64,000 nucleotides of DNA from assembly GCA_010093745.1 (NCBI GenBank), contig MU005957.1:496001-560000 (forward strand), written 5' to 3'. Source of the DNA: Piedraia hortae CBS 480.64. Lineage: Eukaryota. Below are positions 1 through 64,000 of this stretch, piece by piece. The translations under genes were made by a program, and so were the position numbers. Within the stretch, counting starts at the first letter, position 1. The number at the start of each line of letters is the position of its first letter. The notes beneath the pieces are model-generated. The model searched no databases and was not told where the DNA came from. It saw nothing but the letters and a program-made list of their open reading frames with translations.

Positions 1-189
1 GATATCGGTTTGACGATGCAGATGGCTGACAAAATCGCCGATTTCGAGAAGCGTCGGAGCTCCGAAACCCCGTGGCTGGACGGCAGTGGCTACCTGAGTC
101 GACACCGGACAGGGCCGGTCAAGGTTGAGGCCGCGTCGGTACCGACGACGAACCGGGGTGATGAAAAGCAGGATCCGTTGGAGTGGTAG
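1..189 (+). CDS. LEU1: 3-isopropylmalate dehydratase, C-terminal end (partial, gene begins before the window)
   Basis: Frame 1 reads DIGLTMQMADKIADFEKRRSSETPWLDGSGYL...GPVKVEAASVPTTNRGDEKQDPLEW*, which I recognise as the C-terminus of Pezizomycotina Leu1. Confidence 0.85.
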   Translation, partial: DIGLTMQMADKIADFEKRRSSETPWLDGSGYLSRHRTGPVKVEAASVPTTNRGDEKQDPLEW

Positions 190-548
190 TTTCGTAAATT
201 AAAAGTGGAGCTCGTAATGGGACGCCCGACTGTACGGGCCCTGAGTTAAGCCTCAAAAGGACTCCGATTGGCTGTTCAACCTAATTGCGACCCACATAGC
301 CCCCCCGTTTCATCCACGCGCAGTGACATGTCAAGCGATCGTTCTTTCTAGCTCGGCTGTCTTGCTATTTTTACAGCAGACGTTGACGATGCATGACTCT
401 GCAATACAGAGACTCAGCTCGTTCGCTCGCGCCGATCGGGCGAGGGGTGCTCGAGCCTATTGTAGCCACCTTGCTCGTAATGCCAGAATCCCTTTCTTAA
501 GTCCAACGACCTGCAAACGGCCGTCTTCACTCGTTTCCCACACTCGCT

Positions 549-2969
549 ATGCGTCTTCCTTCTTTTATTGGCATTTTGGCCTTGGCCGGGGCCACCATTG
601 CTGCTGACACTCCCCTTTGTCCGACCTTTAATGGGAAAACTTATACCGACTCCAATGGGCAACAGTATAATGTCAAGTGCGGCGTACAGAACAGTGGAAG
701 GGTACTGGATACCACTTCAGCTACCACTACCCTTGGCCAGTGTGCTGCCCTATGCGATGCCCGTACCGGGTGTGTGGCAGTCCTCTTCCATGCCTTTGTG
801 AATACTTGTGATTTCCTTTCGTCGGTCGGGACGAACACTACCAACAGCAACTTCAACTTGGCTGTTAAGAAGGTTTCTCCTGTCTCATCAGACTCTCCGA
901 GCTCAACTGGGTCTCCACAAATTTCTGTAACCTTCACCGAGCGGGTGACGACGGTGTTTGGTGAGAGCGTGAGGCTTGTTGGTTCAGCTACGCAGCTGGG
1001 TAGCTGGGATCCGGCTAATGGACTTGCCATGTCTGCCAATGGCTACACCGACAGCAATCCAATCTGGTCCCTGACGGTCAGCCTACCGGCTGGGCTGACT
1101 TTTCAATACAAATACGTCGTTGTGGGCATTGATGGGACTATTCGGTGGGAAGCAGACCCTAATAGGAGCTTCGTTGTGCCCTTTGCAACCGGTCAATCAT
1201 CAGCAACTTCAACAGCCAACACTTGGCAATCCGTCAGTTCTAGTTCCACCACGTCTTCCCTTACCCTTTCCACCCTAGTTACAAACACAATCAAGGCTAG
1301 CACAACAACATCGGTGGCTTCCACAGCCACATGCACTCATTCTGCCTCACGGAGAGATTGTTGGAGCAAGGGTTTCGATATCAACACAGATTTCGACTCG
1401 AACTGGCCAAAGACGGGTAGGACGGTCTCATACCAGTGGACAATCACCAACACCACTTTGAGCCCTGACGGGATTCAGCGCCCGGCGTTCTTGATCAATA
1501 ACCAGTACCCTGGGCCTAGAATCGAGGCCAACTGGGGCGACACGATCCAGGTTACGGTTAAAAACTCTTTGACAAACAACGGCACGTCGATCCATTGGCA
1601 CGGCCTTCGACAGTATCACAATAACGGCCAGGATGGAGTTCCTGGGGTGACCGAGTGTCCGCTGGCACCTGGCCAGACCAAGACCTACACCTTTGTTGCT
1701 ACGCAGTATGGCACTTCGTGGTACCACTCTCACTTCTCTTGTCAGTACGGAGACGGGGTTCTTGGGCCCATTGTCATTCATGGTCCAGCCACATCCAACT
1801 ACGATATCGACTTGGGCCCGTTACCGCTTACGGATTGGTACAGGCCTACGGTCAATGCATTGGCGGCGAGGGCGGAGCATGCAGATGCGCCGGCCCCGGT
1901 TGCAGACAATGGACTCATCAACGGCACAAATACAAGCCCATCGGGTGGCAAGCGGGCTGTGTCGCGGCTGACCACGGGCAAGCGGCATAGAGTGCGGCTG
2001 CTGAACACGGCTGTGGATAATCACTTTACCGTGTCCCTTGACGGTCATCAAATGGAAGTCATTGCTTCTGATTTCGTGCCAATCAAGCCGTTCAACACGA
2101 CCAGCTTGTTTCTGGGCATTGGACAGCGATACGATGTGATCATCACGGCCGACCAGACCCCGGGTGCTTACTGGTTCCGCGCAGAGATGCCATCATCTGG
2201 AGAGTGTGGAAACAATTTTTCAGGCGATAACATTCGGTCCATCTTTGCCTACCCTGGGTTCGAGACTGCTACCCCGAGCTCGCAACGGCAAGCTTTCTCG
2301 GCCCGGTGCACTGATGAGACAAACCTGATCCCGCATTGGAACTCCTTTGTGCCACGTGGTAAGCAAGGGACTTTCACGGAATTCACAACGGCACAGCTGC
2401 AGCAAAAAGACAATGACGGCAGCGTGAGCATATACTGGCAAATCAACGGTTCGCATTTGATGGTGGACTGGAATGTCCCGACAGTGCAGCACGTGCGAGC
2501 GGGCGACACAAATTTCGGAAAGACTGCGAATCTCGTCAATCTTCCCGACGCTGGTGTGTGGACGTATTGGGTGATTCAGGAAATTGCCGGAAACCCATAT
2601 GAGCTCTTCTTGCCTCATCCAATCCATCTGCACGGCCATGACTTTTATGTCCTAGGGGCTGGTAACACTGCATGGACAGCCGACTCTGCTGCATCCCTAA
2701 ATTACGATAATCCACCCCGGCGCGACGTTGCTATGCTCAATAGCGGTGGGTGGTTGGCCATTGCCTTCCCAACCGATAATCCGGGGGCGTGGGTGATGCA
2801 CTGCCACATTGCTTGGCATGCCGATGAGGGACTTTCTGTGCAGTTTCTTGAATCACCCTCATCGATGCTGTCTACAAGTCCGCTCCCAAGTGACTATGAC
2901 CAGCAGTGCAATGCGTGGAAGAGTTACTATTCGAATTCGTTTTACAAGCAGAGGGATTCTGGGATTTAG
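549..2969 (+). CDS. Secreted laccase-type multicopper oxidase (AA1) with N-terminal PAN/Apple-like and CBM20 starch-binding modules
   Basis: Signal peptide, then a Cys-patterned PAN-like domain, CBM20 (VTTVFGESVRLVGSATQLGSWDP...FQYKYV...WEADPNR) and a Ser/Thr linker. All four Cu motifs are present (HWHG, WYHSH, HPIHLHGH, HCHIAWH), with a C-terminal DSGI plug. Intronless. Confidence 0.93.
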   Translation: MRLPSFIGILALAGATIAADTPLCPTFNGKTYTDSNGQQYNVKCGVQNSGRVLDTTSATTTLGQCAALCDARTGCVAVLFHAFVNTCDFLSSVGTNTTNSNFNLAVKKVSPVSSDSPSSTGSPQISVTFTERVTTVFGESVRLVGSATQLGSWDPANGLAMSANGYTDSNPIWSLTVSLPAGLTFQYKYVVVGIDGTIRWEADPNRSFVVPFATGQSSATSTANTWQSVSSSSTTSSLTLSTLVTNTIKASTTTSVASTATCTHSASRRDCWSKGFDINTDFDSNWPKTGRTVSYQWTITNTTLSPDGIQRPAFLINNQYPGPRIEANWGDTIQVTVKNSLTNNGTSIHWHGLRQYHNNGQDGVPGVTECPLAPGQTKTYTFVATQYGTSWYHSHFSCQYGDGVLGPIVIHGPATSNYDIDLGPLPLTDWYRPTVNALAARAEHADAPAPVADNGLINGTNTSPSGGKRAVSRLTTGKRHRVRLLNTAVDNHFTVSLDGHQMEVIASDFVPIKPFNTTSLFLGIGQRYDVIITADQTPGAYWFRAEMPSSGECGNNFSGDNIRSIFAYPGFETATPSSQRQAFSARCTDETNLIPHWNSFVPRGKQGTFTEFTTAQLQQKDNDGSVSIYWQINGSHLMVDWNVPTVQHVRAGDTNFGKTANLVNLPDAGVWTYWVIQEIAGNPYELFLPHPIHLHGHDFYVLGAGNTAWTADSAASLNYDNPPRRDVAMLNSGGWLAIAFPTDNPGAWVMHCHIAWHADEGLSVQFLESPSSMLSTSPLPSDYDQQCNAWKSYYSNSFYKQRDSGI

Positions 2970-3178
2970 GCATTTGTGTTTTTGCATGTTGGGCCGAGAG
3001 CCGCTCTAGATTTCTTCAGTAAATATTTAGCATTATTCAAGGGTTGTCGACCGCCAAGACATAGTGGGGAAGAAAGTTCTATATGTACAGCCCGGACTAG
3101 GCTGTCGCCCTTCTTAAAACTTTGCACTGTGAATCTGCCTTTCCTGGACAACACCCTCCTCCTCAATCACAGCCATAC

Positions 3179-4153
3179 CTACCACTCCACATCCGCCCCC
3201 ATCGCAAGTTCGTATTCCACATCCGGCTGAAACTCAGCATAGAGCGCATCAGGATCACTTGCCGCATCAAACGTATACTTTGCGCTTTCCTCCGGCACAT
3301 ATACCTTTTCCAAGCTCCCCTCCTTCACCGCCGCCTCGACCATCAACTGCACCTCACAACTTCTCTCCATCAACGTAAACAAATACGCCGCCTCATCCAC
3401 CGACCCCGTACCCACCGTCAAAAGTCCATGATTCCTTAAAATAACCCCCTTTCCCTTCCCTCCCAACGCCCGCGCAATTTTCTCCCCTTCCTCTTTATCA
3501 AGCACAATCCCCCCACACTCCTCATAAACCGCCTGTGCCTCCCCATAAAAATACGTAACATCCTGATTAATCATCTCCAACCTCCTTCCAAACGCCGACC
3601 ACGCCTTTCCCGCGGGGGAATGCGTATGACACGCAGCCACCACATCCGGTCTAGCCTTATGAACCGCAGAATGGATCATGAAACCCGCTGCGTTAGCGGG
3701 ACGGGACATATTCCCGCCTACGGCCTTTCCAGCGTAGTCGACCAACACCATATCGGATGCTTTGAGAAGGCCAAAGTGTCGACCTAACGGGTTCGTCCAG
3801 AATGTGTGTGGCCACTCTGGATCGCGAACGCTGATGTGCCCGGCCATTCCCTCGGTGTAGCCTTTGCGGGCGAAGACCCGGAACGCGAGGGCCATGTGCC
3901 TCAGCATCCAGCTACGATGGGCGCTGAAGGTGGGAAAATGTGGGATGCCGGGGAGGGGTGTGCCTTGGGAGATTAATTCTAGGGGGGTTTTGTGGGTGGA
4001 TTCGTTGGGGTGAGGTGGTGCATTGGGAGGGACGAGAGTTAGGGGGTCTTCGCCCGCGTTGGACCGCTGCACGTGGTCGGCGTCTTGGGGTTCCATTACC
4101 AGAGGGTCATGGATCGCCGCGGGCTGGGTTTCGGTCGTGGTGGTGATAGACAT
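3179..4153 (-). CDS. Class II aldolase/adducin head-domain protein
   Basis: Motifs GHISVRDP, TNPLGRHF, GFMIHSAVH, CHTHS and ILRNHGLLTVG. Start taken at MSITTTT. Confidence 0.9.
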   Translation of the reverse strand: MSITTTTETQPAAIHDPLVMEPQDADHVQRSNAGEDPLTLVPPNAPPHPNESTHKTPLELISQGTPLPGIPHFPTFSAHRSWMLRHMALAFRVFARKGYTEGMAGHISVRDPEWPHTFWTNPLGRHFGLLKASDMVLVDYAGKAVGGNMSRPANAAGFMIHSAVHKARPDVVAACHTHSPAGKAWSAFGRRLEMINQDVTYFYGEAQAVYEECGGIVLDKEEGEKIARALGGKGKGVILRNHGLLTVGTGSVDEAAYLFTLMERSCEVQLMVEAAVKEGSLEKVYVPEESAKYTFDAASDPDALYAEFQPDVEYELAMGADVEW

Positions 4154-6093
4154 GTTGGGTTGGGTGTTGGTGGGAGAGAGTTTCTTATGGAAGCAAGTGC
4201 GGGGTGGTGGGGCATTCAGAGCTTGACTCGAGGATTCGCTTCCAAGCTCCATACGCAAGACAAGATTTCAGATGAACAGTTGAGAATTAGAGAAGTTGGC
4301 ATGAGAGTCAGTGAATGTAAGCCTTGTCTCAGTATTGAGAGTACGGTGAGAAGAAAGCTCGGCTTGTGAGGATTGCATTCAGTGCAACCCCCACCAACCT
4401 ACTAAAATTCCCAAAGATTACTCGCGTAACAACTCCGTCGCCTGACTCATTTTCACATCCTCGAGGCTTGGCAACTTACCCATCATCTATCGGCTGCTGC
4501 TATTAACACAATTATTAGACTGGTGGTATACATGCATGAGACACGGGCTCCAGCAAGCCGGCATAGATTAGCCATCAATTGCCGTGAAAAGGAGTTAGCT
4601 TAGTGGTAAAATCATTCGATCGCTTACATCAAACAGGCAGGCGAATGCTCATGTGGCGCGGATGTTCTAAAGCCATCTGAGCAGCCATGTCCATTGCTGC
4701 AATGTTTTGCTTGGCTAATGAATACTTGAGGACGAATAAAGCTCCCTCGATCATTCGCAAAGATCAAAATGAACAGGTTCTTACCATACAGTCTTGCCCC
4801 GTTTCGTGAAAGGTCCCGCAGTCTTACCGATTGGGTCATATTGTCAACTGTTTATTGAATCTGTTTCGCTTCCCTGTAAATTACATTGAATAAGTGCTCT
4901 ACATGGCAGGGACGAGGGGAATTTTTGGAGAAGTTAAAGCTTTATGTCTCATGAATGGGTGGGAGACTGGGTGACTAGGTTGGTGGCATTGGACAGAGGG
5001 ACAAAGGATGATCGATAAGTTGATCGATTTTAAAAGAAAGAGACGATTTAGTATACAATAAATATCGACAAACACCTTTCCACAAGCAAGCTGGCTGGCT
5101 GCCCAAAATGTCCGACTGACCCATATTTACTCAACGGCCGAAAGAAATTGCCTGTCCAAGAGGTCTGCAGGGCTTGTCGTTGCAGCCACCGTAACGGCAT
5201 GGACAGAGCAGAGGCTAGTGAGCTCGGTCGCGATTGGCGGGTGTAGTCGCCTGTGCTTTGGCGAAGACCTTCATCACTCTCTTCGCACCTTCCTCTGGAT
5301 CAGAGCAGGCAAGGTCGATCCTCGAAGAAGCAAACATCCTTCTGTCGACAATTGCCCTCACGACCAGTCTTACCCATGCCGGAAGGCCATGCGAACTCGG
5401 TCCTCCAAGCCACCGATTTGCTCTTCCAATCCGAGTCCCCTGAGCCGCTTCGATGAGTCCTCTAGGCAGAGACCAGTCAATCTGATTCCGGCCTCCTCAT
5501 GCCTGATTACCGCCCGTAGGCGATGCAACGCAGCGAATTTACCCACTCGGTAGCTTCAGCCACCTATCTTGCTACAATCCCGAAGATGAGCCCGAGACCC
5601 AAGTTGAGCCCAATATTCAACCCAATTGTTCCAAAGGTTCGAGCCTCCTGGTCTCCTCCGACCATGCTTATGCTCCCTCATTCCCGACTGTCACCCGTAT
5701 GCGATGCACCACAGATACGAGCCACTTGAACACTTTCGCAACACAAATTTCCGCCACCTACTCCGAGATTAAGCCCAGCCCCAGAAGCGTCCACGCACCA
5801 TGCCTCATTATTATAACCTGTAGTGTGAAGAAAAGAAAGAGGAAGCACAGCAACAGCACACGCGCATTCCACTCATTCCAGCCCACGGAGCCGTCGTGAA
5901 TCGGAAAACTTGCAGGCAGTCGTCGACTTCCTTTGAAGCTGACTGTTTTCCCTCCCCGAGTTGCCCTCACAAGCCCATGTTTCAGTGGCAGAGGTGCGAT
6001 AATGTTGGTGGTAGATAACAGCCTAGAAAGTCTGAGTTGGCGTGAGGCTGAGAGAGATAGAGAGAGGTAGAGAGAAAAAGAGGGGGGGTTGGG

Positions 6094-6096
<3 letters not shown>

Positions 6097-6128
<32 letters not shown>
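6097..6128. repeat. (GT)16 microsatellite
   Basis: Read directly from the sequence. Confidence 0.95.
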
Positions 6129-6129
<1 letters not shown>

Positions 6130-7047
6130 AGAAGTCTGCCGCTTGCGGAAGGGTTGTTGAGACCGGATCCGTCTCCGAATAAAGGAGATGATGATATGAC
6201 AGTATTTGAGGACAAAGTCGTCTCATGTACTTAGTCGGGGGGTTCCTCCCAGAACACCATTCATCTAGAGATATCCACTTTTCTCTCTACTGAGGTATGA
6301 GCTCTTTCCTCCCCCTCGTACAGAGAGAGAGTGTGTGTGTATGTGAGGATGAGGATGAAGAAGAGGGAGACAATGAGAATTAGAATGGATTTAAATGCAA
6401 GTGCGTGCGTCAGTGAGTGTGAGTCATTCAGGGGTTCGAACCCACACTCACTGAACCACATCAGCCAAAGTCACATGATATCGGGGCACAATCACCAGGT
6501 GAGCCTCCTCCACCAGCTGGTAAACCCTGTGAAATTATCAAAACATTGGCCATGCTACTCAATGCGGAAATGCTGACTGTATGAGTCAAACCACTCATGT
6601 TTTGTCGAACTTGAAGTGAAACCAGGAAAATGAAGAGGGAAAGAACCATGGAATCTGTCTAAACACAGTATTGGCGGTTTTTATGTACAATTAGTGCCGC
6701 TGTGGAGCCATCGCGCTTCTGGCTGTGTCGAAAGAGCCGGGCTATGAATAGGCAGCATCTTCTATGCAAATGACTTTTGCGTGCTCCCAAATATGGTTGA
6801 ATCTTGGCAGTGGTCCTCTTCGAGTCTAAGAGATACCTACTCATGGATCTTGATCCGAAATCTTGATCTTATTTAACGGGTGACGCTACATAAGGCATAG
6901 CTTAAGTTTGACGAAAAACTCTGCGACTGGAAACGAGGGCATACGCCGCAGGAGCACAGCAAGCTACCGGAGGGAAAGTGACATCCTCCGGCTACAAACA
7001 GTCATGGTATTCGGTCCTTCGAGGCAGTTTCTTCCGCTCATTCTTGC

Positions 7048-7599
7048 TCAGGCCAAGGTCTTCAACGACCTCTGGACGACTGCGAAGTTAATATCCCGCA
7101 CATGCTTTCTGAACTCCGCATCGTCATCGTCATCATCGCCCGCAACGTCCTCGACATCATGGCTCTGTTCAGACGCACACAGAGAGCAGACGCACTGCCC
7201 TTGCTTTCCCTCCACGAGCCACTGGAAGTACGGGTAGAACCTCTTCAGGTTACGAAATTCCTTGCCCGAAGGGTAACCCCCCAGAGCATAGTGGCTCTTC
7301 CGGGTTTTACCGTGGCCGTGGGTCTTGGGGTAGCCGGCGTAGCCATCCAGCAGGCGGTCAAGGACGAAGTTCTTGACTGGCCAACTGTAGCCAAGGTCAG
7401 CGGCCCAGAGGAGGCCGATGCCTTTGAGCCACCAGCTGTCGCACGGCTTATCGGTTGCAGGCTTGGGGAAGCTGGCCACTATACATAGTGCATTGTCAGA
7501 GCGGACGGAGACGGACAGGTCAAGATGTTATATCATACCGCCGATGCCGTCCGTGTCGTTGTTGATAGGGAGGGTGACCGGTGCGGTAGCGGCTGTCAT
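7048..7599 (-). CDS. Clr2 N-terminal-like domain mini-gene, copy 1 (most intact; 2 exons, intron 7479-7538)
   Basis: Exon 1 MTAATAPVTLPINNDTDGIG, then a GTATGA...CTGAC...TAG intron. Exon 2 reads WWLKGIG...NFVLDRLLDGY...HYALGGYPSGKEFRNLKRFYPYFQWL...CVCSLC plus an acidic tract. This matches the Clr2 N-terminal pattern L..lP.GY...YL.GhPsG..FrS...F.pH..WL...CxCxxC as I recall it. Comparison with sibling copies suggests a frameshift near 7075. Confidence 0.75.
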
Positions 7600-9049
7600 G
7601 TTTGCGTGCGGTGAGGTTCGAGGAAGATGGAAAATGAAGAAACAAGCGCGACTTGTGGGCCATCATGGAGGAGTAAATGCCTCTGTGGCTGTATTTTCGG
7701 GGGCTTTCACTTGCGTCCGAGGATGGGAAAGATGTGTGCGGAACAAGCCCTGAGGCGCTTCTAGTTTTACAGTTGCGAAAGGGAGCGCGAGATATCTTCT
7801 TTGTGAATGAGCAGTGTGCGCAATCATCCTGACTTGAGTTTTTCCACGACACCACAAACTGGCTCGTCCAGAATATTTTGCTTCGGAGCTTGAAGAAAAT
7901 CTTTCCAGGATGCTAAGCTATATATTTTTATGTCACCAGCGTGCTGATCACTGTTGTGCAAAATAAGAGTGCCTTTGAGAAAAAAAAATTCTTATCATGA
8001 CTCTTAGCATGCTACATTGGTCACACTGAAAGCTAAAGATACCCCAAAAATATTTGTTTTGGGCAAGAACCTCGATGACGAATGAGAGTATGAAAAGCAG
8101 CGGTCGTTTATGTGGCAATGGTGGGCGCAACCATACACTTAGTCCACGGTTGGAAGACAAAAAAGTCAGCAGAGGCCGCAATTGTCTTGCCATGTTGCAT
8201 CTAAATCCTCAATATCCTTTTATCAGAACATCGCCCTGGAGTTACATCCAAGGGTCAGAATGTATGATCCACTTGGTTCGAGGGGAGGGAGCCTGAAATG
8301 ATAGTACACCTCATCGAGCGGGGCATGCACCCGGCTTACAAGATATCTTCCATGCATATGGTCTTTGTTTCCTCATGATTATGGCAAGGCCTTTGCAGCG
8401 AGTGGAGGTGTTTCTGCCCAAAATCCATGGCACGTAATTGTGGCGACAATACACCCGTGTCAAGCTCTGCGCCTGATAACCTGACGGGCAGAAAATTGAG
8501 GAACATCCAAACCCGCGCCCGGACTTCCATATTGGCGAACAAACTTTGCCGATAGGCTCCAGACTTTTGACCCACGAAGATGTTACTGTCGACACTATCT
8601 TGTATGTACACTCATCAGTCCGAAGCCCGCCTAGGCCTCAGGGCCCTTTCCAGCTTGTCGCGTGCTGCGTCCATGTTGCCCACGCTTTACTCCACTGTGT
8701 GCATTCGAACGTTAATTGCGCTTATCTCGGCATTGGTAGCTCTCCCCGGATCCAGGGCTTCACTTCTGTTCCTCTGATCGAGTCGATGCTTGCTGATACC
8801 CTTATGTTGCCCTCGATGCCCTTGGAAAAGGTCAAAACAGAAAATATGACGCCAAGGGCTCTGACAATGCCAAGAGCCTGGATGAATATGGCGACCGCAT
8901 CCCCGTGTAGGACAGTCGGGTTCACCAACGAGCAAGATCCAGCCCACGTAGCTGTTGGTACCCCTCCAGCAGCTCTTCGATGCTCACATTCATGATGTCT
9001 TGGGCTGCGGTGAGCTCAAAAAGCGATGGAAAAGGGTTTCCACTACCTA

Positions 9050-9654
9050 AAAGAGGTCGTGGTATTTTGTTCTCCTTGGGGAGGTACTTGTCTCCCCCCT
9101 GCTCGGGCCAAGTTCGTCCACTGCACCACGGACGGGGGCGAAAACGGTATTCGTTACGTGGTTTTCGAACTCCTCGTCGTCTCTATCTCACCCGCAATCT
9201 CCTCCGCTTCATGGTCGTTCTCTTCATTGCTACAGATTAGTAGTGCGCATAGCGTGCACGTGCATCAACCCTTCATGCCGCCCATCAGCCAGATGAAATG
9301 AGGTAAAACATCTTTTGAGACTTCTAAACTATTTGCGAGACGGATGGTCCCACAGCGCATGATTTTTGCCTTTCCACGGCCATGTGTCTTGACATACGCG
9401 ACGTGGTCGCGAGGAAGACGGTCGAGGACAAAAGTCCAGTACGGCCAGTCTTGGCCCAGCGGCCCAGAGTTGGCCAATATCCTTGAGCCATCGCTCTGGG
9501 CTGGGCTTGCCGGTGGCGGACGGTGAGAAATTGGCATCTGCAATGTAAAGTTAGAACATGCGGGCATAAAATTATTGAAATTCGGAAACTTACTGCCAAT
9601 GCTGTCCGTGGCATTGTAGATGCGGAGGGTGAGTGATGTAGTGGCGTTTACTAT
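9050..9654 (-). pseudogene. Clr2 N-terminal-like copy 2 (decayed)
   Basis: Start codon reads ATA. Same intron position (GTAAGT..CTAAC..CAG). WPYWTFVLDRLPRDH, YALWDHPSRK*FRSLKR and PHFIWLMGGMKG*CTCTLC, with frameshifts and stops. Confidence 0.8.
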
Positions 9655-10631
9655 TCTGGCACAGAGGTGGAGGTTCGCACCATCATGGAGTGCATACCTC
9701 TGCAGTGGCGTCGTTGAAAACTTCCACTTAAACCCCAATGGCGAAATCAGTGTGTCGGGTCATCACACCCGCACAAGTTGTTATACACGTTCTGCGCTCC
9801 TGGAACGCGTGAACGGCCCATCTCTTATCGCAGACTGAATCTCGATGCAGGACGGGAGTAGCGGAAAAGCGTCGTATGTCGAAGGCGAGCGTTCAGGCTC
9901 TGGACGTATTGATGCGGAAGAGAAATGCGTTTGCTCTACCTTGATGTTTTCTTGCCAAATATAAAGGCAGTTTGGATACGGGGTATATAACCGGGTTGAC
10001 GAAATAAGCGGGTTGAAGCAACCACATTGAATGATGGGCATTCTTCCAGAGAAGGGCCTTAGTTTTTATTTTGAGTGGGTTGTGTTTGTCACACTGTCAG
10101 CTGTCGGCACCCCATATATATATGCTTGGTGTGATAACAACCAGGAGGCATGTAAAGAAAAAGTTGTGTTTGTTTATACGGTGTTTGGTGAGTCTAAACA
10201 GAAACTTTGGAAGAAGATAAAAGGGTTCAGAATAGATGTCGCAATCATATTACCCTGCCGCATTCGAACCTCATAAAGTTCATTGATCCTGGCAGACTTG
10301 TCAAGCCCCTAAAAGCTTGCTCTTTAGTTTCCAGACCTGCGCGATGGTAATCCAGACAAAAAAGTGCACAGGCGGTTGAGTTCATAATGTCGGCTTAGGT
10401 ATGTACATGTAGCAAATTGCTCTTGGTTCATAATACCTTGCACGATGCATCGAGCCATTCACCTTTCGATTGACAGGATAAGACTGACATAATGCTGCGC
10501 AGAGTTTGCATTCCCAACAGCAAACGCCAAGGCTCGCACAGCACTAGTGTGAGCCACTTACCAATCCAAATCAATTTCTGCCAAACCTCATTACCACCTG
10601 CGCCCCTAAATCAATCCGTACAACGTCAAAA

Positions 10632-10853
10632 ATGGTCACCCAACAAGTCTCGAACGCTGCATCGCTCGGAAACCAGCCCGTCATGAACACTGGTCTTCAG
10701 ACGAGGAGCATTGAGGTCATATAGAACTTAGCCGCCGCGATACACGAATAGTGCAAGCTCTTACAGAAGGAGTGTGCTATTTACTGCTTGAAATATGTTA
10801 TCATGGACGAGGTTTACGGGTATGCTACCGAGTTAAAGGGGACGAACTGATAG
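10632..10853 (+). pseudogene. Decayed paralog of the 34856-35467 gene (partner of the Clr2-like gene)
   Basis: MVTQQVSNAASLGNQPVMNTGLQTRSIEVI*NLAAAIHE*CKLLQKECAIY aligns with MANQHVSNGASLRNQAAMNTGPQMPHIRAIIHLSAMLDEQYELMQEEQAIF. Two in-frame TAG stops. Confidence 0.75.
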
Positions 10854-12977
10854 TGTGAGTACACTAAGACGTGAATAATTGTATAGTTATGTATACTGCA
10901 TACACGAAATGACGTTGTTCATGGTCATCACGTGACACATCCTTCAACTTACCGTCCCATTCATGCGAGGACCTCGCAACGGTCACGCCAACAGATCAAG
11001 ATCTCTGGGAGACCCGCAGTCACTCGCCTCAGTTCCCATGCCTGTGGAAGATGGTAGGGCGGCGAATGCCTCGTCACGTACGTCGGCATCGGATGTGCCC
11101 AAGGAGACACAAACCCGGCGTGAAACATCTACTGTATGTAGGAAGTCTACTTAAGGTGGTGTGGCTGCGTGGTTGCTTGACACAGCTACGCATACCTGGT
11201 ACTAGTCGTTCGGCAACTGTAGTTTCGCGCCGGCTCACAAACTTCTTGCTTCAAAACTGAATGAGCGTCCTCTTGTTCGACTGATTATATTCCTCATGAA
11301 GGGAAGCAATCAGTTTCGGGCGCTGTAGCTGTTGCACTCTACTCTCATCACCCAATATTCATCGTTGGTCACGGATGATCAACACACTGTTTTTCAGTGG
11401 AATAAAACTTCTATCACCAAGTAGAGCTGGGACAGTGCGATGCGCCACAACGAGAATACAAAGACATGGGCGCACACCGTTGGTAGAATGGGTATACCTT
11501 TGTAAAGGGGCAAGAGGCACACTTCCATATCGCTTAAGCATCAGAATGGGCACTTGAATGAACGCGACTGTGAATGCGATGATATTTCATAACTTCAGGT
11601 GAAAGTTGAAATATTTACCGCGTGCCAAGCCATCTCCACTTCCTTAGTCGATCATGAGTCATGGCTCTAGATTACATTGGCCAAAATCACGCCGCATGAG
11701 GTTTACTAACCTCAGTGGATGGAATGAAAATCTGTCAAATCAAGCAATGCGTCCACGCACACTGAGTCATCGTCTAATTTCTGTCAGTATCCTTCGAGAT
11801 GTTTCGTTAAGGCGATTCAGCCACATATGGACGTCATGAGACTGGGATAGTCCAGCTCCAACGTAAACGGCGCACATATAATCGCGTTACATATGTTCAC
11901 GCTTACAAAACCGAGTACATAGCCACTTCTGGCTTCACATTCTCGCTTTAAAGGCCTTTTCCGTTTGCAGACAATGGCGTCTTCCAACCGCTGCCCGGAG
12001 AACGAGATCTCCAGTCGACATGATAAGCCGAAGCTTCCAAACATTGTCATTTCCATTACACCGTCTGCTACGCAACGTCCACAATAACCATGTCAAAGTC
12101 GACCCCTCCAAATACCAACTCCACAAGCATATTCTCTAGATCGTCCTTATATTCCTCCCCACAGCAGCGGCAAGTCAAGTCCCACAATCCCCACATAAAC
12201 CCAACCACGACATGATGCATAAAAGCAACGCATATGCATGACGCCGCGTGCAACCATGCACAGTCACATGCGTGAGGCCCACAGTATGTATAAGCTCTAC
12301 TGGAGAACTCCTCAGTATGCATGAGCTCCACAGTGGGGAAAGAAATTTACAGTGGAGCTCGCGCATAGAGTGGGGAAGGGACACATACTTTCGTACCATT
12401 CCTGTTTGCCATTCACGGTTCGCTGTAGGTTCATTAGATATGTTCAAAAGATTCACATCCACATGCACCATCCCGGATGGATTATACCAGGTCCATGGAC
12501 CCTCTCGACAGGGTAAACCCCGCGAAGACCCAACCAGCGTGACAAATCTCTCTTAACGTCCAAAAGCAACGTGATCCCCACACCTCCGGGTCTCTGCTCA
12601 GCGGAATTACATCCAGCAGATGGCAAGCGGGCCCCATCGCATAAAATAACACATCCTGCCGTACTTCCATCCACAACACCAATGCACACGCAGTGTCACA
12701 CTACTCAAATCCCATGAAACAACAGAAGAGAAAATAGAGGCCATCAAGACCACATCGAAAAACTACGTTAAAACGTTAACCCGTAAGCGTTATACGAAAA
12801 ACTTTTTTTTTAAAAAAAAGGATTTTGCTTTAAAAAGAAAAAATTCAGCCTCTCGAGGCCTTTTGCAGCCGGCTTTTTTTTTTTTTTTTTTATTCGAAAC
12901 ACCGCCATAGAAAAGAAAAAAGAAGCATAAGGCCTGCTAAACCCCCCACATGACAAGCCAGAATTTTCCTCGGCGCA

Positions 12978-14381
12978 TTAGGTGCTGTCGCCAACGAGCG
13001 AGACGACAGGGTTGAAGTTTTGATAAGCGCAGTCACTGCTAATAGCATGGGAGCTGTTGCCAAAGTGGATGGTCTGGCCATTTCGGATAATGGAAACCTG
13101 AGGGGTTACACCGCCGCCGAGTGATGAAGGGAAGGGGACCATGTTCATAACGGGACCCATTCCGTCGGCGTGGAAGTTCCAGTATTGGTTGCTGCCAACA
13201 GACATTGACACGGTGGAAGGTTCCTTGACCAGGGCCCAGGCAAAGACAGCATCCTGCGGATACTGAGTGTTGCGGATCTGCTGGGACGAGCCACCAATGC
13301 AGACGGCAGACTTGGGGTGCACGCGGTGCCAGAAAATGACCTGGTCGTTGAAAATCGGCGGCGGAGAGCCGGTTTTGAGCCAGGTGAGGTAGTACTTGGT
13401 CATGATGCGCCACGGGGAGTGGTCCTGTCCCCAGACATAGGCGCCCATCTCACCCAACTGAATGTAGTCCTTCTTCGACGTGTCGTATTGATCGGGCAGA
13501 TCGCGTAGGTAGTGGGACTCGCAAAAGTCGTTCCAGGTAAGGATCTCAATCAAATCGGGCTGGAATGCATTGTTTCCGACAAGTGATTGAAAGCGAGTGG
13601 GGTAGAGGGTATCGCTGTAGGCCACCCATGAATCGAGCGGATTACCGTTGTTGAGATCCTTGTACTGCCAGGGAGACACGGCCATGATATAGGGCCCAGA
13701 TCGATGGTTGCTCTGAATAGCATTCTTGAATGCCTGGTCAGGCGTGGTGGAAATATTCTGGCCCGTGTTCAACGGCCAAGCCTGCCAGTTAAGATAGCCA
13801 TCAATAGACTTGTAATCCGACATGAGCTTGCTGGCGGAGCCGGTCGGATCATCCTGGGCAGCCAATGAGTACTTGGTGAGGGCGGGCGCAAGCGTGATGT
13901 ACATGTTAGAATAGGCCATGTTGCGCTTCAGGCCAGCGAAGAAGTCATCGCCGTACTGGTCGACCTGATCGCCGCCATAGGTAGAGACAAGAATGTTGTT
14001 GTTCCACTTGTAAGCAGCCTTGCTGCTGGCCGACTTGGTGAGAACGTCCTGCATGTATGTCTGATTCCAGTAGATGTCACATTCCGAGTACGACATGTCA
14101 AAGGAATGCATTAGGGAGAAGCCAACTTGTTCCGCGGCTTCAAAGGCGTCGTCAATGCGGTCCGCCGTCCATGCGAGACCCCATTGGCAGTTGGGGGGAA
14201 TCCAATTGAGGGCGAAGCCATCTATGCCGATGCTCTTGGCGTCGTTCATATCCTGTTTCCACTGGTTGACATCGTAGGCGTAGGCATTCTGCACCATGAA
14301 GTGCGCGAACACATCGGTAGCTACGGCTACCTGAGCCATGGCCACGGCCAAGACGGCCGCAGCGGAAGAGATTACGCGCAT
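12978..14381 (-). CDS. Secreted GH71 alpha-1,3-glucanase (mutanase-like)
   Basis: Signal peptide MRVISS..., then VFAHFMV, GIDGFALN, SFDM, IEILTWNDFCESHY and FWHRVHPK. No CBM24 tail is visible. Confidence 0.92.
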   Translation of the reverse strand: MRVISSAAAVLAVAMAQVAVATDVFAHFMVQNAYAYDVNQWKQDMNDAKSIGIDGFALNWIPPNCQWGLAWTADRIDDAFEAAEQVGFSLMHSFDMSYSECDIYWNQTYMQDVLTKSASSKAAYKWNNNILVSTYGGDQVDQYGDDFFAGLKRNMAYSNMYITLAPALTKYSLAAQDDPTGSASKLMSDYKSIDGYLNWQAWPLNTGQNISTTPDQAFKNAIQSNHRSGPYIMAVSPWQYKDLNNGNPLDSWVAYSDTLYPTRFQSLVGNNAFQPDLIEILTWNDFCESHYLRDLPDQYDTSKKDYIQLGEMGAYVWGQDHSPWRIMTKYYLTWLKTGSPPPIFNDQVIFWHRVHPKSAVCIGGSSQQIRNTQYPQDAVFAWALVKEPSTVSMSVGSNQYWNFHADGMGPVMNMVPFPSSLGGGVTPQVSIIRNGQTIHFGNSSHAISSDCAYQNFNPVVSLVGDST

Positions 14382-15226
14382 CTTTGTCAAGATAGCGCGG
14401 CGGAGATTGGGTATTATTGGAAGCGAGTGCGTCCGTAAGTTTAACGAATGGAAGGGCACGTGTACCAAGAAGGAGCGACTGTGGGTAATGAACGAATGGG
14501 CAACCAGGCCTGCCTCACGGAGGGTGTGTGTGGTGGTGTGGGTGCAAAAGGAAGGGGAGTGCGAGCGGGAATTACTTGAATCAGGAACCAACCCCCAGCG
14601 CGGGGATCATTTCGGCCTCTACCCGCGCCACGGAAGCCCCGGTTACTCACATCTTGTGCCGGGAAATTAGCAGTCAGGGGTGATGTTGTCGCGGCTCGTT
14701 CCGTGACACGCGCGCATGAAACCGGGACAACCTCGGAAACGTTGTCTGGGGACCAATAGCGTGCCCGTGCCTGGGAGCTCTCAGCGTTTGACACGTGTGA
14801 TCACCGTTGATCGACGTTAAATATCTTCTGTAAAACGCAATGCCAACAACATCTCCTCCATAACGGCCAGCGTCATGACGGATTCCAACATTTGGAGCCC
14901 TTTCCACAGTCTTGTTCGCTCTACTAAAAATCGACAGGGGTTCCCTGCACGGCTGCAGCCTTAAATTGGCTGCAGACGCCCGCGGCGCGAACGTTGGTTT
15001 CCGCAACTACGCGTATCATAGGCAGATACGCGAAGTTGCCGGTACACAACACTGCGTATTCTGCAAAACAACCTCGACCTCGTGAATGAGCCAAGTCAAT
15101 TAGAGTAGCGCGAGCCCTGATGACCGACTTCTCTCTTGCCCCAGCCCACCTTGCCTTGCATCCTTGAGGCGCCTTTTTGGCGCGCGCGTAGCTGCGCCGA
15201 GCGTCCAGAACGCTCGAAGCCAGCCA

Positions 15227-16616
15227 CTAAAATCTATTATCTGCTGTGAAAAGCAACGCTGCTAGATAGTGACGGGCCCATAGCGCTAAAAGACCTATAG
15301 CTGCTTGTGCAACCAGAATCTCTGTGGCTAATCGATCCTCCCGCATCGGTCCTCTCCATACGAGCCAAAGGTTCAGAAGCGTGAGGTTGCTGATCATAAT
15401 TACCTGACCCTGTTCGTTCACCGTCACGCAAAGCAACCTCAGCCTCGACAGCCACTTCATCAACTTAGCAACAGCCCAGCGACCTTCTAGATGCGCCATC
15501 GAGGGCTCAAGCAGATTGCTGCGTGGGTTGAACCGAGGCGTTCGATGACGCGGACACGGCACCAACCCAAATAGTTGGGGTGCAGAGTATATGAAATTAA
15601 ATATTTGTGGCATCAACAAAAGAAGCAGTGTTTTGCTGAAGTGGCCCAAAATGCCGACCACGGCAAGCACCATGCCGGCAAAATAGCAGTAAGTGTCACC
15701 GACAAAGACGCGAGCTGGGTACCAATTGGGCCGCAACAGCGCCAACGAGCCGCCTATCAATGGCAGTAACAACGACAGGCTGAAACGATGCGATTCTGCT
15801 GCCGGGTGTGGCTGTGTCACAGTCGGTAGCAAATACAACATGTCGTTGAGGCATATCAAGAGGGCCACGACGATGCACTGGCCGACTTCGATGCCATTTA
15901 TTCCTGCCAAGATGTTGATGCAGTTTGGGCAGAATATGGCCACGGCTGCCATGTAGATGTAGTAGAAGCCGCCGAGATCAATGAGATCGCCCAGAAGGCC
16001 GCGCAGCGGCAGTGGCACCACTACGCGGGTAACTCCAAAATCAACATAGTACAGAGCTAATGTTGGAAGAACTGCAAATGCCGGAATGAAAAACTTGTGT
16101 CGCCATCGCATATCGAATGAGTCGTCCAGGATGCCGAGAATTGTCATTGACGCCAGCGTGCCGTAAGCGAAGCCGTACGACGCCAGTTTCTCCAGTGGGA
16201 ACCGATACAAAAAGCGGCCCGTTTCAACATCATACGTCGACGCGCCCTCTCTCATGTGGTTTTTGAACGCAAAGGGCAGGAAGAAGATTAGTGCAAGGAG
16301 ATATACTAGGGCTACCACGAGACCCATAGTCTCTGGTCTGCGAGGCGTTAGATATCGGTTTAAATTAAGAACTTGACCAAACGTACATCACCACCGCATT
16401 CTTCTTGGCGAGATCCCGTCCTTTGTAGCCCCTGTTGAGAAACACCGGCCCTGTCCATCGGATCAACGCAGATGTAAATGCGAACACGAGTCCGCTAATG
16501 GCCAGAGATGCGTATAGCGGTTCCTCGTCATGATGCCAAGCCTGATATAAAATGGCCAGGGATATAACAGAGAGTCCAGTTAGGTAATACGCCTCCGAGC
16601 GCGACAAGGTCTGCAT
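15227..16616 (-). CDS. ALG7: UDP-GlcNAc:dolichyl-phosphate GlcNAc-1-P transferase (intron 16338-16386)
   Basis: GRDLAK..IPETMG after splicing, GILDD, NCINILAGINGIE, PARVFVGDTYCYFAG, PCPRHRTPR. Confidence 0.95.
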
Positions 16617-16752
16617 TGTAACCGTTGCATTTTAGCAGAAACATGACCAGCTGGCAGCCGGTGATAGACAGGGATGGAGTCGGGGTGTGGGGAACGGGAT
16701 GGGACGGGCCGCACCTTTTCGCGACGTCAAGTTCACAAGGCCGCCAGGAACC

Positions 16753-17844
16753 ATGGAACAGGAATTCCACCGCTTCTTCCATGGCCACAACGACCTGGTA
16801 CTGGCAGTGAGTTATAACGCCTATGGGACACGCTTGGCAACAGCGTCGTCAGATCATCGTGTCCGAGTGTGGGACCGCAATGACCAGACGGGAAAATGGG
16901 ATATCGCTGAAGCCTGGACAGCTCACGATGCCGAAGTGATGGATATCAAGTGGGCAGGGCCGTATGTGGGAGAAATCATTGGCACAGTAGGCGAAGACGG
17001 ACTCGTGCGACTATGGCAAGAGCTTCCGGACAAATCCGGTCGTCGCTTTCGCAAGATATATGAACACGTGTCTCCCACTGACATGCCGTACATGTCACTT
17101 GACTTCAAAAATGTAGGCTGCAGTGTTTTCTTAGCACTCTTCACAGCGGATGGTCATCTCTCGGTCTTGGAACCCGAGGATGGAGAGAAGCTCACTTCGT
17201 GGAGGTCCATGTGGGCTGAACACATATCTAAGGCACCTTTAGGGGGCGAGGAGGCTGGATTCAGACTATGTTGGCATGCCGAAAAGCTCCCTGCATGGCC
17301 AGCTGTACTGGCCGGTCTGGATAGGAAGAGCATGGGGGTTGCTGTTACGGCCGGGGACACTGTGAAGGTCTTTCGCACCGACGCAGAACGTAAGTGGTAT
17401 CTCGCAGCGACGCTGGAAGGCGCAAAGGGTTTAGTACGTGATGTAAGCTGGGCGAACGGTAGTATGCGTGGGTTTGATCTCATAGCCACAGCCAGCAAGG
17501 ATGGCTGTGTTCGAATATACGAGCTGCACACACCGGGGGAAGGCACCCTGTGCACTGTGACATCTACCGTCCAGTCGACAGCTATGAAACCTCGCTCTGG
17601 AATCGGGACTGGCTTGGCAGGAGGTGCCCGTGGACGCAGAGATGATAACGCTGACAGTCCGGGAGCCATAAAGCAAGAGGCTGAGCTCGTGGCCGAGTGG
17701 GAGACGCATAATGGAGCCCCGTGGAGAGTGACTTGGTCTCCCGCCGGAGACGTTTTGGTCTCTGGAGGTGACGACGGCGTTGTCAGGATGTGGAAAAAGG
17801 CCAACGGCAAGTGGCTGGCTGCGGCCGAAGTGGGTGATTGTTAG
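16753..17844 (+). CDS. SEH1: WD40 nucleoporin Seh1
   Basis: GHNDLVLAVSYNAYGTRLATASSDHRVRVWD, VRDVSWANGSMRGFDLIATASKDG, LVSGGDDGVVRMWK. Confidence 0.88.
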   Translation: MEQEFHRFFHGHNDLVLAVSYNAYGTRLATASSDHRVRVWDRNDQTGKWDIAEAWTAHDAEVMDIKWAGPYVGEIIGTVGEDGLVRLWQELPDKSGRRFRKIYEHVSPTDMPYMSLDFKNVGCSVFLALFTADGHLSVLEPEDGEKLTSWRSMWAEHISKAPLGGEEAGFRLCWHAEKLPAWPAVLAGLDRKSMGVAVTAGDTVKVFRTDAERKWYLAATLEGAKGLVRDVSWANGSMRGFDLIATASKDGCVRIYELHTPGEGTLCTVTSTVQSTAMKPRSGIGTGLAGGARGRRDDNADSPGAIKQEAELVAEWETHNGAPWRVTWSPAGDVLVSGGDDGVVRMWKKANGKWLAAAEVGDC

Positions 17845-17869
17845 CTCTACACACACCTCATTAATACAA

Positions 17870-18415
17870 CTACCAGCCCTGTCCCCTCAGCTTCTGCACC
17901 ATCTGCACTGTCGACCTGAAATTTTCCTTGAACCTGGCCCTCCATCGTTCGCTCTTTAGTCTCTTCCTTTTCAGACCCGGCCGCTCATGAAACTTTTGGG
18001 TCCTTGCTTCCTTCCTGACCTTGTTCTGCGCACATTTGACTTCTAGCGCCCTAAAAGATCGGGCCAAGTCCATAGACTTGTCGGGTCTGACATACACCGT
18101 CCTTCCAACGCTGGCATTGAGCTTCATGGGCAAAGGCTTCTCGATCAGGGCCGGCAACGAGGGTTTCGAGGTTTCTCCACCTGCACTGAACGAGTTGAGC
18201 ATACGTTCCACTTGGTCTATTCCCCCGAGTCTGTTTGACCCCAGAGTGCTTTGACTGGATCCCGAGCTAATTGACGATTGGGCAATGGAGTCGATCAGCT
18301 CATCGACACCTGATCGCGCATTATCCTGCGGTCGCCGTGCGCCACATGTAAATGACCGCTGTACTGGCTTCGTAAAGAGCAGCAGCAGCGTTCGCCTGCA
18401 CGCTGTGGCAGCCAT
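17870..18415 (-). CDS. MRP21: Mitochondrial ribosomal protein bS21m
   Basis: Mitochondrial-presequence-like N-terminus. C-terminal S21 motif NKVRKEARTQKFHERPGLKRKRLKSERWRARFK. Confidence 0.88.
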   Translation of the reverse strand: MAATACRRTLLLLFTKPVQRSFTCGARRPQDNARSGVDELIDSIAQSSISSGSSQSTLGSNRLGGIDQVERMLNSFSAGGETSKPSLPALIEKPLPMKLNASVGRTVYVRPDKSMDLARSFRALEVKCAQNKVRKEARTQKFHERPGLKRKRLKSERWRARFKENFRSTVQMVQKLRGQGW

Positions 18416-18580
18416 TATACCGATTGAGAGTTTGCAGTGGCAGTGGCAGCGGGCAGCGGCAGCGACTGGAGGTGAGGTTGACGTGGCCAAAAGTGGTGAC
18501 ATGCTCCTTGACTTGTGGCCACCAGAATAATTTTGCTGGTTGACGCGAAGAAAACCTCCGACGCTACCTCCGACGCTACC

Positions 18581-20449
18581 ATGGCCTTCCACCCACCGCC
18601 ATTTGATTTTTCGGCGCCGGTAATCAGACTTGGCGGTGCACAGCCAAATGACCCAGGCGGCAGAGTCGCACGTCCTGGGCTTGGCCACGATGGCCGCAAT
18701 ATGGACCGCGACCGCGCTGCAGTAAGGGAGAGCATGATGTCGCTACAGCCGCCCACGCGCGAAGAGGTTGCGCGTACAATATTCATTGGTAGCTTGTCGG
18801 ATCAAATCCCGGAGAGCATCATGGAAAGCATCCTGCGCTGCGCAGGCAAGCTCCGGAAGTGGACGCGCGTGAGAGATGCCGACGACAGGCCTTGCAAGTT
18901 TGGATTCGCCGAGTACGAGGACGTTGAGGGTCTGGAGGCTGCGGCGGCCATCTTCGGTGACGGTCTGCAGATTCCGCTGCTGCAGAATGGCGCGCCGGTC
19001 AAGAACGAGGCTGGGGAGCTGCAGACAGCGAACATCCTTGTGGTGGTGGACGAGCAGAGCAAGAGCTACATTGAAGAATGGAAGTCACGGCGCCGAGAGA
19101 CCGAGGCGGCCAGGAACTTTCGACTCGACAGCTGCCATGAGGACCTCAAGCAGTTCATCTCTGCCATGGGCAACGCGTCTGCTCTGGCGGCCAGGACGGA
19201 TATGGGCGACGATACGATCATGAGAAATGGGGAAGCAGATATTGTGACCATCCCGCTGACGCTCGAGGACGAGTTGGCAGATATCCCAGCCGAACAGCGT
19301 GCCCAGGTCGCGGCGGAGATCCGAGCCTTTCGAGATCGGTCCAACAGACGAGACCAGGAGCGACTGCGTCGCGAGGAGGAGTTTGAGCGCGGCAGACGCC
19401 CATCCTCACCTCATTTGGGTCCCTCCGGAGCTCCATCTGGGCCGCGTGGGCAGCAGGTGGCCGGGGCACCTTCGGGTCCAAAGAGCTATCGCGGCGTACA
19501 GATTCCGTCAGACTACCAGAACGGAGTGTCGTTTGTTGCAGCAGGACAGGATGAAGATGCGGAAGAGTCAGATGAAGAGCTTGAGCGACGACGGGAAGCC
19601 AAGAGACGGGAGGAGCTCGAGAAACGATACAATGATGCTGAGAGGCGTCGTCAGAACCGCGAGCGCACACGGGCAATGGCACAGCAGAGGGAAAGTGAGA
19701 GAGAAGAAGCCGAAGAGGCTGAAAACACGCGGCGCAGAGAAGCCCTCGCCCGTCGTCTGCGTAACTTTGACGATGACGAGGAACTCCGGTCCGGCCACGA
19801 GGAGTACTACTACGACCGGTCTAACTGGCAACGGAAGCGCGATATCTTTCGCGAGCGTGAGGAACGTCAGGACGAGCGAGATCGGGAACAAGAGGCGCGG
19901 GAAACGGCTCAGCCGACGAGTGGAAAGGCAGCCTTCAAGATTTCCCTGGGGTCAGCTGCTGCCAAGACCAGAGCTGCTCGGGCCACAGCCCCGAAACGCT
20001 CGACGGCAGATGTCGAAGGGCTGCTCGAAGACGAGGAAGATGCAGCTGCATCCGGCCGCAAAAGGCCAGAGCTCAAGCCACTACCTGAAATCACATCCGA
20101 CCTCACAGACGAGGAAAAGGCGTCCGCACACAAGGCGCTTGCCAGTGAGATTCCTACCGACACAGCTACCCTCTTTGCATGGCCCATCAGGTGGAATCAT
20201 CTGACAAGCAAGATGATGGAGGAGCAGATCAGGCCCTTCGTGGAGAAGAAAGTGGTGGAGTATCTTGGTATAAACGAGGATCTTCTTGTGGATGCTATTG
20301 TGGACGGGCTAAGGGAGAGGAGGGACGCAAAGGACTTGGTGGAGGAAGTGCGGCCGGCTCTGGAAGAGGAAGCCGAGCTGTTGGTCAAGAAGGTGTGGAG
20401 GCTGGCTGTATTCTGGTCCGAGGCGAAGTTCAGGGGTTGGGAGGGCTAA
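18581..20449 (+). CDS. SNU71: U1 snRNP-associated RRM/PWI protein (Snu71/Usp107/RBM25 family)
   Basis: N-terminal RRM (TIFIGSL...CKFGFAEYED), R/E-rich coiled coil, C-terminal PWI domain (IRPFVEKKVVEYLG...KVWRLAVF). Confidence 0.88.
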   Translation: MAFHPPPFDFSAPVIRLGGAQPNDPGGRVARPGLGHDGRNMDRDRAAVRESMMSLQPPTREEVARTIFIGSLSDQIPESIMESILRCAGKLRKWTRVRDADDRPCKFGFAEYEDVEGLEAAAAIFGDGLQIPLLQNGAPVKNEAGELQTANILVVVDEQSKSYIEEWKSRRRETEAARNFRLDSCHEDLKQFISAMGNASALAARTDMGDDTIMRNGEADIVTIPLTLEDELADIPAEQRAQVAAEIRAFRDRSNRRDQERLRREEEFERGRRPSSPHLGPSGAPSGPRGQQVAGAPSGPKSYRGVQIPSDYQNGVSFVAAGQDEDAEESDEELERRREAKRREELEKRYNDAERRRQNRERTRAMAQQRESEREEAEEAENTRRREALARRLRNFDDDEELRSGHEEYYYDRSNWQRKRDIFREREERQDERDREQEARETAQPTSGKAAFKISLGSAAAKTRAARATAPKRSTADVEGLLEDEEDAAASGRKRPELKPLPEITSDLTDEEKASAHKALASEIPTDTATLFAWPIRWNHLTSKMMEEQIRPFVEKKVVEYLGINEDLLVDAIVDGLRERRDAKDLVEEVRPALEEEAELLVKKVWRLAVFWSEAKFRGWEG

Positions 20450-20699
20450 TAGATAATGGCTAATTAATCTACTTCGGGTCGAATACATCGTGTGCGTCTT
20501 GGTGGTCATGTCTTGGCAGCAACGTCAAACCCTGTATCTGCCATCCCTGTAGTGATTACTCCCAAAACAGCAAAGAGCTGCAGCGTCCCCCCACATCGAC
20601 AGCGTCAGTTTTCCCCACATGCATTGTTGGCGCCGTTGCTATTTGTAGCTCCAATCGTAGTCCTTGGCGCGTCGACGCAGCGATACCACACGAAAGCAC

Positions 20700-22594
20700 A
20701 TGATGGTGGATACGCGATCCAAGTCAAGCGACGTAGGCGACAAGGCGAAGCCAAAGCACAAGGCGGAGAAAGAAACCAAGAAAGGAACAAAGGCCGACAC
20801 GGGCGAAAGGATGAGGAACCCCACCGAGGCCGCCGCCGCCACCGCGCGATCCTCGGATTCAGATATGACGCCTGAAAAACCCGTGCGCGAGCGTCTCAAG
20901 AAGGCAACCATTGACACGCCGGCCAGGGACAAGACGCTGACGCCCGACGCCGCGGGGACCGGCAAGGAGAACCAGAGGGTCCAGCGTCAACACACGCGCA
21001 AACGGTCGCGCGAGATCTCGTCAGCTGTGGACAAATGGGAACTCAAGAAAACCAAGCCAGACACAGAGGCCGACGCGGTGGCAGGGACCCTCATGGAAGC
21101 CCCAGACGCCTCTCCTACGGTCAAGCGGAGTAGAATTCATAGCTCAACCGCGGAAGGCGGGGCAGAAGATGACGGAGAGGATAACAGTGGTGACTATGGG
21201 GAGAAAAAGACGGAGGATGATGAAGGCGACAAGGCAGAGGACGGCGGAGAGGCCGTTGGAAAGAAGTCTAACGAGACGGAAGAAGCTAAGCAAACTGCAC
21301 AGCCCAAGGATGCTGCAGAAACAGAGGCTGAGGTAAAGTCTAAAGACACTTCAAAGTCAAAGGACGCGGGCGGCTCGGAAAACGTTCTGGAACCAAAGGA
21401 CGCGAAGCCCGAAGAAGCCGCAGAGCCAAAAGAGGCAGAGTCCAAGGAGCCCAAAGAGCCCAAAGACGCTGATCCTAAAGGCGTAGAGCCAAAGGACGCA
21501 GAGCCAAAGGACTCGAAGCCGAAAGACGCCGCAGAGGCAAAGGACGCAGACTCAGAAGAGTCCACAAAGCCCAAAGACACGAAGTCCAATGACACCAAGC
21601 TCAGAGAGACCAAGCCCGAAGCCAAACAGACGTCAGCCGATGCCTTCGCGCGGTCTGGTTTCAGTGCCCTGGCCAAGAGCAGCACGTCCGGCTTCGGCGC
21701 GTTAGGCCAACAAGCGTCTTCTATCCCCGCCTTTGGCAGCGCAGCAGCTGCTAACACCACCCCAAGCACTGGCAGCAGCAACGGCATCTTTGGCGGGGCT
21801 CTAGGGGCTAAGAGCTCATTCGGTGGCGCTTTGGGGGCCAAAAGCTCATTCGGTAACGCATCTTTCGGCGCCTCTTTCGGCGCCTCACCCTTCGCCGCCG
21901 TCGGAGGAAGCAACACCACACCACTCACATCGTTCGCATCACCATCCGCCGCCTCCCCTTGGAAATCCACATCGACCGTCAAACCACTAGGCGCAACTGC
22001 ATCCCCAGCTGCAGGAAAGCCCGATAACGAGAAAGCCGACGACAATGAAGACAACGAAACAGACAGGAAAGGCACCGATAGCGGTGACAAGCAAGATGCA
22101 CGTTTCAACCCTCTCAACGCGACGGAGACGGGTGAGGAGGGCGAGGAAACCATCTTCACCTGTCGAGCGAAGCTCTACGCTTTCGTAAAACCCGATACTG
22201 AGCAGCAGAAGCAGGAAAGCACAAACGGAGGAAAGGCCGAGTGGCGCGAGCGTGGAGTCGGGACTTTGAGGCTTAATATGACTTATCCACCGGAAGAGGA
22301 AGACAAAGTCGACGACGCAAAAGAAGAGGGCGAGAAAGACCCAACCGAGGAAAAGCAATCCGAAACCGAGGAGAAACCCTCCCAAGAGAACCAACCTTCA
22401 AAGACAACAGCCCGCTTCGTCCTCCGCGCCGACGGCTCGCACAGACTAGTCCTCAACACTCCCATCAAGAAGGAACTGATGTACGGCACACCCAGCGGAG
22501 GAAAGCCGCAGGGCGGCTCATTCTTCTTAATGGGCACGCTGGATGCCAGTACGGGGAAACTAGAAATGTTGCAGTTAAAGGTAAGTGGTCCATC

Positions 22595-22651
<57 letters not shown>

Positions 22652-22745
22652 GGAGAGAGGGATGCTAACGCAAGTGATATAGATGAAGCCGGATTTCGCG
22701 GAACAGTTGTACAACCTCGTTAGACAGGTGCAGACGGAATTGTGA
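20700..22745 (+). CDS. RanBP1-domain protein (Yrb2/RanBP3/Nup2-like; intron 22581-22682)
   Basis: FG-like repeats, then ETGEEGEETIFTCRAKLYAF, WRERGVGTLRLN and ARFVLRADGSHRLVLN. GTAAGT...GCTAAC...TAG intron; last exon MKPDFAEQLYNLVRQVQTEL*. Confidence 0.85.
21300..21620 (+). repeat. Degenerate coding EPKDA-type repeats in the RanBP1-domain gene
   Basis: Repeated gagcc(a/c)aa(a/g)ga(c/g) units encoding EPKDA/EPKEA. Confidence 0.8.
22598..22651. repeat. Compound (TG)20(AG)n microsatellite inside the intron
   Basis: Read directly. It accounts for this intron being 102 nt versus about 45-50 nt for most others. Confidence 0.95.
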
Positions 22746-22949
22746 TTTCTCGAGAGGGGGGATAGCGGGTGGGATGGGGAGTGTATGAGTAGTTGTGTTC
22801 GATTCCACCGGGGGATTAGATGGGAAGTGGGTAGAGATGGTTGTTTATGCTATTCACTTTGTGGTGTTTTATCTCTGTGTCAGGGTCGTTACTTGATTTT
22901 TCGGTTGTTGATGTGGATGATTCGCTGCCGGGATAGGTGGATATCGTTG

Positions 22950-24098
22950 GGCTCATAAACCTGATGGATCGCAGCCGCGACGAACAAAGCAATCGCGGGC
23001 TCATAACTATTTCCAAACGAGCGCCAAGAGCCGGCAATTCCTGGCTCATAACTGTCGTAGCTAACGCCAAGGAGCCAGCCATCACAGGCTCATAACTATG
23101 ATGGACCAGAACGGAGACGGACAGAACAATCCCCGGCTCATAACTGTTAGGAACCGCTCCCAGAAGCCAGGAATACTGGGCTCATAACCTGTTGGATAGC
23201 CACAGGCAAGCCCACCACCTGGGCTCATAACTGTCGAGCAGCAGCCGAGACGGACAGAATGCCGGGCTCATAACCTGTTAGAACACAGGCCCAACGAACA
23301 GAGCACAGACCGGGCTCGTAACTGTGATACCACACCCGAAACGGACAGAGCAATCCTGGGCTCATAACTAAGACGTGAAAGCCAAAGCCAGGGCACAGCC
23401 CTACCGGGCTCATAACCTGTTGGACCAGAACCAAGACAGACAGAGCAATGCCGGGCTCATAACTATCTCGGACCAGCGCCAGAAGTCAGGAATCCCGGGC
23501 TCATAACCTGTTGTACCGCGGCCAAGACGGACAGAGCAATCCGGGCTCATAACTTATTATAGACCGGCACCCAGGAACCAGAAATTCCAGGCTCATAATC
23601 TGTTAGAGGCCAACGCCAAAGAGCCATCTATGAGGGGGCTCATAACTAGGAACGGCAACCGAGGCTGGCAGAGCATAGGCCAGGCTCATAACCTGTTAGG
23701 AACCGACGCTAGAAGCCAGCCATAGAGGGCTCATAACTGATGGATCACAGTCAAGACGGATAGTGAGCTCCGGACTCATAACTGAGACGTCGAAGCCAAG
23801 GCCCGGAGCCAGCAATCCCGGGCTCATAACCTGTGAGCAGCAGCCGAGACAGGCAGAGCAATTACGGGCTCATAACCAGATAGGGCCGGCATCTAGAAAC
23901 CAGAAATACCAGGCTCATAACTGTTAGCGGTCGGCGCCAGAAGCCTGGAATGCCGGGATAATAACCTATTAGAGCACATGCCAAACGAACAGAGCATACG
24001 GGGGGCTCTTAACTGTGTCCCCACGCCAAAGACCCAGCAATCCCGGGCTCATAACTTTTGGACCGCAGCCGGGACATGAAAAATGCCGGACTCATAAC
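22950..24098. repeat. Regularly interspaced array: 26 copies of a GGCTCATAAC core with 42-48 bp periodicity and divergent spacers
   Basis: Cores start at 22950, 22998, 23043, 23087, 23135, 23179, 23222, 23265, 23313, 23359, 23407, 23454, 23498, 23544, 23590, 23637, 23683, 23728, 23773, 23821, 23867, 23912, 23956, 24004, 24046 and 24089. All are in the same orientation. Confidence 0.97.
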
Positions 24099-24604
24099 GT
24101 CTTGTAAGTCCCCCCTCCCTAGTATAACTGATAAGGCATATCAGCACCCGAAAAGACGATGGATGTGCTCGTGACTGTGTCCAAGGAGCTGCGCGGAATG
24201 ATGTCGTCCAGTGTAGTCCAGTCCGCCGTTAAGTTTCCGCTTCCAGCCAGCAGCGTGAGCGATTTATAGGGCTGCCCGCCTTGGTTGGGCTGAATGTGGA
24301 ACAGTTTTGTCCGCCAGGAGGTGTGGTGGTTCTCCAAGTGGGGTGCCAAGCAATTCATCCCTTGACGGTGACAGCTCAAATGCCGCCTTACTTTATCTGG
24401 CCAAGCGCCATCAACTGAACGATGGGCAACAATTTCTGTAATCGAGCTGTGTAAGAGGCCAGCCTAGATCGATTCCTCAATGGTAACCCACTCCCGATTT
24501 ATGATAAACACCTCAACGTGTTTCCATAGAAATTCAGGTTCTTAATCTCAACACCTTCAACCGCAACAAAATATCATACATAGTCATCTTACAACAAACA
24601 GTCC

Positions 24605-24968
24605 CTAAGACGAAGAGTTCCTCACACCCCTAACCTTCTCCAGCAACTGAACCCTCGGTTCGTCCTTCTCATGTTCGATACCATGCTACCTGTCATTAGC
24701 CATCAACCAGTAACCAGGAGAAAAAAAAACCCTACCTTGTTAAGAAACTCTTTCAGCTCCGTATTCGTCCATTCCTCAAGCAGACGATCATCTTTCTTCT
24801 GGCTAGGAAAAACCTCGCCGCCCCAGATAGACCAAGCTGCGGCGGCTGAGACTGCAAGTGCGAAGCCGAAGAAGATATTCTACATCCTGCGTTAGCAGCC
24901 CAGCAAATAACAATAAGATTTCCACTTGCTTGAGACCGAACGGCCCGATCTAGCGGCGTTGGAGCCAT
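24605..24968 (-). CDS. Small conserved fungal single-pass membrane protein (MPTPLDRA... family), 3 exons, missed by the ORF track
   Basis: Exons 24968-24930, 24879-24736 and 24685-24605 splice in frame to MAPTPLDRAVRSQ/NIFFGFALAVSAAAAWSIWGGEVFP...EEWTNTELKEFLNK/HGIEHEKDEPRVQLLEKVRGVRNSSS*. Intron 1 is GC-AG. Confidence 0.8.
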
Positions 24969-25002
24969 GGCCTTGCGCTTGCTGATGAACGGAGTTGTTG
25001 AC

Positions 25003-25014
25003 TTAGGGTTAGGG
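25003..25014. promoter_or_regulatory. TTAGGGTTAGGG telobox-like motif in a divergent promoter
   Basis: Lies in the ~93 bp gap between two divergent start codons (24968 and 25062). Confidence 0.45.
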
Positions 25015-25061
25015 ATTATGACACCTCTCACCAGCCATCCGTTGCCTCAGTCTTGCTGCCT

Positions 25062-26684
25062 ATGCCTCTCCTCGGCGCGCGTCTCTCAAAGAACTGCTGG
25101 AGAAATCTTCGACATGGAATCAGATTCCAAAGCTCATCCGCGATCCATGCGCCGTTGAGCGTCCCACCACCACATCGCCAGCTTTACCAAACTTTGTTAA
25201 GCCTCGAGGAAGACGCCGCCGGTTTCGTGGATATATCCCGCCTTCAGCTCGCATTACGCAGTTTGGAGAGTTCGAATCCGGTTATTCGCGTTGCGTTGTT
25301 GGGTCTGGGTCCTCGTGGGGGTCGAGCTGTGAAGCAACTTGCTAAAGTCTTGTTGAGTGATGAGTTGGTGGAGGAGCAGAGATGGGAGAGGGAACTCGAG
25401 GGAGAGCATAGTGCTTTAATTCGGTATGGAAGTGAGGAGGAAGTCGTCCCATCGAGTCCGTTGGCACAGACGGTTCTGGCTCCCTCGGCTTTATTGAAGA
25501 AGCATAGGTTGGAATTGTTGGCAATGCATTGGTCTGTTGCGATGACGGAGCAGGAGGATGCGATGTTAGGGCCGACAATGTCTGTGCCGGGCTCGACCGT
25601 AAGGTATCCGGTCCATAAGGCGCTGATTGTGGCTGATGGGGTGGATGGAACGGTTGAGTCGGGACGGATCACGGTGAAGAGTCCTCTGATTAAGGCGGTT
25701 TGCAATCTGCCTCTTCGTCAGGATGCTGGAGAAGGGGTTGTGGATGTGGATTTGGCGAATGATGCTATCAGCCTCCTTCGAGCTGATCGATCTAAGGGGT
25801 CAGAGTACAGTCACAAGTGGCAAGCCAGCCAGGTCAGCAAACTAATTCCTTGGTTATCTCCGAAAGTTTCGGAGACTGGCCTATCTGAACCTGTTCAGCA
25901 ATTGATCGATTCTTTGCTCAACCAGGCATCATCTGCCATCGCACGTGCAGAGACTGGGCGGAATGCTCTATCAGCCAATATGCCTTCAACAAAACGCCGA
26001 GAACTCGAGGGCCTAGTATCTGGGTGGACTCAGACAGCCCATAGCGAGCTCCAATTACACCTAGCTCAAGCAGCGGAATTACCTTCCTGGCGTCAAACAG
26101 TATGGTGGAAACTGATTTGGCGCGTCGACGACGTGGCTGCAGGAGCAGGCGACTTGCTCAATAGCTGGCTAGTACGAGCCGAATCCTCGCTAGCCTATCT
26201 CTGTGGACGAATCGACGAAACCATAATATCAACCCAAAAATCATCAGAGCCTCCCAATGAACACTGGCCACACGCCATCGAATTCAACCGCAACGACATC
26301 CTACACACAAAAATCCCAGAGCTGCAACGCACAGCCCAGAGTCTATTCGCCCGGGCTCTGGCCACGACGGCGGGTAGTTCTGCGCTCGGCGCCGTGTGTG
26401 CTCTCGCTTCACCTGCTGACATGGCACTCGCACTAGCTTTTCCTGCTCTTGGCATTGTCGTCAGTCTTAGCAGGCTTCAGGTCAAATGGACCGCCGCACG
26501 CGCAAGATACGAGGCAGCTCTCGCGCAACGTGGGCGGGAGGTTATAGTTTATGTTGAGGATCAGTTGCGGAGAGTGGTGAGTGTGCGGAATGTATCTCAG
26601 AGGAGTGAGTTTGATGGGCCAAAGGCTTCGATCAAAGTCTGTAGAGATGCGTTGCGGGAGGCCAAGGGGAGTGAAACAATATAA
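25062..26684 (+). CDS. Mmc1-like putative mitochondrial protein
   Basis: Presequence-like N-terminus; VDISRLQLALRSLE..IRVALLGL, YPVHKALIV, WWKLIWRVDDV; two C-terminal hydrophobic helices. Confidence 0.7.
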   Translation: MPLLGARLSKNCWRNLRHGIRFQSSSAIHAPLSVPPPHRQLYQTLLSLEEDAAGFVDISRLQLALRSLESSNPVIRVALLGLGPRGGRAVKQLAKVLLSDELVEEQRWERELEGEHSALIRYGSEEEVVPSSPLAQTVLAPSALLKKHRLELLAMHWSVAMTEQEDAMLGPTMSVPGSTVRYPVHKALIVADGVDGTVESGRITVKSPLIKAVCNLPLRQDAGEGVVDVDLANDAISLLRADRSKGSEYSHKWQASQVSKLIPWLSPKVSETGLSEPVQQLIDSLLNQASSAIARAETGRNALSANMPSTKRRELEGLVSGWTQTAHSELQLHLAQAAELPSWRQTVWWKLIWRVDDVAAGAGDLLNSWLVRAESSLAYLCGRIDETIISTQKSSEPPNEHWPHAIEFNRNDILHTKIPELQRTAQSLFARALATTAGSSALGAVCALASPADMALALAFPALGIVVSLSRLQVKWTAARARYEAALAQRGREVIVYVEDQLRRVVSVRNVSQRSEFDGPKASIKVCRDALREAKGSETI

Positions 26685-27059
26685 ACCTTTGGTGCACAAG
26701 GTAGAAGAGGGTGCTCAAAGAGGAAACCGTTACGAATGAGACGAATAGGTGCCACCACCAGAGGTACATCGCCAAGATACACTTGGTGAATGCGTATAAT
26801 TTCTCTTGTGTGGATAGAAAAACCATATGTACGAGTAGCTCGCGAGAGAAAAAGTCTTCCAATCATTACATTGCATGAGTCGTGACATCGTATCCACCAA
26901 CAAAATCATGCGCGACCGAATCATGTCAACCAACCCAGCAAAGTTGAATTTCTTGGCAAGGTCGCACTTGTTAGAGTTTAGCCTCTCTGCGGGAGCTTCA
27001 CCATCCCCTCTCATCAACACCGCTCCATCATCATCCATCCACACCTCATCTCCAAACAC

Positions 27060-28082
27060 TCACTCAAACTCAGCGAGCACATCAACCCCATCACCAACCT
27101 TAACAATCCCATACTCAAAAATCGGCGTAACCGTACCCTCTTCCGTAACACGATACTCCGCATCCGTCTCAAACAAGCCCTGTTCATCGCGTCCAATCCG
27201 ACGCCCCATAGCAATCTGCTTCCACTTCGACTTCTCAAGCCCATTCACAAAGATATGTGCCTTGTCTGTCGCACCACAACCCAGTTTGATAGGCATGCGA
27301 TGGCTTTTACTGTAGTCTAACCTGAACACCCCCAAGGGGTTTCTCACGCCGAGGAAGTAGGCTAGCTTTTCGAGTGATCTGGGGTCGAGTTCCTTTGTCA
27401 TATTCACCGCGTCCACCAGGGTTGTTTTGATGAAGAGAGGTTCTGTGAGGTATTCTCTCGACTTGGCGCGTTCGGGGGTTGGGAAAAGCGGTAGTCTCAT
27501 TGTTAGGATTTCTGTTCGCAGACCGAGGAAGTTGTAGTCTGGTTCAAAGGGGAAGCGGAGCACTAGACAGCCTCCGTTGGTAACCCATTCGTTGGGCTTC
27601 AGTTTTGCTTTAGGGTCGGGGAGCCAGAGCTCTAGTTTTAGTTGTGTGAGGTTGGGGAAGTCGGTGGACGAGATGGCGCGCCATTCGTGTTTCCATTCCG
27701 TGCTGGGCTCTTCATCCTCAGGCTTCAAGACTGGGGTTGAGGTCAATTGGGCGAGGGCAAAGGTGCCGTTGTATTTCAGACCTGATGGTGCGACTTCGGA
27801 GACGGTGAGTTCGACTCCGAGAGATGAGAGGATAGGGTAGGTGATTAATGCCTTAACTTGCGGGTTCGTGGTTTTATTATGGTCAAGTTCTAATAGGTTG
27901 CTGTGCCTTCGAAGGCCAAAACGGCGCAATCCAGGTATTTGAGTTGTTTCGGAGGTGCCTTTTGCGGCCTTCTCTAAACTGGCGCTAAGTAGAAGAGGTG
28001 CCACCACCACAAGCAGACTCAGCAATGTCGGCGGACTAAGAACATATTCCAGATAATGGTGTAACAAAGCTACCGCCGACAT
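27060..28082 (-). CDS. MOSC N-terminal-domain membrane protein (divergent)
   Basis: N-terminal TM segment; VKALITYPILSSLGVEL..GLKYNGTFALA..FPNLTQL resembles MOSC_N; C-terminal GIVKVGDGVDVL. Confidence 0.7.
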   Translation of the reverse strand: MSAVALLHHYLEYVLSPPTLLSLLVVVAPLLLSASLEKAAKGTSETTQIPGLRRFGLRRHSNLLELDHNKTTNPQVKALITYPILSSLGVELTVSEVAPSGLKYNGTFALAQLTSTPVLKPEDEEPSTEWKHEWRAISSTDFPNLTQLKLELWLPDPKAKLKPNEWVTNGGCLVLRFPFEPDYNFLGLRTEILTMRLPLFPTPERAKSREYLTEPLFIKTTLVDAVNMTKELDPRSLEKLAYFLGVRNPLGVFRLDYSKSHRMPIKLGCGATDKAHIFVNGLEKSKWKQIAMGRRIGRDEQGLFETDAEYRVTEEGTVTPIFEYGIVKVGDGVDVLAEFE

Positions 28083-28215
28083 GATCTTCTACGGCGGCTT
28101 CGTTGACTTTGGTGACTGGGTGTCTAAATCCTAACCCTAGATACTGGCAGCGCATCAAAGACATGCAAACAGAGCAGGTGTCAACGATGTAGATGTGCGG
28201 TGAAGGAGAGCAGCT

Positions 28216-29274
28216 ATGGCTGATCCCTCAACCCCAGCAGCCACCGAGACACCGCTATCTGCACTGCACCGCCTGCCGACCGTCTCGGCATCTCAAGCTC
28301 TACAACAACGTCTCGACACCCAAAACCAACCCACAGGGCTTCCAAGCCTAGATACCCACCTAGCCGGCGAGAGCCAATCGCCTGGTTTCCCACGAGGCAA
28401 AGTATCCGAAGTCTGGGGCCCCAGCGGAGCGGGCAAAACAGCAATATGCCTCCAAATTGCCGCTCTGGCACTCAAACGCGGCTCCTCCGTCATTTGGGCC
28501 TCCTCCGAATCGCCCTTCGTCATGGGCAGACTCAATCAAGTCTTAAAATCCCACTCCATCGACCGTGAAACCACTCTCAACAAAAACTTCCACTGGCTCC
28601 CTCAACCAACCCTCTCCCACCAACTCGCATTCGTCCTACACTCCAAAGCCAGCGTGATACCGAGGAACACCTCCCTCCTCATCTTCGAGGGCGTCCATGG
28701 CCTCATCGAGCAGGAATACCCCCGCTACCCCATTCTCACCGGCTCAGAGGATATGCGGAGGTGGAAGATTAGTCGTCGCTATGCGGTGCTAAATTCGCTT
28801 GTCTCCGGGCTTAATAAACTTGCCACGGTAACGAATACGGCTGTGGTTGTTACCACAGGGTGTGCCTCCCGCGCGAGGCCGGGTGGCTTGGGCCCTGCTA
28901 TCGTGCCTGGTGTGGGCGGTAGGGAGTGGGATTCGGGGATTTTTAATCGGTTAGTTTTGTTTAGAGATCATAAGGGTAGGTTTATTGGTCTGACAAAATG
29001 TCGGGCTCGGAGCCTGGTTCCGGGTGATGGGGTTGGGGCCGTAGGGAAGGCGTTTTGTTTTGAGTTTCCGGATGATGGGGTTGTGATGAGGGAGAGGAGG
29101 ATTGGGAATGTTCAGATGACGGCGCCGGTTCCGAGCCCGAAAAGGGCGCGGAAGAGGTTCTATGATGAAGTTGCGGATTCGGAGGGGGAGGAGGAGGAGG
29201 AGTTGTATGGGTGGGATGAGGATTATGCTGTTCTGCTAGCGGGGGAGGGAGGCTCGGAAGGGGAGGCGAAGTAG
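28216..29274 (+). CDS. RAD55: RecA/Rad51-family paralog (Rad55/Rhp55-like)
   Basis: HRLPTVSASQAL, PTGLPSLD, GFPRGKVSEVWGPSGAGKT (Walker A), RLVLFRD, RKRFYDEVADSE. Confidence 0.75.
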   Translation: MADPSTPAATETPLSALHRLPTVSASQALQQRLDTQNQPTGLPSLDTHLAGESQSPGFPRGKVSEVWGPSGAGKTAICLQIAALALKRGSSVIWASSESPFVMGRLNQVLKSHSIDRETTLNKNFHWLPQPTLSHQLAFVLHSKASVIPRNTSLLIFEGVHGLIEQEYPRYPILTGSEDMRRWKISRRYAVLNSLVSGLNKLATVTNTAVVVTTGCASRARPGGLGPAIVPGVGGREWDSGIFNRLVLFRDHKGRFIGLTKCRARSLVPGDGVGAVGKAFCFEFPDDGVVMRERRIGNVQMTAPVPSPKRARKRFYDEVADSEGEEEEELYGWDEDYAVLLAGEGGSEGEAK

Positions 29275-29453
29275 ATTGGGCCATTGTCTGGGAGTTAAGG
29301 GTGGTTTGGTGAATATGCTTGCTCCTGAATGGGTGTTTCGTGGAAGTGGAAGAATTGTGCATTGGTCTTGCCGTTGTCTTTATTGTAATGGTTTGAGCAT
29401 ATTCAGAGCAATTATTTCCACAGGATAAATGAGACATGGCCTTTTCCAGCCCA

Positions 29454-29993
29454 TTATGGTGCATAGCCCCTCGCCTCTGCTTCGCCGCCTACATCACCTG
29501 GCAGAGGATCAAGAGGAGCCAAACACACCGCCGTGGCGTAATCTCCATCGTGGCTGATACTGATCTTGAGAACTTGACCGGGCAGGTCATCATTCTGTAG
29601 ATGACCGGGAGTGACACTATCATCCTTTGGATCACGAAACGCAGATGCGCACTTATCCAAAACGACGCCGTATACAGAACCGTTACCAGTACGGCTGAGA
29701 ATCTGAACTCGAAAGGGTGTGACATCTTTCCGTCCCACAGCTTTAATGGCAGCTTCCTTGGCAGCCCATCGACCAGCCAGATATTGCATCGACTGCTCCT
29801 TTTGAGGTCCCGACGCGTCCTGAAATCGCTTCCAGAACTGCTCTTGCTCTCGCCACGTTAGAAAGCGCGTCATGAATCGAGTTAACCGAACGCCATGCTC
29901 TTCGCTGCTACTGTCTATCAATTGCCTAATTCGCGATATCTGCGCGATATCTGTGCCGATGCCCAGCTGGAGCGGAAATGGTCGAGGAGGCAT
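29454..29993 (-). CDS. PPT2: AcpS-type 4'-phosphopantetheinyl transferase (mitochondrial)
   Basis: MPPRPFPLQLGIGTDIA, YLAGRWAAKEAAIKA, ISISHDGDYATAVC. Confidence 0.9.
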   Translation of the reverse strand: MPPRPFPLQLGIGTDIAQISRIRQLIDSSSEEHGVRLTRFMTRFLTWREQEQFWKRFQDASGPQKEQSMQYLAGRWAAKEAAIKAVGRKDVTPFRVQILSRTGNGSVYGVVLDKCASAFRDPKDDSVTPGHLQNDDLPGQVLKISISHDGDYATAVCLAPLDPLPGDVGGEAEARGYAP

Positions 29994-30811
29994 CCTGCTT
30001 TTGTTTTTCGAATATCGACGTGGAATTGAAGCGGCTGTTTCCGTCCAGCGCAAACTTCCGCCCAGAACTTCCGATACGGTGCACAAGGTGCTGCTCATCA
30101 ATCTAGATGAAAAGGTCCTCTCGGTTATAGATTGTCAAGCTCCTGGATAATTCTACTTCTCGCGCCAGTATCCCAACTACCTTGTCAAGACCGGTCACCA
30201 ACAACGAACAACCGAGACTTGGTTGGTGAATCACCCCCTTGCCATTATGAATCATGCAGTTTGTTTGCTGCAGGAATCGAATATACATGAGTCATGTGTC
30301 AATGCGCCTTAAGTTTTCGTTTTGGGACTACCTTGGCTGCCCCTGACTCAAAGCGGAAGGAGCGGGAAAAAGAGAAAAGCGATGTATACCCACCACCGGA
30401 TATGTCTGCTCATAGCCGGAAAGTAAAGATTAGCGTCTTTGGTGCCTAGCAATTGCTTTATGTATGATGCATTACGACTAAACAATTTCTTTGCCAGCCG
30501 ATTTCTTTGTCACTTCACCACCAACTTTCCAACAATGAAGTTCGCAGTCCATATTCCATAAACGTCGAAATGCGCATCCGATGGCGGACAAAAGGTAGGC
30601 TTATCGCTTTTCCCATTGTATTTGCAAACTTCTCTCGCTACGTATTCTCCATAACAGCACAGTTTACTGCAAGATCGAAGTAAACATCTGATACCACGGT
30701 GTGAGCGGTTCTGCGCACTGTGAAAGCACTCCTGCACATTCACGCCATAGTCAGATCTGCGTTTGACCGATTGTGCACACCGCTAGCCGGATTTTGAATC
30801 TCAACACCAAC

Positions 30812-31984
30812 ATGGAGCCGTCCATTGCCTATATCGCAGGGACTGCAGTCGTTTGGCTCTCACTGTTGTTCGCTATTCCTGCTCTACGCGATGGATTCCG
30901 TGCGGTACAGAGACCCATGGGCCTTATTCATCAGGACTATCGCGCCGGCATCCAATGGACCACGTACGAACCTCCAAAGCTGGTTTTCGCGAATAATACT
31001 TTCTACGCCAACTTTCCGAATAAGGAGACTATATCAGAACCGGTTCTGCCTCCCACTGGTCCAACAGGGGTCCATGTGTACAGCCCTGCTGTGACGACGT
31101 ATACAAGCTACGATACAACCCAAAGCAACTGGTTCATCGAAAACTTTCCGTGGCATATCTTGATTCTAACCGGTGTGGCTGCTTCCATTATCCTTCTTTG
31201 GCTCATCTGGAAGTATATCAACAACACAAAAGCTCTGGAAGTGTCTCTAGGCGACTACCAGAAGCTAGAAGCTGAAAACAAGGCACTCAGAGTTGAGAAT
31301 CAGAAACTCCAGGAAAATGTGGAATGGCTTGAGGAGCGGATACGCCAATTGGACAAGGAGATTGAACATATCAAGAAAGAGGCCAAGGACAAACTCCGCA
31401 CAGTTCGCGAGGACCTGGATGTCAAACTTCCAGAAGCCGTCGAAATGATTGACGTTTTGATCAAATTTCTCACCCATTATCTTGAACCTGACTCGGAGCC
31501 CGAGAATAGTGATGGTGACAATGGTGATGATCATCACGGCTGGGGTGGGGATCATGGACACAGCGGTGGCCACGATGAAGGTGATGATGGTGAACCGGAT
31601 CCAGAACCAGAACCAGAATTAGGACCAAAGCCAGGGCCAGAGCCAGAGCCAACGTTGCCAGTTCAACCTCCTCCAAGGACGACCGAAACCGAGGCCGAAC
31701 CGATCGTCGAGTCAGACTCCTCGGAATCAGACGCCCCATTGCCTAGGGATATTGAGGATATTGAGACAGAGGAGACCAAAGCCTTGCTTCCGCCGGCACA
31801 TTTCGAGGGGACCATGACCAATTGGCGTCATCAATGGGATGGTACGGCAGAAAGACTCCGGCAAGAGGTTCAGAAACGGGCAGAAGTCGAACAGCGTTCG
31901 GCAGCCCGAGGAGATGCAGGGACTAACGCCACAAGAAAACAGCGGGTTACTCAATTAAGATTAGATAGGTTTCGAAAGGAGTGA
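30812..31984 (+). CDS. Hypothetical membrane protein with coiled coil and PE-rich acidic tail
   Basis: 390 aa open frame with two hydrophobic segments, a heptad-rich region and PEPEPE repeats. No family recognised. Confidence 0.65.
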   Translation: MEPSIAYIAGTAVVWLSLLFAIPALRDGFRAVQRPMGLIHQDYRAGIQWTTYEPPKLVFANNTFYANFPNKETISEPVLPPTGPTGVHVYSPAVTTYTSYDTTQSNWFIENFPWHILILTGVAASIILLWLIWKYINNTKALEVSLGDYQKLEAENKALRVENQKLQENVEWLEERIRQLDKEIEHIKKEAKDKLRTVREDLDVKLPEAVEMIDVLIKFLTHYLEPDSEPENSDGDNGDDHHGWGGDHGHSGGHDEGDDGEPDPEPEPELGPKPGPEPEPTLPVQPPPRTTETEAEPIVESDSSESDAPLPRDIEDIETEETKALLPPAHFEGTMTNWRHQWDGTAERLRQEVQKRAEVEQRSAARGDAGTNATRKQRVTQLRLDRFRKE

Positions 31985-32572
31985 GGGAGAAGAGGTCCGT
32001 GCAAGCACTGTTGACAGCGAGCCTAGCGCTACCAAAGGTCCCGAATCAATCTCAGCAATTACCATCGTGGCAGAATGCTGGAAATGTGCCCGCAGTAAAC
32101 ATTGTACCATCACCTGAAGGACATACTCGCGATGGTACTGTCTATCTGGTGGGTGAGGAGGAGTGAGGGCGAGGTTAGAGGGCCCCCCATGCTATAGTCC
32201 TTCAATGCAAATGTAATCCGTTTCGTCGCAGAACGTTGTATCGTGATTAGAATTAAAGTTAGAGTTTAGGTCGGAAGACTTTGACGACCACGAGTCATGC
32301 TCAAGTACGTTAGAATGGGCTGGTGAAATCCTCATGGAGTGGAAGCCGCTGCATAATCAGTGAATAGATTGACGCCGATGCCCGTTGAGGGTTCATTCCT
32401 TGACACTATGGTACCAATCCTCCATGTATGCTAAGCAAACCTTATGCTGTGCGTACAAAGGTATCAGCCATCTACCCATCGAAGCAGACATACCTACAAC
32501 ACAATAGGAAGAAAAAAACACATTCCGTTTGATCACACCAGCTGGTGCGAACCATAGCAGTGTGCTAAAACC

Positions 32573-33117
32573 CTACTCCTCGAGCTTAATCTTCTTATTT
32601 GACCATCCAACATGAGCATCCGAAGCCCTCTTCTTGCCTTTCTTAACAGCGCTTTCGCCCCCAGTCACTATCGTCTGCGTCTGCGGCGTAGCATTCGGCG
32701 TAGCATTCTCATCCCCACTGACAGTCCCAACCTCCTTCTCCTTCTCCTCCTCCCCCCCCTGCTGCTTCTTCATATCAGCCTCCAACCTCTTCGCCTCCTT
32801 TTTCTCAGCGCGCAGAACTTTGGCAGCCTGCTTTTTATCCTGGGTTTCTCTTTCGATAGCGTCCTTTTGCGCAATGATCCTGTCGCGGAGGCTCTCCCAG
32901 GCCCTGCGGACGTCGCAGACACGTTTCCGCTTGAAGTGGGCTATGGCATTGACGTTGAGCTGTGATTTTTAGTGTGTGGGGGGTTTTGGGGAAGAGTTCG
33001 TACATCAGGCATCTCTTTGGCGAAGAAATACGAAAGAGCCATGAGATCACGCTCCTCGGCGTTAAACGGCGCGAGGGCGCTCTCGGTCGGGAGCTTCGGG
33101 GATTCGTTGGGAGACAT
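32573..33117 (-). CDS. Hypothetical small, probably nuclear protein (possible Myb/SANT-like N-terminus; intron 32960-33003)
   Basis: MSPNESPKLP...FNAEERDLMALSYFFAKEMPD/LNVNAIAHFKRKRVCDVRRAWESLRDRI splices into the frame of the 32573-32785 ORF. Basic NLS-like tail KKGKKR..KKIK. Confidence 0.6.
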
Positions 33118-34386
33118 TGTTGGTGTAGTTGCGTGAGTTTATGTTGAGGTAAGGAAAGGAAATAACGCGAGGAGAGAAAGGTGAGGGAGACATGTGTGAT
33201 GTGAGTGTCGTTTTGGGAGTTACCTAGGGAACGGGGGTATATATTGGGTGGGATTCACTTCAGCGCAGCATTGGTTGTTGGGGATTGATGTGGCTGGTTA
33301 GCGCGGTGATGCTTGGCGTAAATTGGGATTGGTTCACAGATGTCAGGGACGTCAACCGCCCGTCGTGAATAGCCCTGCGGTGGCGCTCGTGATACGGGGA
33401 AAGAGACTGAGCTGTTTGGTTGGTGGGCGCACGGGCTCAGCCTCGGAAAGACCTTAACCATCCGTGAAAGGCTTTATTCAAAGCCGCCGAGGCTACTAAA
33501 AATGCAAAAGGGTGCCAGAGATGAACACTGAGCATCACAGCAAAAGTAGAATCAAATTGCAGATGTTTTGCTTGACTGACGAGTGCATAAAAGTGAATAT
33601 AGCCTCTCAGTACTGTGCGATCGGTCACAAATAGAAAACCAACAGATTCTAACACTCAAGTCTTTGCCTGCTTGGCAGTCTTTAACGCTAACACACCGAT
33701 TGAACCATGTCGTCACCTATCGGTGTGAAGTTTCTGTCGCCCGCTTGCATAATCACTTGAATAGATTGTGTCAGAAGGATGTGGCACCTACCATGACCAC
33801 AACTGTAGATAGAAGTCGGAACTTCTCAGGGGTTTTACCTCCATAGAGGAAGTTTTCCCGGGACGGGTCATTGTCTCGTACATGCTTAAGGGCATGGTTC
33901 GCTGACGTTGTCTTGGCGAATGCGGTTAGACTGAGGTAGTGTGGGGAAGGTTTCGAACCTCACCTCAGAGAGACATAGACATCTACATTCACTTTTCCAG
34001 TCAAAGTTGAGTGAAAACTTTTGTCGTCGATATCCGCTACCCTTTAGTCCTGAGAGGTTCACCCCTCCGACAGATTGTCATGATGGCAGGGAGGATGGCA
34101 CCTCTTTGGAACAATCTGAATCGCCATCTTATAAATAGATGCTGGATCAACTGCGTTGGACATAGAGAAAGACAACGTCCAGGAGTGTAACTGATCTCAC
34201 CACAAAAAATCCTAAGCACGATAAAAACCCCCCTTTAAAAACGTAAACCTTCCTTCAAACCTCAAAAGTGCATGCCCCTTTCCCATCTCTCCTCCCCTCG
34301 TGAATTTCCCCACGAAGAACTTCTAAATTCCCCACCCTTCTCGCAAAAAAAAAAAAAACCGCACTTTCTTCATAAATCAGCTACAG

Positions 34387-34616
34387 TGTGTGAGTACACC
34401 GTGTACTCCTGCTCCAAAGGCTGCGGAAGCAAGAGTGACCGCATTCGTACATCGCAATGCCCAAATATTCGCGATGGGGGAAACAAATGTTCGTTAACGA
34501 ACGTGATTACGAAAAAAGGCAGTTATATCTGTCAGAGATGTTGCGATAAAGAAATCGCAAAGGGACTTCAGAGGGAGGCCAAGCGGGATCCTTCAGGGGG
34601 GAAGGGGTGGGGATAG
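34387..34616 (+). CDS. Small Cys-rich putative Zn-binding protein; start uncertain
   Basis: (V)CEYTVYSCSKGC...C...C...YICQRCC pattern, resembling small fungal MC..Y.C..C proteins. The codon at the expected start is GTG. Confidence 0.4.
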
Positions 34617-34855
34617 GGAGTATATGGGTACAGGACTCCTGCTGCATAAATTAGCTAGATGTTAGGTGAGAGTGAATGATTTTTTTAGTTTCGTTTCATG
34701 TGCGTGTGCTTTTCTGATTCATGGGTAGGTATAAGATAGAATGAAAGGGCGCATGTTTGGGTCAGTTATGTATACCGTTTTACTGAACTAGTAACATCAG
34801 CTTCGCATCCTTGTGTCAGTGTCAGGTAGAAATCCGATCGGGATGAGTAGACTTC

Positions 34856-35467
34856 CTAGCGTCTAGCAGAGGCTGGTGTCTGATTGGACAGAGTCGAAGT
34901 CGGCGTAGGTGACGGAGAATTCTCTCCCACATCGTCATCTTCAGGTAGACGAACTGAGAGAAGAAACCTCAGGTCTTCCCGACGACGCCTCTCATAGTCT
35001 TCATACCACCACGGTAGCTTTGACGACGATCTCGGATCGTTAGCGTTGTCGTTACGAGGACGTAACTGAGCTGGATTGCTGGCGTTGCCGTTACGACTTA
35101 GCTGGGCGGGATTATTTGCGTTGCTGTTACGACAGCTTAGCTGAGTTGAATTGCTGGCGTTGCCGTTGAGAGGACCCAGCTGGATCGGATTGCTGGTGTT
35201 GACGTTACGAGGACCTAGCTGAGCTGGATTACTAGCGTTGCCGCGATGAAGACTTAGCTGAGTTGGATTGCTAGCCTGCCGGCTATGCTGGCCGAACCGA
35301 GCACATTCCACGCGAAAAATGGCCTGCTCCTCCTGCATCAACTCGTACTGTTCGTCTAACATGGCGGATAAGTGTATGATGGCTCTGATGTGCGGCATCT
35401 GGGGTCCGGTATTCATCGCGGCTTGGTTTCTGAGCGATGCACCATTCGAGACATGTTGATTGGCCAT
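34856..35467 (-). CDS. Hypothetical protein with ~13-aa NASNPAQL repeats; divergent partner of a Clr2-like gene
   Basis: Open 203-aa frame from MANQHVS. A paralogous pseudogene at 10632 supports a coding origin. Confidence 0.65.
   Translation of the reverse strand: MANQHVSNGASLRNQAAMNTGPQMPHIRAIIHLSAMLDEQYELMQEEQAIFRVECARFGQHSRQASNPTQLSLHRGNASNPAQLGPRNVNTSNPIQLGPLNGNASNSTQLSCRNSNANNPAQLSRNGNASNPAQLRPRNDNANDPRSSSKLPWWYEDYERRRREDLRFLLSVRLPEDDDVGENSPSPTPTSTLSNQTPASARR
35040..35285 (-). repeat. ~39-bp coding minisatellite (6-7 units)
   Basis: QASNPTQLSLHRG / NASNPAQLGPRNV / NTSNPIQLGPLNG / NASNSTQLSCRNS / NANNPAQLSRNG / NASNPAQLRPRND. Confidence 0.9.
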
Positions 35468-36665
35468 TGTTGAGTGGTTGAACAGATTTTGTTCCAGACT
35501 GCAATTGGTTAGGTTTGGCGGCAATCGAGTTCGACTGTTCGGGACCCCAAATTAGTGCGTCTTGGCGTTTGCTATTGCTCAGCTAGTGAGAATGCAAACT
35601 TCTCGGCAGCTTTCCGCGACCTTCTGCCCGTCAGTCAAATGTGAAAAGGACGGTTGGCTAAAAGCTTGATGCACTGTGCAATGGTGTTTTTTCTACAACG
35701 GTTTGCTGCATGCACATACTCAGGCTTCTGGATCACTGTTGAAAATCCTCTAAGACACAGGTGCCTGTGCACGTTTTAGTCTGGACTGTCAACGCGCTGC
35801 TAGTCAGACAAGCGGGCAAGATCAGGACGCAAGTGAGTAGTTCTTGGAGGCTTGACAAGATTGTCAAGTAATTTTAATGGAGTTTTGAATGGTACACGGG
35901 AAGACGATTGCCATCTTCGTTTGTCGATCCTTTCATCTCCCTACCATCAACGCAGAGGTTATAACAGTGACCAACAAACACCGCGTAAACAAACACAGCT
36001 TCTTCTTTACACTCCTCTTGGTTTTCATCATCCCAAACATGAATATATGAGCAGACAGCTGGGGTGGTAAACATAACTTACCCAAGTTAAAACGAAGACA
36101 TATCTGCCAGAAACTTGTCAATAATGCGTATGAGCAGCCAGCAGTTGCTTGAACCCGTTTGGTTCACCAGCTCCGTTATATACTGGAATTGCCTTTACAT
36201 CTGGCAAAAACACCCCGACAGATGCGAAATACGCCATTGGACCTGATCCAAGTCGAAATTTGTACGAAGGCGACCGAATATGAAAGTCAATTTGAAGACC
36301 TTTTCGCACATAGTACTTTAGCAAGAAAACGTCGAATTCTCCCGCGTTACCTCCCGTGACCGGGGCTGATCAAGCAGAGTATGCAAATACCCTTCCAGAG
36401 GCTGCATTCTCGCCTTTCATCAAGCTGTGCTTCCTCGCTACTTGCAGTTTGCCTCAAGGTTACAGCCTGTGATGAGAGGTGAGCCGCTCACGCGTTTCTG
36501 GAACGGCCAGAACGCGTATAACAATTTTTGTGCAGAAGTGATACCCCGGCACACAGATTCCGCAGTCGGAGTTTAAGTGGAAGCCCTCGAAGACGCCACT
36601 GCACAGGCATTTACCATCCATGATGGCCCATTACAGCTCTCCTCAACCTCCACCTCTGCACCAGC

Positions 36666-36912
36666 ATGGCTAACGCCACTACCATGCCTGGCCTCCGCAT
36701 CGACAACGCGACAGACGTCATCGGCAGTATGTTCCCGAATTCCAACAATTTCCTACCGTCCGCCACCGGTGGTCCCTACCGCAAGTGGTGGCTAAAGGGG
36801 ATTGGAAAGCTCTGGGCCGCCGACCTGGGGCACAATTTGCCATACTGAACTTTTGCCCTCAACCGCCTTTATCCGTCTCGCAAAGAATTCGGAAGTTTGA
36901 AGAGGTTCTACA
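36666..36912 (+). pseudogene. Clr2 N-terminal-like copy 3 (internally deleted)
   Basis: MANATTMPGLRIDNATDVIG...KWWLKGIGKLWAADLGHNLPY*, then LNRL joined directly to YPSRKEFGSLKRFY. Confidence 0.8.
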
Positions 36913-36920
36913 CATTCACT

Positions 36921-37540
36921 ATGGCCCACCACAAGACGCGCCTTGTTCTTCTGCTTCTGTTTTCTTTGTATTTTTAACTCTCCTCAACCTCAACTTTCGG
37001 CTAAAGTGGTAAATGCTACTTCAACTTTCACGCTACCAATTAGCAATGCCACGGATGGCATTGGTGGTACGTTTCCAATCCCGACCTACCTAAATTAGCC
37101 CATTCTAACAATCCGTTATTGTCGCGAACCTCCCCACGACTGCCACCGCCAAGCCCTGGGCGGCCGAGCTGGACCAAAGCTGGCCTTACAAAAACTTCAC
37201 CCTTGACAGCCTCGCCGAAGGCTATGTTGCCTTCGTAAAAATCCACGGCTGCAGCAAGGCACGCAAGAGCCATTATGCTTTGTGGGGCCACCCGTCAGGC
37301 AAGCAAATCTGGAGCCTGAAGAGGTTCCTACCCCACTTTTTGTGGTCGATGGGTGACCAAAAAAGGCCAGTGCGCTTGCACTTTGTGCTTGGGAAGAGGA
37401 GATGGACGGAAAGGAGCCCGGCGAAATACCCAACGACAACGGCGCCGTGAGTAGCGAGTGATGTGGTTGGTGGACTGGGCCTGAGCATCAAGAAGACGAG
37501 GAACTTTTCGTGGAGGCTGAAGTATCTCTACCTTTTTCAA
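36921..37540 (+). pseudogene. Clr2 N-terminal-like copy 4 (tandem with copy 3)
   Basis: ISNATDGIG plus an intron remnant; WAAELDQSWPYKNFTLDSLAEGYVAFVKIHGCSKARKSHYALWGHPSGKQIWSLKRF; PHFLWSMG; GQCACTLC; DVVGGLGLSIK. Frameshifted. Confidence 0.8.
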
Positions 37541-38067
37541 ACGTCCTCCCTCGATTTTTGCTCTGATGGCTGTGGGCAGAGCCCCAAAATTTTCCGCAAC
37601 ATGTCTTTTCTCTACATCGCAGTTTCACAGTCGCACTCCAATTATGACGGTACGTTACCGATTCTGTGGGTTCACAAGATCGGGAAATTGAACGAGTCCA
37701 AGCAACGCGATGGCTGATTCTTTTCTAGGTGAGATGGGTTCCTATCTTATTGCAGAATTTCGCATGTACAGTGTTATCGAAAGGACTATCATGTGGAAGA
37801 TGACCATTTGCCCTTGTGGAGGTTGCAAAATCTGATGTCGTGGGTGTGGCTCAATCCAAGAGGGTAGTGCCCCGGTGCTCTTCACCCACACAAACAATAG
37901 AAGAAGTCTAGTCGTTCCATAAGAGTGGCTCGTATCTCTTGAGGCCAGTTAGGGAAGGGATGTACAGTAAGTCTGGTTGGAAAACCTGGAACCGTATAGC
38001 ACAGGTCTATTTTGAGGGCTCATGAAGCCAGCAGGGCAGAATTGGAGAAATGAATGGCTTGCTCCAA

Positions 38068-38617
38068 CTACGATAGATTGTGATATATATTCCCTACCAT
38101 GTTAGGACCACGCTGTTTATCGTCGTCGCCGTTGCCTTCGTTGCCGTGATCGACCTCCAGCTCTTCGTCATCCCCTTCGTCGTCTTGGGGCAGCAGCGCA
38201 CACAGGGTGCAATTGCACCGACAGTCCATACCTTCAATAAGCTACAAAAATTGGGGATAAAATCTCTTTGGACTCCGGAACTCCTTCTGCGACGGATGTC
38301 CCCGGAGAGCATAATGGTTTTTGTGCACTCTGTCTTGGCCATGAACCTTAACGTAGGTAGCGTAGCCGCGGAGCAGGCGGTCGAGGACAAAAGTCCAGTA
38401 AGGCCAATCTTGGCCGAAGTCGGCGGCCCAGAGCTTCCCAATTCCCTTCAACCACCATTTACGGCAGGGCTTGCCGATGGTGGATGGAGAAAATTGGCCT
38501 CTGCGATGTAAGGTTAGAACCTGCGTGTATGGAATCGTTGGGGTATGGGACCATACTTCCGATGCCCTGGGCGGAGTTTTCGATGCGCAGGTTGAGTTTT
38601 GTCGTTGCGTTTTTCAT
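38068..38617 (-). pseudogene. Clr2 N-terminal-like copy 5 (convergent with copy 4)
   Basis: MKNATTKLNLRIENSAQGIG, the same intron, then a 1-nt frameshift. KWWLKGIGKLWAADFGQDWPYWTFVLDRLLRGY...HYALRGHPSQKEFRSPKRFYPQFL*LIEGMDCRCNCTLC. Confidence 0.82.
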
Positions 38618-39421
38618 TCTGCTGTGCGAAGGTGGAGGGTGCGAAGATTTAAAATCAACTGAAAGGAGAAGCCGAAGAATGAGGCGCGACTTGCCGTGGG
38701 CTATTGTGGTAGAGTGAATGCGTTTGCATTGTAGTCGTCGAGGACTTTCACTTACATTGATGGGGCGATAACTGGGAAAGGTGTGGGGAACGGTCTGATT
38801 TTCTACCTGCATGAGGTGCACGGGAGGGTCCGAACGTTTTGTGGGAAAGTGTACTAAGCGAGATTTTTCTTGAGTTGAGATTTGCCTTCAGTCGCGTTTA
38901 CGATATACAGAATTGCTTGTTCGCAGGATATATTCATACTTACATTTGGTGTGTTGCAATTTCGTTGGTTCGCAATGATTGTTAAAAAGTTGCTATCGTA
39001 TACCTAAAGATCCCCACAGAAGAATCGTGTGCGACGCCAACGTGCAACAAGACTCACTAACTAGGACTTAATCCAACCAAGGAGATCGTGGACTCGAGGG
39101 CATAGAATTCGTTGTCGGAATAAGGGACGGAGCTTAATCCCGTCTCTCCGCCGCAGCGAAAGGTGAATCAGTTGTGCGCATGATTTATGTCCGTTAAACA
39201 GGAGAGTAAAGGGTACACCTGTGTGCCAAACCTGCCCCGCATTCGCCCACGAGCAAAATCATTCAACTATAGATGCATCGTCTTCATAAATTTCCACTTC
39301 TGCAAACCTAAGCCGTAGTAATCTATCCGGACTGCAATAACAAACGCCAAGCATCTCCCCTTACTCCGGGCCGATTCGTCTGACACCATGCCATGATTCA
39401 AGCAACATTACTTCATTAAAA

Positions 39422-41583
39422 TTAAAAACTGAGCAAATCCTCCTCCGCACCGGCCCCGCTAGCTGGCATGAAAGCGGCTTGTTGCACGCTACCGAGGCCC
39501 TGACCCTGGTTCGCGACATAGAGGTTCCCTTGGTCTTCTCCGTGGGTCATGGGATTACCCATGGCGCTGAAGAGGGCATCTGCCTCGTTAAGGACGTTGT
39601 GATTTCCTGCAAGACCCTCTGCTGGGTCTCCCGACACGGCCAACTGCGCATGTTGCTGTGCTATGTAGGTCGGCAAGGAATGGCGCTGGAGGGCGGGAGA
39701 GTCATGCAGCTTTCTCGGCCGCGCGTTGCGGAATACGGCGTGGACAGGTTTGAGGTAGACTGTCACCAGCGTGCCAGCTACGAGACACAGTTCCTCCAGT
39801 ATGGTAGGGTCGAGCTTCTCGCTTTCGGCCGTGATGGGCGGCTTTTCGCTCAAGACGATGCCTTTGGCAGCTTCGGGATGGGAGGAGAGTAAGCGCCAGT
39901 ACATGTATCCACGATCGCGTAAGTCTGGGTTGTCGGTGTCTTCTGTGGCCCATTTGAGGACCTTAGTTACCAGTTCCTGACCTTTTGTCGGCCGCTGGAT
40001 GAACAGCTTTACGGTTGCGGTCAAGAGGGCGAGCTGGACGCTGTGCGTCTCATCGTGCCAGCTGTCCAAGAAGTCCTCAAGTAATACCTCACTGTTATCG
40101 ATTCGGCCGGCGTATTGGCCAATAACCCAGATCATGGCGGCTTTCGCTTCCGGTTCGTCCAGGCTGTCCAGATTTTCGCACAGTGTCGAGATGATGCTCT
40201 CATACTGATTGGGATACTTGCGAAAAATGTTTTTGATGACGACCGTTGCCTCTTGAACGATGTACGTTACCTTTGTCGAAACCAGCTCCAGCAGCGTGTT
40301 GATACACGCCTGAGCGGCAGGCTCGATTTTGATCGCTAGTCTACCGATTGCACGAACACTCTTACGGACAAAGTGCACATCGATTTCCGTAGCGTATTCC
40401 CGTAGTTCAGCCAACACCTCCGTGATATTGTTCTCCGTCGCAAGCATGTACATGAGCTCCAGCTTGGTGACTTTGACGTAGATGGGGTCGTTGTACTTGC
40501 AGAATAGCACTCGAATGTCGTTTTTCAAAACCTCTGGTCGTCGTTGCAGGATCAAGCACGCATTGCGCAGTGCGAGGTACTGAATCTCCGGACCCTTGCT
40601 TAGTAGAGTCACCAGAGGCGGGCTCATCTTGGCGCACAGGCTCGAAATTGTTTTCTCAGAGTCGATGTAGTTCATCAGATATAAGATAACGCGGATGCAG
40701 GTTAATACAACAGCCGAGTTAGTGTGGGATAGCCGCGGCGTGATGCGCTCAGCAAGCAGAATGGCCTCGGAGCAGTCCTGTGGCACATACGAAGTGAGCG
40801 CTTCCAAGATATATGTCTGGCCCCATTCTGAGCAATCGGGCAAGATTTGGACAATTTTGGAGGCGTTCGTGTAGTCGATGGTCAACTTGATAGTATCGCT
40901 GTGTTCCCAAATGTCCATCAAAGCTGCCAATGCAGAGGCGACCACAGTAGGGTTTTCATCCCGCAGCATCGAATTCAACTGCTCTATGAGGCCGCTGGGC
41001 TCAATCTTCTTGCGGTCATGATCGTACAGCTTTGCCACGGTGAATGCAGCAGTTTTTCGTACGTACGGATCAGGGTCTCTGAGCAGTCGACGGAGCGGAT
41101 CAATTGTGGACTCGACAAATTGCTGCACGTGAATGTAGGAAATTGTGCGCAGAGCCAAAGCCCGCACCAGCGGACTCGGGTCTTCGAGATCTCTGAGCAA
41201 TATTGGAAGTGCGCGGAGAGCCTCATCTGGCCTATTGCGAGCATAATTGACCAGAAACAAAAAGCACCTGCTTGGTCAGCAATTAATTTGGGAAACTCAC
41301 AAGTGTGGGCTGACATTTTCTTAATCTCCACACTTGGCAGCGTCATGACACCGACAATGTCCGGAAATAGGGCCACCATGTCATTATTACTCATGGTCAT
41401 GTTTGCGACGATTTTCTTGAGCGCAATCTTCTTGGAGCTGTAATTCTTGTCCTTTTTCCCGCCGGAGCTGACGAGTTCCTGTCGCAGCTCGGCGACTTTG
41501 CCCTGCTGGAATAAGTTTGTGCCATAAGTCGCCGCAAGTCGTCATACCCGTGCAAAAAGCTTCGCATCTTGACCGGAACTCAT
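39422..41583 (-). CDS. APL1: AP-2 adaptor complex beta subunit (introns 41503-41547, 41268-41314)
   Basis: MSSGQDAKLFAR/GKVAELRQEL..KKIALKKIVANMTMSNNDMVALFPD; DPYVRKTAA; NPDLRDRGYMYWRLL. Confidence 0.92.
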
Positions 41584-41699
41584 AATGCGGTGACAGATCC
41601 GGTGCAGTGGTCGGGACAGCTTCTGTCAAACCCTAATCGCGTCCCTGACACCGTCCTAACCCTAAGCCCACCACCACCACCATCACCACCGCCACCGCA

Positions 41700-42233
41700 A
41701 TGAAGCCGCAGTGGATGGTCGATCTCGCGACCCCGCCGCCGACCAAGGGCAAATCAGCGGCACTACCGGATCCGCCAGGGTTTATCTCACAGTCCCACCG
41801 AGGTGGAAAAGTGAACAAAAATGTTGCAACGCCAAGGAAGCAACCATCCGCCGAGGAAATGGACACGCTGAAGATTAAGAAAGCGTGGGAGTTGGCATTG
41901 GCGCCAGCTAAGCAATTGCCTATGAACGCTATTGGAATGTACATGTCAGGGAACTCGCTGCAAATTTTCAGCATCATAATGGTCTTCATGCTGTTCAAGG
42001 CGCCGGTGCAGGCTATATTCAACATGCAGTCGACTTTTGCACGATTGGAGACGGAAACGAATAGGCAACAAATGATTGTGGTCAAGTTGGCTTACATTGC
42101 ATGCAACATGCTGGCCCTGGCGCTGGGAGTGTGGAAGATTAATGGCATGGGCTTGCTGCCGACGACTCGGAGCGATTGGCTGGACTGGGAGATGCCTCGA
42201 GAAGTGTCAGAGAGGGTTGTCTATATGCCTTGA
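41700..42233 (+). CDS. EMC4: ER membrane protein complex subunit 4
   Basis: KKAWELALAPAKQLPMNAIGMYMSGNSLQIFSI; MGLLPTTRSDWL. Confidence 0.93.
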   Translation: MKPQWMVDLATPPPTKGKSAALPDPPGFISQSHRGGKVNKNVATPRKQPSAEEMDTLKIKKAWELALAPAKQLPMNAIGMYMSGNSLQIFSIIMVFMLFKAPVQAIFNMQSTFARLETETNRQQMIVVKLAYIACNMLALALGVWKINGMGLLPTTRSDWLDWEMPREVSERVVYMP

Positions 42234-42331
42234 TAGGTCTAAACGATTGTGTCATCTGAACATGTGAACTCACTTGTCCCTGTAATGTGCGGTTTACCAT
42301 CAACTCACCTGCCCGAATGACTGCCATGGAT

Positions 42332-44359
42332 TTACCCGCCCAAACGGCTATAGTATGCCTGACGAGCGCGAGCCATGACCTTTGCCGCTTCTGGCGGCGG
42401 AACCTTGGGTTCACGCTGCAAGGTAAACAGACCATTCATCTCCTGTTCAATGTCTGAGAACTGGGTCCACACGATGCCACACACATTGCCTGCGCCTACG
42501 GTTGCCATGACGAGGCCATCAAACCGCCTCAACAGGTCCTGGCTGTCAGAGGCGGTGGTGTATCCCCAGTTCCCTTTTCGACTGTCATCATTGCGCACTG
42601 CAATATTGACTCCTCCGAACTCGGTGCACAGCACAGGTGCACCTTGTTTGTGATGGGATCCAGGATCGGGGTCTGGTCCTCGGATGGGTGCGAGGAACAT
42701 ATTCCTACCACGGCTCAGGATCGACTGCACCGAGACACACCGCTCAGCCATGCCTTTGGCATCTGCGTAGTCGTGGAAGGTGCTCAGGTCTGTGATCACA
42801 TGTTCCCAGCCACAGTTGTCGTTTATGGGTCTGTTGGGATCCAGCGTTTTGGTCATGTAATAGAGGCTTCGGATGTGATCACGTTGGCGTTTTTCCTCGC
42901 CCAGGTTTGGGTATCCCCAGCTCTCATTTACAGGTGTCCATGCGACAATGCTTGGTCTGTTAATATCACGACGGACCATTTCCATCCACTCCTGATTGAA
43001 CCGATCGACGGCATCCATGGAGAAATTGTAACAACTCGCCATCTCGCCCCAGACGAGAAATCCAAGTCGGTCCGCGCAGTGCATGAAGGCCGCAGACTCA
43101 ACCTTTTGGTGCTTGCGGCAGCCATTGAAGCCCATGCTTTTGCTGAGGACGATGTCCTCTCGAAGGGCTGCCTGTGTAGGAGGAGTCATGAGGGTTTCTG
43201 GCCAGTAGCCTTGGTCGAGGAAGAGTGCTTGGAAATAAGGCTGGTTATTCAGGCGAAGTGTACCGTCACCTGTTGTCCAGTCCAAAGAGCGCATTCCAGT
43301 TGTGGTCTTTACCTCGTCGAGGACGCCTCCAGCTGAATCGTGCAGCCTGATGGTGAGATCGTACAGAAGCGGCCATTCAGGCGACCATAAAGCTACGCCA
43401 TTATGCCAGCATGCAGGGTTATCTAATGGAGCTGCACGTAGAAGTTCTGCTGGGAGCTTTTCTGGCGTAATGCGCATATCCTGGTCGAACCGAACAAAGT
43501 CCTCTTCTTTTGGCGAGTTTTTGCGCTCGGAAGAGCTCACCAAAACACCGCAAAAGCTGGCCTCTATGCTGACAGAACATTCACACCGCGCCCTGCGACC
43601 TTGTATGGCGATGCGGGCATCAATGACGCCTTTCTCAATATCGTTGGATCGAATAATGGTGCCATTGCTGCTATCTGCTAGTCGGAGGGTCGGTACACTT
43701 TCAATCCAGACAGACTGCCAGATGCCAGATGATGGGGTGTAAAAGATATCTCGGGATTCCGGTCCCCAGTACTGTTTACCTCTGGGTTGAGTGAGATCGA
43801 ATGCGGAATCGTATACTCGTATGGAAAGTGTATAACTATCCTGAGCACCGCAGAGTAATATGGCATCAGAAAGATCAAGGTCAAACGGGACATGTCCACC
43901 ACGGTGCTCGCCGACAAAGTTGCCGTTCAGCCATACTTTGGCATGGTAATCAACGGCACCAAAGCGGAGCAACAGAACGTGACCGCGTTCTTGTTCTTCT
44001 ACGGAACGGACGTCTTTGATCAGCCTCTGATACCAGAGCACTTCATGGACAGCTCGTTCGGAGATGCCCGATGCAGGGGACTGATACACAAAAGGAACCT
44101 GAATTTTCCGGGGCTGTTGCAACCCCCGACGATGCCATCCTTGTCTAAGACCTATATCTTCATCATCGAAGGCGAAATCCCACTGACCATCAAGCAACTC
44201 CCATTTCAAACTCGACCGTCGAAAGTCTGGACAAGGATAGCCGTCTAGGTCAGGGGAGTGAGTAGTGAAAACCGTCGTCATTGGCGGAATGGTAAACCGA
44301 GCAGCCCCAGGAAATGAAGACTTTTCCTCATGATGAATGAGCCTCGACAGCTTATGCAT
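42332..44359 (-). CDS. GH2 glycoside hydrolase (beta-galactosidase/glucuronidase-like); start may be 44281
   Basis: LDGQWDFAFD, LRFGAVDY, HRGGHVPF, QPRGKQ, GIWQSVWIE, LDQGYWP, RKHQKVE, WTPVNESWG, TEFGG. Confidence 0.9.
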   Translation of the reverse strand: MHKLSRLIHHEEKSSFPGAARFTIPPMTTVFTTHSPDLDGYPCPDFRRSSLKWELLDGQWDFAFDDEDIGLRQGWHRRGLQQPRKIQVPFVYQSPASGISERAVHEVLWYQRLIKDVRSVEEQERGHVLLLRFGAVDYHAKVWLNGNFVGEHRGGHVPFDLDLSDAILLCGAQDSYTLSIRVYDSAFDLTQPRGKQYWGPESRDIFYTPSSGIWQSVWIESVPTLRLADSSNGTIIRSNDIEKGVIDARIAIQGRRARCECSVSIEASFCGVLVSSSERKNSPKEEDFVRFDQDMRITPEKLPAELLRAAPLDNPACWHNGVALWSPEWPLLYDLTIRLHDSAGGVLDEVKTTTGMRSLDWTTGDGTLRLNNQPYFQALFLDQGYWPETLMTPPTQAALREDIVLSKSMGFNGCRKHQKVESAAFMHCADRLGFLVWGEMASCYNFSMDAVDRFNQEWMEMVRRDINRPSIVAWTPVNESWGYPNLGEEKRQRDHIRSLYYMTKTLDPNRPINDNCGWEHVITDLSTFHDYADAKGMAERCVSVQSILSRGRNMFLAPIRGPDPDPGSHHKQGAPVLCTEFGGVNIAVRNDDSRKGNWGYTTASDSQDLLRRFDGLVMATVGAGNVCGIVWTQFSDIEQEMNGLFTLQREPKVPPPEAAKVMARARQAYYSRLGG

Positions 44360-44520
44360 TGCTACGAATCTACCCGATGTCGTCCATCTGGAAAGGTGGA
44401 GTCGCAAAGAACCTTTCGGGACGGACCGACCCGCGTTGCCATGGATCATCGGTAAACAAACATTGTGGCGCAATCATTATCAGCGACACCATTGTTTTTT
44501 TTGGATAGCCAGTCTGAATC

Positions 44521-45931
44521 ATGCCTCCCCGCGCGAAAACGAGAGCCAAACAGGCAGCCGCCAACGATAGCGATGATGAATTGAACGGTCAGCAGAGCAT
44601 CCCATCAACCAAACCGCAACTAACCGTTCCAGGGACGAGCAACAAGGCCATGAACAAGGCCGGAGTCAAGCGCAAGGCTGCGCCCAAAGCGCGCGAACCA
44701 TTAAAAGACCGAACAAACGAAACAGCAGAAGAAGACGAGAAACCCAAGCCCAAACGCGCCAAAACCGGTCGCAAGGCGAAAATCGCAGCCGTCGCAGACG
44801 AACAAATAGCAAACGAACCCCCAACCCAAAACCCACCAACCGTACCAGAAGTCATCATCCCGGAAACTCAACCAGAAGTAGCAGAAACCTTGATCGATGA
44901 CCTTCCCGCACGCGAAGCAGTTCCCCCCCGCGCAGCTTCCCTTCAACCCCTCCCCATCCGTCCCTCAGCGCGCTCGCAAGTCTACATCCCGCGTGCCAGA
45001 AGCGCGAGCGTAAGCGAGCACATCAACAACCGCCACCGCCTCCCCCATACCTCCACCTCCTCCGAATACCACGCCCTCCAACAAGCCTACACCTCCCTCC
45101 TCGCCCGACACGAATCCCTCCTATCCCTGGGCGTGCACGAAGCCTCTCAAAACTTCTCAAAGCTCCAAACGCTCTCCGAGTCAAAAACGCGTGCCTCGAA
45201 CGAACTAATAACCCAACTCAAAAAGGAAGTAGCGTCGCTGCGTGCAACGCTGGCGTCGCAGACGGGGGAGTTGAGTGCTTCGCAAGCGAGGGTTAAAGAA
45301 TTGGAGGCTGGGAGGAAAGCGCTCGTGGAGGAGAGGGATGGTCTCAAGGAGAAAGTAGCGAGAGCTATGCTTCCCAGCGCAGGGGGTGGCTCCGCAGTTG
45401 GGGCCTCCGCGGGCGTGGGAGGAGGTGCTCTCCCTACAGTCGGTGCCGGAAGCGTCGGCACTTCCGCAAGCGTCAGCAACATGGAAACCGCAAAGAAAAA
45501 ATTGAATTTATATTCCGATCTCACCGGCCTCGTCATAACCAGCATCAAAACCAAAGACGGCGAAGATGTCTATGATTGCATCCAGACGGGTCGGAATGGA
45601 ACTTTACACTTCCACTTATCACTGGGAACTATACCCGAACCGACGCCGAAGAGGCCACACGGAAAACCGAACACGCCGGGTAAGTTTTCTTACTGATGCG
45701 TTCGGGAGGGATGCTAACGCTACGATAGGGAAGGTCGCTAACGCGAAAGTTGAGGATTTGGTAGAGTTTGGTTACACGCCCTTCCTGGACCCCCAGCGTG
45801 ATGCGGAGTTGATTGAGATTCTGCCGGAGTTCCTTACGGAAGAGATTTATTTTCCGCAGGAGAAGGCCGTGGCGTTTTATAGGAAACTTAATGTTCTGGT
45901 GACGGGGCCGGTTGAGGTTGCTAGGGATTGA
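44521..45931 (+). CDS. CSM1: Monopolin subunit Csm1/Pcs1-like (intron 45680-45728)
   Basis: Coiled coil, then LYSDLTGLVI, YDCIQTGRNGTLHFHL, YTPFLDPQRD..LPEFLTEEIYFP. Confidence 0.88.
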
Positions 45932-46198
45932 TAATGGGGGGTGGGAGTAATGGGTGGGATGCTAGGGAAGACGGAGCTGAATTCACGACTGGGTAAAGCG
46001 ATCGAATCGTCCAAGTTGGGTTGTTCAAGGTTATGATGGGTCCGTTTCATTTTGTCATGTTAGGATACCGCCAAGGTTCTATTCAAGTTGTATCGATTTG
46101 TGTGTCAGGGGAAGTGTTCCCCTTTAATACTCTGTCAAATTATGCCGCTACTAAAGTTATATTACCCCATACATGAGTTTTGATATCGTACAATGAAT

Positions 46199-46993
46199 TT
46201 AATGCAACCGCTCCAAATGTCTTACAAGATGATCATTCCGATTGAACCCCCTCGTCGCAAACTTGCACCCCTTGACGGGACAGTAGAACCGCTTCGCAGG
46301 GTCTGTGTTGTGTGTTCGCATGTGGCGACGTAGGTCCTTTGGGTGGGTGAATGCTTTGTGCTCTTCGGTACCATTTGGATTCCAGGGGGGGCAGATTGGA
46401 CAAATATATGGTTTTGCTTGCGCTTGGAGTTGGGGAGGAGGTTCGTTGTTGTTTGGAGGCGTTGAGTCTAGAGGTGGGAGAGAGACTTGAAAGTCGGGTG
46501 GTGGGGAGGAGTATGCTGCTGTATTGGGGATTCCAGGTATGAATGGTGGACCGATCAGGTCGTCTAGAGGTGAATATGATCCGGTATATGTTGATGGACC
46601 TGTTGCTGGTACTGGAAGAAATGACGGCATCTTGCCGTAGACGTAATTGGTTCCCAGGAACTGGTCCATTAGTTCCTCTCGAGGACTGTGGGAAGAGTAG
46701 ACTTCTCTTCTTGCTGGTGGCTTGGGAGATGGAACTGAGAGTAAAGTAGGTTCCGGCGACGGCCATGATGGAGAGCATCTGGATACAGGCGGTGTGGGCA
46801 TTGTGTCTACCAAGGCTTCATCAAGTGGAGAGAATTCTTTCATCATCTTTCTAGTCAACAATCGATTCCCAATATAACGTCGTAACATACCCGGTGAATC
46901 ATCTCCAAATCCCTTTGTTGCTGCTGCAAAGTGGAAGTGGTACCTGCATCGTTGGAGAACATTCTCCAAGATTGGCATACTACGACACTGCAT
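46199..46993 (-). CDS. C2H2 zinc-finger transcription factor (start uncertain)
   Basis: C-terminal CPIC...FTHPKDLRRHMRTH and CPVKGC...FNRNDHLVRHLERLH. Confidence 0.75.
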   Translation of the reverse strand: MQCRSMPILENVLQRCRYHFHFAAATKGFGDDSPGMLRRYIGNRLLTRKMMKEFSPLDEALVDTMPTPPVSRCSPSWPSPEPTLLSVPSPKPPARREVYSSHSPREELMDQFLGTNYVYGKMPSFLPVPATGPSTYTGSYSPLDDLIGPPFIPGIPNTAAYSSPPPDFQVSLPPLDSTPPNNNEPPPQLQAQAKPYICPICPPWNPNGTEEHKAFTHPKDLRRHMRTHNTDPAKRFYCPVKGCKFATRGFNRNDHLVRHLERLH

Positions 46994-47184
46994 GCCCTTT
47001 ATACAACTACGTCAGCTCTCGATTACCAAGCAGAGCCTGCATACACGTGGGTGCCGTGCATGTTCCCTGCCTCTAAAGTTGGATCACCTTTAACCATACA
47101 AGGCAAGAGGATCGAATCCTTCGAATCTGAAACGGGATTAATGTACCTAAAAAAAAGAACGTTGCGTATAGTTTCATCCTGCTA

Positions 47185-48252
47185 GCTATCCACTCCAATA
47201 CTTTGCGTATTTGCTGCTCCCCTTGATCACTTCTAGAAAGTTTTTCGCCACGATCCTCTCTGCCTGCTCACTAACATGCAGCTCGTCATACCATGCAAAG
47301 CTGTCAGGGCTGGGATTCCTCACGCAATGCGAGCGATCAACGCTGCAGTGGTTGGCGTATCCTGTCGTGTTAGCCTCTGCACTGCCGTTAAGATATTTGC
47401 TGCCGTTGTTGAGAACATCCGTAAGCTAAAACACCACGTCAGCCATGTTCCATCATGCTGGCAACGGATTCTCACCAATGAGTGGACATCAAAGACAGCA
47501 ACCTCTGCTCCTGGCAAGGAAGTCCTTTTCTTATCATACGCCGCATTGGCAGATGCCACCAGATTCTTCATGTGGTCTGATATGGCAGCATGATCAGCAG
47601 GCTTGTCAGCCCAGTACTGGTTAGCGCCCACATCGTTGGGAGGAGCCGCATATTCTGGCGCCCTGTCCAACGGTGAGACGTTTAAGATGACGAAATATCT
47701 CGCACCAGAGTCATAAAGCCTCTTGACCTGGTCATACACGCAATCGATATACTGCCCGACTTTGTCGTTCTGACCTCGCACAAAAACCCCAAGGTCATTC
47801 GTCCCAATCCAAATGGCGTATGCCGTTTTATTTTGGGAAACCGTTAAGAACCGTTTGCCGTCAGAGCCCGTGTAGGCTTTGTCAGCCGTAAAGGCAGAAA
47901 CCTCGTACGTGGCAATATCGGGAAAGTCGACTGGGGTAATGGCCTTGGAGCACACGGCTCCACCGACGGCGTAGTTGTACACGGCACAGCCAGTATATTG
48001 ATGCACGTACTGGACCCAGGGCCGGCCGCCGTCGGCAGAGTTGTAAGAAGGGGGATTTACCCAGCCGACCGGGGGCGGCGTATTTCCATGGTTAAGAAAG
48101 TACCAAAGACGAGAATCGTCAGTGTAGCTGTCACCAAAGGAAACGAGAGATTTGAGTTTGAGTCGAGCCCAGTTGCTGGTGGATGTGGACGCCACAAGGG
48201 GGCTTGCGTCCGCAGCGAGGAAGGAATATGCGAGAGCCAAAAGGATCTTCAT
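47185..48252 (-). CDS. Secreted GDSL/SGNH esterase (CE16-like; intron 47426-47475)
   Basis: Signal peptide; FGDSYTD, NYAVGGAVCS, WIGTNDLG; the last exon carries the catalytic WYDELH. Confidence 0.9.
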
Positions 48253-48412
48253 GGCACAGAGAGGTATTGGGGAGATTGGATATAAAGACGGCCATGGTTT
48301 TTACATAAAAGCCGTTACGGGGAGCCTGCTTCCTCGACAATAGGATTACAGTGCAGCTCCGATGCAGCTAGAGGAGTGGCCGGTAAATGTGGCGCGAGGC
48401 TGAAAGAACCCG

Positions 48413-49388
48413 TTACCATTCCGGATCGCGGTATTTCATTAATCCCCGGCCTTTGTAGCGGATGGGAGGAACGTTTGTGCTGGGAGGTTGGCGAAGTTTG
48501 CCAGGAAATTGGTCATCGAGACCTGTTCGGCGGCTGGGCTGGTGACGCTGTTCATCATCGTGCGGGCTCTGCTGCTTCCGACGCCGCGAACCCACAGTAG
48601 GTCTGCTGATGGATGAAGAACGTTTACGTTCCTCGTGACTCGGTGAACGTGGACGTGCCTTGGGACGTCCGCGCAGGCCTTCATCTCGTTGACTGTCGCT
48701 CGGACGACGACCTTTAGGCAGCGTTTCCGGGACGCAGCTTTCTTCGTCGTCTACAGCATCGCTTTCCCTGCGACGTCCACGCTCTTCCACCTTCCCGGAG
48801 CCTGAGATGAGCACAGGCTCCTTTGGGCGGTCCTCGGTGTCAACGGCGACCGTTGCAATTTTCTTGACCGCATCCATTCCAGACACAAGTCTGCCAAACA
48901 CTGTGTGCTTGCCATTCAGATGTGGACAAGGCTCCAGAGTGATGAAGAATCTAAAGTGATGTCAGCAACTACGAGACTCACTTTGGCGATCATACTGGCT
49001 GCCGTTGGTATCTTTTCCTCGATTAGCTGAACAAACCAAACCGGCCTCGTCCATATCCTTCCAGTTGAGGCTCTCATCTTCGAATTCTCCGCCGTAGATG
49101 CTCATAGTGCCTGTTCCATCGCCCTTGGCAATGTCTCCGCCCTGAATCATGAACTCGTCAATAACACGGTGAAAGGGCGACTGGGCATAGCTTTTGCCGT
49201 CATGTTCCCCCGTGCACAATTGACGGAAGCTCTACTGTCAGCAGCCGTGTGATCGTAATACGTTACTTAACTTACTTTTCACACGTTTTGGGTGTTTCAT
49301 CGACAAACAGCTCTATTATCAAGCGTTCTACAGGCTTCGAAGCGATAGTTACATCAAGAAAGCATCGCGGTCTAGCTGAGGCTGTCAT
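48413..49388 (-). CDS. Cyclophilin-type PPIase with Arg/Ser-rich tail (2 introns)
   Basis: [64 protein letters not shown]; tail [10 protein letters not shown]. Confidence 0.9.
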
Positions 49389-49473
49389 ATTCCTAGCTTA
49401 CATGAGGGAAAAGAAAAAAAAATATATAAGGCGAGTAAGCACACTCATCGCCTAATTAGGAAGGAGCCGAGGG

Positions 49474-50547
49474 TTACCACACCCTACACATAGCCTGACC
49501 GCCAATTTTTCGCTCAACACACTCGCGGGCCTCCAGCAGGCCGCGATCTGTACTGATAGCCATTATTTCGCCGACCTGGCCCATACCCTTTACATGGCCA
49601 ACATGATCTCCCCTGACCACAGCGCCAAGCTCTTGACTCGTCAGCCATATCCGCTTAGACGGTTTGCTGACCAGCCGAGCCTTGCTGATGACGGGCCGGC
49701 CCTCCCAGTATTTTAAACCGAGCCAAAGCCGACGCGATGCGCGGTTAGCCTGTGTGATGACGCCCTCTTCCTCCTGTGCCAACCGGTCACGGAACTGTGC
49801 CGGCAGCGGCGACACGGGCTGTCCGGTGATGTCCAGACCCATGGCTGAAATGGTGGTGCCCTCTTGTTCCAGCCGACTCGCCGTGGCGAACTGTTTTGGG
49901 CCGGCAAAGTACTGCAGGGTCTGCTGATCGAAGCCTTCCTTTTGTAACGCCGAGCGAAAGAGCCTCCGCCAGTCTTCGTGTGTCAGTGATTCTCTGTCGT
50001 AGCTGTCGGAAAGAGGCTGTGAACGCAGCATCTCCTCTATCCTCCTTAACCTCTTCGTCCCTTCCAGTGCAATCTTGCAGGCTTCATCGTCCAGGCCGGC
50101 AGAGGTCAGCTGCTCTTGGCTCTTGTCGCGATGTTGAATGATAAAGTCGCTGGCGACCTTGTCCCAGCCATCGTTTGCCAGCTGTTCGGCACTCAACGTC
50201 CTTGCTCTTTCCGCAAACGCGATTGCGTCGTCGTCGAATCCGGCCGTACGCAACTCTTCCACCGTCTTTCCGGCCAACAGATCGGCCAGCGCCGCCTCGC
50301 CGGACCACGGACTTTGATCACGATGGGGCGCCGATGTCACCAGGCGATTATCTGGTAAAGCGTTGGGGAAGCAGGATGCGGGCGGTGAGGGTCCAGCAAG
50401 CTTGACCTGCGAGAGGAAGCCTTGTTTGAGCAGCAGGAGAGAGAAGGAAAGGTGCAGCTTGGTGTATGGAACAGACGTCAGGCCCAGACGCGCAAGAGAC
50501 GCGTTTTGCAAGTGAGAGCAGACGTGGCCGAGGTTGACGAGGACCAT
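49474..50547 (-). CDS. MRPS8: Mitochondrial ribosomal protein uS8m with a large internal insertion
   Basis: MVLVNLGHVCSHLQNASLARLGLTSVP...; RRLWLGLKYW; TDRGLLEARECVERKIGGQAMCRVW. Confidence 0.9.
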   Translation of the reverse strand: MVLVNLGHVCSHLQNASLARLGLTSVPYTKLHLSFSLLLLKQGFLSQVKLAGPSPPASCFPNALPDNRLVTSAPHRDQSPWSGEAALADLLAGKTVEELRTAGFDDDAIAFAERARTLSAEQLANDGWDKVASDFIIQHRDKSQEQLTSAGLDDEACKIALEGTKRLRRIEEMLRSQPLSDSYDRESLTHEDWRRLFRSALQKEGFDQQTLQYFAGPKQFATASRLEQEGTTISAMGLDITGQPVSPLPAQFRDRLAQEEEGVITQANRASRRLWLGLKYWEGRPVISKARLVSKPSKRIWLTSQELGAVVRGDHVGHVKGMGQVGEIMAISTDRGLLEARECVERKIGGQAMCRVW

Positions 50548-50895
50548 GATCCGCGAGGCGGAGCGTTTGGGGGATGCGGTGCGGTGGAGATGGGGAAAAT
50601 ATTTTTATCCACGACATTTAGGAGCCAGAAATATGTTTGAGATCACGCTTGTCCCGTTTGGGAACGGCGACTTCGGTCGCGTCAACGCGTGCAGCTGGAG
50701 AATTTCTGCGCCAACTGCGCCGGGTGAAACGTCTTTGCTCGAGACAAAGGTCCTAAAGGAGGAGGAGCTGCTCTCTGTGACCCTTGTTGTCCCGTCACCG
50801 TCACATCACCGCCCCAAGCTCACCGTCCTTTGCGCTCCTCGTCCAAGAACAACACCTTACAAGACCATTGCACAAGCTCGCAACAACCGCAGAAA

Positions 50896-53800
50896 ATGTC
50901 AGCTGCGGTGGTGGCCACGCCACAGCGGCCGCTCCCCGGTGGCTTCATCTCCACCCCGGCGCCGCAGCCGTCGACCATCTTCGCAGCCCAGGCGGCGTCG
51001 CTGCGCCAGGCGCATGCGCCCAAGGCCGATGCCGCCGTGGGAGACGCGTCGTCGAGCACACTATCGTCAGTAGAACGAGCAGCGAACACAATCGGCGATG
51101 CGCTGGCGGCTGAAGCGCGGTTCCCCGACCTCGAGAGCTACGTCGGCCAAGGCGTCAGCGGCGACTACGAACTGCCAAGCAGCGCAGCTTGGGAGCCGTT
51201 TCAGAAGCTCAGGCTGTACGATATCCCGCCGGCCATGATTCAGCAGTCTAACCAGAGCATGAACGGGCTGCAGACGGGCATCTTTGCGCCGCTGTCACAC
51301 TGCTGGGCCATCATGGACAACTTCCTGTACCTCTGGGACTACACACAGGCAGAGCCAGAGCTGGTGGGCTACGAGGAGCTGCAGCATCAAATCACTGGCG
51401 TGCAGCTGGTGAGGCCGAAGCCCGGCGTCTTCAGGCCGGACATTACCCATCTCATCGTTGTGGCCACGCAGAGCCAGATGCATCTCTTAGCCGTGGCCCA
51501 TTCAGTTACGGCAGCCGGCGCTCACTCTGTAGCCTTGTTCAATACGCGAATGCACATCCCCACGGGCGGCCTCAACGTAACCACCATTGAGGCATCGGCA
51601 AAAAGCCATCGCATTTTCTTCTTAGACGGGCACGGCGAAGACATTTACGAGTTCCACTACCAGAGCGAGGAGGGCTGGTTTCGTGGGAAATGTTCCCGCA
51701 TATGCCACACACGTAGCCAATACGACTACTTTCCAGCGCCGGTCAAGATGCTCAGCAGCATCGTGAACAAATCGGCGGTGCAAAAGTTCTTCATCCAACT
51801 CGTGATTGACGACTCCAGAGACCTCATGTACACTCTCAGCAACACCAACGAGATCAAGGTCTGGACGCTGCGGGACCAGGTCAGGCTAGCCCTCGCCCGC
51901 CCATTGACCAACCTCCTGCAGACCACCGGCCACTTCTCCGCCCGTACCGACCTGCTCTACAGTAATAATGTACGCATTGTTAGTATCAATGCCATTCCTG
52001 CCTCCGAGGCCGGCAAGTTGAGCCTTCTGGCCACAACAAACACGGGCTGTCGGCTGTATCTGTCGGCCACTCGCGGTTACGGCTTCCCAGCGGATGGCCA
52101 GAATGGTCCTAACAGTATGCAAATTCTGCACATTCGCTTTCCGCCCAGAGACGGCCGGGTGATCGAGCAGCCAACGCCGTCCACTCAGCTGGTGCCGGCT
52201 CAGAACGCCAACGTAGACACCAATTCCCGCGTCCTGGACCAGACAAAGAGTGCGTGTAGATATCCCCCAGGCTACTTCTTCGCCTTCCAGGAAGATCTGA
52301 CTGCGAGCACCATCTCTGACCAGGTCTTTTGCACCGCACCGGATTTTGCCAGGCTCAAGAATCCCCAGGATGCCGGGCCCCTAAACACACGTTTTTCTGA
52401 ATTTGGCCAGTGGATAAGGCTGCCAGGAGAATTGTCTGGTATTGCACCGACGACGCCCGACTTTGTATCCACATCTTGCCATGAACTGGCGGGTCAATTC
52501 GACCAGGCCAGTCCCGAGATGGTTATCATGACCAGCTCCGGCGTGCAAACGCTGCGGCGTAGGCGGTTAGTGGATGTCTTTGCCACTATGCTCCGGGGCT
52601 CGTCCAACGACGATGAAGGCCGCGAGGGGGATATCAAGCGCTTCGTGCGTATGTACGGCCGCGGCGAAACGGCAGCCACCGCCATTGCTGTAGCTTGTGG
52701 CCAAGGTCTTGATGCTCCCGATGATAATCTAGGCCGTGTGAGCAACATTACCGACCCCGATGTTCTGGAGGTTGCACGGCGAGTATTCATCGAGCAAGGC
52801 GGTAAGCCAGAGTACAATGCCAACGCCGTCATCGATCGTACTGCAGACCCGCTGGATAGCGTTCGACTTAGCCCAAGACACGAAGGCCTTTCCCTCTACA
52901 TCTGCCGTCTGGTAAGGTCCATCTGGTCATCTACCGTGATCCAACAGAAGACGATGCCGGGAAAGCCGCTTCAGATGTACTCGACCATTCCAGCAGAGAA
53001 GCTGCGCAAGGTCCAACGAGACCTCATTGCGTTGTCAGACTTTTTGGATCGGAACAGATCGCTCATCGAAGGCCTTGCCGGTCCCCAGGCTCTGCACCGG
53101 GCAACAAACCGCCAGGAGGAGATTGCACTCCAAGGCGAACACCGAGCAATGAGCAGTTTGGTGCAGCTAATTGGCAGCATCATCGAAGGCATCGCATTTG
53201 TGCTGGTCCTGTTTGACGAGCGAGTGGAGGATATCGTCCTGGCCTTGCCTGCAGAGAGCCAGAAGAAAACCCTGGAGCTGCAGTATCACGAGCTTTTCTC
53301 CATGCCCACTGGTCGGGAACTGGCTAAGGAGCTGGTTAAGGCCATCGTCAACCGCAACATTGCCAACGGCAGCAACGTCGACACCGTAGCTGATGCTCTG
53401 CGGAGGCGTTGTGGCTCGTTCTGCAGTGCCGATGACGTGGTGATATTTAAAGCTCAGGAACAAGTCAAACGAGCATCAGAGGCCGGATCGGGCTCGGAAA
53501 CAGGTCGTGTCCTGCTGAACGAGAGCCAGAGGTTATTCACAAAGGTGGCCGGAAGTCTCCACGATGAAGTTCTTCACTGGACTGTTGGGCAATACGTCGA
53601 CATGGCGTTTTATGCCGGAGCCATTCAGCTCTGTCTAGCCGTGGCCCATGAGCGGGATCGGGCACAGCGGGCTGCCAGTTGGATACGAGACGGTATGCCA
53701 GATCGGGACGAGCGTCAGACGGTGTACGAAGATCGCAAACGCTGCTACGATTTGATTTTTTCTATCATCCAGGCCCTTGACACGGCCACATTGGGCGACG

Positions 53801-54945
53801 ACACTGCCATGGCCTCCCGTCGCCGTAACGAAGCCTACGATGTCATCAACGCATCCGACGATATTACATTTCAGTCTAATCTCTACGACTGGTACATTGC
53901 CACCGGAAAGGCCGACCGACTTCTCGACATGAACAGCCGTTACGTCGTTGACTATCTTGGTCGTCGTGCAGAGGAGGACAGAGTCCAGGCCGACCTTCTC
54001 TGGCGGTACTATGTCCACCACAACGAGCATCTCAAAGCAGCCGCCACTCAGCTAGAACTCGCTCGGAGTCACTTTCCGCTTGACCTCGAAGAGCGAATGG
54101 TCTACCTCAGCCGCGCACACACCAACGCTTCCACGCGCACCACCATCCTCACAGACTCCCGCCAAGATAAACAGCAACTCCTCCGACAAATCTCCGACCT
54201 CATCGAAGTTGCCACCATCCAGGGCGAGCTGGTACAAAAATTCAAATCTGACCCGCGTCTGCAAGGTCCGCGACGCGATGAAGTCCTCGATGCACTGTCC
54301 ATGCAGGGCATCCGACCCGTCGACGAGCTATTCAACAATTTCTCTGACCAGGCAGGCTACCACGACATCAACCTACAAATCTTCCAGGTAGCCGACCACC
54401 GTAACATGGCCGAGATCCGATCCGCATGGGAGCAGCTCATTACGTCTGTTCACGAGAATGCCGTAGCCCAAAAAGTCGTGCCCTGGGAACTCGTCGGTGA
54501 CAAAGTCCGCGAGATGGGCTATAAGCTACAACGATCCGAGAACACGTTCCCCATCTCTATCCTCTTACCCCTCCTTGAGCGCTACGCAGTAACCATGGCC
54601 CAAAACAACACCAACGACGCACCGCCGCAATACTGGGCCATTGAAGTCTTTCTCGAACTAGACACCCCACCAGAAACTCTGATGCCGGTGTTGGAACAAA
54701 TTTATTACGGAAACGAACACCCCTTCACGGGCTCCAAGCGTCGGATCCTTGCCAGCCATCTTGTTTTCTTAATTGGGAAATGGGTCGATCTTGCTGACCG
54801 TGCGGGTGAGAGATTTCCCTGTGGAAGTGAGGATAATGCCGTTGCAGCAAAGGATTGTCTGGATAGTTTGCTGCGTGGGAGAGATTTAGCGGATAGGGAT
54901 AGGGTCCTCGCTGAGGGCGTTAGGAGACTTGTTGAGAGGTATTGA
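50896..54945 (+). CDS. NUP170: Inner-ring nucleoporin Nup170/Nup157/Nup155
   Basis: DNFLYLWDY, PKPGVF, YQSEEGWF..C, NVDTVADALRRRCGSFCS, LDLEERMVYLSRA. Intronless, about 1350 aa. Confidence 0.93.
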   Translation: MSAAVVATPQRPLPGGFISTPAPQPSTIFAAQAASLRQAHAPKADAAVGDASSSTLSSVERAANTIGDALAAEARFPDLESYVGQGVSGDYELPSSAAWEPFQKLRLYDIPPAMIQQSNQSMNGLQTGIFAPLSHCWAIMDNFLYLWDYTQAEPELVGYEELQHQITGVQLVRPKPGVFRPDITHLIVVATQSQMHLLAVAHSVTAAGAHSVALFNTRMHIPTGGLNVTTIEASAKSHRIFFLDGHGEDIYEFHYQSEEGWFRGKCSRICHTRSQYDYFPAPVKMLSSIVNKSAVQKFFIQLVIDDSRDLMYTLSNTNEIKVWTLRDQVRLALARPLTNLLQTTGHFSARTDLLYSNNVRIVSINAIPASEAGKLSLLATTNTGCRLYLSATRGYGFPADGQNGPNSMQILHIRFPPRDGRVIEQPTPSTQLVPAQNANVDTNSRVLDQTKSACRYPPGYFFAFQEDLTASTISDQVFCTAPDFARLKNPQDAGPLNTRFSEFGQWIRLPGELSGIAPTTPDFVSTSCHELAGQFDQASPEMVIMTSSGVQTLRRRRLVDVFATMLRGSSNDDEGREGDIKRFVRMYGRGETAATAIAVACGQGLDAPDDNLGRVSNITDPDVLEVARRVFIEQGGKPEYNANAVIDRTADPLDSVRLSPRHEGLSLYICRLVRSIWSSTVIQQKTMPGKPLQMYSTIPAEKLRKVQRDLIALSDFLDRNRSLIEGLAGPQALHRATNRQEEIALQGEHRAMSSLVQLIGSIIEGIAFVLVLFDERVEDIVLALPAESQKKTLELQYHELFSMPTGRELAKELVKAIVNRNIANGSNVDTVADALRRRCGSFCSADDVVIFKAQEQVKRASEAGSGSETGRVLLNESQRLFTKVAGSLHDEVLHWTVGQYVDMAFYAGAIQLCLAVAHERDRAQRAASWIRDGMPDRDERQTVYEDRKRCYDLIFSIIQALDTATLGDDTAMASRRRNEAYDVINASDDITFQSNLYDWYIATGKADRLLDMNSRYVVDYLGRRAEEDRVQADLLWRYYVHHNEHLKAAATQLELARSHFPLDLEERMVYLSRAHTNASTRTTILTDSRQDKQQLLRQISDLIEVATIQGELVQKFKSDPRLQGPRRDEVLDALSMQGIRPVDELFNNFSDQAGYHDINLQIFQVADHRNMAEIRSAWEQLITSVHENAVAQKVVPWELVGDKVREMGYKLQRSENTFPISILLPLLERYAVTMAQNNTNDAPPQYWAIEVFLELDTPPETLMPVLEQIYYGNEHPFTGSKRRILASHLVFLIGKWVDLADRAGERFPCGSEDNAVAAKDCLDSLLRGRDLADRDRVLAEGVRRLVERY

Positions 54946-55434
54946 GTTTGTAATCTTCGAGATGAAAGGGTTGCTGAGTAGATAGATTCTATTTTTTTTT
55001 TCTTTATTTTTTTTTTATTTTTCATTTCCACGTGTAGTGTGTCTAGGCGGCTTGGGAGCTTGCTAACCATGGATTAACTTTGTGCGCCGTATGACATGCC
55101 TTGACGGAGAATTTCTTCTTCATACGGAAGATACTGTCTTCTCTATATAAAAAAAAAAAGAATTCTGTAACACTAGCACAGTCCCGCCAATGCGAAATTT
55201 CTACTGCGCGGACATGCGGTAAGCGTTCAGTCACTCTCAAACGCCTCTCTTCCACCCTTCTTCGAGCAAAGATTCGAGTCGGTTCGCAAAAGACTATCTG
55301 AACGACGTTGGTGGACTGTGGTTTCATGTACGGAACGAGATCACACCGTGGCATAGCTGAGCTCTGATTCGAAAATTCGCGACTGTATAAAAATCGTATT
55401 GAAAAGCTTAATGCCCACATTAGACTCAATAACT

Positions 55435-55635
55435 AAAACAGGTCGTGATATTCCATCCTTCGCGAAAACTCCTCGTCTCCTTGCTGAGGCCAAGCTCGTC
55501 AACTGCGTCATCCTTTCGTCTTCATCAATGCCGCTGCCCGTGTCATCCTCAGGCTACTGCCCGCCCTCTTGATCATTACAGAACCGGGGCGCACAGAATG
55601 CAAGCACACTGACACTGTTTCCCGGCAAGGGAAGA
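55435..55635 (-). pseudogene. Clr2-like family 3' fragment (copy 8)
   Basis: GKQCQCACILCAP, an acidic tract, DAVDELGLSKETRSF and MEYHDLF, matching the tails of the other copies. Confidence 0.65.
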
Positions 55636-56059
55636 ACCGACACCCCGATACCTCCATCTCTGGCTCGTCGAGAGCGAGCGAGGTATTGTATGAAAAGAAG
55701 CACTAGAAGTAGGATATTCGACATTATGACTGCTTCGTTGGACTGAGAGGCACGACAGAGGTTCTTACTTACTTGTCGAGCGATGCGGGGTTAGGAATGT
55801 TGTTTTGACGAGGGCAGGAAGATGAGCGTGGCTGCCCCTTCGCCATAACTGGTAAATTCTGATTTGCTGGCGTGAGCTTGTTCCGTGCAGTTGGGCATTT
55901 GGGCAGTGGCTACAGAGCATGTGGCGGGAGCTCGTCAGCTGCAAGAATTGACATGAGGTGGGACGTCTTTGTCTAGACTCTCGATGCGGAACTTTGGTCA
56001 TGTTCCAGGGCGAGTCTATCCAGGTCGCGCGTTACGGCGAAAGTGAGCCCGTCAACTGC

Positions 56060-56534
56060 ACCGCATTCTTCAGAGCACAAGTGACGTGCCTCTTCGTCAT
56101 CACTAAAGCTGGGACGCACAGAGTGCAGATGCACTTGCCCTATGTCCCGGCCCGCAGCCACAGGAGGTCATGGTCAGCCTCTTCAACTTTTAAGGCGACT
56201 TGCGCGGAGAGTGGTGACACAGTACATGGTGGGTCTTACAAGCTTTTTTATGGCCTCGGAGCTTGGAGCAAGCGGCAGGGGATGCCTTTTGCGAAACGCG
56301 GCCACGCAGCAAGTGGCGGCTCCAGTACGCTCGGCCAGTACCCTGAATCTTGGGGTAGCTGTTACCAGGGCGGCTCAGAACGAAGTACTTGTACGGCCAG
56401 TCGTGGTCGAAGTCCGTGGAGCAGAGTTGGCCCATTCCCTTCTGCCATCGCTAGGCGTCTGGGTTTCCGATCGCGGATTGGCTATTAGTGGCGTCGCTAT
56501 ATGAAAGTGCCAATGTTGCGGAGGATGCTGTCAT
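56060..56534 (-). pseudogene. Clr2 N-terminal-like copy 6 (intron region deleted; internally duplicated or chimeric)
   Basis: MTASSATLALSYSDATN...RWQKGMGQLCSTDFDHDWPYKYFVLSR...HLLRGRVSQK, then a second GHKKACKTHHVL...LLWL...GKCICTLC. Confidence 0.7.
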
Positions 56535-58699
56535 GCTGGTGCGCTGAGGTTGAGGCTGGGAGGCCTTGAAAGCAGACGCGACTTGTAGTGGGCCATCATG
56601 GTGGAGTGAACGCATCTGAAGTGGCATGGTCGACATTGTGGAGGCCATGGTAAAGCCCAGGTGGCACATGACGCGATCAAGCAGCGCGACGAAGGTGAAA
56701 AGGAGTCCACATTCTCCATCATGGACTTGTTGTTTGAGACGGGGTGATGGCTTGAAGTTGCCAGTCCGCCAGCGGGATCTTGTCATGCAGCAATATCAAC
56801 GCTCTCATGTATGGGGCGAGGGCTGATACTTTCTTGGGATGTACGATCTACTTCATCGTACGACCTTGTAGAAATGGCAACAGGCTGAAGCTGTAAAACT
56901 CGCCGAAGGCTGCGGGTAGGACATGACAGTGGCGGAGAGGCTGTCTGGCAAGCCAGCCGAGGTGACTGAGGTCGTTCCGAACACTGAGAGCTTGTCACTG
57001 AGCACTGCCGTTGCTGGTCGTGACAGATCGATTCGATCGTACAGCGACTGATCCAGACATGTTAAAAAGTTGTGTGGTTGGAAGAGGCTATCACGAGCAA
57101 GGCCTCTCGTCCCCTGGCTGTTCCATGGATGTGGTTTGCCAGGTGCGCACGTACCGGGTACCGCATACGTGTGCTATACCGACCAGGCGCTCCTGTGTAG
57201 GATCCCGTGGGTATATAGCAGGCCCTCCGGACCTCGCTGGCTTGCATATAAGACAATATCTTGCTCGAGCCTGGGCCCGTGCCACACCCCATGTGCTTCC
57301 CCCGCAGAGACATTGAGTCTCCGACCCCTGGACGGGGATGCCAAAGCTCGATGGCTACATCCAAAATTTGAAGCCGCATCATCAATAGCTCCAAGCATCG
57401 AATGAAGTCGCACTTGTATATTGCGGATCCCTCTTCAAAGCGGATCACCTGTTCTCCCAGGGCTATTTTGTTGACCCTTGGGTATAGCGGGATACTCGGT
57501 AAAGACCCAAGCAAATATGAACCCGTGTCCCCTCACGGATTACCCATCCAAGGTTATATATGGGTTCAAGCATAACAGCGCTACGCTGGAAATTTCGACG
57601 AATGGCATGTATATACCCTCCGCGAGTGATGCGCACACATCCATGTGTGCGGAGGCGACATCCCCAATGGCGTTGTCGCTGATGATGTTGTGGTAAAGGA
57701 GAAACTCAAATCAAGGTGTGTTTGGGTGTGCGGCCATCTTGGCGTGGGTAAAGCAATGCACGGACCACGAACAGCGACTAGCGGGAGTTTACGCCTTGCT
57801 GCCTTACCCCGAACGGGTGGCAACTGTGTATAAAGTTGTTTGGGATGGAAGCATACTTTCGACCCCGAGCACTAGATTTCGCTGAACTCGAAGTGCGGTG
57901 CGAAAGATGTTGCCACGTTTATGGTGATGAGGAGTGGTGGTGTGTAAGAGAGAGTATTCGACGTGGCCTTGCTTTGAGTGTCGGTAGGAGGTGATCGCAC
58001 GGAATCCACGTCGGTCCGTGCATGGTTACCTTTCCTGAAAGGATAATCGTGTGCATGAGTCAGCTGGTGCAATGTGTTGTGACAATGCATTGTTGAGACC
58101 AGTTTCGAGTGCAAATGAGGCTTGTCAATGTAGGCGAGCCATTTGTTAACCTTTCGGACTTCTCTGGCATTCCGATCTGGCTGACTAAATCGGGAACCTT
58201 TCTCATATATTATCAATCGGCTTGTTTAGCTAAGCGTAGTTTGATTTGATTACACCAGTGGCAGACACGGGACTCCTTGTGCATTGTATGGTTTTACACT
58301 CACATGTAAAAGTCTCTAATTTTACTTTCATTGACTTGCATCCCTATTGAGTTATTGGAAAGGTACTATTGTCTTGATGATACTCTCGCTGAGGTCACAA
58401 GTCCTCTTGCTGCGTTAAGTTAGGGGTAAAAGGAAGTCTCTAACCATCGCATAAGAGTGTTCCCAATTCCAAAAGACAAATGGGGAAAGAGATATTTAAC
58501 TTAAAATCAGAGGATGGACGTTTGCACAGGACACTGTGGGCATATATGAAAAGCCTTAAAATCGCGAGATGCAGAGGGAATTTGTAAACTGGATGGACAA
58601 CAAGAGTGAACTGACTAATGGAAGGAGAGAAAGGCTAAGATATAACCACTAATGAGGACCTGCCCAGCGTGTTGGAGCTCCAACTACCGAAGCGCAATC

Positions 58700-59303
58700 T
58701 CTTGGTGCGGCGGGAAAACCCTTTATCTCGTTTTGGGTGAGACCGAGCTCATCCACCACATCGCGAACAGAAGCGTAAATTGCCCCGTTGATATGGTCCT
58801 TCGAAGTCGTCCCCATCGTTGTCATCGCTGCTGCTATCATCCACAGGCTCTTGGCCGCTTCCTTCATCATCACTAGAATTGTGGGCACACAGCATGCAAG
58901 CATACTGACACCTGCTTTCCGCCCATCAACCACAAGAAATGGGGGTAGAATGTCTCACTTGTAGAATTGTTTTTGGGAAGGGTGGCCCCGCAGCAAACGG
59001 AGAACCTTGCAAGCCTTCCTGTGGCCTCGAATTTTAGAGCGGGCGGCCTAGCCGTACGGAAGGCGGTTAAGGATGAAGTGTTTGTGTGGCCAGCCGTAAT
59101 CAAGGTCGGCGGCCCAGGGTTGGCCGATACCCTTGAGCCATCGACCGGCGTCTGGCTTTCCGACCGCGGAAGGGGTTAAGTTGGGGACTGTAGTGAAAAG
59201 TTAGGATGAGCCAATACAGGTGGGTTGGGGCTCAAGATATACCGGTAATGCCATCAGTGGTGTTTGCAATGTGAAGTTTAAGCGTTGCAGATGGTCCTGT
59301 CAT
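58700..59303 (-). pseudogene. Clr2 N-terminal-like copy 7
   Basis: MTGPSATLKLHIANTTDGIT, the same intron (GTATAT..CTAAC..CAG), RWLKGIGQPWAADLDYGWPHKHFILNRLPYG*, LRGHPSQKQF, FYPHFLWLMGGKQ, VRDVVDELGLTQNE. Confidence 0.8.
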
Positions 59304-60771
59304 GCTGGTGGGCAGTGGCTGGGGTAGCGAAGAGTCGGAAGACATGTTGGTGTTCATTCGTGGAGCCTGGGAACAATTGGAGAGAATATAAGGCGAAAAA
59401 GAACCAGGCGCGGCGTGTAATAGGCCATTGTGGTTGTGTGAATGGGTCTGTAGCGGTGTTGTGGAGTTTCATTTTGAGCCGGTGGCATACGGGCATCGGA
59501 TTTGGGGAAAACCGATTTGGCATAATTTCACTGTGAATGGGACAATGAACAATGGTCACGGCGATTAAAGGAGCCTAGAATAGTGTTGTTCGAAATTTCA
59601 GAGCATATACATGGAAAGGAACCAGTTCGTAACCGTATACGGTGGTTGCATGGCGCTCTTTGCACTAAAGCGTTGATTCAAAGCGTGGACGGTGTGGGGA
59701 TCCAGTCGACTTGCCTGTAACTGATCCTTTGCCATTGAGATGGTGTCTATCAATGCCAGTTCATACGCTAAATTGTCTCAGTCTCTGAAGCCCAGTCTCT
59801 GAAGACCAATTACCCACCCATACAACACCTTTCTCCTTCCAACGCTCCGACCTAGTCATTCCGTCCCTTGCCCATCATAACACACAAAGTCTGACTGTTT
59901 CAAATAAGAACCACCCTCCCTGCTATCCTGACAACTTAAGCAAACGGTCAGGTGGGCGGGCGAAACGAACTTGATACAGGTAGCTGACAACATGGTCCAA
60001 TCGGTGTGTTTGTCTCGAAGACCGTCAAAGCTACGAAACCTTTCGCGAAACGGGCTAAGACTGAATGGTTGGACGCCGTTAATTCTATCTGCAAAACAAT
60101 GTGAGAAGCTTCATTCATCTCCAGGCACTCACTCATCGGCCAAGCAAAGTATTTGCAATTCAACGCTACTTTCGCCATTATGCTCAAAACGCTCATGCCA
60201 ATTCGATAATGCTTATTATCCATTGGGAAGCCTTATTCAACCATATGCACTCGTCAGCCTAGCAAACATTTGCGATGGACGTCACAGTAGTTATCGGCAA
60301 GCCATGCAGGAAGTTGTACAGGACAAGAACAAGGACGGAGCGTTTGAGTTTCAGAGGGAAGTATATTGGTTGTGTCGCCAAGCGGGATGAAATATTGGTA
60401 GCGAATAAGCAGTCAATGCTGCCGTGGAGGATGTAGAATTTTAGAATTGCGGCGAAGGAGTCAGTGAGCATGATATCGTAGCCTGGTTGATTTCGCAAGA
60501 GTTCACGTAAATTGGAATGTATTGTGTGAAGATGGTGGCCATCAGATACCAGAACTTATACGGGCTTACCTAAAACCACGTGCGGATAAACTCACGCCAT
60601 CTCACTGAGAAATACAAGGATCCCACCAACAATGTTCTCCCTACAACGAGGAGAACATTGACACAATTCTGATACTCTTTACGGTTTGCAGATGAGCAAA
60701 TGAACATACGAAGTCATCTAACTCAACGTCAACTACAACCAACTGCTTACCCTACCTCCATCGTCGAATCA

Positions 60772-62187
60772 TCACTCCCCCAACCCAACAACCCCCCTTT
60801 CCTGCACCAACTTCTCCACATCCTCAACCCTACTCGACACAGTCGTCAAATTCTCCCACCCCTCCTCGGTAACGACATAATCATCCTCGATCCTAACGCC
60901 CCCAACGTCCCAATACCTCCACAAAGTCTCCCTATCAACCACTCCCTCCCACATCCCCCGTTCAACCTCCTTCCTCAGCGCCTCCCTAAAATAAACCCCC
61001 GGCTCATTCGTCACCACCGCGCCGGCAGGCACCCTCCCCCGGATACGCAGGTACTTGAAAAACTCATCCGTCTCCTTCTCGGGCACATTCCCCCCAACAT
61101 CATGTGTATCCATACCCACATAATGCCCCAAACCGTGGGGAAAGAACCTCGTCGTAACTTTACTTTTCATGATCGCTTCGACAGAAGGGTTAAGGATGCC
61201 TAGACTACGAAGCCCCTCAGCCGCAGCGGTATGGGCAGCCATATGGCACTCCTCCCACATGACCCCGCCTTTGATAAGCCGTGCGGCTGCCTCCTGCATT
61301 TTCAGGACGAGGGAGTAGATTTCCCTGCTCTCGGGGGTGAATTTACCTGTTTTGGTGAGGGGGAAGGTGCGGGTTATGTCTGAGCAGTAGGTTTTGTATT
61401 CGCATCCCGCGTCGAGGAGGAGGTTGAGACGGCCGGTGAGGGGGGAGTCGTTGCGGACGTAGTGGAGCGTGGCGGCGTTGGAGCCGGATGCGCTGATGCA
61501 GGCGTAGGCCTGCTCTTTGCAGGAGTTGGCGTGGCAGTGCATTGTGAAGAGGGCGTTTAGTTCGCGCTCGTTGAGGGCTAGGGAGGAGGCCCGTTGGACT
61601 TGTTCGTGAGCCCATGAGGCGACGGCATTGGAGTAGCGGAGGAGGGATACTTCGTGGGCGTCTTTGACGATGCGGCAGGTTTCGATGGCGTGGCGGAGGG
61701 TGGTGTTGTCGAGGGGGGGTTGGGAGGGGAGGAGGGAGAGGCTTGTTCGCTCCGGGATGATCAGGATGCGGTGGGAAGTTGAGTGTGCGAGATGATGGAG
61801 TTTTTCCTTGACTTGGTCAGTGGTAAAGACGATGTCGACGTCGTAGTTCTCTTTGGCTTCGGCCGGGAGCATCGGCATCCCGGCCCAGAGGACCATTTGC
61901 TCGTCCACGGGAGGAATGAACAACGTGCTCTCGTCGTTGTCGGCATCGTAGACGAAGAAACAGTCTGGCAGTTCACAGCCGGTGAGGTAGAAGAAGTTGC
62001 GTCGCTGACGGAACCGGACTTCCTGGTCGTCGTCCTCGACCAGCTGCGTACTCTGGCCCTCGACGAAGCAGATGGCGCCCTTTGCCGAGCCGCCATCCGA
62101 CTCAATCTGCTTGACTACACGACGGCAGTGCGCCTTGGCAGGATACTTGTCCTGCGGCGGCACCAGCTTGGGATTGGCAATGGGCAT
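60772..62187 (-). CDS. Xaa-Pro aminopeptidase/prolidase (M24B)
   Basis: KYPAKAH, FRQRRNFFYLTG, ATLHY, LLDAGCE, SDITRTFP, FFPHGLGHYVGMDTHDVGG, TNEPGVYF, GGVRIEDD. Confidence 0.93.
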   Translation of the reverse strand: MPIANPKLVPPQDKYPAKAHCRRVVKQIESDGGSAKGAICFVEGQSTQLVEDDDQEVRFRQRRNFFYLTGCELPDCFFVYDADNDESTLFIPPVDEQMVLWAGMPMLPAEAKENYDVDIVFTTDQVKEKLHHLAHSTSHRILIIPERTSLSLLPSQPPLDNTTLRHAIETCRIVKDAHEVSLLRYSNAVASWAHEQVQRASSLALNERELNALFTMHCHANSCKEQAYACISASGSNAATLHYVRNDSPLTGRLNLLLDAGCEYKTYCSDITRTFPLTKTGKFTPESREIYSLVLKMQEAAARLIKGGVMWEECHMAAHTAAAEGLRSLGILNPSVEAIMKSKVTTRFFPHGLGHYVGMDTHDVGGNVPEKETDEFFKYLRIRGRVPAGAVVTNEPGVYFREALRKEVERGMWEGVVDRETLWRYWDVGGVRIEDDYVVTEEGWENLTTVSSRVEDVEKLVQERGVVGLGE

Positions 62188-62258
62188 TGTAGTGTTGGTG
62201 CAGAGAGAAAACGTCATGGCTACAGTGTCTAACTAGAAAAGAAAACAGCAAAGAATTA

Positions 62259-63101
62259 TTAGTCTCTCCAACGCGCAAGATATTTGGCCATGGCCGCATT
62301 CGGCTTCGATGCCGGCGCAGCCTGTAGACGTTAGCACCGCTGCCACAAGTGGCGGATTTGGCCTACCGTGTTCTCATGGCTTTTGACGCTGAACGTCTGC
62401 GACTCGGTGATGGTCAGCGTGATGCTGGGCAGCGGTAGCGCCGACTTGGCAATCGTGTAGCGGCTCGTCGGGAACAGCGGCGTCACCTTCTTGGCCGTGA
62501 TCTTGGTTGGCGGCACCGGCTGCATTGGCGCGTAGCGAATCAGCCCCGTCTGCAGGTTGTAGGGCACCGTGAAGGCCGCCGCTCCCGCCGCTGGAGCCTG
62601 ACCAGCAGCCCCCGCCGCCGCCCCGCCGCCGGCTACAGGCGCGTTGCCTACGTTATTGACCTTGGCGGGGCCTTTGGTGGTGCCGGGGACAGCGCTGGCA
62701 ATGTTGGCTGGCGTCTGGCCCGTCATACCCGACACGGTGAAGCGATCCGAGTAGTTGATGACGTTGCCGCCGCTCTTGGCCACGCTCGTCATGGCCAGGA
62801 AGAAGCCGTTCTTAACGCTGCTGGCCAGCCCCGGCGTGATCTGACACGTCGCTGAATTACTGCCGCTAAACTTGGCGCCGGCCACGCACGTCGTCAGCGG
62901 CAGCTGCGTGTTGGCCTCGTTGCCGCCGACGACCAGCGACAACGTGTACGACTCCAGGTCGGTAAGCGCCGGCTTATCGCCCGAATCTTTCCATTTGACC
63001 GTGATTGTGCCGGCAGCTATGGTTGACCCTGCGGCTGGTGATGTGATTTCCACGTCGGCGAGCGCAAGCGGGAGCAGGAGGGAGAGGAGCGGGATGCGCA
63101 T
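62259..63101 (-). CDS. KRE9: Kre9/Knh1 beta-1,6-glucan biosynthesis protein (intron 62322-62365)
   Basis: Signal peptide; INYSDRFTVSGMTG; FTVPYNLQTGLIRYAPMQ; SHENT/AAPASKPNAAMAKYLARWRD*. Confidence 0.9.
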
Positions 63102-64000
63102 GATGTTGTCAACGAGGTGGAGTGGCGTGTTGGGGTGGCGCAGCGAAGTTGGACTCAATCCCAACACCGAAAAACTAAAAGACCAGCTCTAAACGGACAG
63201 TACGGAATATCTGGATCGTTTAATGAAGTGTTTGTGTTCAGATCGCATGGTCACATGAGGGCCGTCGCCAGCTGAGATCTCGGGGCACATTTGTCGGTGG
63301 ATCAACAGGCACCGGTTCAGCAGTGACAATATCAATGAGCGAGAACAAGGGAAAGGTTTGGCCACCCTCTTTGCAGAAATCACAATGGAACAGTATCAAT
63401 ACGTTTGAGAGTGTCGTCAGCAATGCCCAATTGAATGGCCTATTAATGCTGCAACTGTGTAGATTGGTGGACGCCAACGTACAATCGTAACTAGAAGTAG
63501 CGGACACTGGATGCAGCGGATTCCTCTTCGTAGACGACTGCTAATTTGGCCTCCACGCACCTGTAGGCGCTTGGATGCATCACATCCTTGATGGCAAATA
63601 AGGACTCCTGTATCAGATTATCAGATCGATACATGCTATACCCTGGTTCGGCTGGGCCGTATGAGAGAGCAATTACTGGAGCGATTGCCCTGTCACGATG
63701 TTGGAGCCCTGCTTTGGGGCGTTGATGCCTATCATGCTTTCCGTTGACTTCAAGGAGTGGCAGTAGTGGCGTAAAGCAAGCGATGAAACGCTTGCCAGCG
63801 GTTAATGAAGAATGTCCAAGTCTTACCAAAGTTGACGTGTTGCCGCCAAAACTGTTTGCTTCACTTACCTGTCGATCAGCATCAATCATTGGTACTGCCA
63901 ACAAGCAACTGCACGCAGAGGGCTCAGCCACAGCGTTGTTATCTACCCCGGTCACGTGAATATAAAATAGGGTCATTTTCCAAGCATCGTTGCAACCGCC

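Follow-up and report, generated by a model that had tools for sequence, protein, structure and literature searches.

Canonical Clr2, a subunit of the SHREC complex, binds Clr1 and Clr3 and is required for heterochromatic silencing. In a 64-kb stretch of DNA from Piedraia hortae, a fungus that colonises hair, the original prediction recognised at least eight dispersed "mini-genes" confined to the N-terminal domain of this protein, and interpreted them as a birth-and-death expansion that might supply a decoy or form part of a mobile unit. The locus, which we analysed over that whole stretch (hereafter the window), raises the question of whether a silencing-factor domain is being multiplied here for use or whether its copies have another origin and fate. 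An excerpt of PMC7082219 places P. hortae last among 101 Dothideomycetes in both genome size (16.95 Mbp) and gene number (7,572). The evidence set out below makes it probable that the locus is an old, Piedraia-lineage-specific cluster of DNA-duplicated paralogs that is now decaying in a reduced genome.

Using the exon-2 translation of one copy (c1) as the tblastn query, we recovered the claimed loci on both strands, all eight of which are genuine homologs. These copies and two associated features are as follows:

6992..7685, minus strand: c1, the sole open-frame copy, listed in the P. hortae annotation as a hypothetical protein of 163 aa
7599-7539 plus 7478-7048, minus strand: coding sequence of the c1 gene model, with a GT..AG intron at 7538-7479
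9047..9702, minus strand: c2, a pseudogene whose start codon reads ATA
10632..10784, plus strand: remnant of a second gene X, 49% identical across 51 aa and interrupted by two stops, divergent from and upstream of c2
34859..35467, minus strand: gene X, an orphan ORF of 203 aa containing tandem repeats of 39 nt, divergent from and upstream of c3
36602..36925, plus strand: c3, a truncated pseudogene
36899..37540, plus strand: c4, a pseudogene in tandem with c3
38068..38726, minus strand: c5, the least damaged pseudogene
55433..55630, minus strand: c6, a 3′ fragment only
55948..56618, minus strand: c7, a heavily decayed pseudogene without the intron
58684..59450, minus strand: c8, a pseudogene with its ATG at 59303

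The tblastn matches descended from c5 (38499-38197; E 1.2e-35, 58% identity) through c4 (37115-37345; E 6.6e-24), c8 (59188-58913; E 2.2e-16), c3 (36693-36917; E 1.4e-14), c2 (9519-9244; E 7e-13) and c7 (56447-56286; E 4.7e-6) to a weak match for c6 (55623-55588; E 0.099), which was anchored by its DNA match to c8 (55624-55532 against 58921-58826; 76% over 96 nt, E 1.2e-11). A family HMM run against all six-frame ORFs of the 64-kb window, which this census covers, brought up no copy beyond the eight, the next best candidate standing at E 0.34. The predicted outer limits of the family proved exact, 7048 being the last base of the c1 stop codon and 59303 the ATG of c8. Describing the copies as dispersed was an overstatement: they all lie inside 52 kb and are confined to three intergenic islands (approximately 5.9-12.9, 32-39.4 and 55-60.7 kb), and the surrounding P. 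hortae DNA is rich in housekeeping genes.

The family unit spans about 700 bp; a conserved 5′ element is followed by exon 1 (61 nt), an intron whose position is fixed, and exon 2, closed by the unit's own stop codon. DNA identity between copies is 64-83% over the matched stretches, and a TAG stop occupies the same aligned position in five of seven copies. Most copies carry the motifs that were said to be shared, with exceptions: xDGIG or a close variant is found in six; WLKGIG.LWAAD is present in c1, c2, c3, c5 and c8, survives in degraded form in c7 and has been deleted from c4; and CxCxLC is present in c1, c2, c4, c5, c6 and c7, with its first Cys lost from c8. The claim of an intron at one position likewise holds for c1, c2, c4, c5 and c8, all of which have it at the same phase-1 site, and fails for c3, where it is partly deleted, and for c7, where it is absent. 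A short conserved tail following an acidic stretch is kept in c2, c6 and c8.

Homology to the N-terminal region of Clr2 was upheld by both sequence and fold. Against Pfam PF16761 (Clr2_transil; gathering cut-off 27 bits), c1 and c4 scored above the cut-off at 39.1 and 33.8 bits, respectively; c5 reached 26.1 bits, falling below because its stop cuts the frame, and c2, c3, c6, c7 and c8 are too broken for a single-frame score. A phmmer search aligned c1 with PDB chain 5ikj_A, S. pombe Clr2 (E 7.4e-4), over the segments 'GHPSG..FRS...F..H..WL' and 'C.C.LC'. The AF2 model of c1 (pLDDT 79.3, confident over residues 31-120) matched the same chain in Foldseek (E 4e-5, probability 1.00) and in VIA (Z 10.4, rmsd 3.0 Å over 113 residues), with model residues 7-126 superposed on chain residues 1-205. 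Unlike this 548-residue chain, c1 measures only 163 aa, has lost conserved His residues and is without the C-terminal Clr2 domain (PF10383), and the Piedraia family is multi-copy and mostly pseudogenised.

Clr2 is described as MBD-like in excerpts of PMC8667873 and PMC6499331, and in part of PMC6093649 as binding RNA and DNA and targeting the HDAC module. The three-strand-plus-helix core of c1 (residues ~58-110) aligns with the methyl-CpG-binding domains of MeCP2, MBD2/3/4 and AtMBD5/6, with weak Foldseek E values (E 0.06-1; probability up to 0.92, rmsd 1.9-2.8 Å over 44-47 residues) and low VIA Z scores (2.0-3.3), MBDs or Clr2 making up 24 of 26 among the matches listed. At E up to 1, c1 did not match Pfam MBD (PF01429), and its CxCxLC extension is foreign to MBDs. 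While it still worked, the protein is likely to have bound chromatin or nucleic acid by means of this Clr2-type MBD-like fold, and to have done so without the C-terminal Clr2 domain.

The designation of all eight copies as mini-genes does not survive inspection of their reading frames, as no copy preserves the ancestral frame of the family without a lesion and seven are pseudogenes or fragments. In c2, losses of 5 nt at 9457 and 7 nt at 9368 are joined by a +1 insertion (9309) and two stops (TAG 9331-9329; TGA 9267-9265), with the intron and C-terminal tail still discernible. The third copy, which terminates at the onset of the c4 5′ element, has lost the 3′ part of its intron and, via an internal deletion, the MBD-like core, and contains a TGA at 36846-36848. 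In c4, GTG replaces ATG, the intron acceptor is without its AG, a 36-nt in-frame deletion (37143) takes out WLKGIG, and an A run has gained one nucleotide (37357). Damage to c5 comprises the conversion of the F.WL Trp codon to TAG (38244-38242), a 1-nt deletion at 38491 just past the acceptor, such that the frame is kept only with a shifted acceptor, and a change of the upstream ATG in the 5′ element to ATA. In the c6 fragment, CxCxLC, the acidic stretch and the tail with its TAG stop persist amid several other stops and frame changes. More extensive decay is seen in c7 (TAG 56453-56451; 78-nt insertion at 56354; TAA 56192-56190; -1 deletion at 56177; TAG 56142-56140), while c8 shows a TAG (59050-59048), the loss of 2 nt (58957), a +1 insertion (58910) and a Cys-to-Tyr change at the first position of CxCxLC.

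The remaining copy, c1, is itself altered. A -1 frameshift after 7075 leads to the stop at 7050-7048, the ancestral TAG of the family lying at 6994-6992, and thereby eliminates the conserved tail. At 13 invariant or near-invariant positions defined from 55 outside homologs (including H104, C116, C118 and C121 in P0001 numbering), the full set of which would mark a presumably functional Clr2-N domain, c1 keeps nine residues and shows the changes P64L, H89Y, S97N and H104Y; position 104 is His in all 55 outside homologs. The number kept is 11 in each of c2, c4 and c5, 10 in c8, six in c7 and one in c3. The His and Cys residues of this set may bind metal.

Despite these lesions, the copies bear the imprint of past selection. 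Across all 21 pairs, differences at codon positions 1, 2 and 3 amount to 0.335, 0.327 and 0.539, respectively; third positions are thus far more diverged than first and second positions, which indicates that divergence took place while the copies were still working genes, before decay. Pairwise dN/dS lies at ~0.1-0.5; the figures are rough because dS is saturated (about 1 or more) and there are indels in the pseudogene alignments. In a phylogeny of 62 rows, the seven window copies included form one clade (SH-aLRT 100) on a stem of 1.05, and an exhaustive protein search of a database clustered at 50% identity recovered outside proteins with at most about 45% identity to any copy, save one 51% match over just 35 residues. 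A single clade with past purifying selection and subsequent lesions fits the proposed birth-and-death expansion. One feature counts against the decay reading: the 5′ element, with its upstream ATG and in-frame 3-nt indels, is conserved above the expectation for dead DNA.

The mode of duplication can be read from the introns and flanks. Intron retention in c1, c2, c4, c5 and c8, and partly in c3, indicates duplication at the DNA level, as had been proposed; processed retrocopies were considered and rejected on the same grounds, c7 alone being intronless. Gene X belongs to a larger duplicated segment, colinear between island A (9.2-11.1 kb) and island B (36.9-34.9 kb), and the decayed gene X copy upstream of c2 shows that c2 and c3 stem from segmental duplication of a two-gene block. 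We weighed the suggestion of an unrecognised mobile unit, which we regard as very improbable. Multiple intergenic copies on both strands and a sharply bounded unit of ~0.7 kb would suit such an element, whether as its cargo or its parts. However, Pfam scans of 101 island ORFs of at least 75 aa revealed no transposon domains (transposase, reverse transcriptase, integrase and helicase all missing), and no terminal inverted or long terminal repeats surround any copy. The unit limits match the 5′ element and stop codon of a gene, DNA identity is no higher than given above, the colinear flank of c2 and c3 includes a neighboring gene, and every copy lies inside the same 52 kb. RIP is marked by TpA/ApT above ~0.89 and (CpA+TpG)/(ApC+GpT) below ~1.03; the islands (0.68-0.76 and 1.20-1.26) show no such signature, the genic DNA giving 0.62-0.68 and 1.19-1.28. 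Only c4 reaches a TpA/ApT of 1.0, its second index being 1.24.

The short architecture itself was regarded as a truncation of a normally much longer protein, but short Clr2-N-only proteins are common in fungal databases. Among 36 outside Clr2_transil proteins scanned, 20 are without PF10383, and 17 contain PF16761 alone at no more than 251 aa. In the ESM Atlas, several clusters go by the name 'Cryptic loci regulator 2 N-terminal domain-containing protein'; their representatives measure 134-209 aa, each cluster comprises 50-95 members and Ascomycota predominate, and named short examples also occur in Mucoromycota (Lichtheimia, Phascolomyces). These proteins share one layout with the Piedraia family, namely the SDG motif, a helix, the MBD-like core, CxCxLC and, in many cases, an acidic tail (e.g., P0002, 167 aa), and c1, with PF16761 as its only domain, falls within the stand-alone short class (below ~250 aa). 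Our literature search found a published function for no short Clr2-N form; since many fungi have such acidic-tailed proteins, the architecture is probably functional somewhere. The Piedraia copies differ from them in forming a local cluster of eight, each with lesions, and a clade of their own on a long stem, with identities mostly at or below 45%. In the other 16 of the 36, Clr2_transil heads a 544-930-aa protein that also bears PF10383, which lends some appeal to the idea that the copies are N-terminal exons of canonical Clr2 genes, with the exons further downstream overlooked. We find this scarcely credible, as PF10383 occurs in none of the 101 island ORFs, several copies have the conserved stop and the short tail after the acidic stretch, and in several cases the next copy or gene lies too near (c3 and c4 are 340 nt apart, start to start).

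A weightier alternative treats c1 as a stand-alone Clr2-N/MBD-like protein that has diverged but still functions, and the other copies as birth-and-death debris. The 163-codon open frame, canonical GT..AG splicing, the annotated model, the Pfam score above cut-off and the confidently modeled core matching Clr2 mean that c1 may still work, perhaps in an altered role. The codon-position asymmetry extends to c1 pairs (c1-c5, 0.28/0.29/0.58), and many fungi encode short, acidic-tailed proteins with Clr2-N alone. Given the nucleic acid binding and HDAC-module targeting noted above for Clr2, one could speculate that c1 acts as a decoy, sitting on the target sites of Clr2 but not delivering the deacetylase module. 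Against this, c1 is missing the invariant His104 as well as His89, Pro64 and Ser97, residues mostly retained by the pseudogenes c2, c4 and c5, its frameshift cost it the family tail, and it has the lowest Pfam score (39.1 bits versus 39.8-101) of the 37 Clr2_transil proteins scanned. We consequently judge a functional c1 unlikely; it is most likely the last, already impaired member of the family or an open-frame pseudogene. Less likely still is a bolder version, in which the Piedraia lineage once had at least seven selected paralogs of a stand-alone Clr2-type MBD-like reader, rapidly diversifying small binders of chromatin or nucleic acid acting as uORF-controlled modulators or antagonists of SHREC-like silencing, that collapsed during genome reduction with c1 re-purposed. 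If true, the widespread short fungal Clr2-N proteins would constitute a new class of silencing regulators, with the cluster recording both gain and loss.

Under the favored reading of an old, decaying paralog cluster, the ancestral product would have been a small stand-alone protein, originally ~180 aa, comprising a Clr2 N-terminal and MBD-like region, CxCxLC, the acidic stretch and the short conserved tail. The ~0.7-kb unit multiplied by tandem and segmental DNA duplication, sometimes with the neighboring orphan gene, and the copies diverged for long under purifying selection before the lesions arose, the family function presumably having been lost in the reduced genome, where decay appears to be ongoing. 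Birth-and-death paralog clusters in reduced genomes similarly combine tandem or segmental duplicates, past purifying selection and subsequent independent disabling mutations; the P. hortae cluster differs in involving a chromatin-reader-like module and is unusual in having no fully intact member.

For annotation, the sole gene annotated here with a Clr2 N-terminal domain is probably impaired and is surrounded by seven unannotated pseudogenes. The cluster alone opens no new question in heterochromatin biology. Stand-alone Clr2-N (MBD-like) proteins are nonetheless common in fungal proteomes, and the locus indicates that a gene of this kind can expand, persist for long under selection and then vanish wholesale in a streamlined genome.

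Pfam analysis assigned the long ORFs of the window to ordinary filamentous-ascomycete housekeeping genes (multicopper oxidase, class II aldolase, GH71, a WD40 protein, mitochondrial ribosomal proteins, adaptin, EMC4, a Nup155-type nucleoporin, aminopeptidase P and Kre9). All Clr2-like copies are confined to three intergenic islands, A (~5.9–12.9 kb), B (32–39.4 kb) and C (55–60.7 kb), in which no Pfam-recognisable genes were found apart from these copies. Translated, exon 2 of c1, the first copy, is 99% identical over its full length to a hypothetical P. hortae CBS 480.64 protein of 163 aa, named in UniRef as 'Cryptic loci regulator 2 N-terminal domain-containing protein'. With c1 as the query, tblastn recovered six more loci (E 1e-35 to 5e-6) and a weak seventh at 55.6 kb, c6, which was secured by its DNA match to c8 (76% over 96 nt, E 1.2e-11); a family profile run over the six-frame translation of the window retrieved no ninth copy. 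Since these loci, the motifs seen in three-frame translations of the copies and the intron alignment all agree with the original prediction, its observation of eight homologous copies in 64 kb is confirmed, with the correction that the copies are not dispersed but clustered within 52 kb. All eight are damaged relative to the ancestral frame.

Clr2-like mini-gene copies, with strand, approximate position of the conserved 5' element, and damage
c1, 6992–7685, minus strand; 5' element 7641–7685; tail frameshift
c2, 9047–9702, minus strand; 5' element 9660–9702; start lost, three frameshifting indels, two stops
c3, 36602–36925, plus strand; 5' element 36602–36645; one stop, broken intron, internal deletion, truncation
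c4, 36899–37540, plus strand; 5' element 36899–36945; no ATG, no acceptor AG, 36-nt deletion of the WLKGIG motif, +1 insertion
c5, 38068–38726, minus strand; 5' element 38680–38726; one TAG, 1-nt deletion beside the acceptor
c6, 55433–55630, minus strand; 3' fragment only
c7, 55948–56618, minus strand; 5' element 56575–56618; three stops, 78-nt insertion, -1 deletion, intron absent
c8, 58684–59450, minus strand; 5' element 59405–59450; one stop, -2 and +1 indels, Cys lost

Pairwise blastn bounded a common unit of ~0.7 kb, running in c1 from 7685 to 6992, in which a ~45-nt conserved 5' element with an upstream ATG is followed by a variable spacer, a 61-nt exon 1, a 60-nt intron, exon 2 and a stop. 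The c1 CDS (7599–7539 + 7478–7048) reproduces the database protein. Alignment of the 5' parts placed the phase-1 intron at one position in c1, c2, c4, c5 and c8, so that the predicted same-position intron holds for these five; c3 has lost part of it and c7 lacks it. At the 3' end, alignment revealed that the family frame ancestrally ran past the present stop of c1: the coding sequences of c2, c6 and c8 close with a '..VDELGLSK....PRRTEYHDLF'-type tail, and in five of the seven copies a TAG follows at one aligned place. This tail sequence is retained in c1 out of frame; a 1-nt deletion after 7075 makes the protein run instead through nine different residues to an early stop.

The 5' element lies some 60–110 nt 5' of each copy's ATG and is conserved as well as the coding part or better. 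A short 'MMAH.KSRL.L...'-type ORF begins at its upstream ATG(ATG), and the copies differ from one another by, among other things, an in-frame 3-nt indel and conservative residue substitutions; this pattern suggests that the element may be a conserved upstream ORF or control element. Away from the copies, its core motif was seen once, at 51303, in what is likely a chance match.

The only Pfam family matched by the copies was Clr2_transil (PF16761), with scores of 39.1 bits for c1 and 33.8 for c4, above the cut-off of 27, and 26.1 for c5; the c1 score is the lowest among the 37 Clr2_transil proteins scanned. Against PDB sequences, phmmer retrieved S. pombe Clr2 only (E 7.4e-4, residues 56–126 on 140–214). 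An AlphaFold2 model of c1, built from 56 aligned sequences (mean pLDDT 79.3), returned the Clr2 chain 5ikj_A first in Foldseek (E 4e-5, probability 1.00) and matched it in VIA with Z 10.4 and an rmsd of 3.0 Å over 113 residues (model 7–126 on chain 1–205). The structure of Clr2 was reportedly described by Job et al. in 2016. Nearly all remaining structural matches, with low scores, were methyl-CpG-binding domains (MBDs). These matches agree with passages that term Clr2 'MBD-like' (PMC8667873, PMC6499331) and with one describing RNA and DNA binding and HDAC module targeting by Clr2 (PMC6093649). The Pfam, phmmer and model matches thus bear out the predicted homology and identify the mini-gene as the N-terminal and MBD-like part of Clr2, without the C-terminal Clr2 domain (PF10383). 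We also considered the copies as exons of a long Clr2 gene, which was rejected because PF10383 was absent from all 101 island ORFs of at least 75 aa and the unit ends in a stop of its own.

Searched exhaustively, 1.84 billion cluster representatives gave 59 matches at E <=0.001. Clr2_transil was present in 36 of the 39 matches scanned with Pfam. PF10383 accompanied it in 16 of these (544–930 aa) and was absent from the other 20, of which 17 are <=251 aa. Certain short forms retain the motif that comes next in the long form, and so are probably long genes whose models were truncated; others finish in acidic tails, as c1 does. The ESM Atlas holds several clusters of 134–209-aa proteins bearing the same 'Cryptic loci regulator 2' name (50–95 members), mostly from Ascomycota, and named short forms occur in Mucoromycota too. 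The stand-alone short Clr2-N form is therefore not unusual and belongs to a kind already known from databases but uncharacterised; the literature searched yielded no paper on the short forms and none mentioning 'Clr2_transil', 'PF16761' or 'IPR031915'. By insensitive word-index protein searches, the 'near' setting returned the c1 protein itself only and the 'longer' setting none among 117 candidates; an equally insensitive search with a profile of 23 short forms gave 8 proteins and no second P. hortae protein. Three of the 59 matches (P0010, P0022 and P0026) were set aside as probably spurious and repeat-driven, and were excluded from the alignments and tree. Each carries 7–11 HA (helicase-associated, PF03457) repeats, which repeatedly match query residues 28–78 (E 2e-7 to 1e-5); a distant likeness of the repeat to the helix and strand that open the Clr2-N domain would be the less likely alternative.

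A tree was built by a quick method from 62 rows and 105 columns, comprising seven window copies in the frame of c1 (X at breaks) and 55 outside sequences, of which P0044–P0059 entered alignment and tree without a Pfam scan; c6 was too short for the tree and the dN/dS tables. The window copies resolved as one clade (SH-aLRT 100), whose stem measures 1.05 changes per site. Outside proteins are at most ~45% identical to any copy, the sole exception being 51% over only 35 residues; identity between copies reaches 58–66% in protein and 64–83% in DNA over matched stretches. Differences at codon positions 1/2/3 were 0.335, 0.327 and 0.539 over all 21 pairs, and 0.18/0.18/0.54 between c2 and c5. Nei–Gojobori estimates of dN/dS were ~0.1–0.5 with dS at least ~1, values that are rough because dS is saturated. 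Together, the strongly codon-periodic differences, dN/dS and divergence show that the family is old and that it was coding for most of its history.

The retained intron bears out the proposed duplication at the DNA level, and this duplication was partly segmental. Island A (9.2–11.1 kb) is colinear with island B (36.9–34.9 kb, inverted) over ~2 kb, a stretch that contains an orphan gene, gene X.

Gene X
34859–35467, minus strand; intact copy in island B, orphan, 203-aa predicted protein
10632–10784, plus strand; decayed second copy in island A, adjoining c2

The decayed copy beside c2 shows that gene X was duplicated together with the Clr2-like gene. Gene X contains 39-nt tandem repeats, six to seven in number, each encoding a 13-aa unit of 'NASNPAQL..RN.' type, and matches no Pfam family; the Atlas has an entry identical to its protein throughout, modelled at low confidence. 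Islands B and C have a further short stretch in common, inverted (33530–34134 versus 59875–60187), with tblastx identities of 50–55% over short pieces and stops in all frames; it probably represents one more duplicated segment that has decayed, upstream of the Clr2-like copies.

Among 13 residues invariant or nearly so in the 55 outside homologues (P0001 numbering), c1 keeps nine, having changed Pro64 to Leu (Pro in 54 of 55), His89 to Tyr (His in 53), Ser97 to Asn (Ser in 52) and His104 to Tyr (His in all 55); the pseudogenes c2, c4 and c5 keep 11. His104 and three invariant Cys may form a metal site. Most probably, c1 is an open-frame pseudogene or else the family's last member, itself impaired; that it still functions, as before or in a changed way, for example as a chromatin-binding competitor of Clr2, we regard as rather improbable.

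Run X1, listed for window positions 6000–12900, is guessed to be RNA, its type not being on record. Its contigs are RNA-like on window 1–20000, where one CT..AC joint skips 49 nt and one end is loose poly-T; contig depth there ranges from 0 to 24,274. The contigs leave 6671–8671 (c1) uncovered and c2 nearly so, which is not evidence on expression either way. Several contigs match only 10830–10953, with unlike sequence continuing on both sides (summed depth 159 in the bin 10673–11339), which suggests a short sequence common to expressed loci elsewhere; the window, including this stretch, has no tRNA or Rfam match. A 2,739-nt RNA-like contig (depth 299) spans 3352–6081, well past the aldolase gene; the ORFs beneath it at 5062–5550 and 5507–5896 (both plus strand) match no Pfam family, and 4300–6081 may be an unannotated or orphan transcript adjoining island A. 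Separately, a diverged tandem array lies at 22949–24106, after a RanBP1-domain gene; TRF gave periods of 44 and 91 nt (23296–23554, 74–75% matches), self-blastn extended it to ~1.1 kb at 67–76% identity, and the 20–24 kb region has a very high AT skew (0.26–0.31).

Several other origins were considered for the copies and their lesions. An assembly artefact was rejected, given that the copies differ by about 20–40% and that the RNA-like contigs equal the assembly, with zero letter or indel differences, wherever they cover it. A transposon or its cargo, including the unrecognised mobile unit raised by the original prediction, was rejected for want of transposition domains in the 101 island ORFs, of terminal repeats and of near-identical copies; retrocopies were rejected because the intron is kept. 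RIP was dismissed as the cause of the lesions, the dinucleotide indices being those of genic DNA. The observation behind the original prediction stands, and its interpretation is only partly supported.

We consider it likely that the islands hold a cluster of stand-alone Clr2-N/MBD-like genes that is old and specific to the lineage. Tandem and segmental duplication built this cluster, selection kept it for a long time, and it is probably now decaying. Such decay fits its host, whose genome (16.95 Mbp) and gene count (7,572) are, according to passages of PMC7082219, the lowest among 101 Dothideomycetes.

Follow-up and report, generated by a model that had tools for sequence, protein, structure and literature searches.

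A tandem array of 26 units with a protected 10-nt core, present in RNA, next to a Ran-binding-domain gene in a fungal genome

Genes around the array and its presence in RNA

The window, that is the whole 64-kb stretch of DNA that was analysed (64,000 nucleotides), comes from an intron-bearing, Dothideomycete-like fungus. Of its 36 open reading frames of at least 180 aa, 24 were scanned for domains. These 24 long frames are ordinary fungal housekeeping genes, and reverse transcriptase, integrase, gag, transposase and Cas domains are absent from them. The other 12 overlap the 24, or are the frames of the two genes flanking the array (scanned separately with Pfam) and frames running across them. 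No LTR pair appeared in the repeat analysis of the window. A 39/78-bp tandem repeat at 35032-35275 (~6 copies, 70-71% matches), inside a 231-aa minus-strand frame, is coding: it gives a 13-residue Asn/Ser/Pro-rich protein repeat and is unrelated to the array.

The features at the locus are the following:

20700..22745, + strand: gene whose protein has FG repeats and, at its C-terminus, a Ran-binding domain (exon 1 to 22578, exon 2 22681-22745; start approximate)
22579..22680, + strand: intron holding a (TG)20(GA)n microsatellite (GT..AG; RNA-contig joint 22578/22681)
22746..24315, + strand (presumed): stretch after the stop codon, continuous with the spliced coding end in a contig of run X2 and read as a ~1.57 kb 3'UTR
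22749..22762 (left arm) and 24109-24122 (right arm): weak inverted repeat of 14 nt, 86% complementary, bracketing the array
22950..24098, + strand: the array, 26 tandem units 42-48 bp long, each beginning with GGCTCATAAC (match scan, alignment and repeat families)
24099..24200, + strand: right edge, where one or two units have decayed; what is left of their cores lies near 24125 and, with 3 mismatches, at 24166-24175 (seen by eye and as repeat family D11)
24587..24968, - strand: small convergent gene of roughly 90 codons, introns 24686-24735 and 24880-24929 (RNA-contig joints and translation; start approximate)

The domain of the upstream gene was recognised by Pfam (PF00638, E 9.5e-07), with the Ran-binding domains of Nup358 and RanBP1 among the solved-structure matches, and the gene product is lysine/glutamate-rich with FG-type repeats. 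By this architecture, the gene is probably Nup2/Nup50-like. Within it, 15-bp tandem repeats at 21415-21621 encode a Lys/Asp/Glu/Pro-rich pentapeptide run. Its 102-nt intron holds a (TG)20 and then a (GA)n run at 22598-22662, and the contigs of the DNA run X1 break exactly there. It is one of two nuclear-pore genes within the 64 kb, the other being a Nup133_N/Nucleoporin_C gene at 50728-54942.

On the other side of the array, the small convergent gene on the minus strand has a second intron (24880-24929) with GC..AG instead of GT..AG ends, according to the RNA-contig joint. Beyond this gene lies an Mmc1-family gene on the + strand (Pfam), and the nearest named homologues of its protein are from Dothideomycetes, at 36-45% identity. 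The coding sequence upstream stops at 22745 and that of the convergent minus-strand gene near 24606, which leaves the ~1.86 kb gap that had been read from the sequence before. The array occupies 62% of it.

Two public runs from different studies contain all sampled words of the array. Run X1 is DNA and identical to the window over 22000-25500. The contigs of run X2 have joints that remove three introns, 22579-22680 (GT..AG), 24686-24735 (CT..AC) and 24880-24929 (CT..GC), and X1 is without these joints. Because the three introns are missing from its contigs, X2 is RNA-derived. A 2051-nt contig of X2 connects 22164-22578 with 22681-24315 (0 differences, 0 gaps), crosses all 26 units and extends 217 nt past the last core. 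Since it joins the spliced end of the gene to the whole array, we place the array in a 3'UTR of ~1.57 kb. This is the simplest reading of the contig, and we infer the + strand for it, X2 contigs carrying no strand, end or level information. Continuity of the contig means that every 31-mer of the array is in the library; it does not imply that the array shares one molecule with the splice junction. X2 gives no cover over 24340-24573, which is uninformative either way.

Anatomy of the array and protection of its core

The core GGCTCATAAC was matched 26 times on the + strand between 22950 and 24098, always in the same orientation: 19 matches are exact, 6 have one mismatch and 1 (at 23956) has two. 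Core starts are 42-48 bp apart, with a mean of 45.56 and no helical phasing. These counts agree with those of the sequence-only reading. It had also noted that no two spacers are identical and that no long ORF crosses the array, and the same was found here: every unit differs from every other, and no stop-free frame spans the whole array, the longest overlapping ones having 121, 86 and 75 aa. Outside the array, the exact core is absent from both strands of the 64-kb window (~0.12 matches expected by chance, by simple arithmetic), and only three matches with one mismatch were found, at 13372 on the - strand and at 52197 and 56372 on the + strand.

All 25 complete units can be aligned over their full length. 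Two or three subtypes can be told apart, in part alternating along the array, and blocks of 63-102 nt recur with 76-81% identity 7, 9, 15 and 18 units apart (families D8, D10, D13 and D14). From the full-length alignment and the recurring blocks, it follows that the array is a minisatellite built by old block duplications, with head-to-tail units in the usual 10-100 bp range that go back to one unit. To judge from the alignment, what had been called spacers goes back to a single ancestral unit whose copies have degenerated. The earlier description of the spacers as divergent was right about their divergence, but not if it is taken to mean that they are unrelated. Tandem Repeats Finder called only the best-kept parts, 23404-23553 (period 44) and 23296-23554 (period 91), with 74-75% matches; it missed the rest, whose units are too diverged.

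Around the core there is a graded motif of ~22 nt, AAT-N-CCG-GGCTCATAAC-Y-TGTT. On the left, the AAT positions are kept in 18, 21 and 18 of the 26 units and the CCG positions in 19, 19 and 20. The position after the core is a pyrimidine (C in 10/26 and T in 15/26), followed by the T-rich TGTT. Conservation had been thought to be confined to the 10-mer; it is indeed strongest there, but the motif is wider. On the + strand, the sequence outside the cores is poor in T (119 of 889 bases), which makes its composition strongly strand-asymmetric.

In the alignment of 25 units, which is anchored on the core and flatters its conservation, departures from the consensus amount to 7/250 cells in the core and 323/834 in the other well-filled columns. 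These rates, 2.8% vs 38.7%, mean that the core is kept ~14 times better. Averaged over all unit pairs, identity is 0.945 within the core and 0.463 in the rest. Each of the ten core positions has its consensus base in 24-26 of the 26 units, so they are about equally fixed. Between nearest-neighbour units, the non-core parts are 55-78% identical and the cores agree at 8-10 of ten positions.

It is very unlikely, in our view, that this is an ordinary neutral minisatellite whose core stands out through a mutational cold spot, microhomology-driven turnover or the anchoring of the alignment. The anchoring speaks for such an origin, and so do the edge units, which are decayed as in ordinary satellites. 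The same contrast between core and non-core is, however, seen in ungapped duplicated blocks. In neutral simulations (25 units of 46 sites, uniform mutation, 150 runs per model) under whole-unit conversion, 15-bp tract conversion and pure decay, the divergence of the best contiguous 10-column window relative to the rest had a mean of 0.81-0.85 and a minimum of 0.61, compared with an observed ratio of 0.072. Turnover is not what refreshes the cores, because no pair of units is recent (best non-core identity 78%), and no mechanism is known that would produce the same 10-bp cold spot 26 times. The proposal that the core is kept beyond what tandem duplication with gene conversion would leave is thus upheld, both position by position and in the three simulated models. 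Site-specific constraint on the core, or some site-specific mutational protection of it, is needed.

Compared with known minisatellites, the array has the same head-to-tail units (42-48 bp), internal block duplications, decayed edge units and non-coding character. Ordinary minisatellites diverge evenly, whereas this one has a single protected stretch of 10 nt and no recent unit pair. Repeat-induced point mutation (RIP) was considered and dropped, given an intact CpA in the core and core variants without C-to-T bias.

At the right edge, the family D11 copy at 24167-24182 is 88% identical to unit 24. The inverted repeat that brackets the array has one G-rich and one C-rich arm, and its left arm begins 4 nt past the stop codon of the Ran-binding-domain gene. 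Its significance is doubtful: it could be due to chance or form a long-range RNA stem. No target duplication flanking the inverted repeat or the array was seen by eye. Transposase subterminal repeats had been among the proposed candidates. We rejected a DNA transposon with such repeats, as there is only this 14-nt, 86% inverted repeat, one motif orientation, no target duplication and no transposase.

Likeness to the initiator tRNA and occurrence of the core elsewhere

Probes for yeast initiator tRNA-Met are printed in PMC3112208 and in a primer table of PMC11230868, and the reverse complement of these printed sequences contains GGGCTCATAACCCTGATG. The core together with the preceding G equals the first 11 nt of GGGCTCATAACCCTGATG, the anticodon arm (11/11), in a tRNA that is yeast's and may not be the host's. 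A G stands directly before the core in 20 of the 26 units, and unit 1 matches the yeast sequence of the probes at 17/18 nt. Beyond the anticodon arm the similarity ends: 566 of 1000 shuffles of the next 23 nt of the tRNA reach the best observed score. As a sequence match, the identity may be a clue to where the unit came from or to the factor that reads it. We take it as a lead on one of these, not as membership.

A tRNA gene or pseudogene was tried and rejected. ARAGORN found 0 tRNA genes in the 64-kb window, Rfam gave nothing at gathering score in the same window, and the 3' part of the tRNA does no better than its shuffles. With Rfam hits up to E 10 over 22600-24500, only three chance lncRNA/scaRNA rows were obtained.

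The minus strand adds a second likeness. There, ACA stands directly, or one base, before GTTATGAGCC in 13 of 25 units. The resulting (ACA)(G)GTTATGAGCC(C) is complementary to the anticodon arm of the initiator tRNA and looks, as a sequence, like an LTR tip followed by a primer-binding site of the Ty5/copia type. In the passages on priming in PMC5371799, Ty5 primes from an initiator tRNA cut within the anticodon loop. Yeast LTR tips TGTTG/CAACA and Ty5 priming from an initiator tRNA half are described in passages of PMC5371799, bioRxiv 10.1101/2025.04.25.647736 and PMC10886601. The last of these also states initiator-tRNA priming for Drosophila copia and lists fungal Copia elements with a tRNA-iMet primer. 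Unlike such a primer-binding site, the array comes in 26 tandem copies, and LTR, gag and pol are absent from its surroundings. The half-tRNA primer-binding site of a retrotransposon was rejected as an identity for the array, with no LTR pair and no reverse transcriptase, integrase or gag in the 24 long ORFs. Among the literature matches listed for tandem repeats and primer-binding sites, nothing was specific. The core 10-mer occurs in 101 papers, and the 20 matches listed among them were, by title, primer lists or works on unrelated subjects.

The array could still be a relic, its unit stemming from the junction of an LTR end and a half-tRNA primer-binding site or from a piece of an initiator tRNA-Met gene and then amplified, so that the core would stand out by origin or re-templating and not by use in the host. 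The anticodon-arm identity, the LTR-tip-like ACA and the published priming of Ty5 speak for it, as does one metagenome locus (L032) whose 23-nt units continue the yeast initiator tRNA sequence at 12/13 nt beyond the core. We consider it improbable all the same. Origin does not explain maintenance, as non-core parts have diverged by 22-45% since the last duplications and the cores are intact; the window gave no LTR, gag-pol, tRNA or Rfam match; and the part of the tRNA 3' of the anticodon arm is no closer to the units than shuffles are.

Metagenomes were scanned for pairs of cores separated by 30-40 nt. The 103 loci obtained group into 74 families, with periods from 10 to 60 bp, and 31 of the families have at least 4 cores. 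The genes that flank the array in the window were at none of these loci. C at position +1 (39/74 families) and T at +2 (40/74) are enriched. One locus (L018) weakly resembles the array, with 72% identity over 103 nt and an E of 5e-04, and its repeat sits within a 213-aa open frame. As for a tRNA match beyond the core, 2 loci score at least 14 vs 6.0 expected from shuffles, so there is no overall enrichment.

Eleven contigs of one metagenome (L012, L015, L022, L032, L037, L042, L043, L050, L061, L063 and L079) belong to a repeat-rich eukaryote with CCCTAAA-type telomere-like runs. They carry many minisatellites with the same 10-nt core, differing in period and spacers. Another locus, L060, has a 43-bp array at 2720-3100 in which the core is mostly GGGCCCATAACC, with a few units having the T variant; we take GGGCCCATAACC to be the anticodon arm as it reads in the initiator tRNAs of animals.

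In viral contigs, the core was found at 14 loci in 5 families, and two control 10-mers of the same composition at 1 and 3 loci. Nine of the viral contigs (L104, L105, L107, L108, L110, L111, L114, L115 and L117) have one identical non-coding stretch in common, in which GGCTCATAAC and GGCTCATAAA units alternate at intervals of 10-12 bp. The repeat is iteron-like and belongs to a single phage family. Overall, there is no clear excess of core arrays over chance, and the scans speak neither for nor against a function of the array. That tandem repeats of the same 10-mer are common in metagenomes, with no clear excess over the controls in viral contigs, is one more point for the neutral origin weighed above.

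The tRNA likeness also allows a functional reading, which we regard as highly improbable. The 3'UTR would be a multivalent mimic of the initiator-tRNA anticodon arm, with 26 selected copies of GGGCUCAUAAC(C). By base pairing, these would occupy the half-tRNA primer-binding site in the RNAs of copia/Ty5-type retrotransposons and block their priming. Alternatively, the array would soak up, and so titrate, a protein that reads the anticodon arm. Under such mimicry the core would be fixed because the imitated tRNA cannot change, and the spacers would be free to drift. In mouse cells, tRNA fragments block retrotransposon priming.

Folding, modes of action and what the array may mean

RNAalifold predicted 0 consensus pairs, both on 24 core-centred units and on 25 core-first units. 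Sixteen folds of 144 nt, 8 per strand, were no better than those of shuffles (z between -2.19 and +0.39 for the + strand, between -1.57 and +0.27 for the - strand). In these predictions, the motif, if it is read at all, would be read as linear sequence.

The likeness to CRISPR that the sequence-only reading had seen did not survive. Like a CRISPR array, this one has a conserved short stretch that alternates regularly with variable stretches of similar length. It differs in the following: only 10 nt are invariant (not 23-55 nt), the positions beside them are conserved in 18-21 of the 26 units, the spacers share a common origin, there is no palindrome or hairpin, no cas gene is among the 24 long ORFs, and the host is an intron-bearing eukaryote. 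We therefore rejected this identity.

A precursor RNA cut at each core into small RNAs of ~45 nt, CRISPR-like or phased, had also been suggested, and it would fit the regular spacing and the presence of the array in RNA. We hold it to be extremely unlikely, as the core has no hairpin or conserved structure and the spacers match nothing else in the window: comparison of the array with the rest gave 14 matches outside the region, all of at most 25 nt and with E of at least 0.74. Moreover, at least some RNA is uncut, because one X2 contig runs unbroken across all 26 units.

We tentatively favour, with less than even confidence, a multivalent row of linear recognition sites under purifying selection, most likely acting on the RNA of the 3'UTR. 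All units descend from one ancestral unit of 45-46 bp and form an old non-coding minisatellite, which would be transcribed within the long 3'UTR of the nucleoporin-like Ran-binding-domain/FG gene. Purifying selection would hold the 10-nt core inside the ~22-nt motif, while the rest has drifted to ~46% pairwise identity. The array would then present unstructured linear sites to one sequence-specific factor and act at the RNA level through a protein or a base-pairing partner. The result would be a change in the stability, localisation or translation of the mRNA of the Ran-binding-domain gene. Action on RNA is probable because the array sits in an mRNA, and we prefer it because the cores have one orientation, the composition is strand-asymmetric, the RNA is contiguous with the spliced gene and no structure was found. 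The edge units with decayed cores, which resemble those of an ordinary satellite, count against this explanation.

The constraint could act on DNA instead of RNA. The same selected array would then hold protein sites between the convergent genes and serve as a barrier or termination zone, an insulator-like platform or a recombination site. Ten core positions that are about equally fixed look like a DNA site of 9-10 bp, the array fills most of the gap between the convergent genes, and neither an RNA structure nor a directly read RNA strand stands in the way. We think this unlikely, though worth keeping in view: 26 sites pointing one way and a strand-asymmetric composition fit a transcript better than a symmetric role on DNA, and the spacing of 42-48 bp lacks helical phasing. 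To our knowledge, the core resembles no known RNA- or DNA-binding motif, including those of known fungal factors; this weighs against DNA sites for a familiar factor and also against the RNA sites that we favour. Among RNA motifs, we know of none for branch points/SF1, PUF proteins, Nrd1/Nab3 or polyadenylation that fits the core. For the role as a kinetochore or origin that had been put forward, nothing speaks.

Other RNAs with repeated sites offer the closest parallels for a row of RNA sites. NORAD with its Pumilio sites, CDR1as/ciRS-7 with its miR-7 seed sites and the Xist A-repeat are transcripts in which many short conserved motifs stand in diverged units and act as a multivalent platform or sponge. 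The array has this layout and is transcribed, its whole length being covered by the contig of the RNA run. Those are animal non-coding RNAs with known partners, whereas the array lies in the 3'UTR of a protein-coding fungal gene and its partner is putative. On the DNA side, the cluster of Su(Hw) sites in gypsy is comparable: about a dozen short conserved sites with variable spacers, from the untranslated region of a retroelement. It differs in acting on DNA in Drosophila, with another motif and as a known part of a retroelement.

The sequence-only reading had proposed to regard the array as an ordinary old minisatellite if the core were no better kept than under simulated duplication and if transcripts, binding and copies in relatives were lacking. 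On two of these four counts the findings go the other way: the core is kept beyond the neutral expectation, and a transcript is present in the RNA library. The protection of the core and its presence in RNA are solid and unusual for a fungus, and they are known from one genome. If relatives turn out to be without the array, it would stay an oddity, a minisatellite whose protected core lacks an explanation.

If the identity with the tRNA arm is no coincidence, it would connect retrotransposon priming, or proteins that recognise tRNAs, with a transcript of the host. If the core works, a comparison of wild-type and mutated core would be a direct handle for fishing out the factor. As a working site, the core would make the array a compact example, provided by nature, of a fungal mRNA tail with 26 sites under selection. 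Multi-site transcripts of this architecture are already familiar from animal non-coding RNAs, and we know of none such in fungi. The gene concerned would be a component of the nuclear pore and the Ran cycle.
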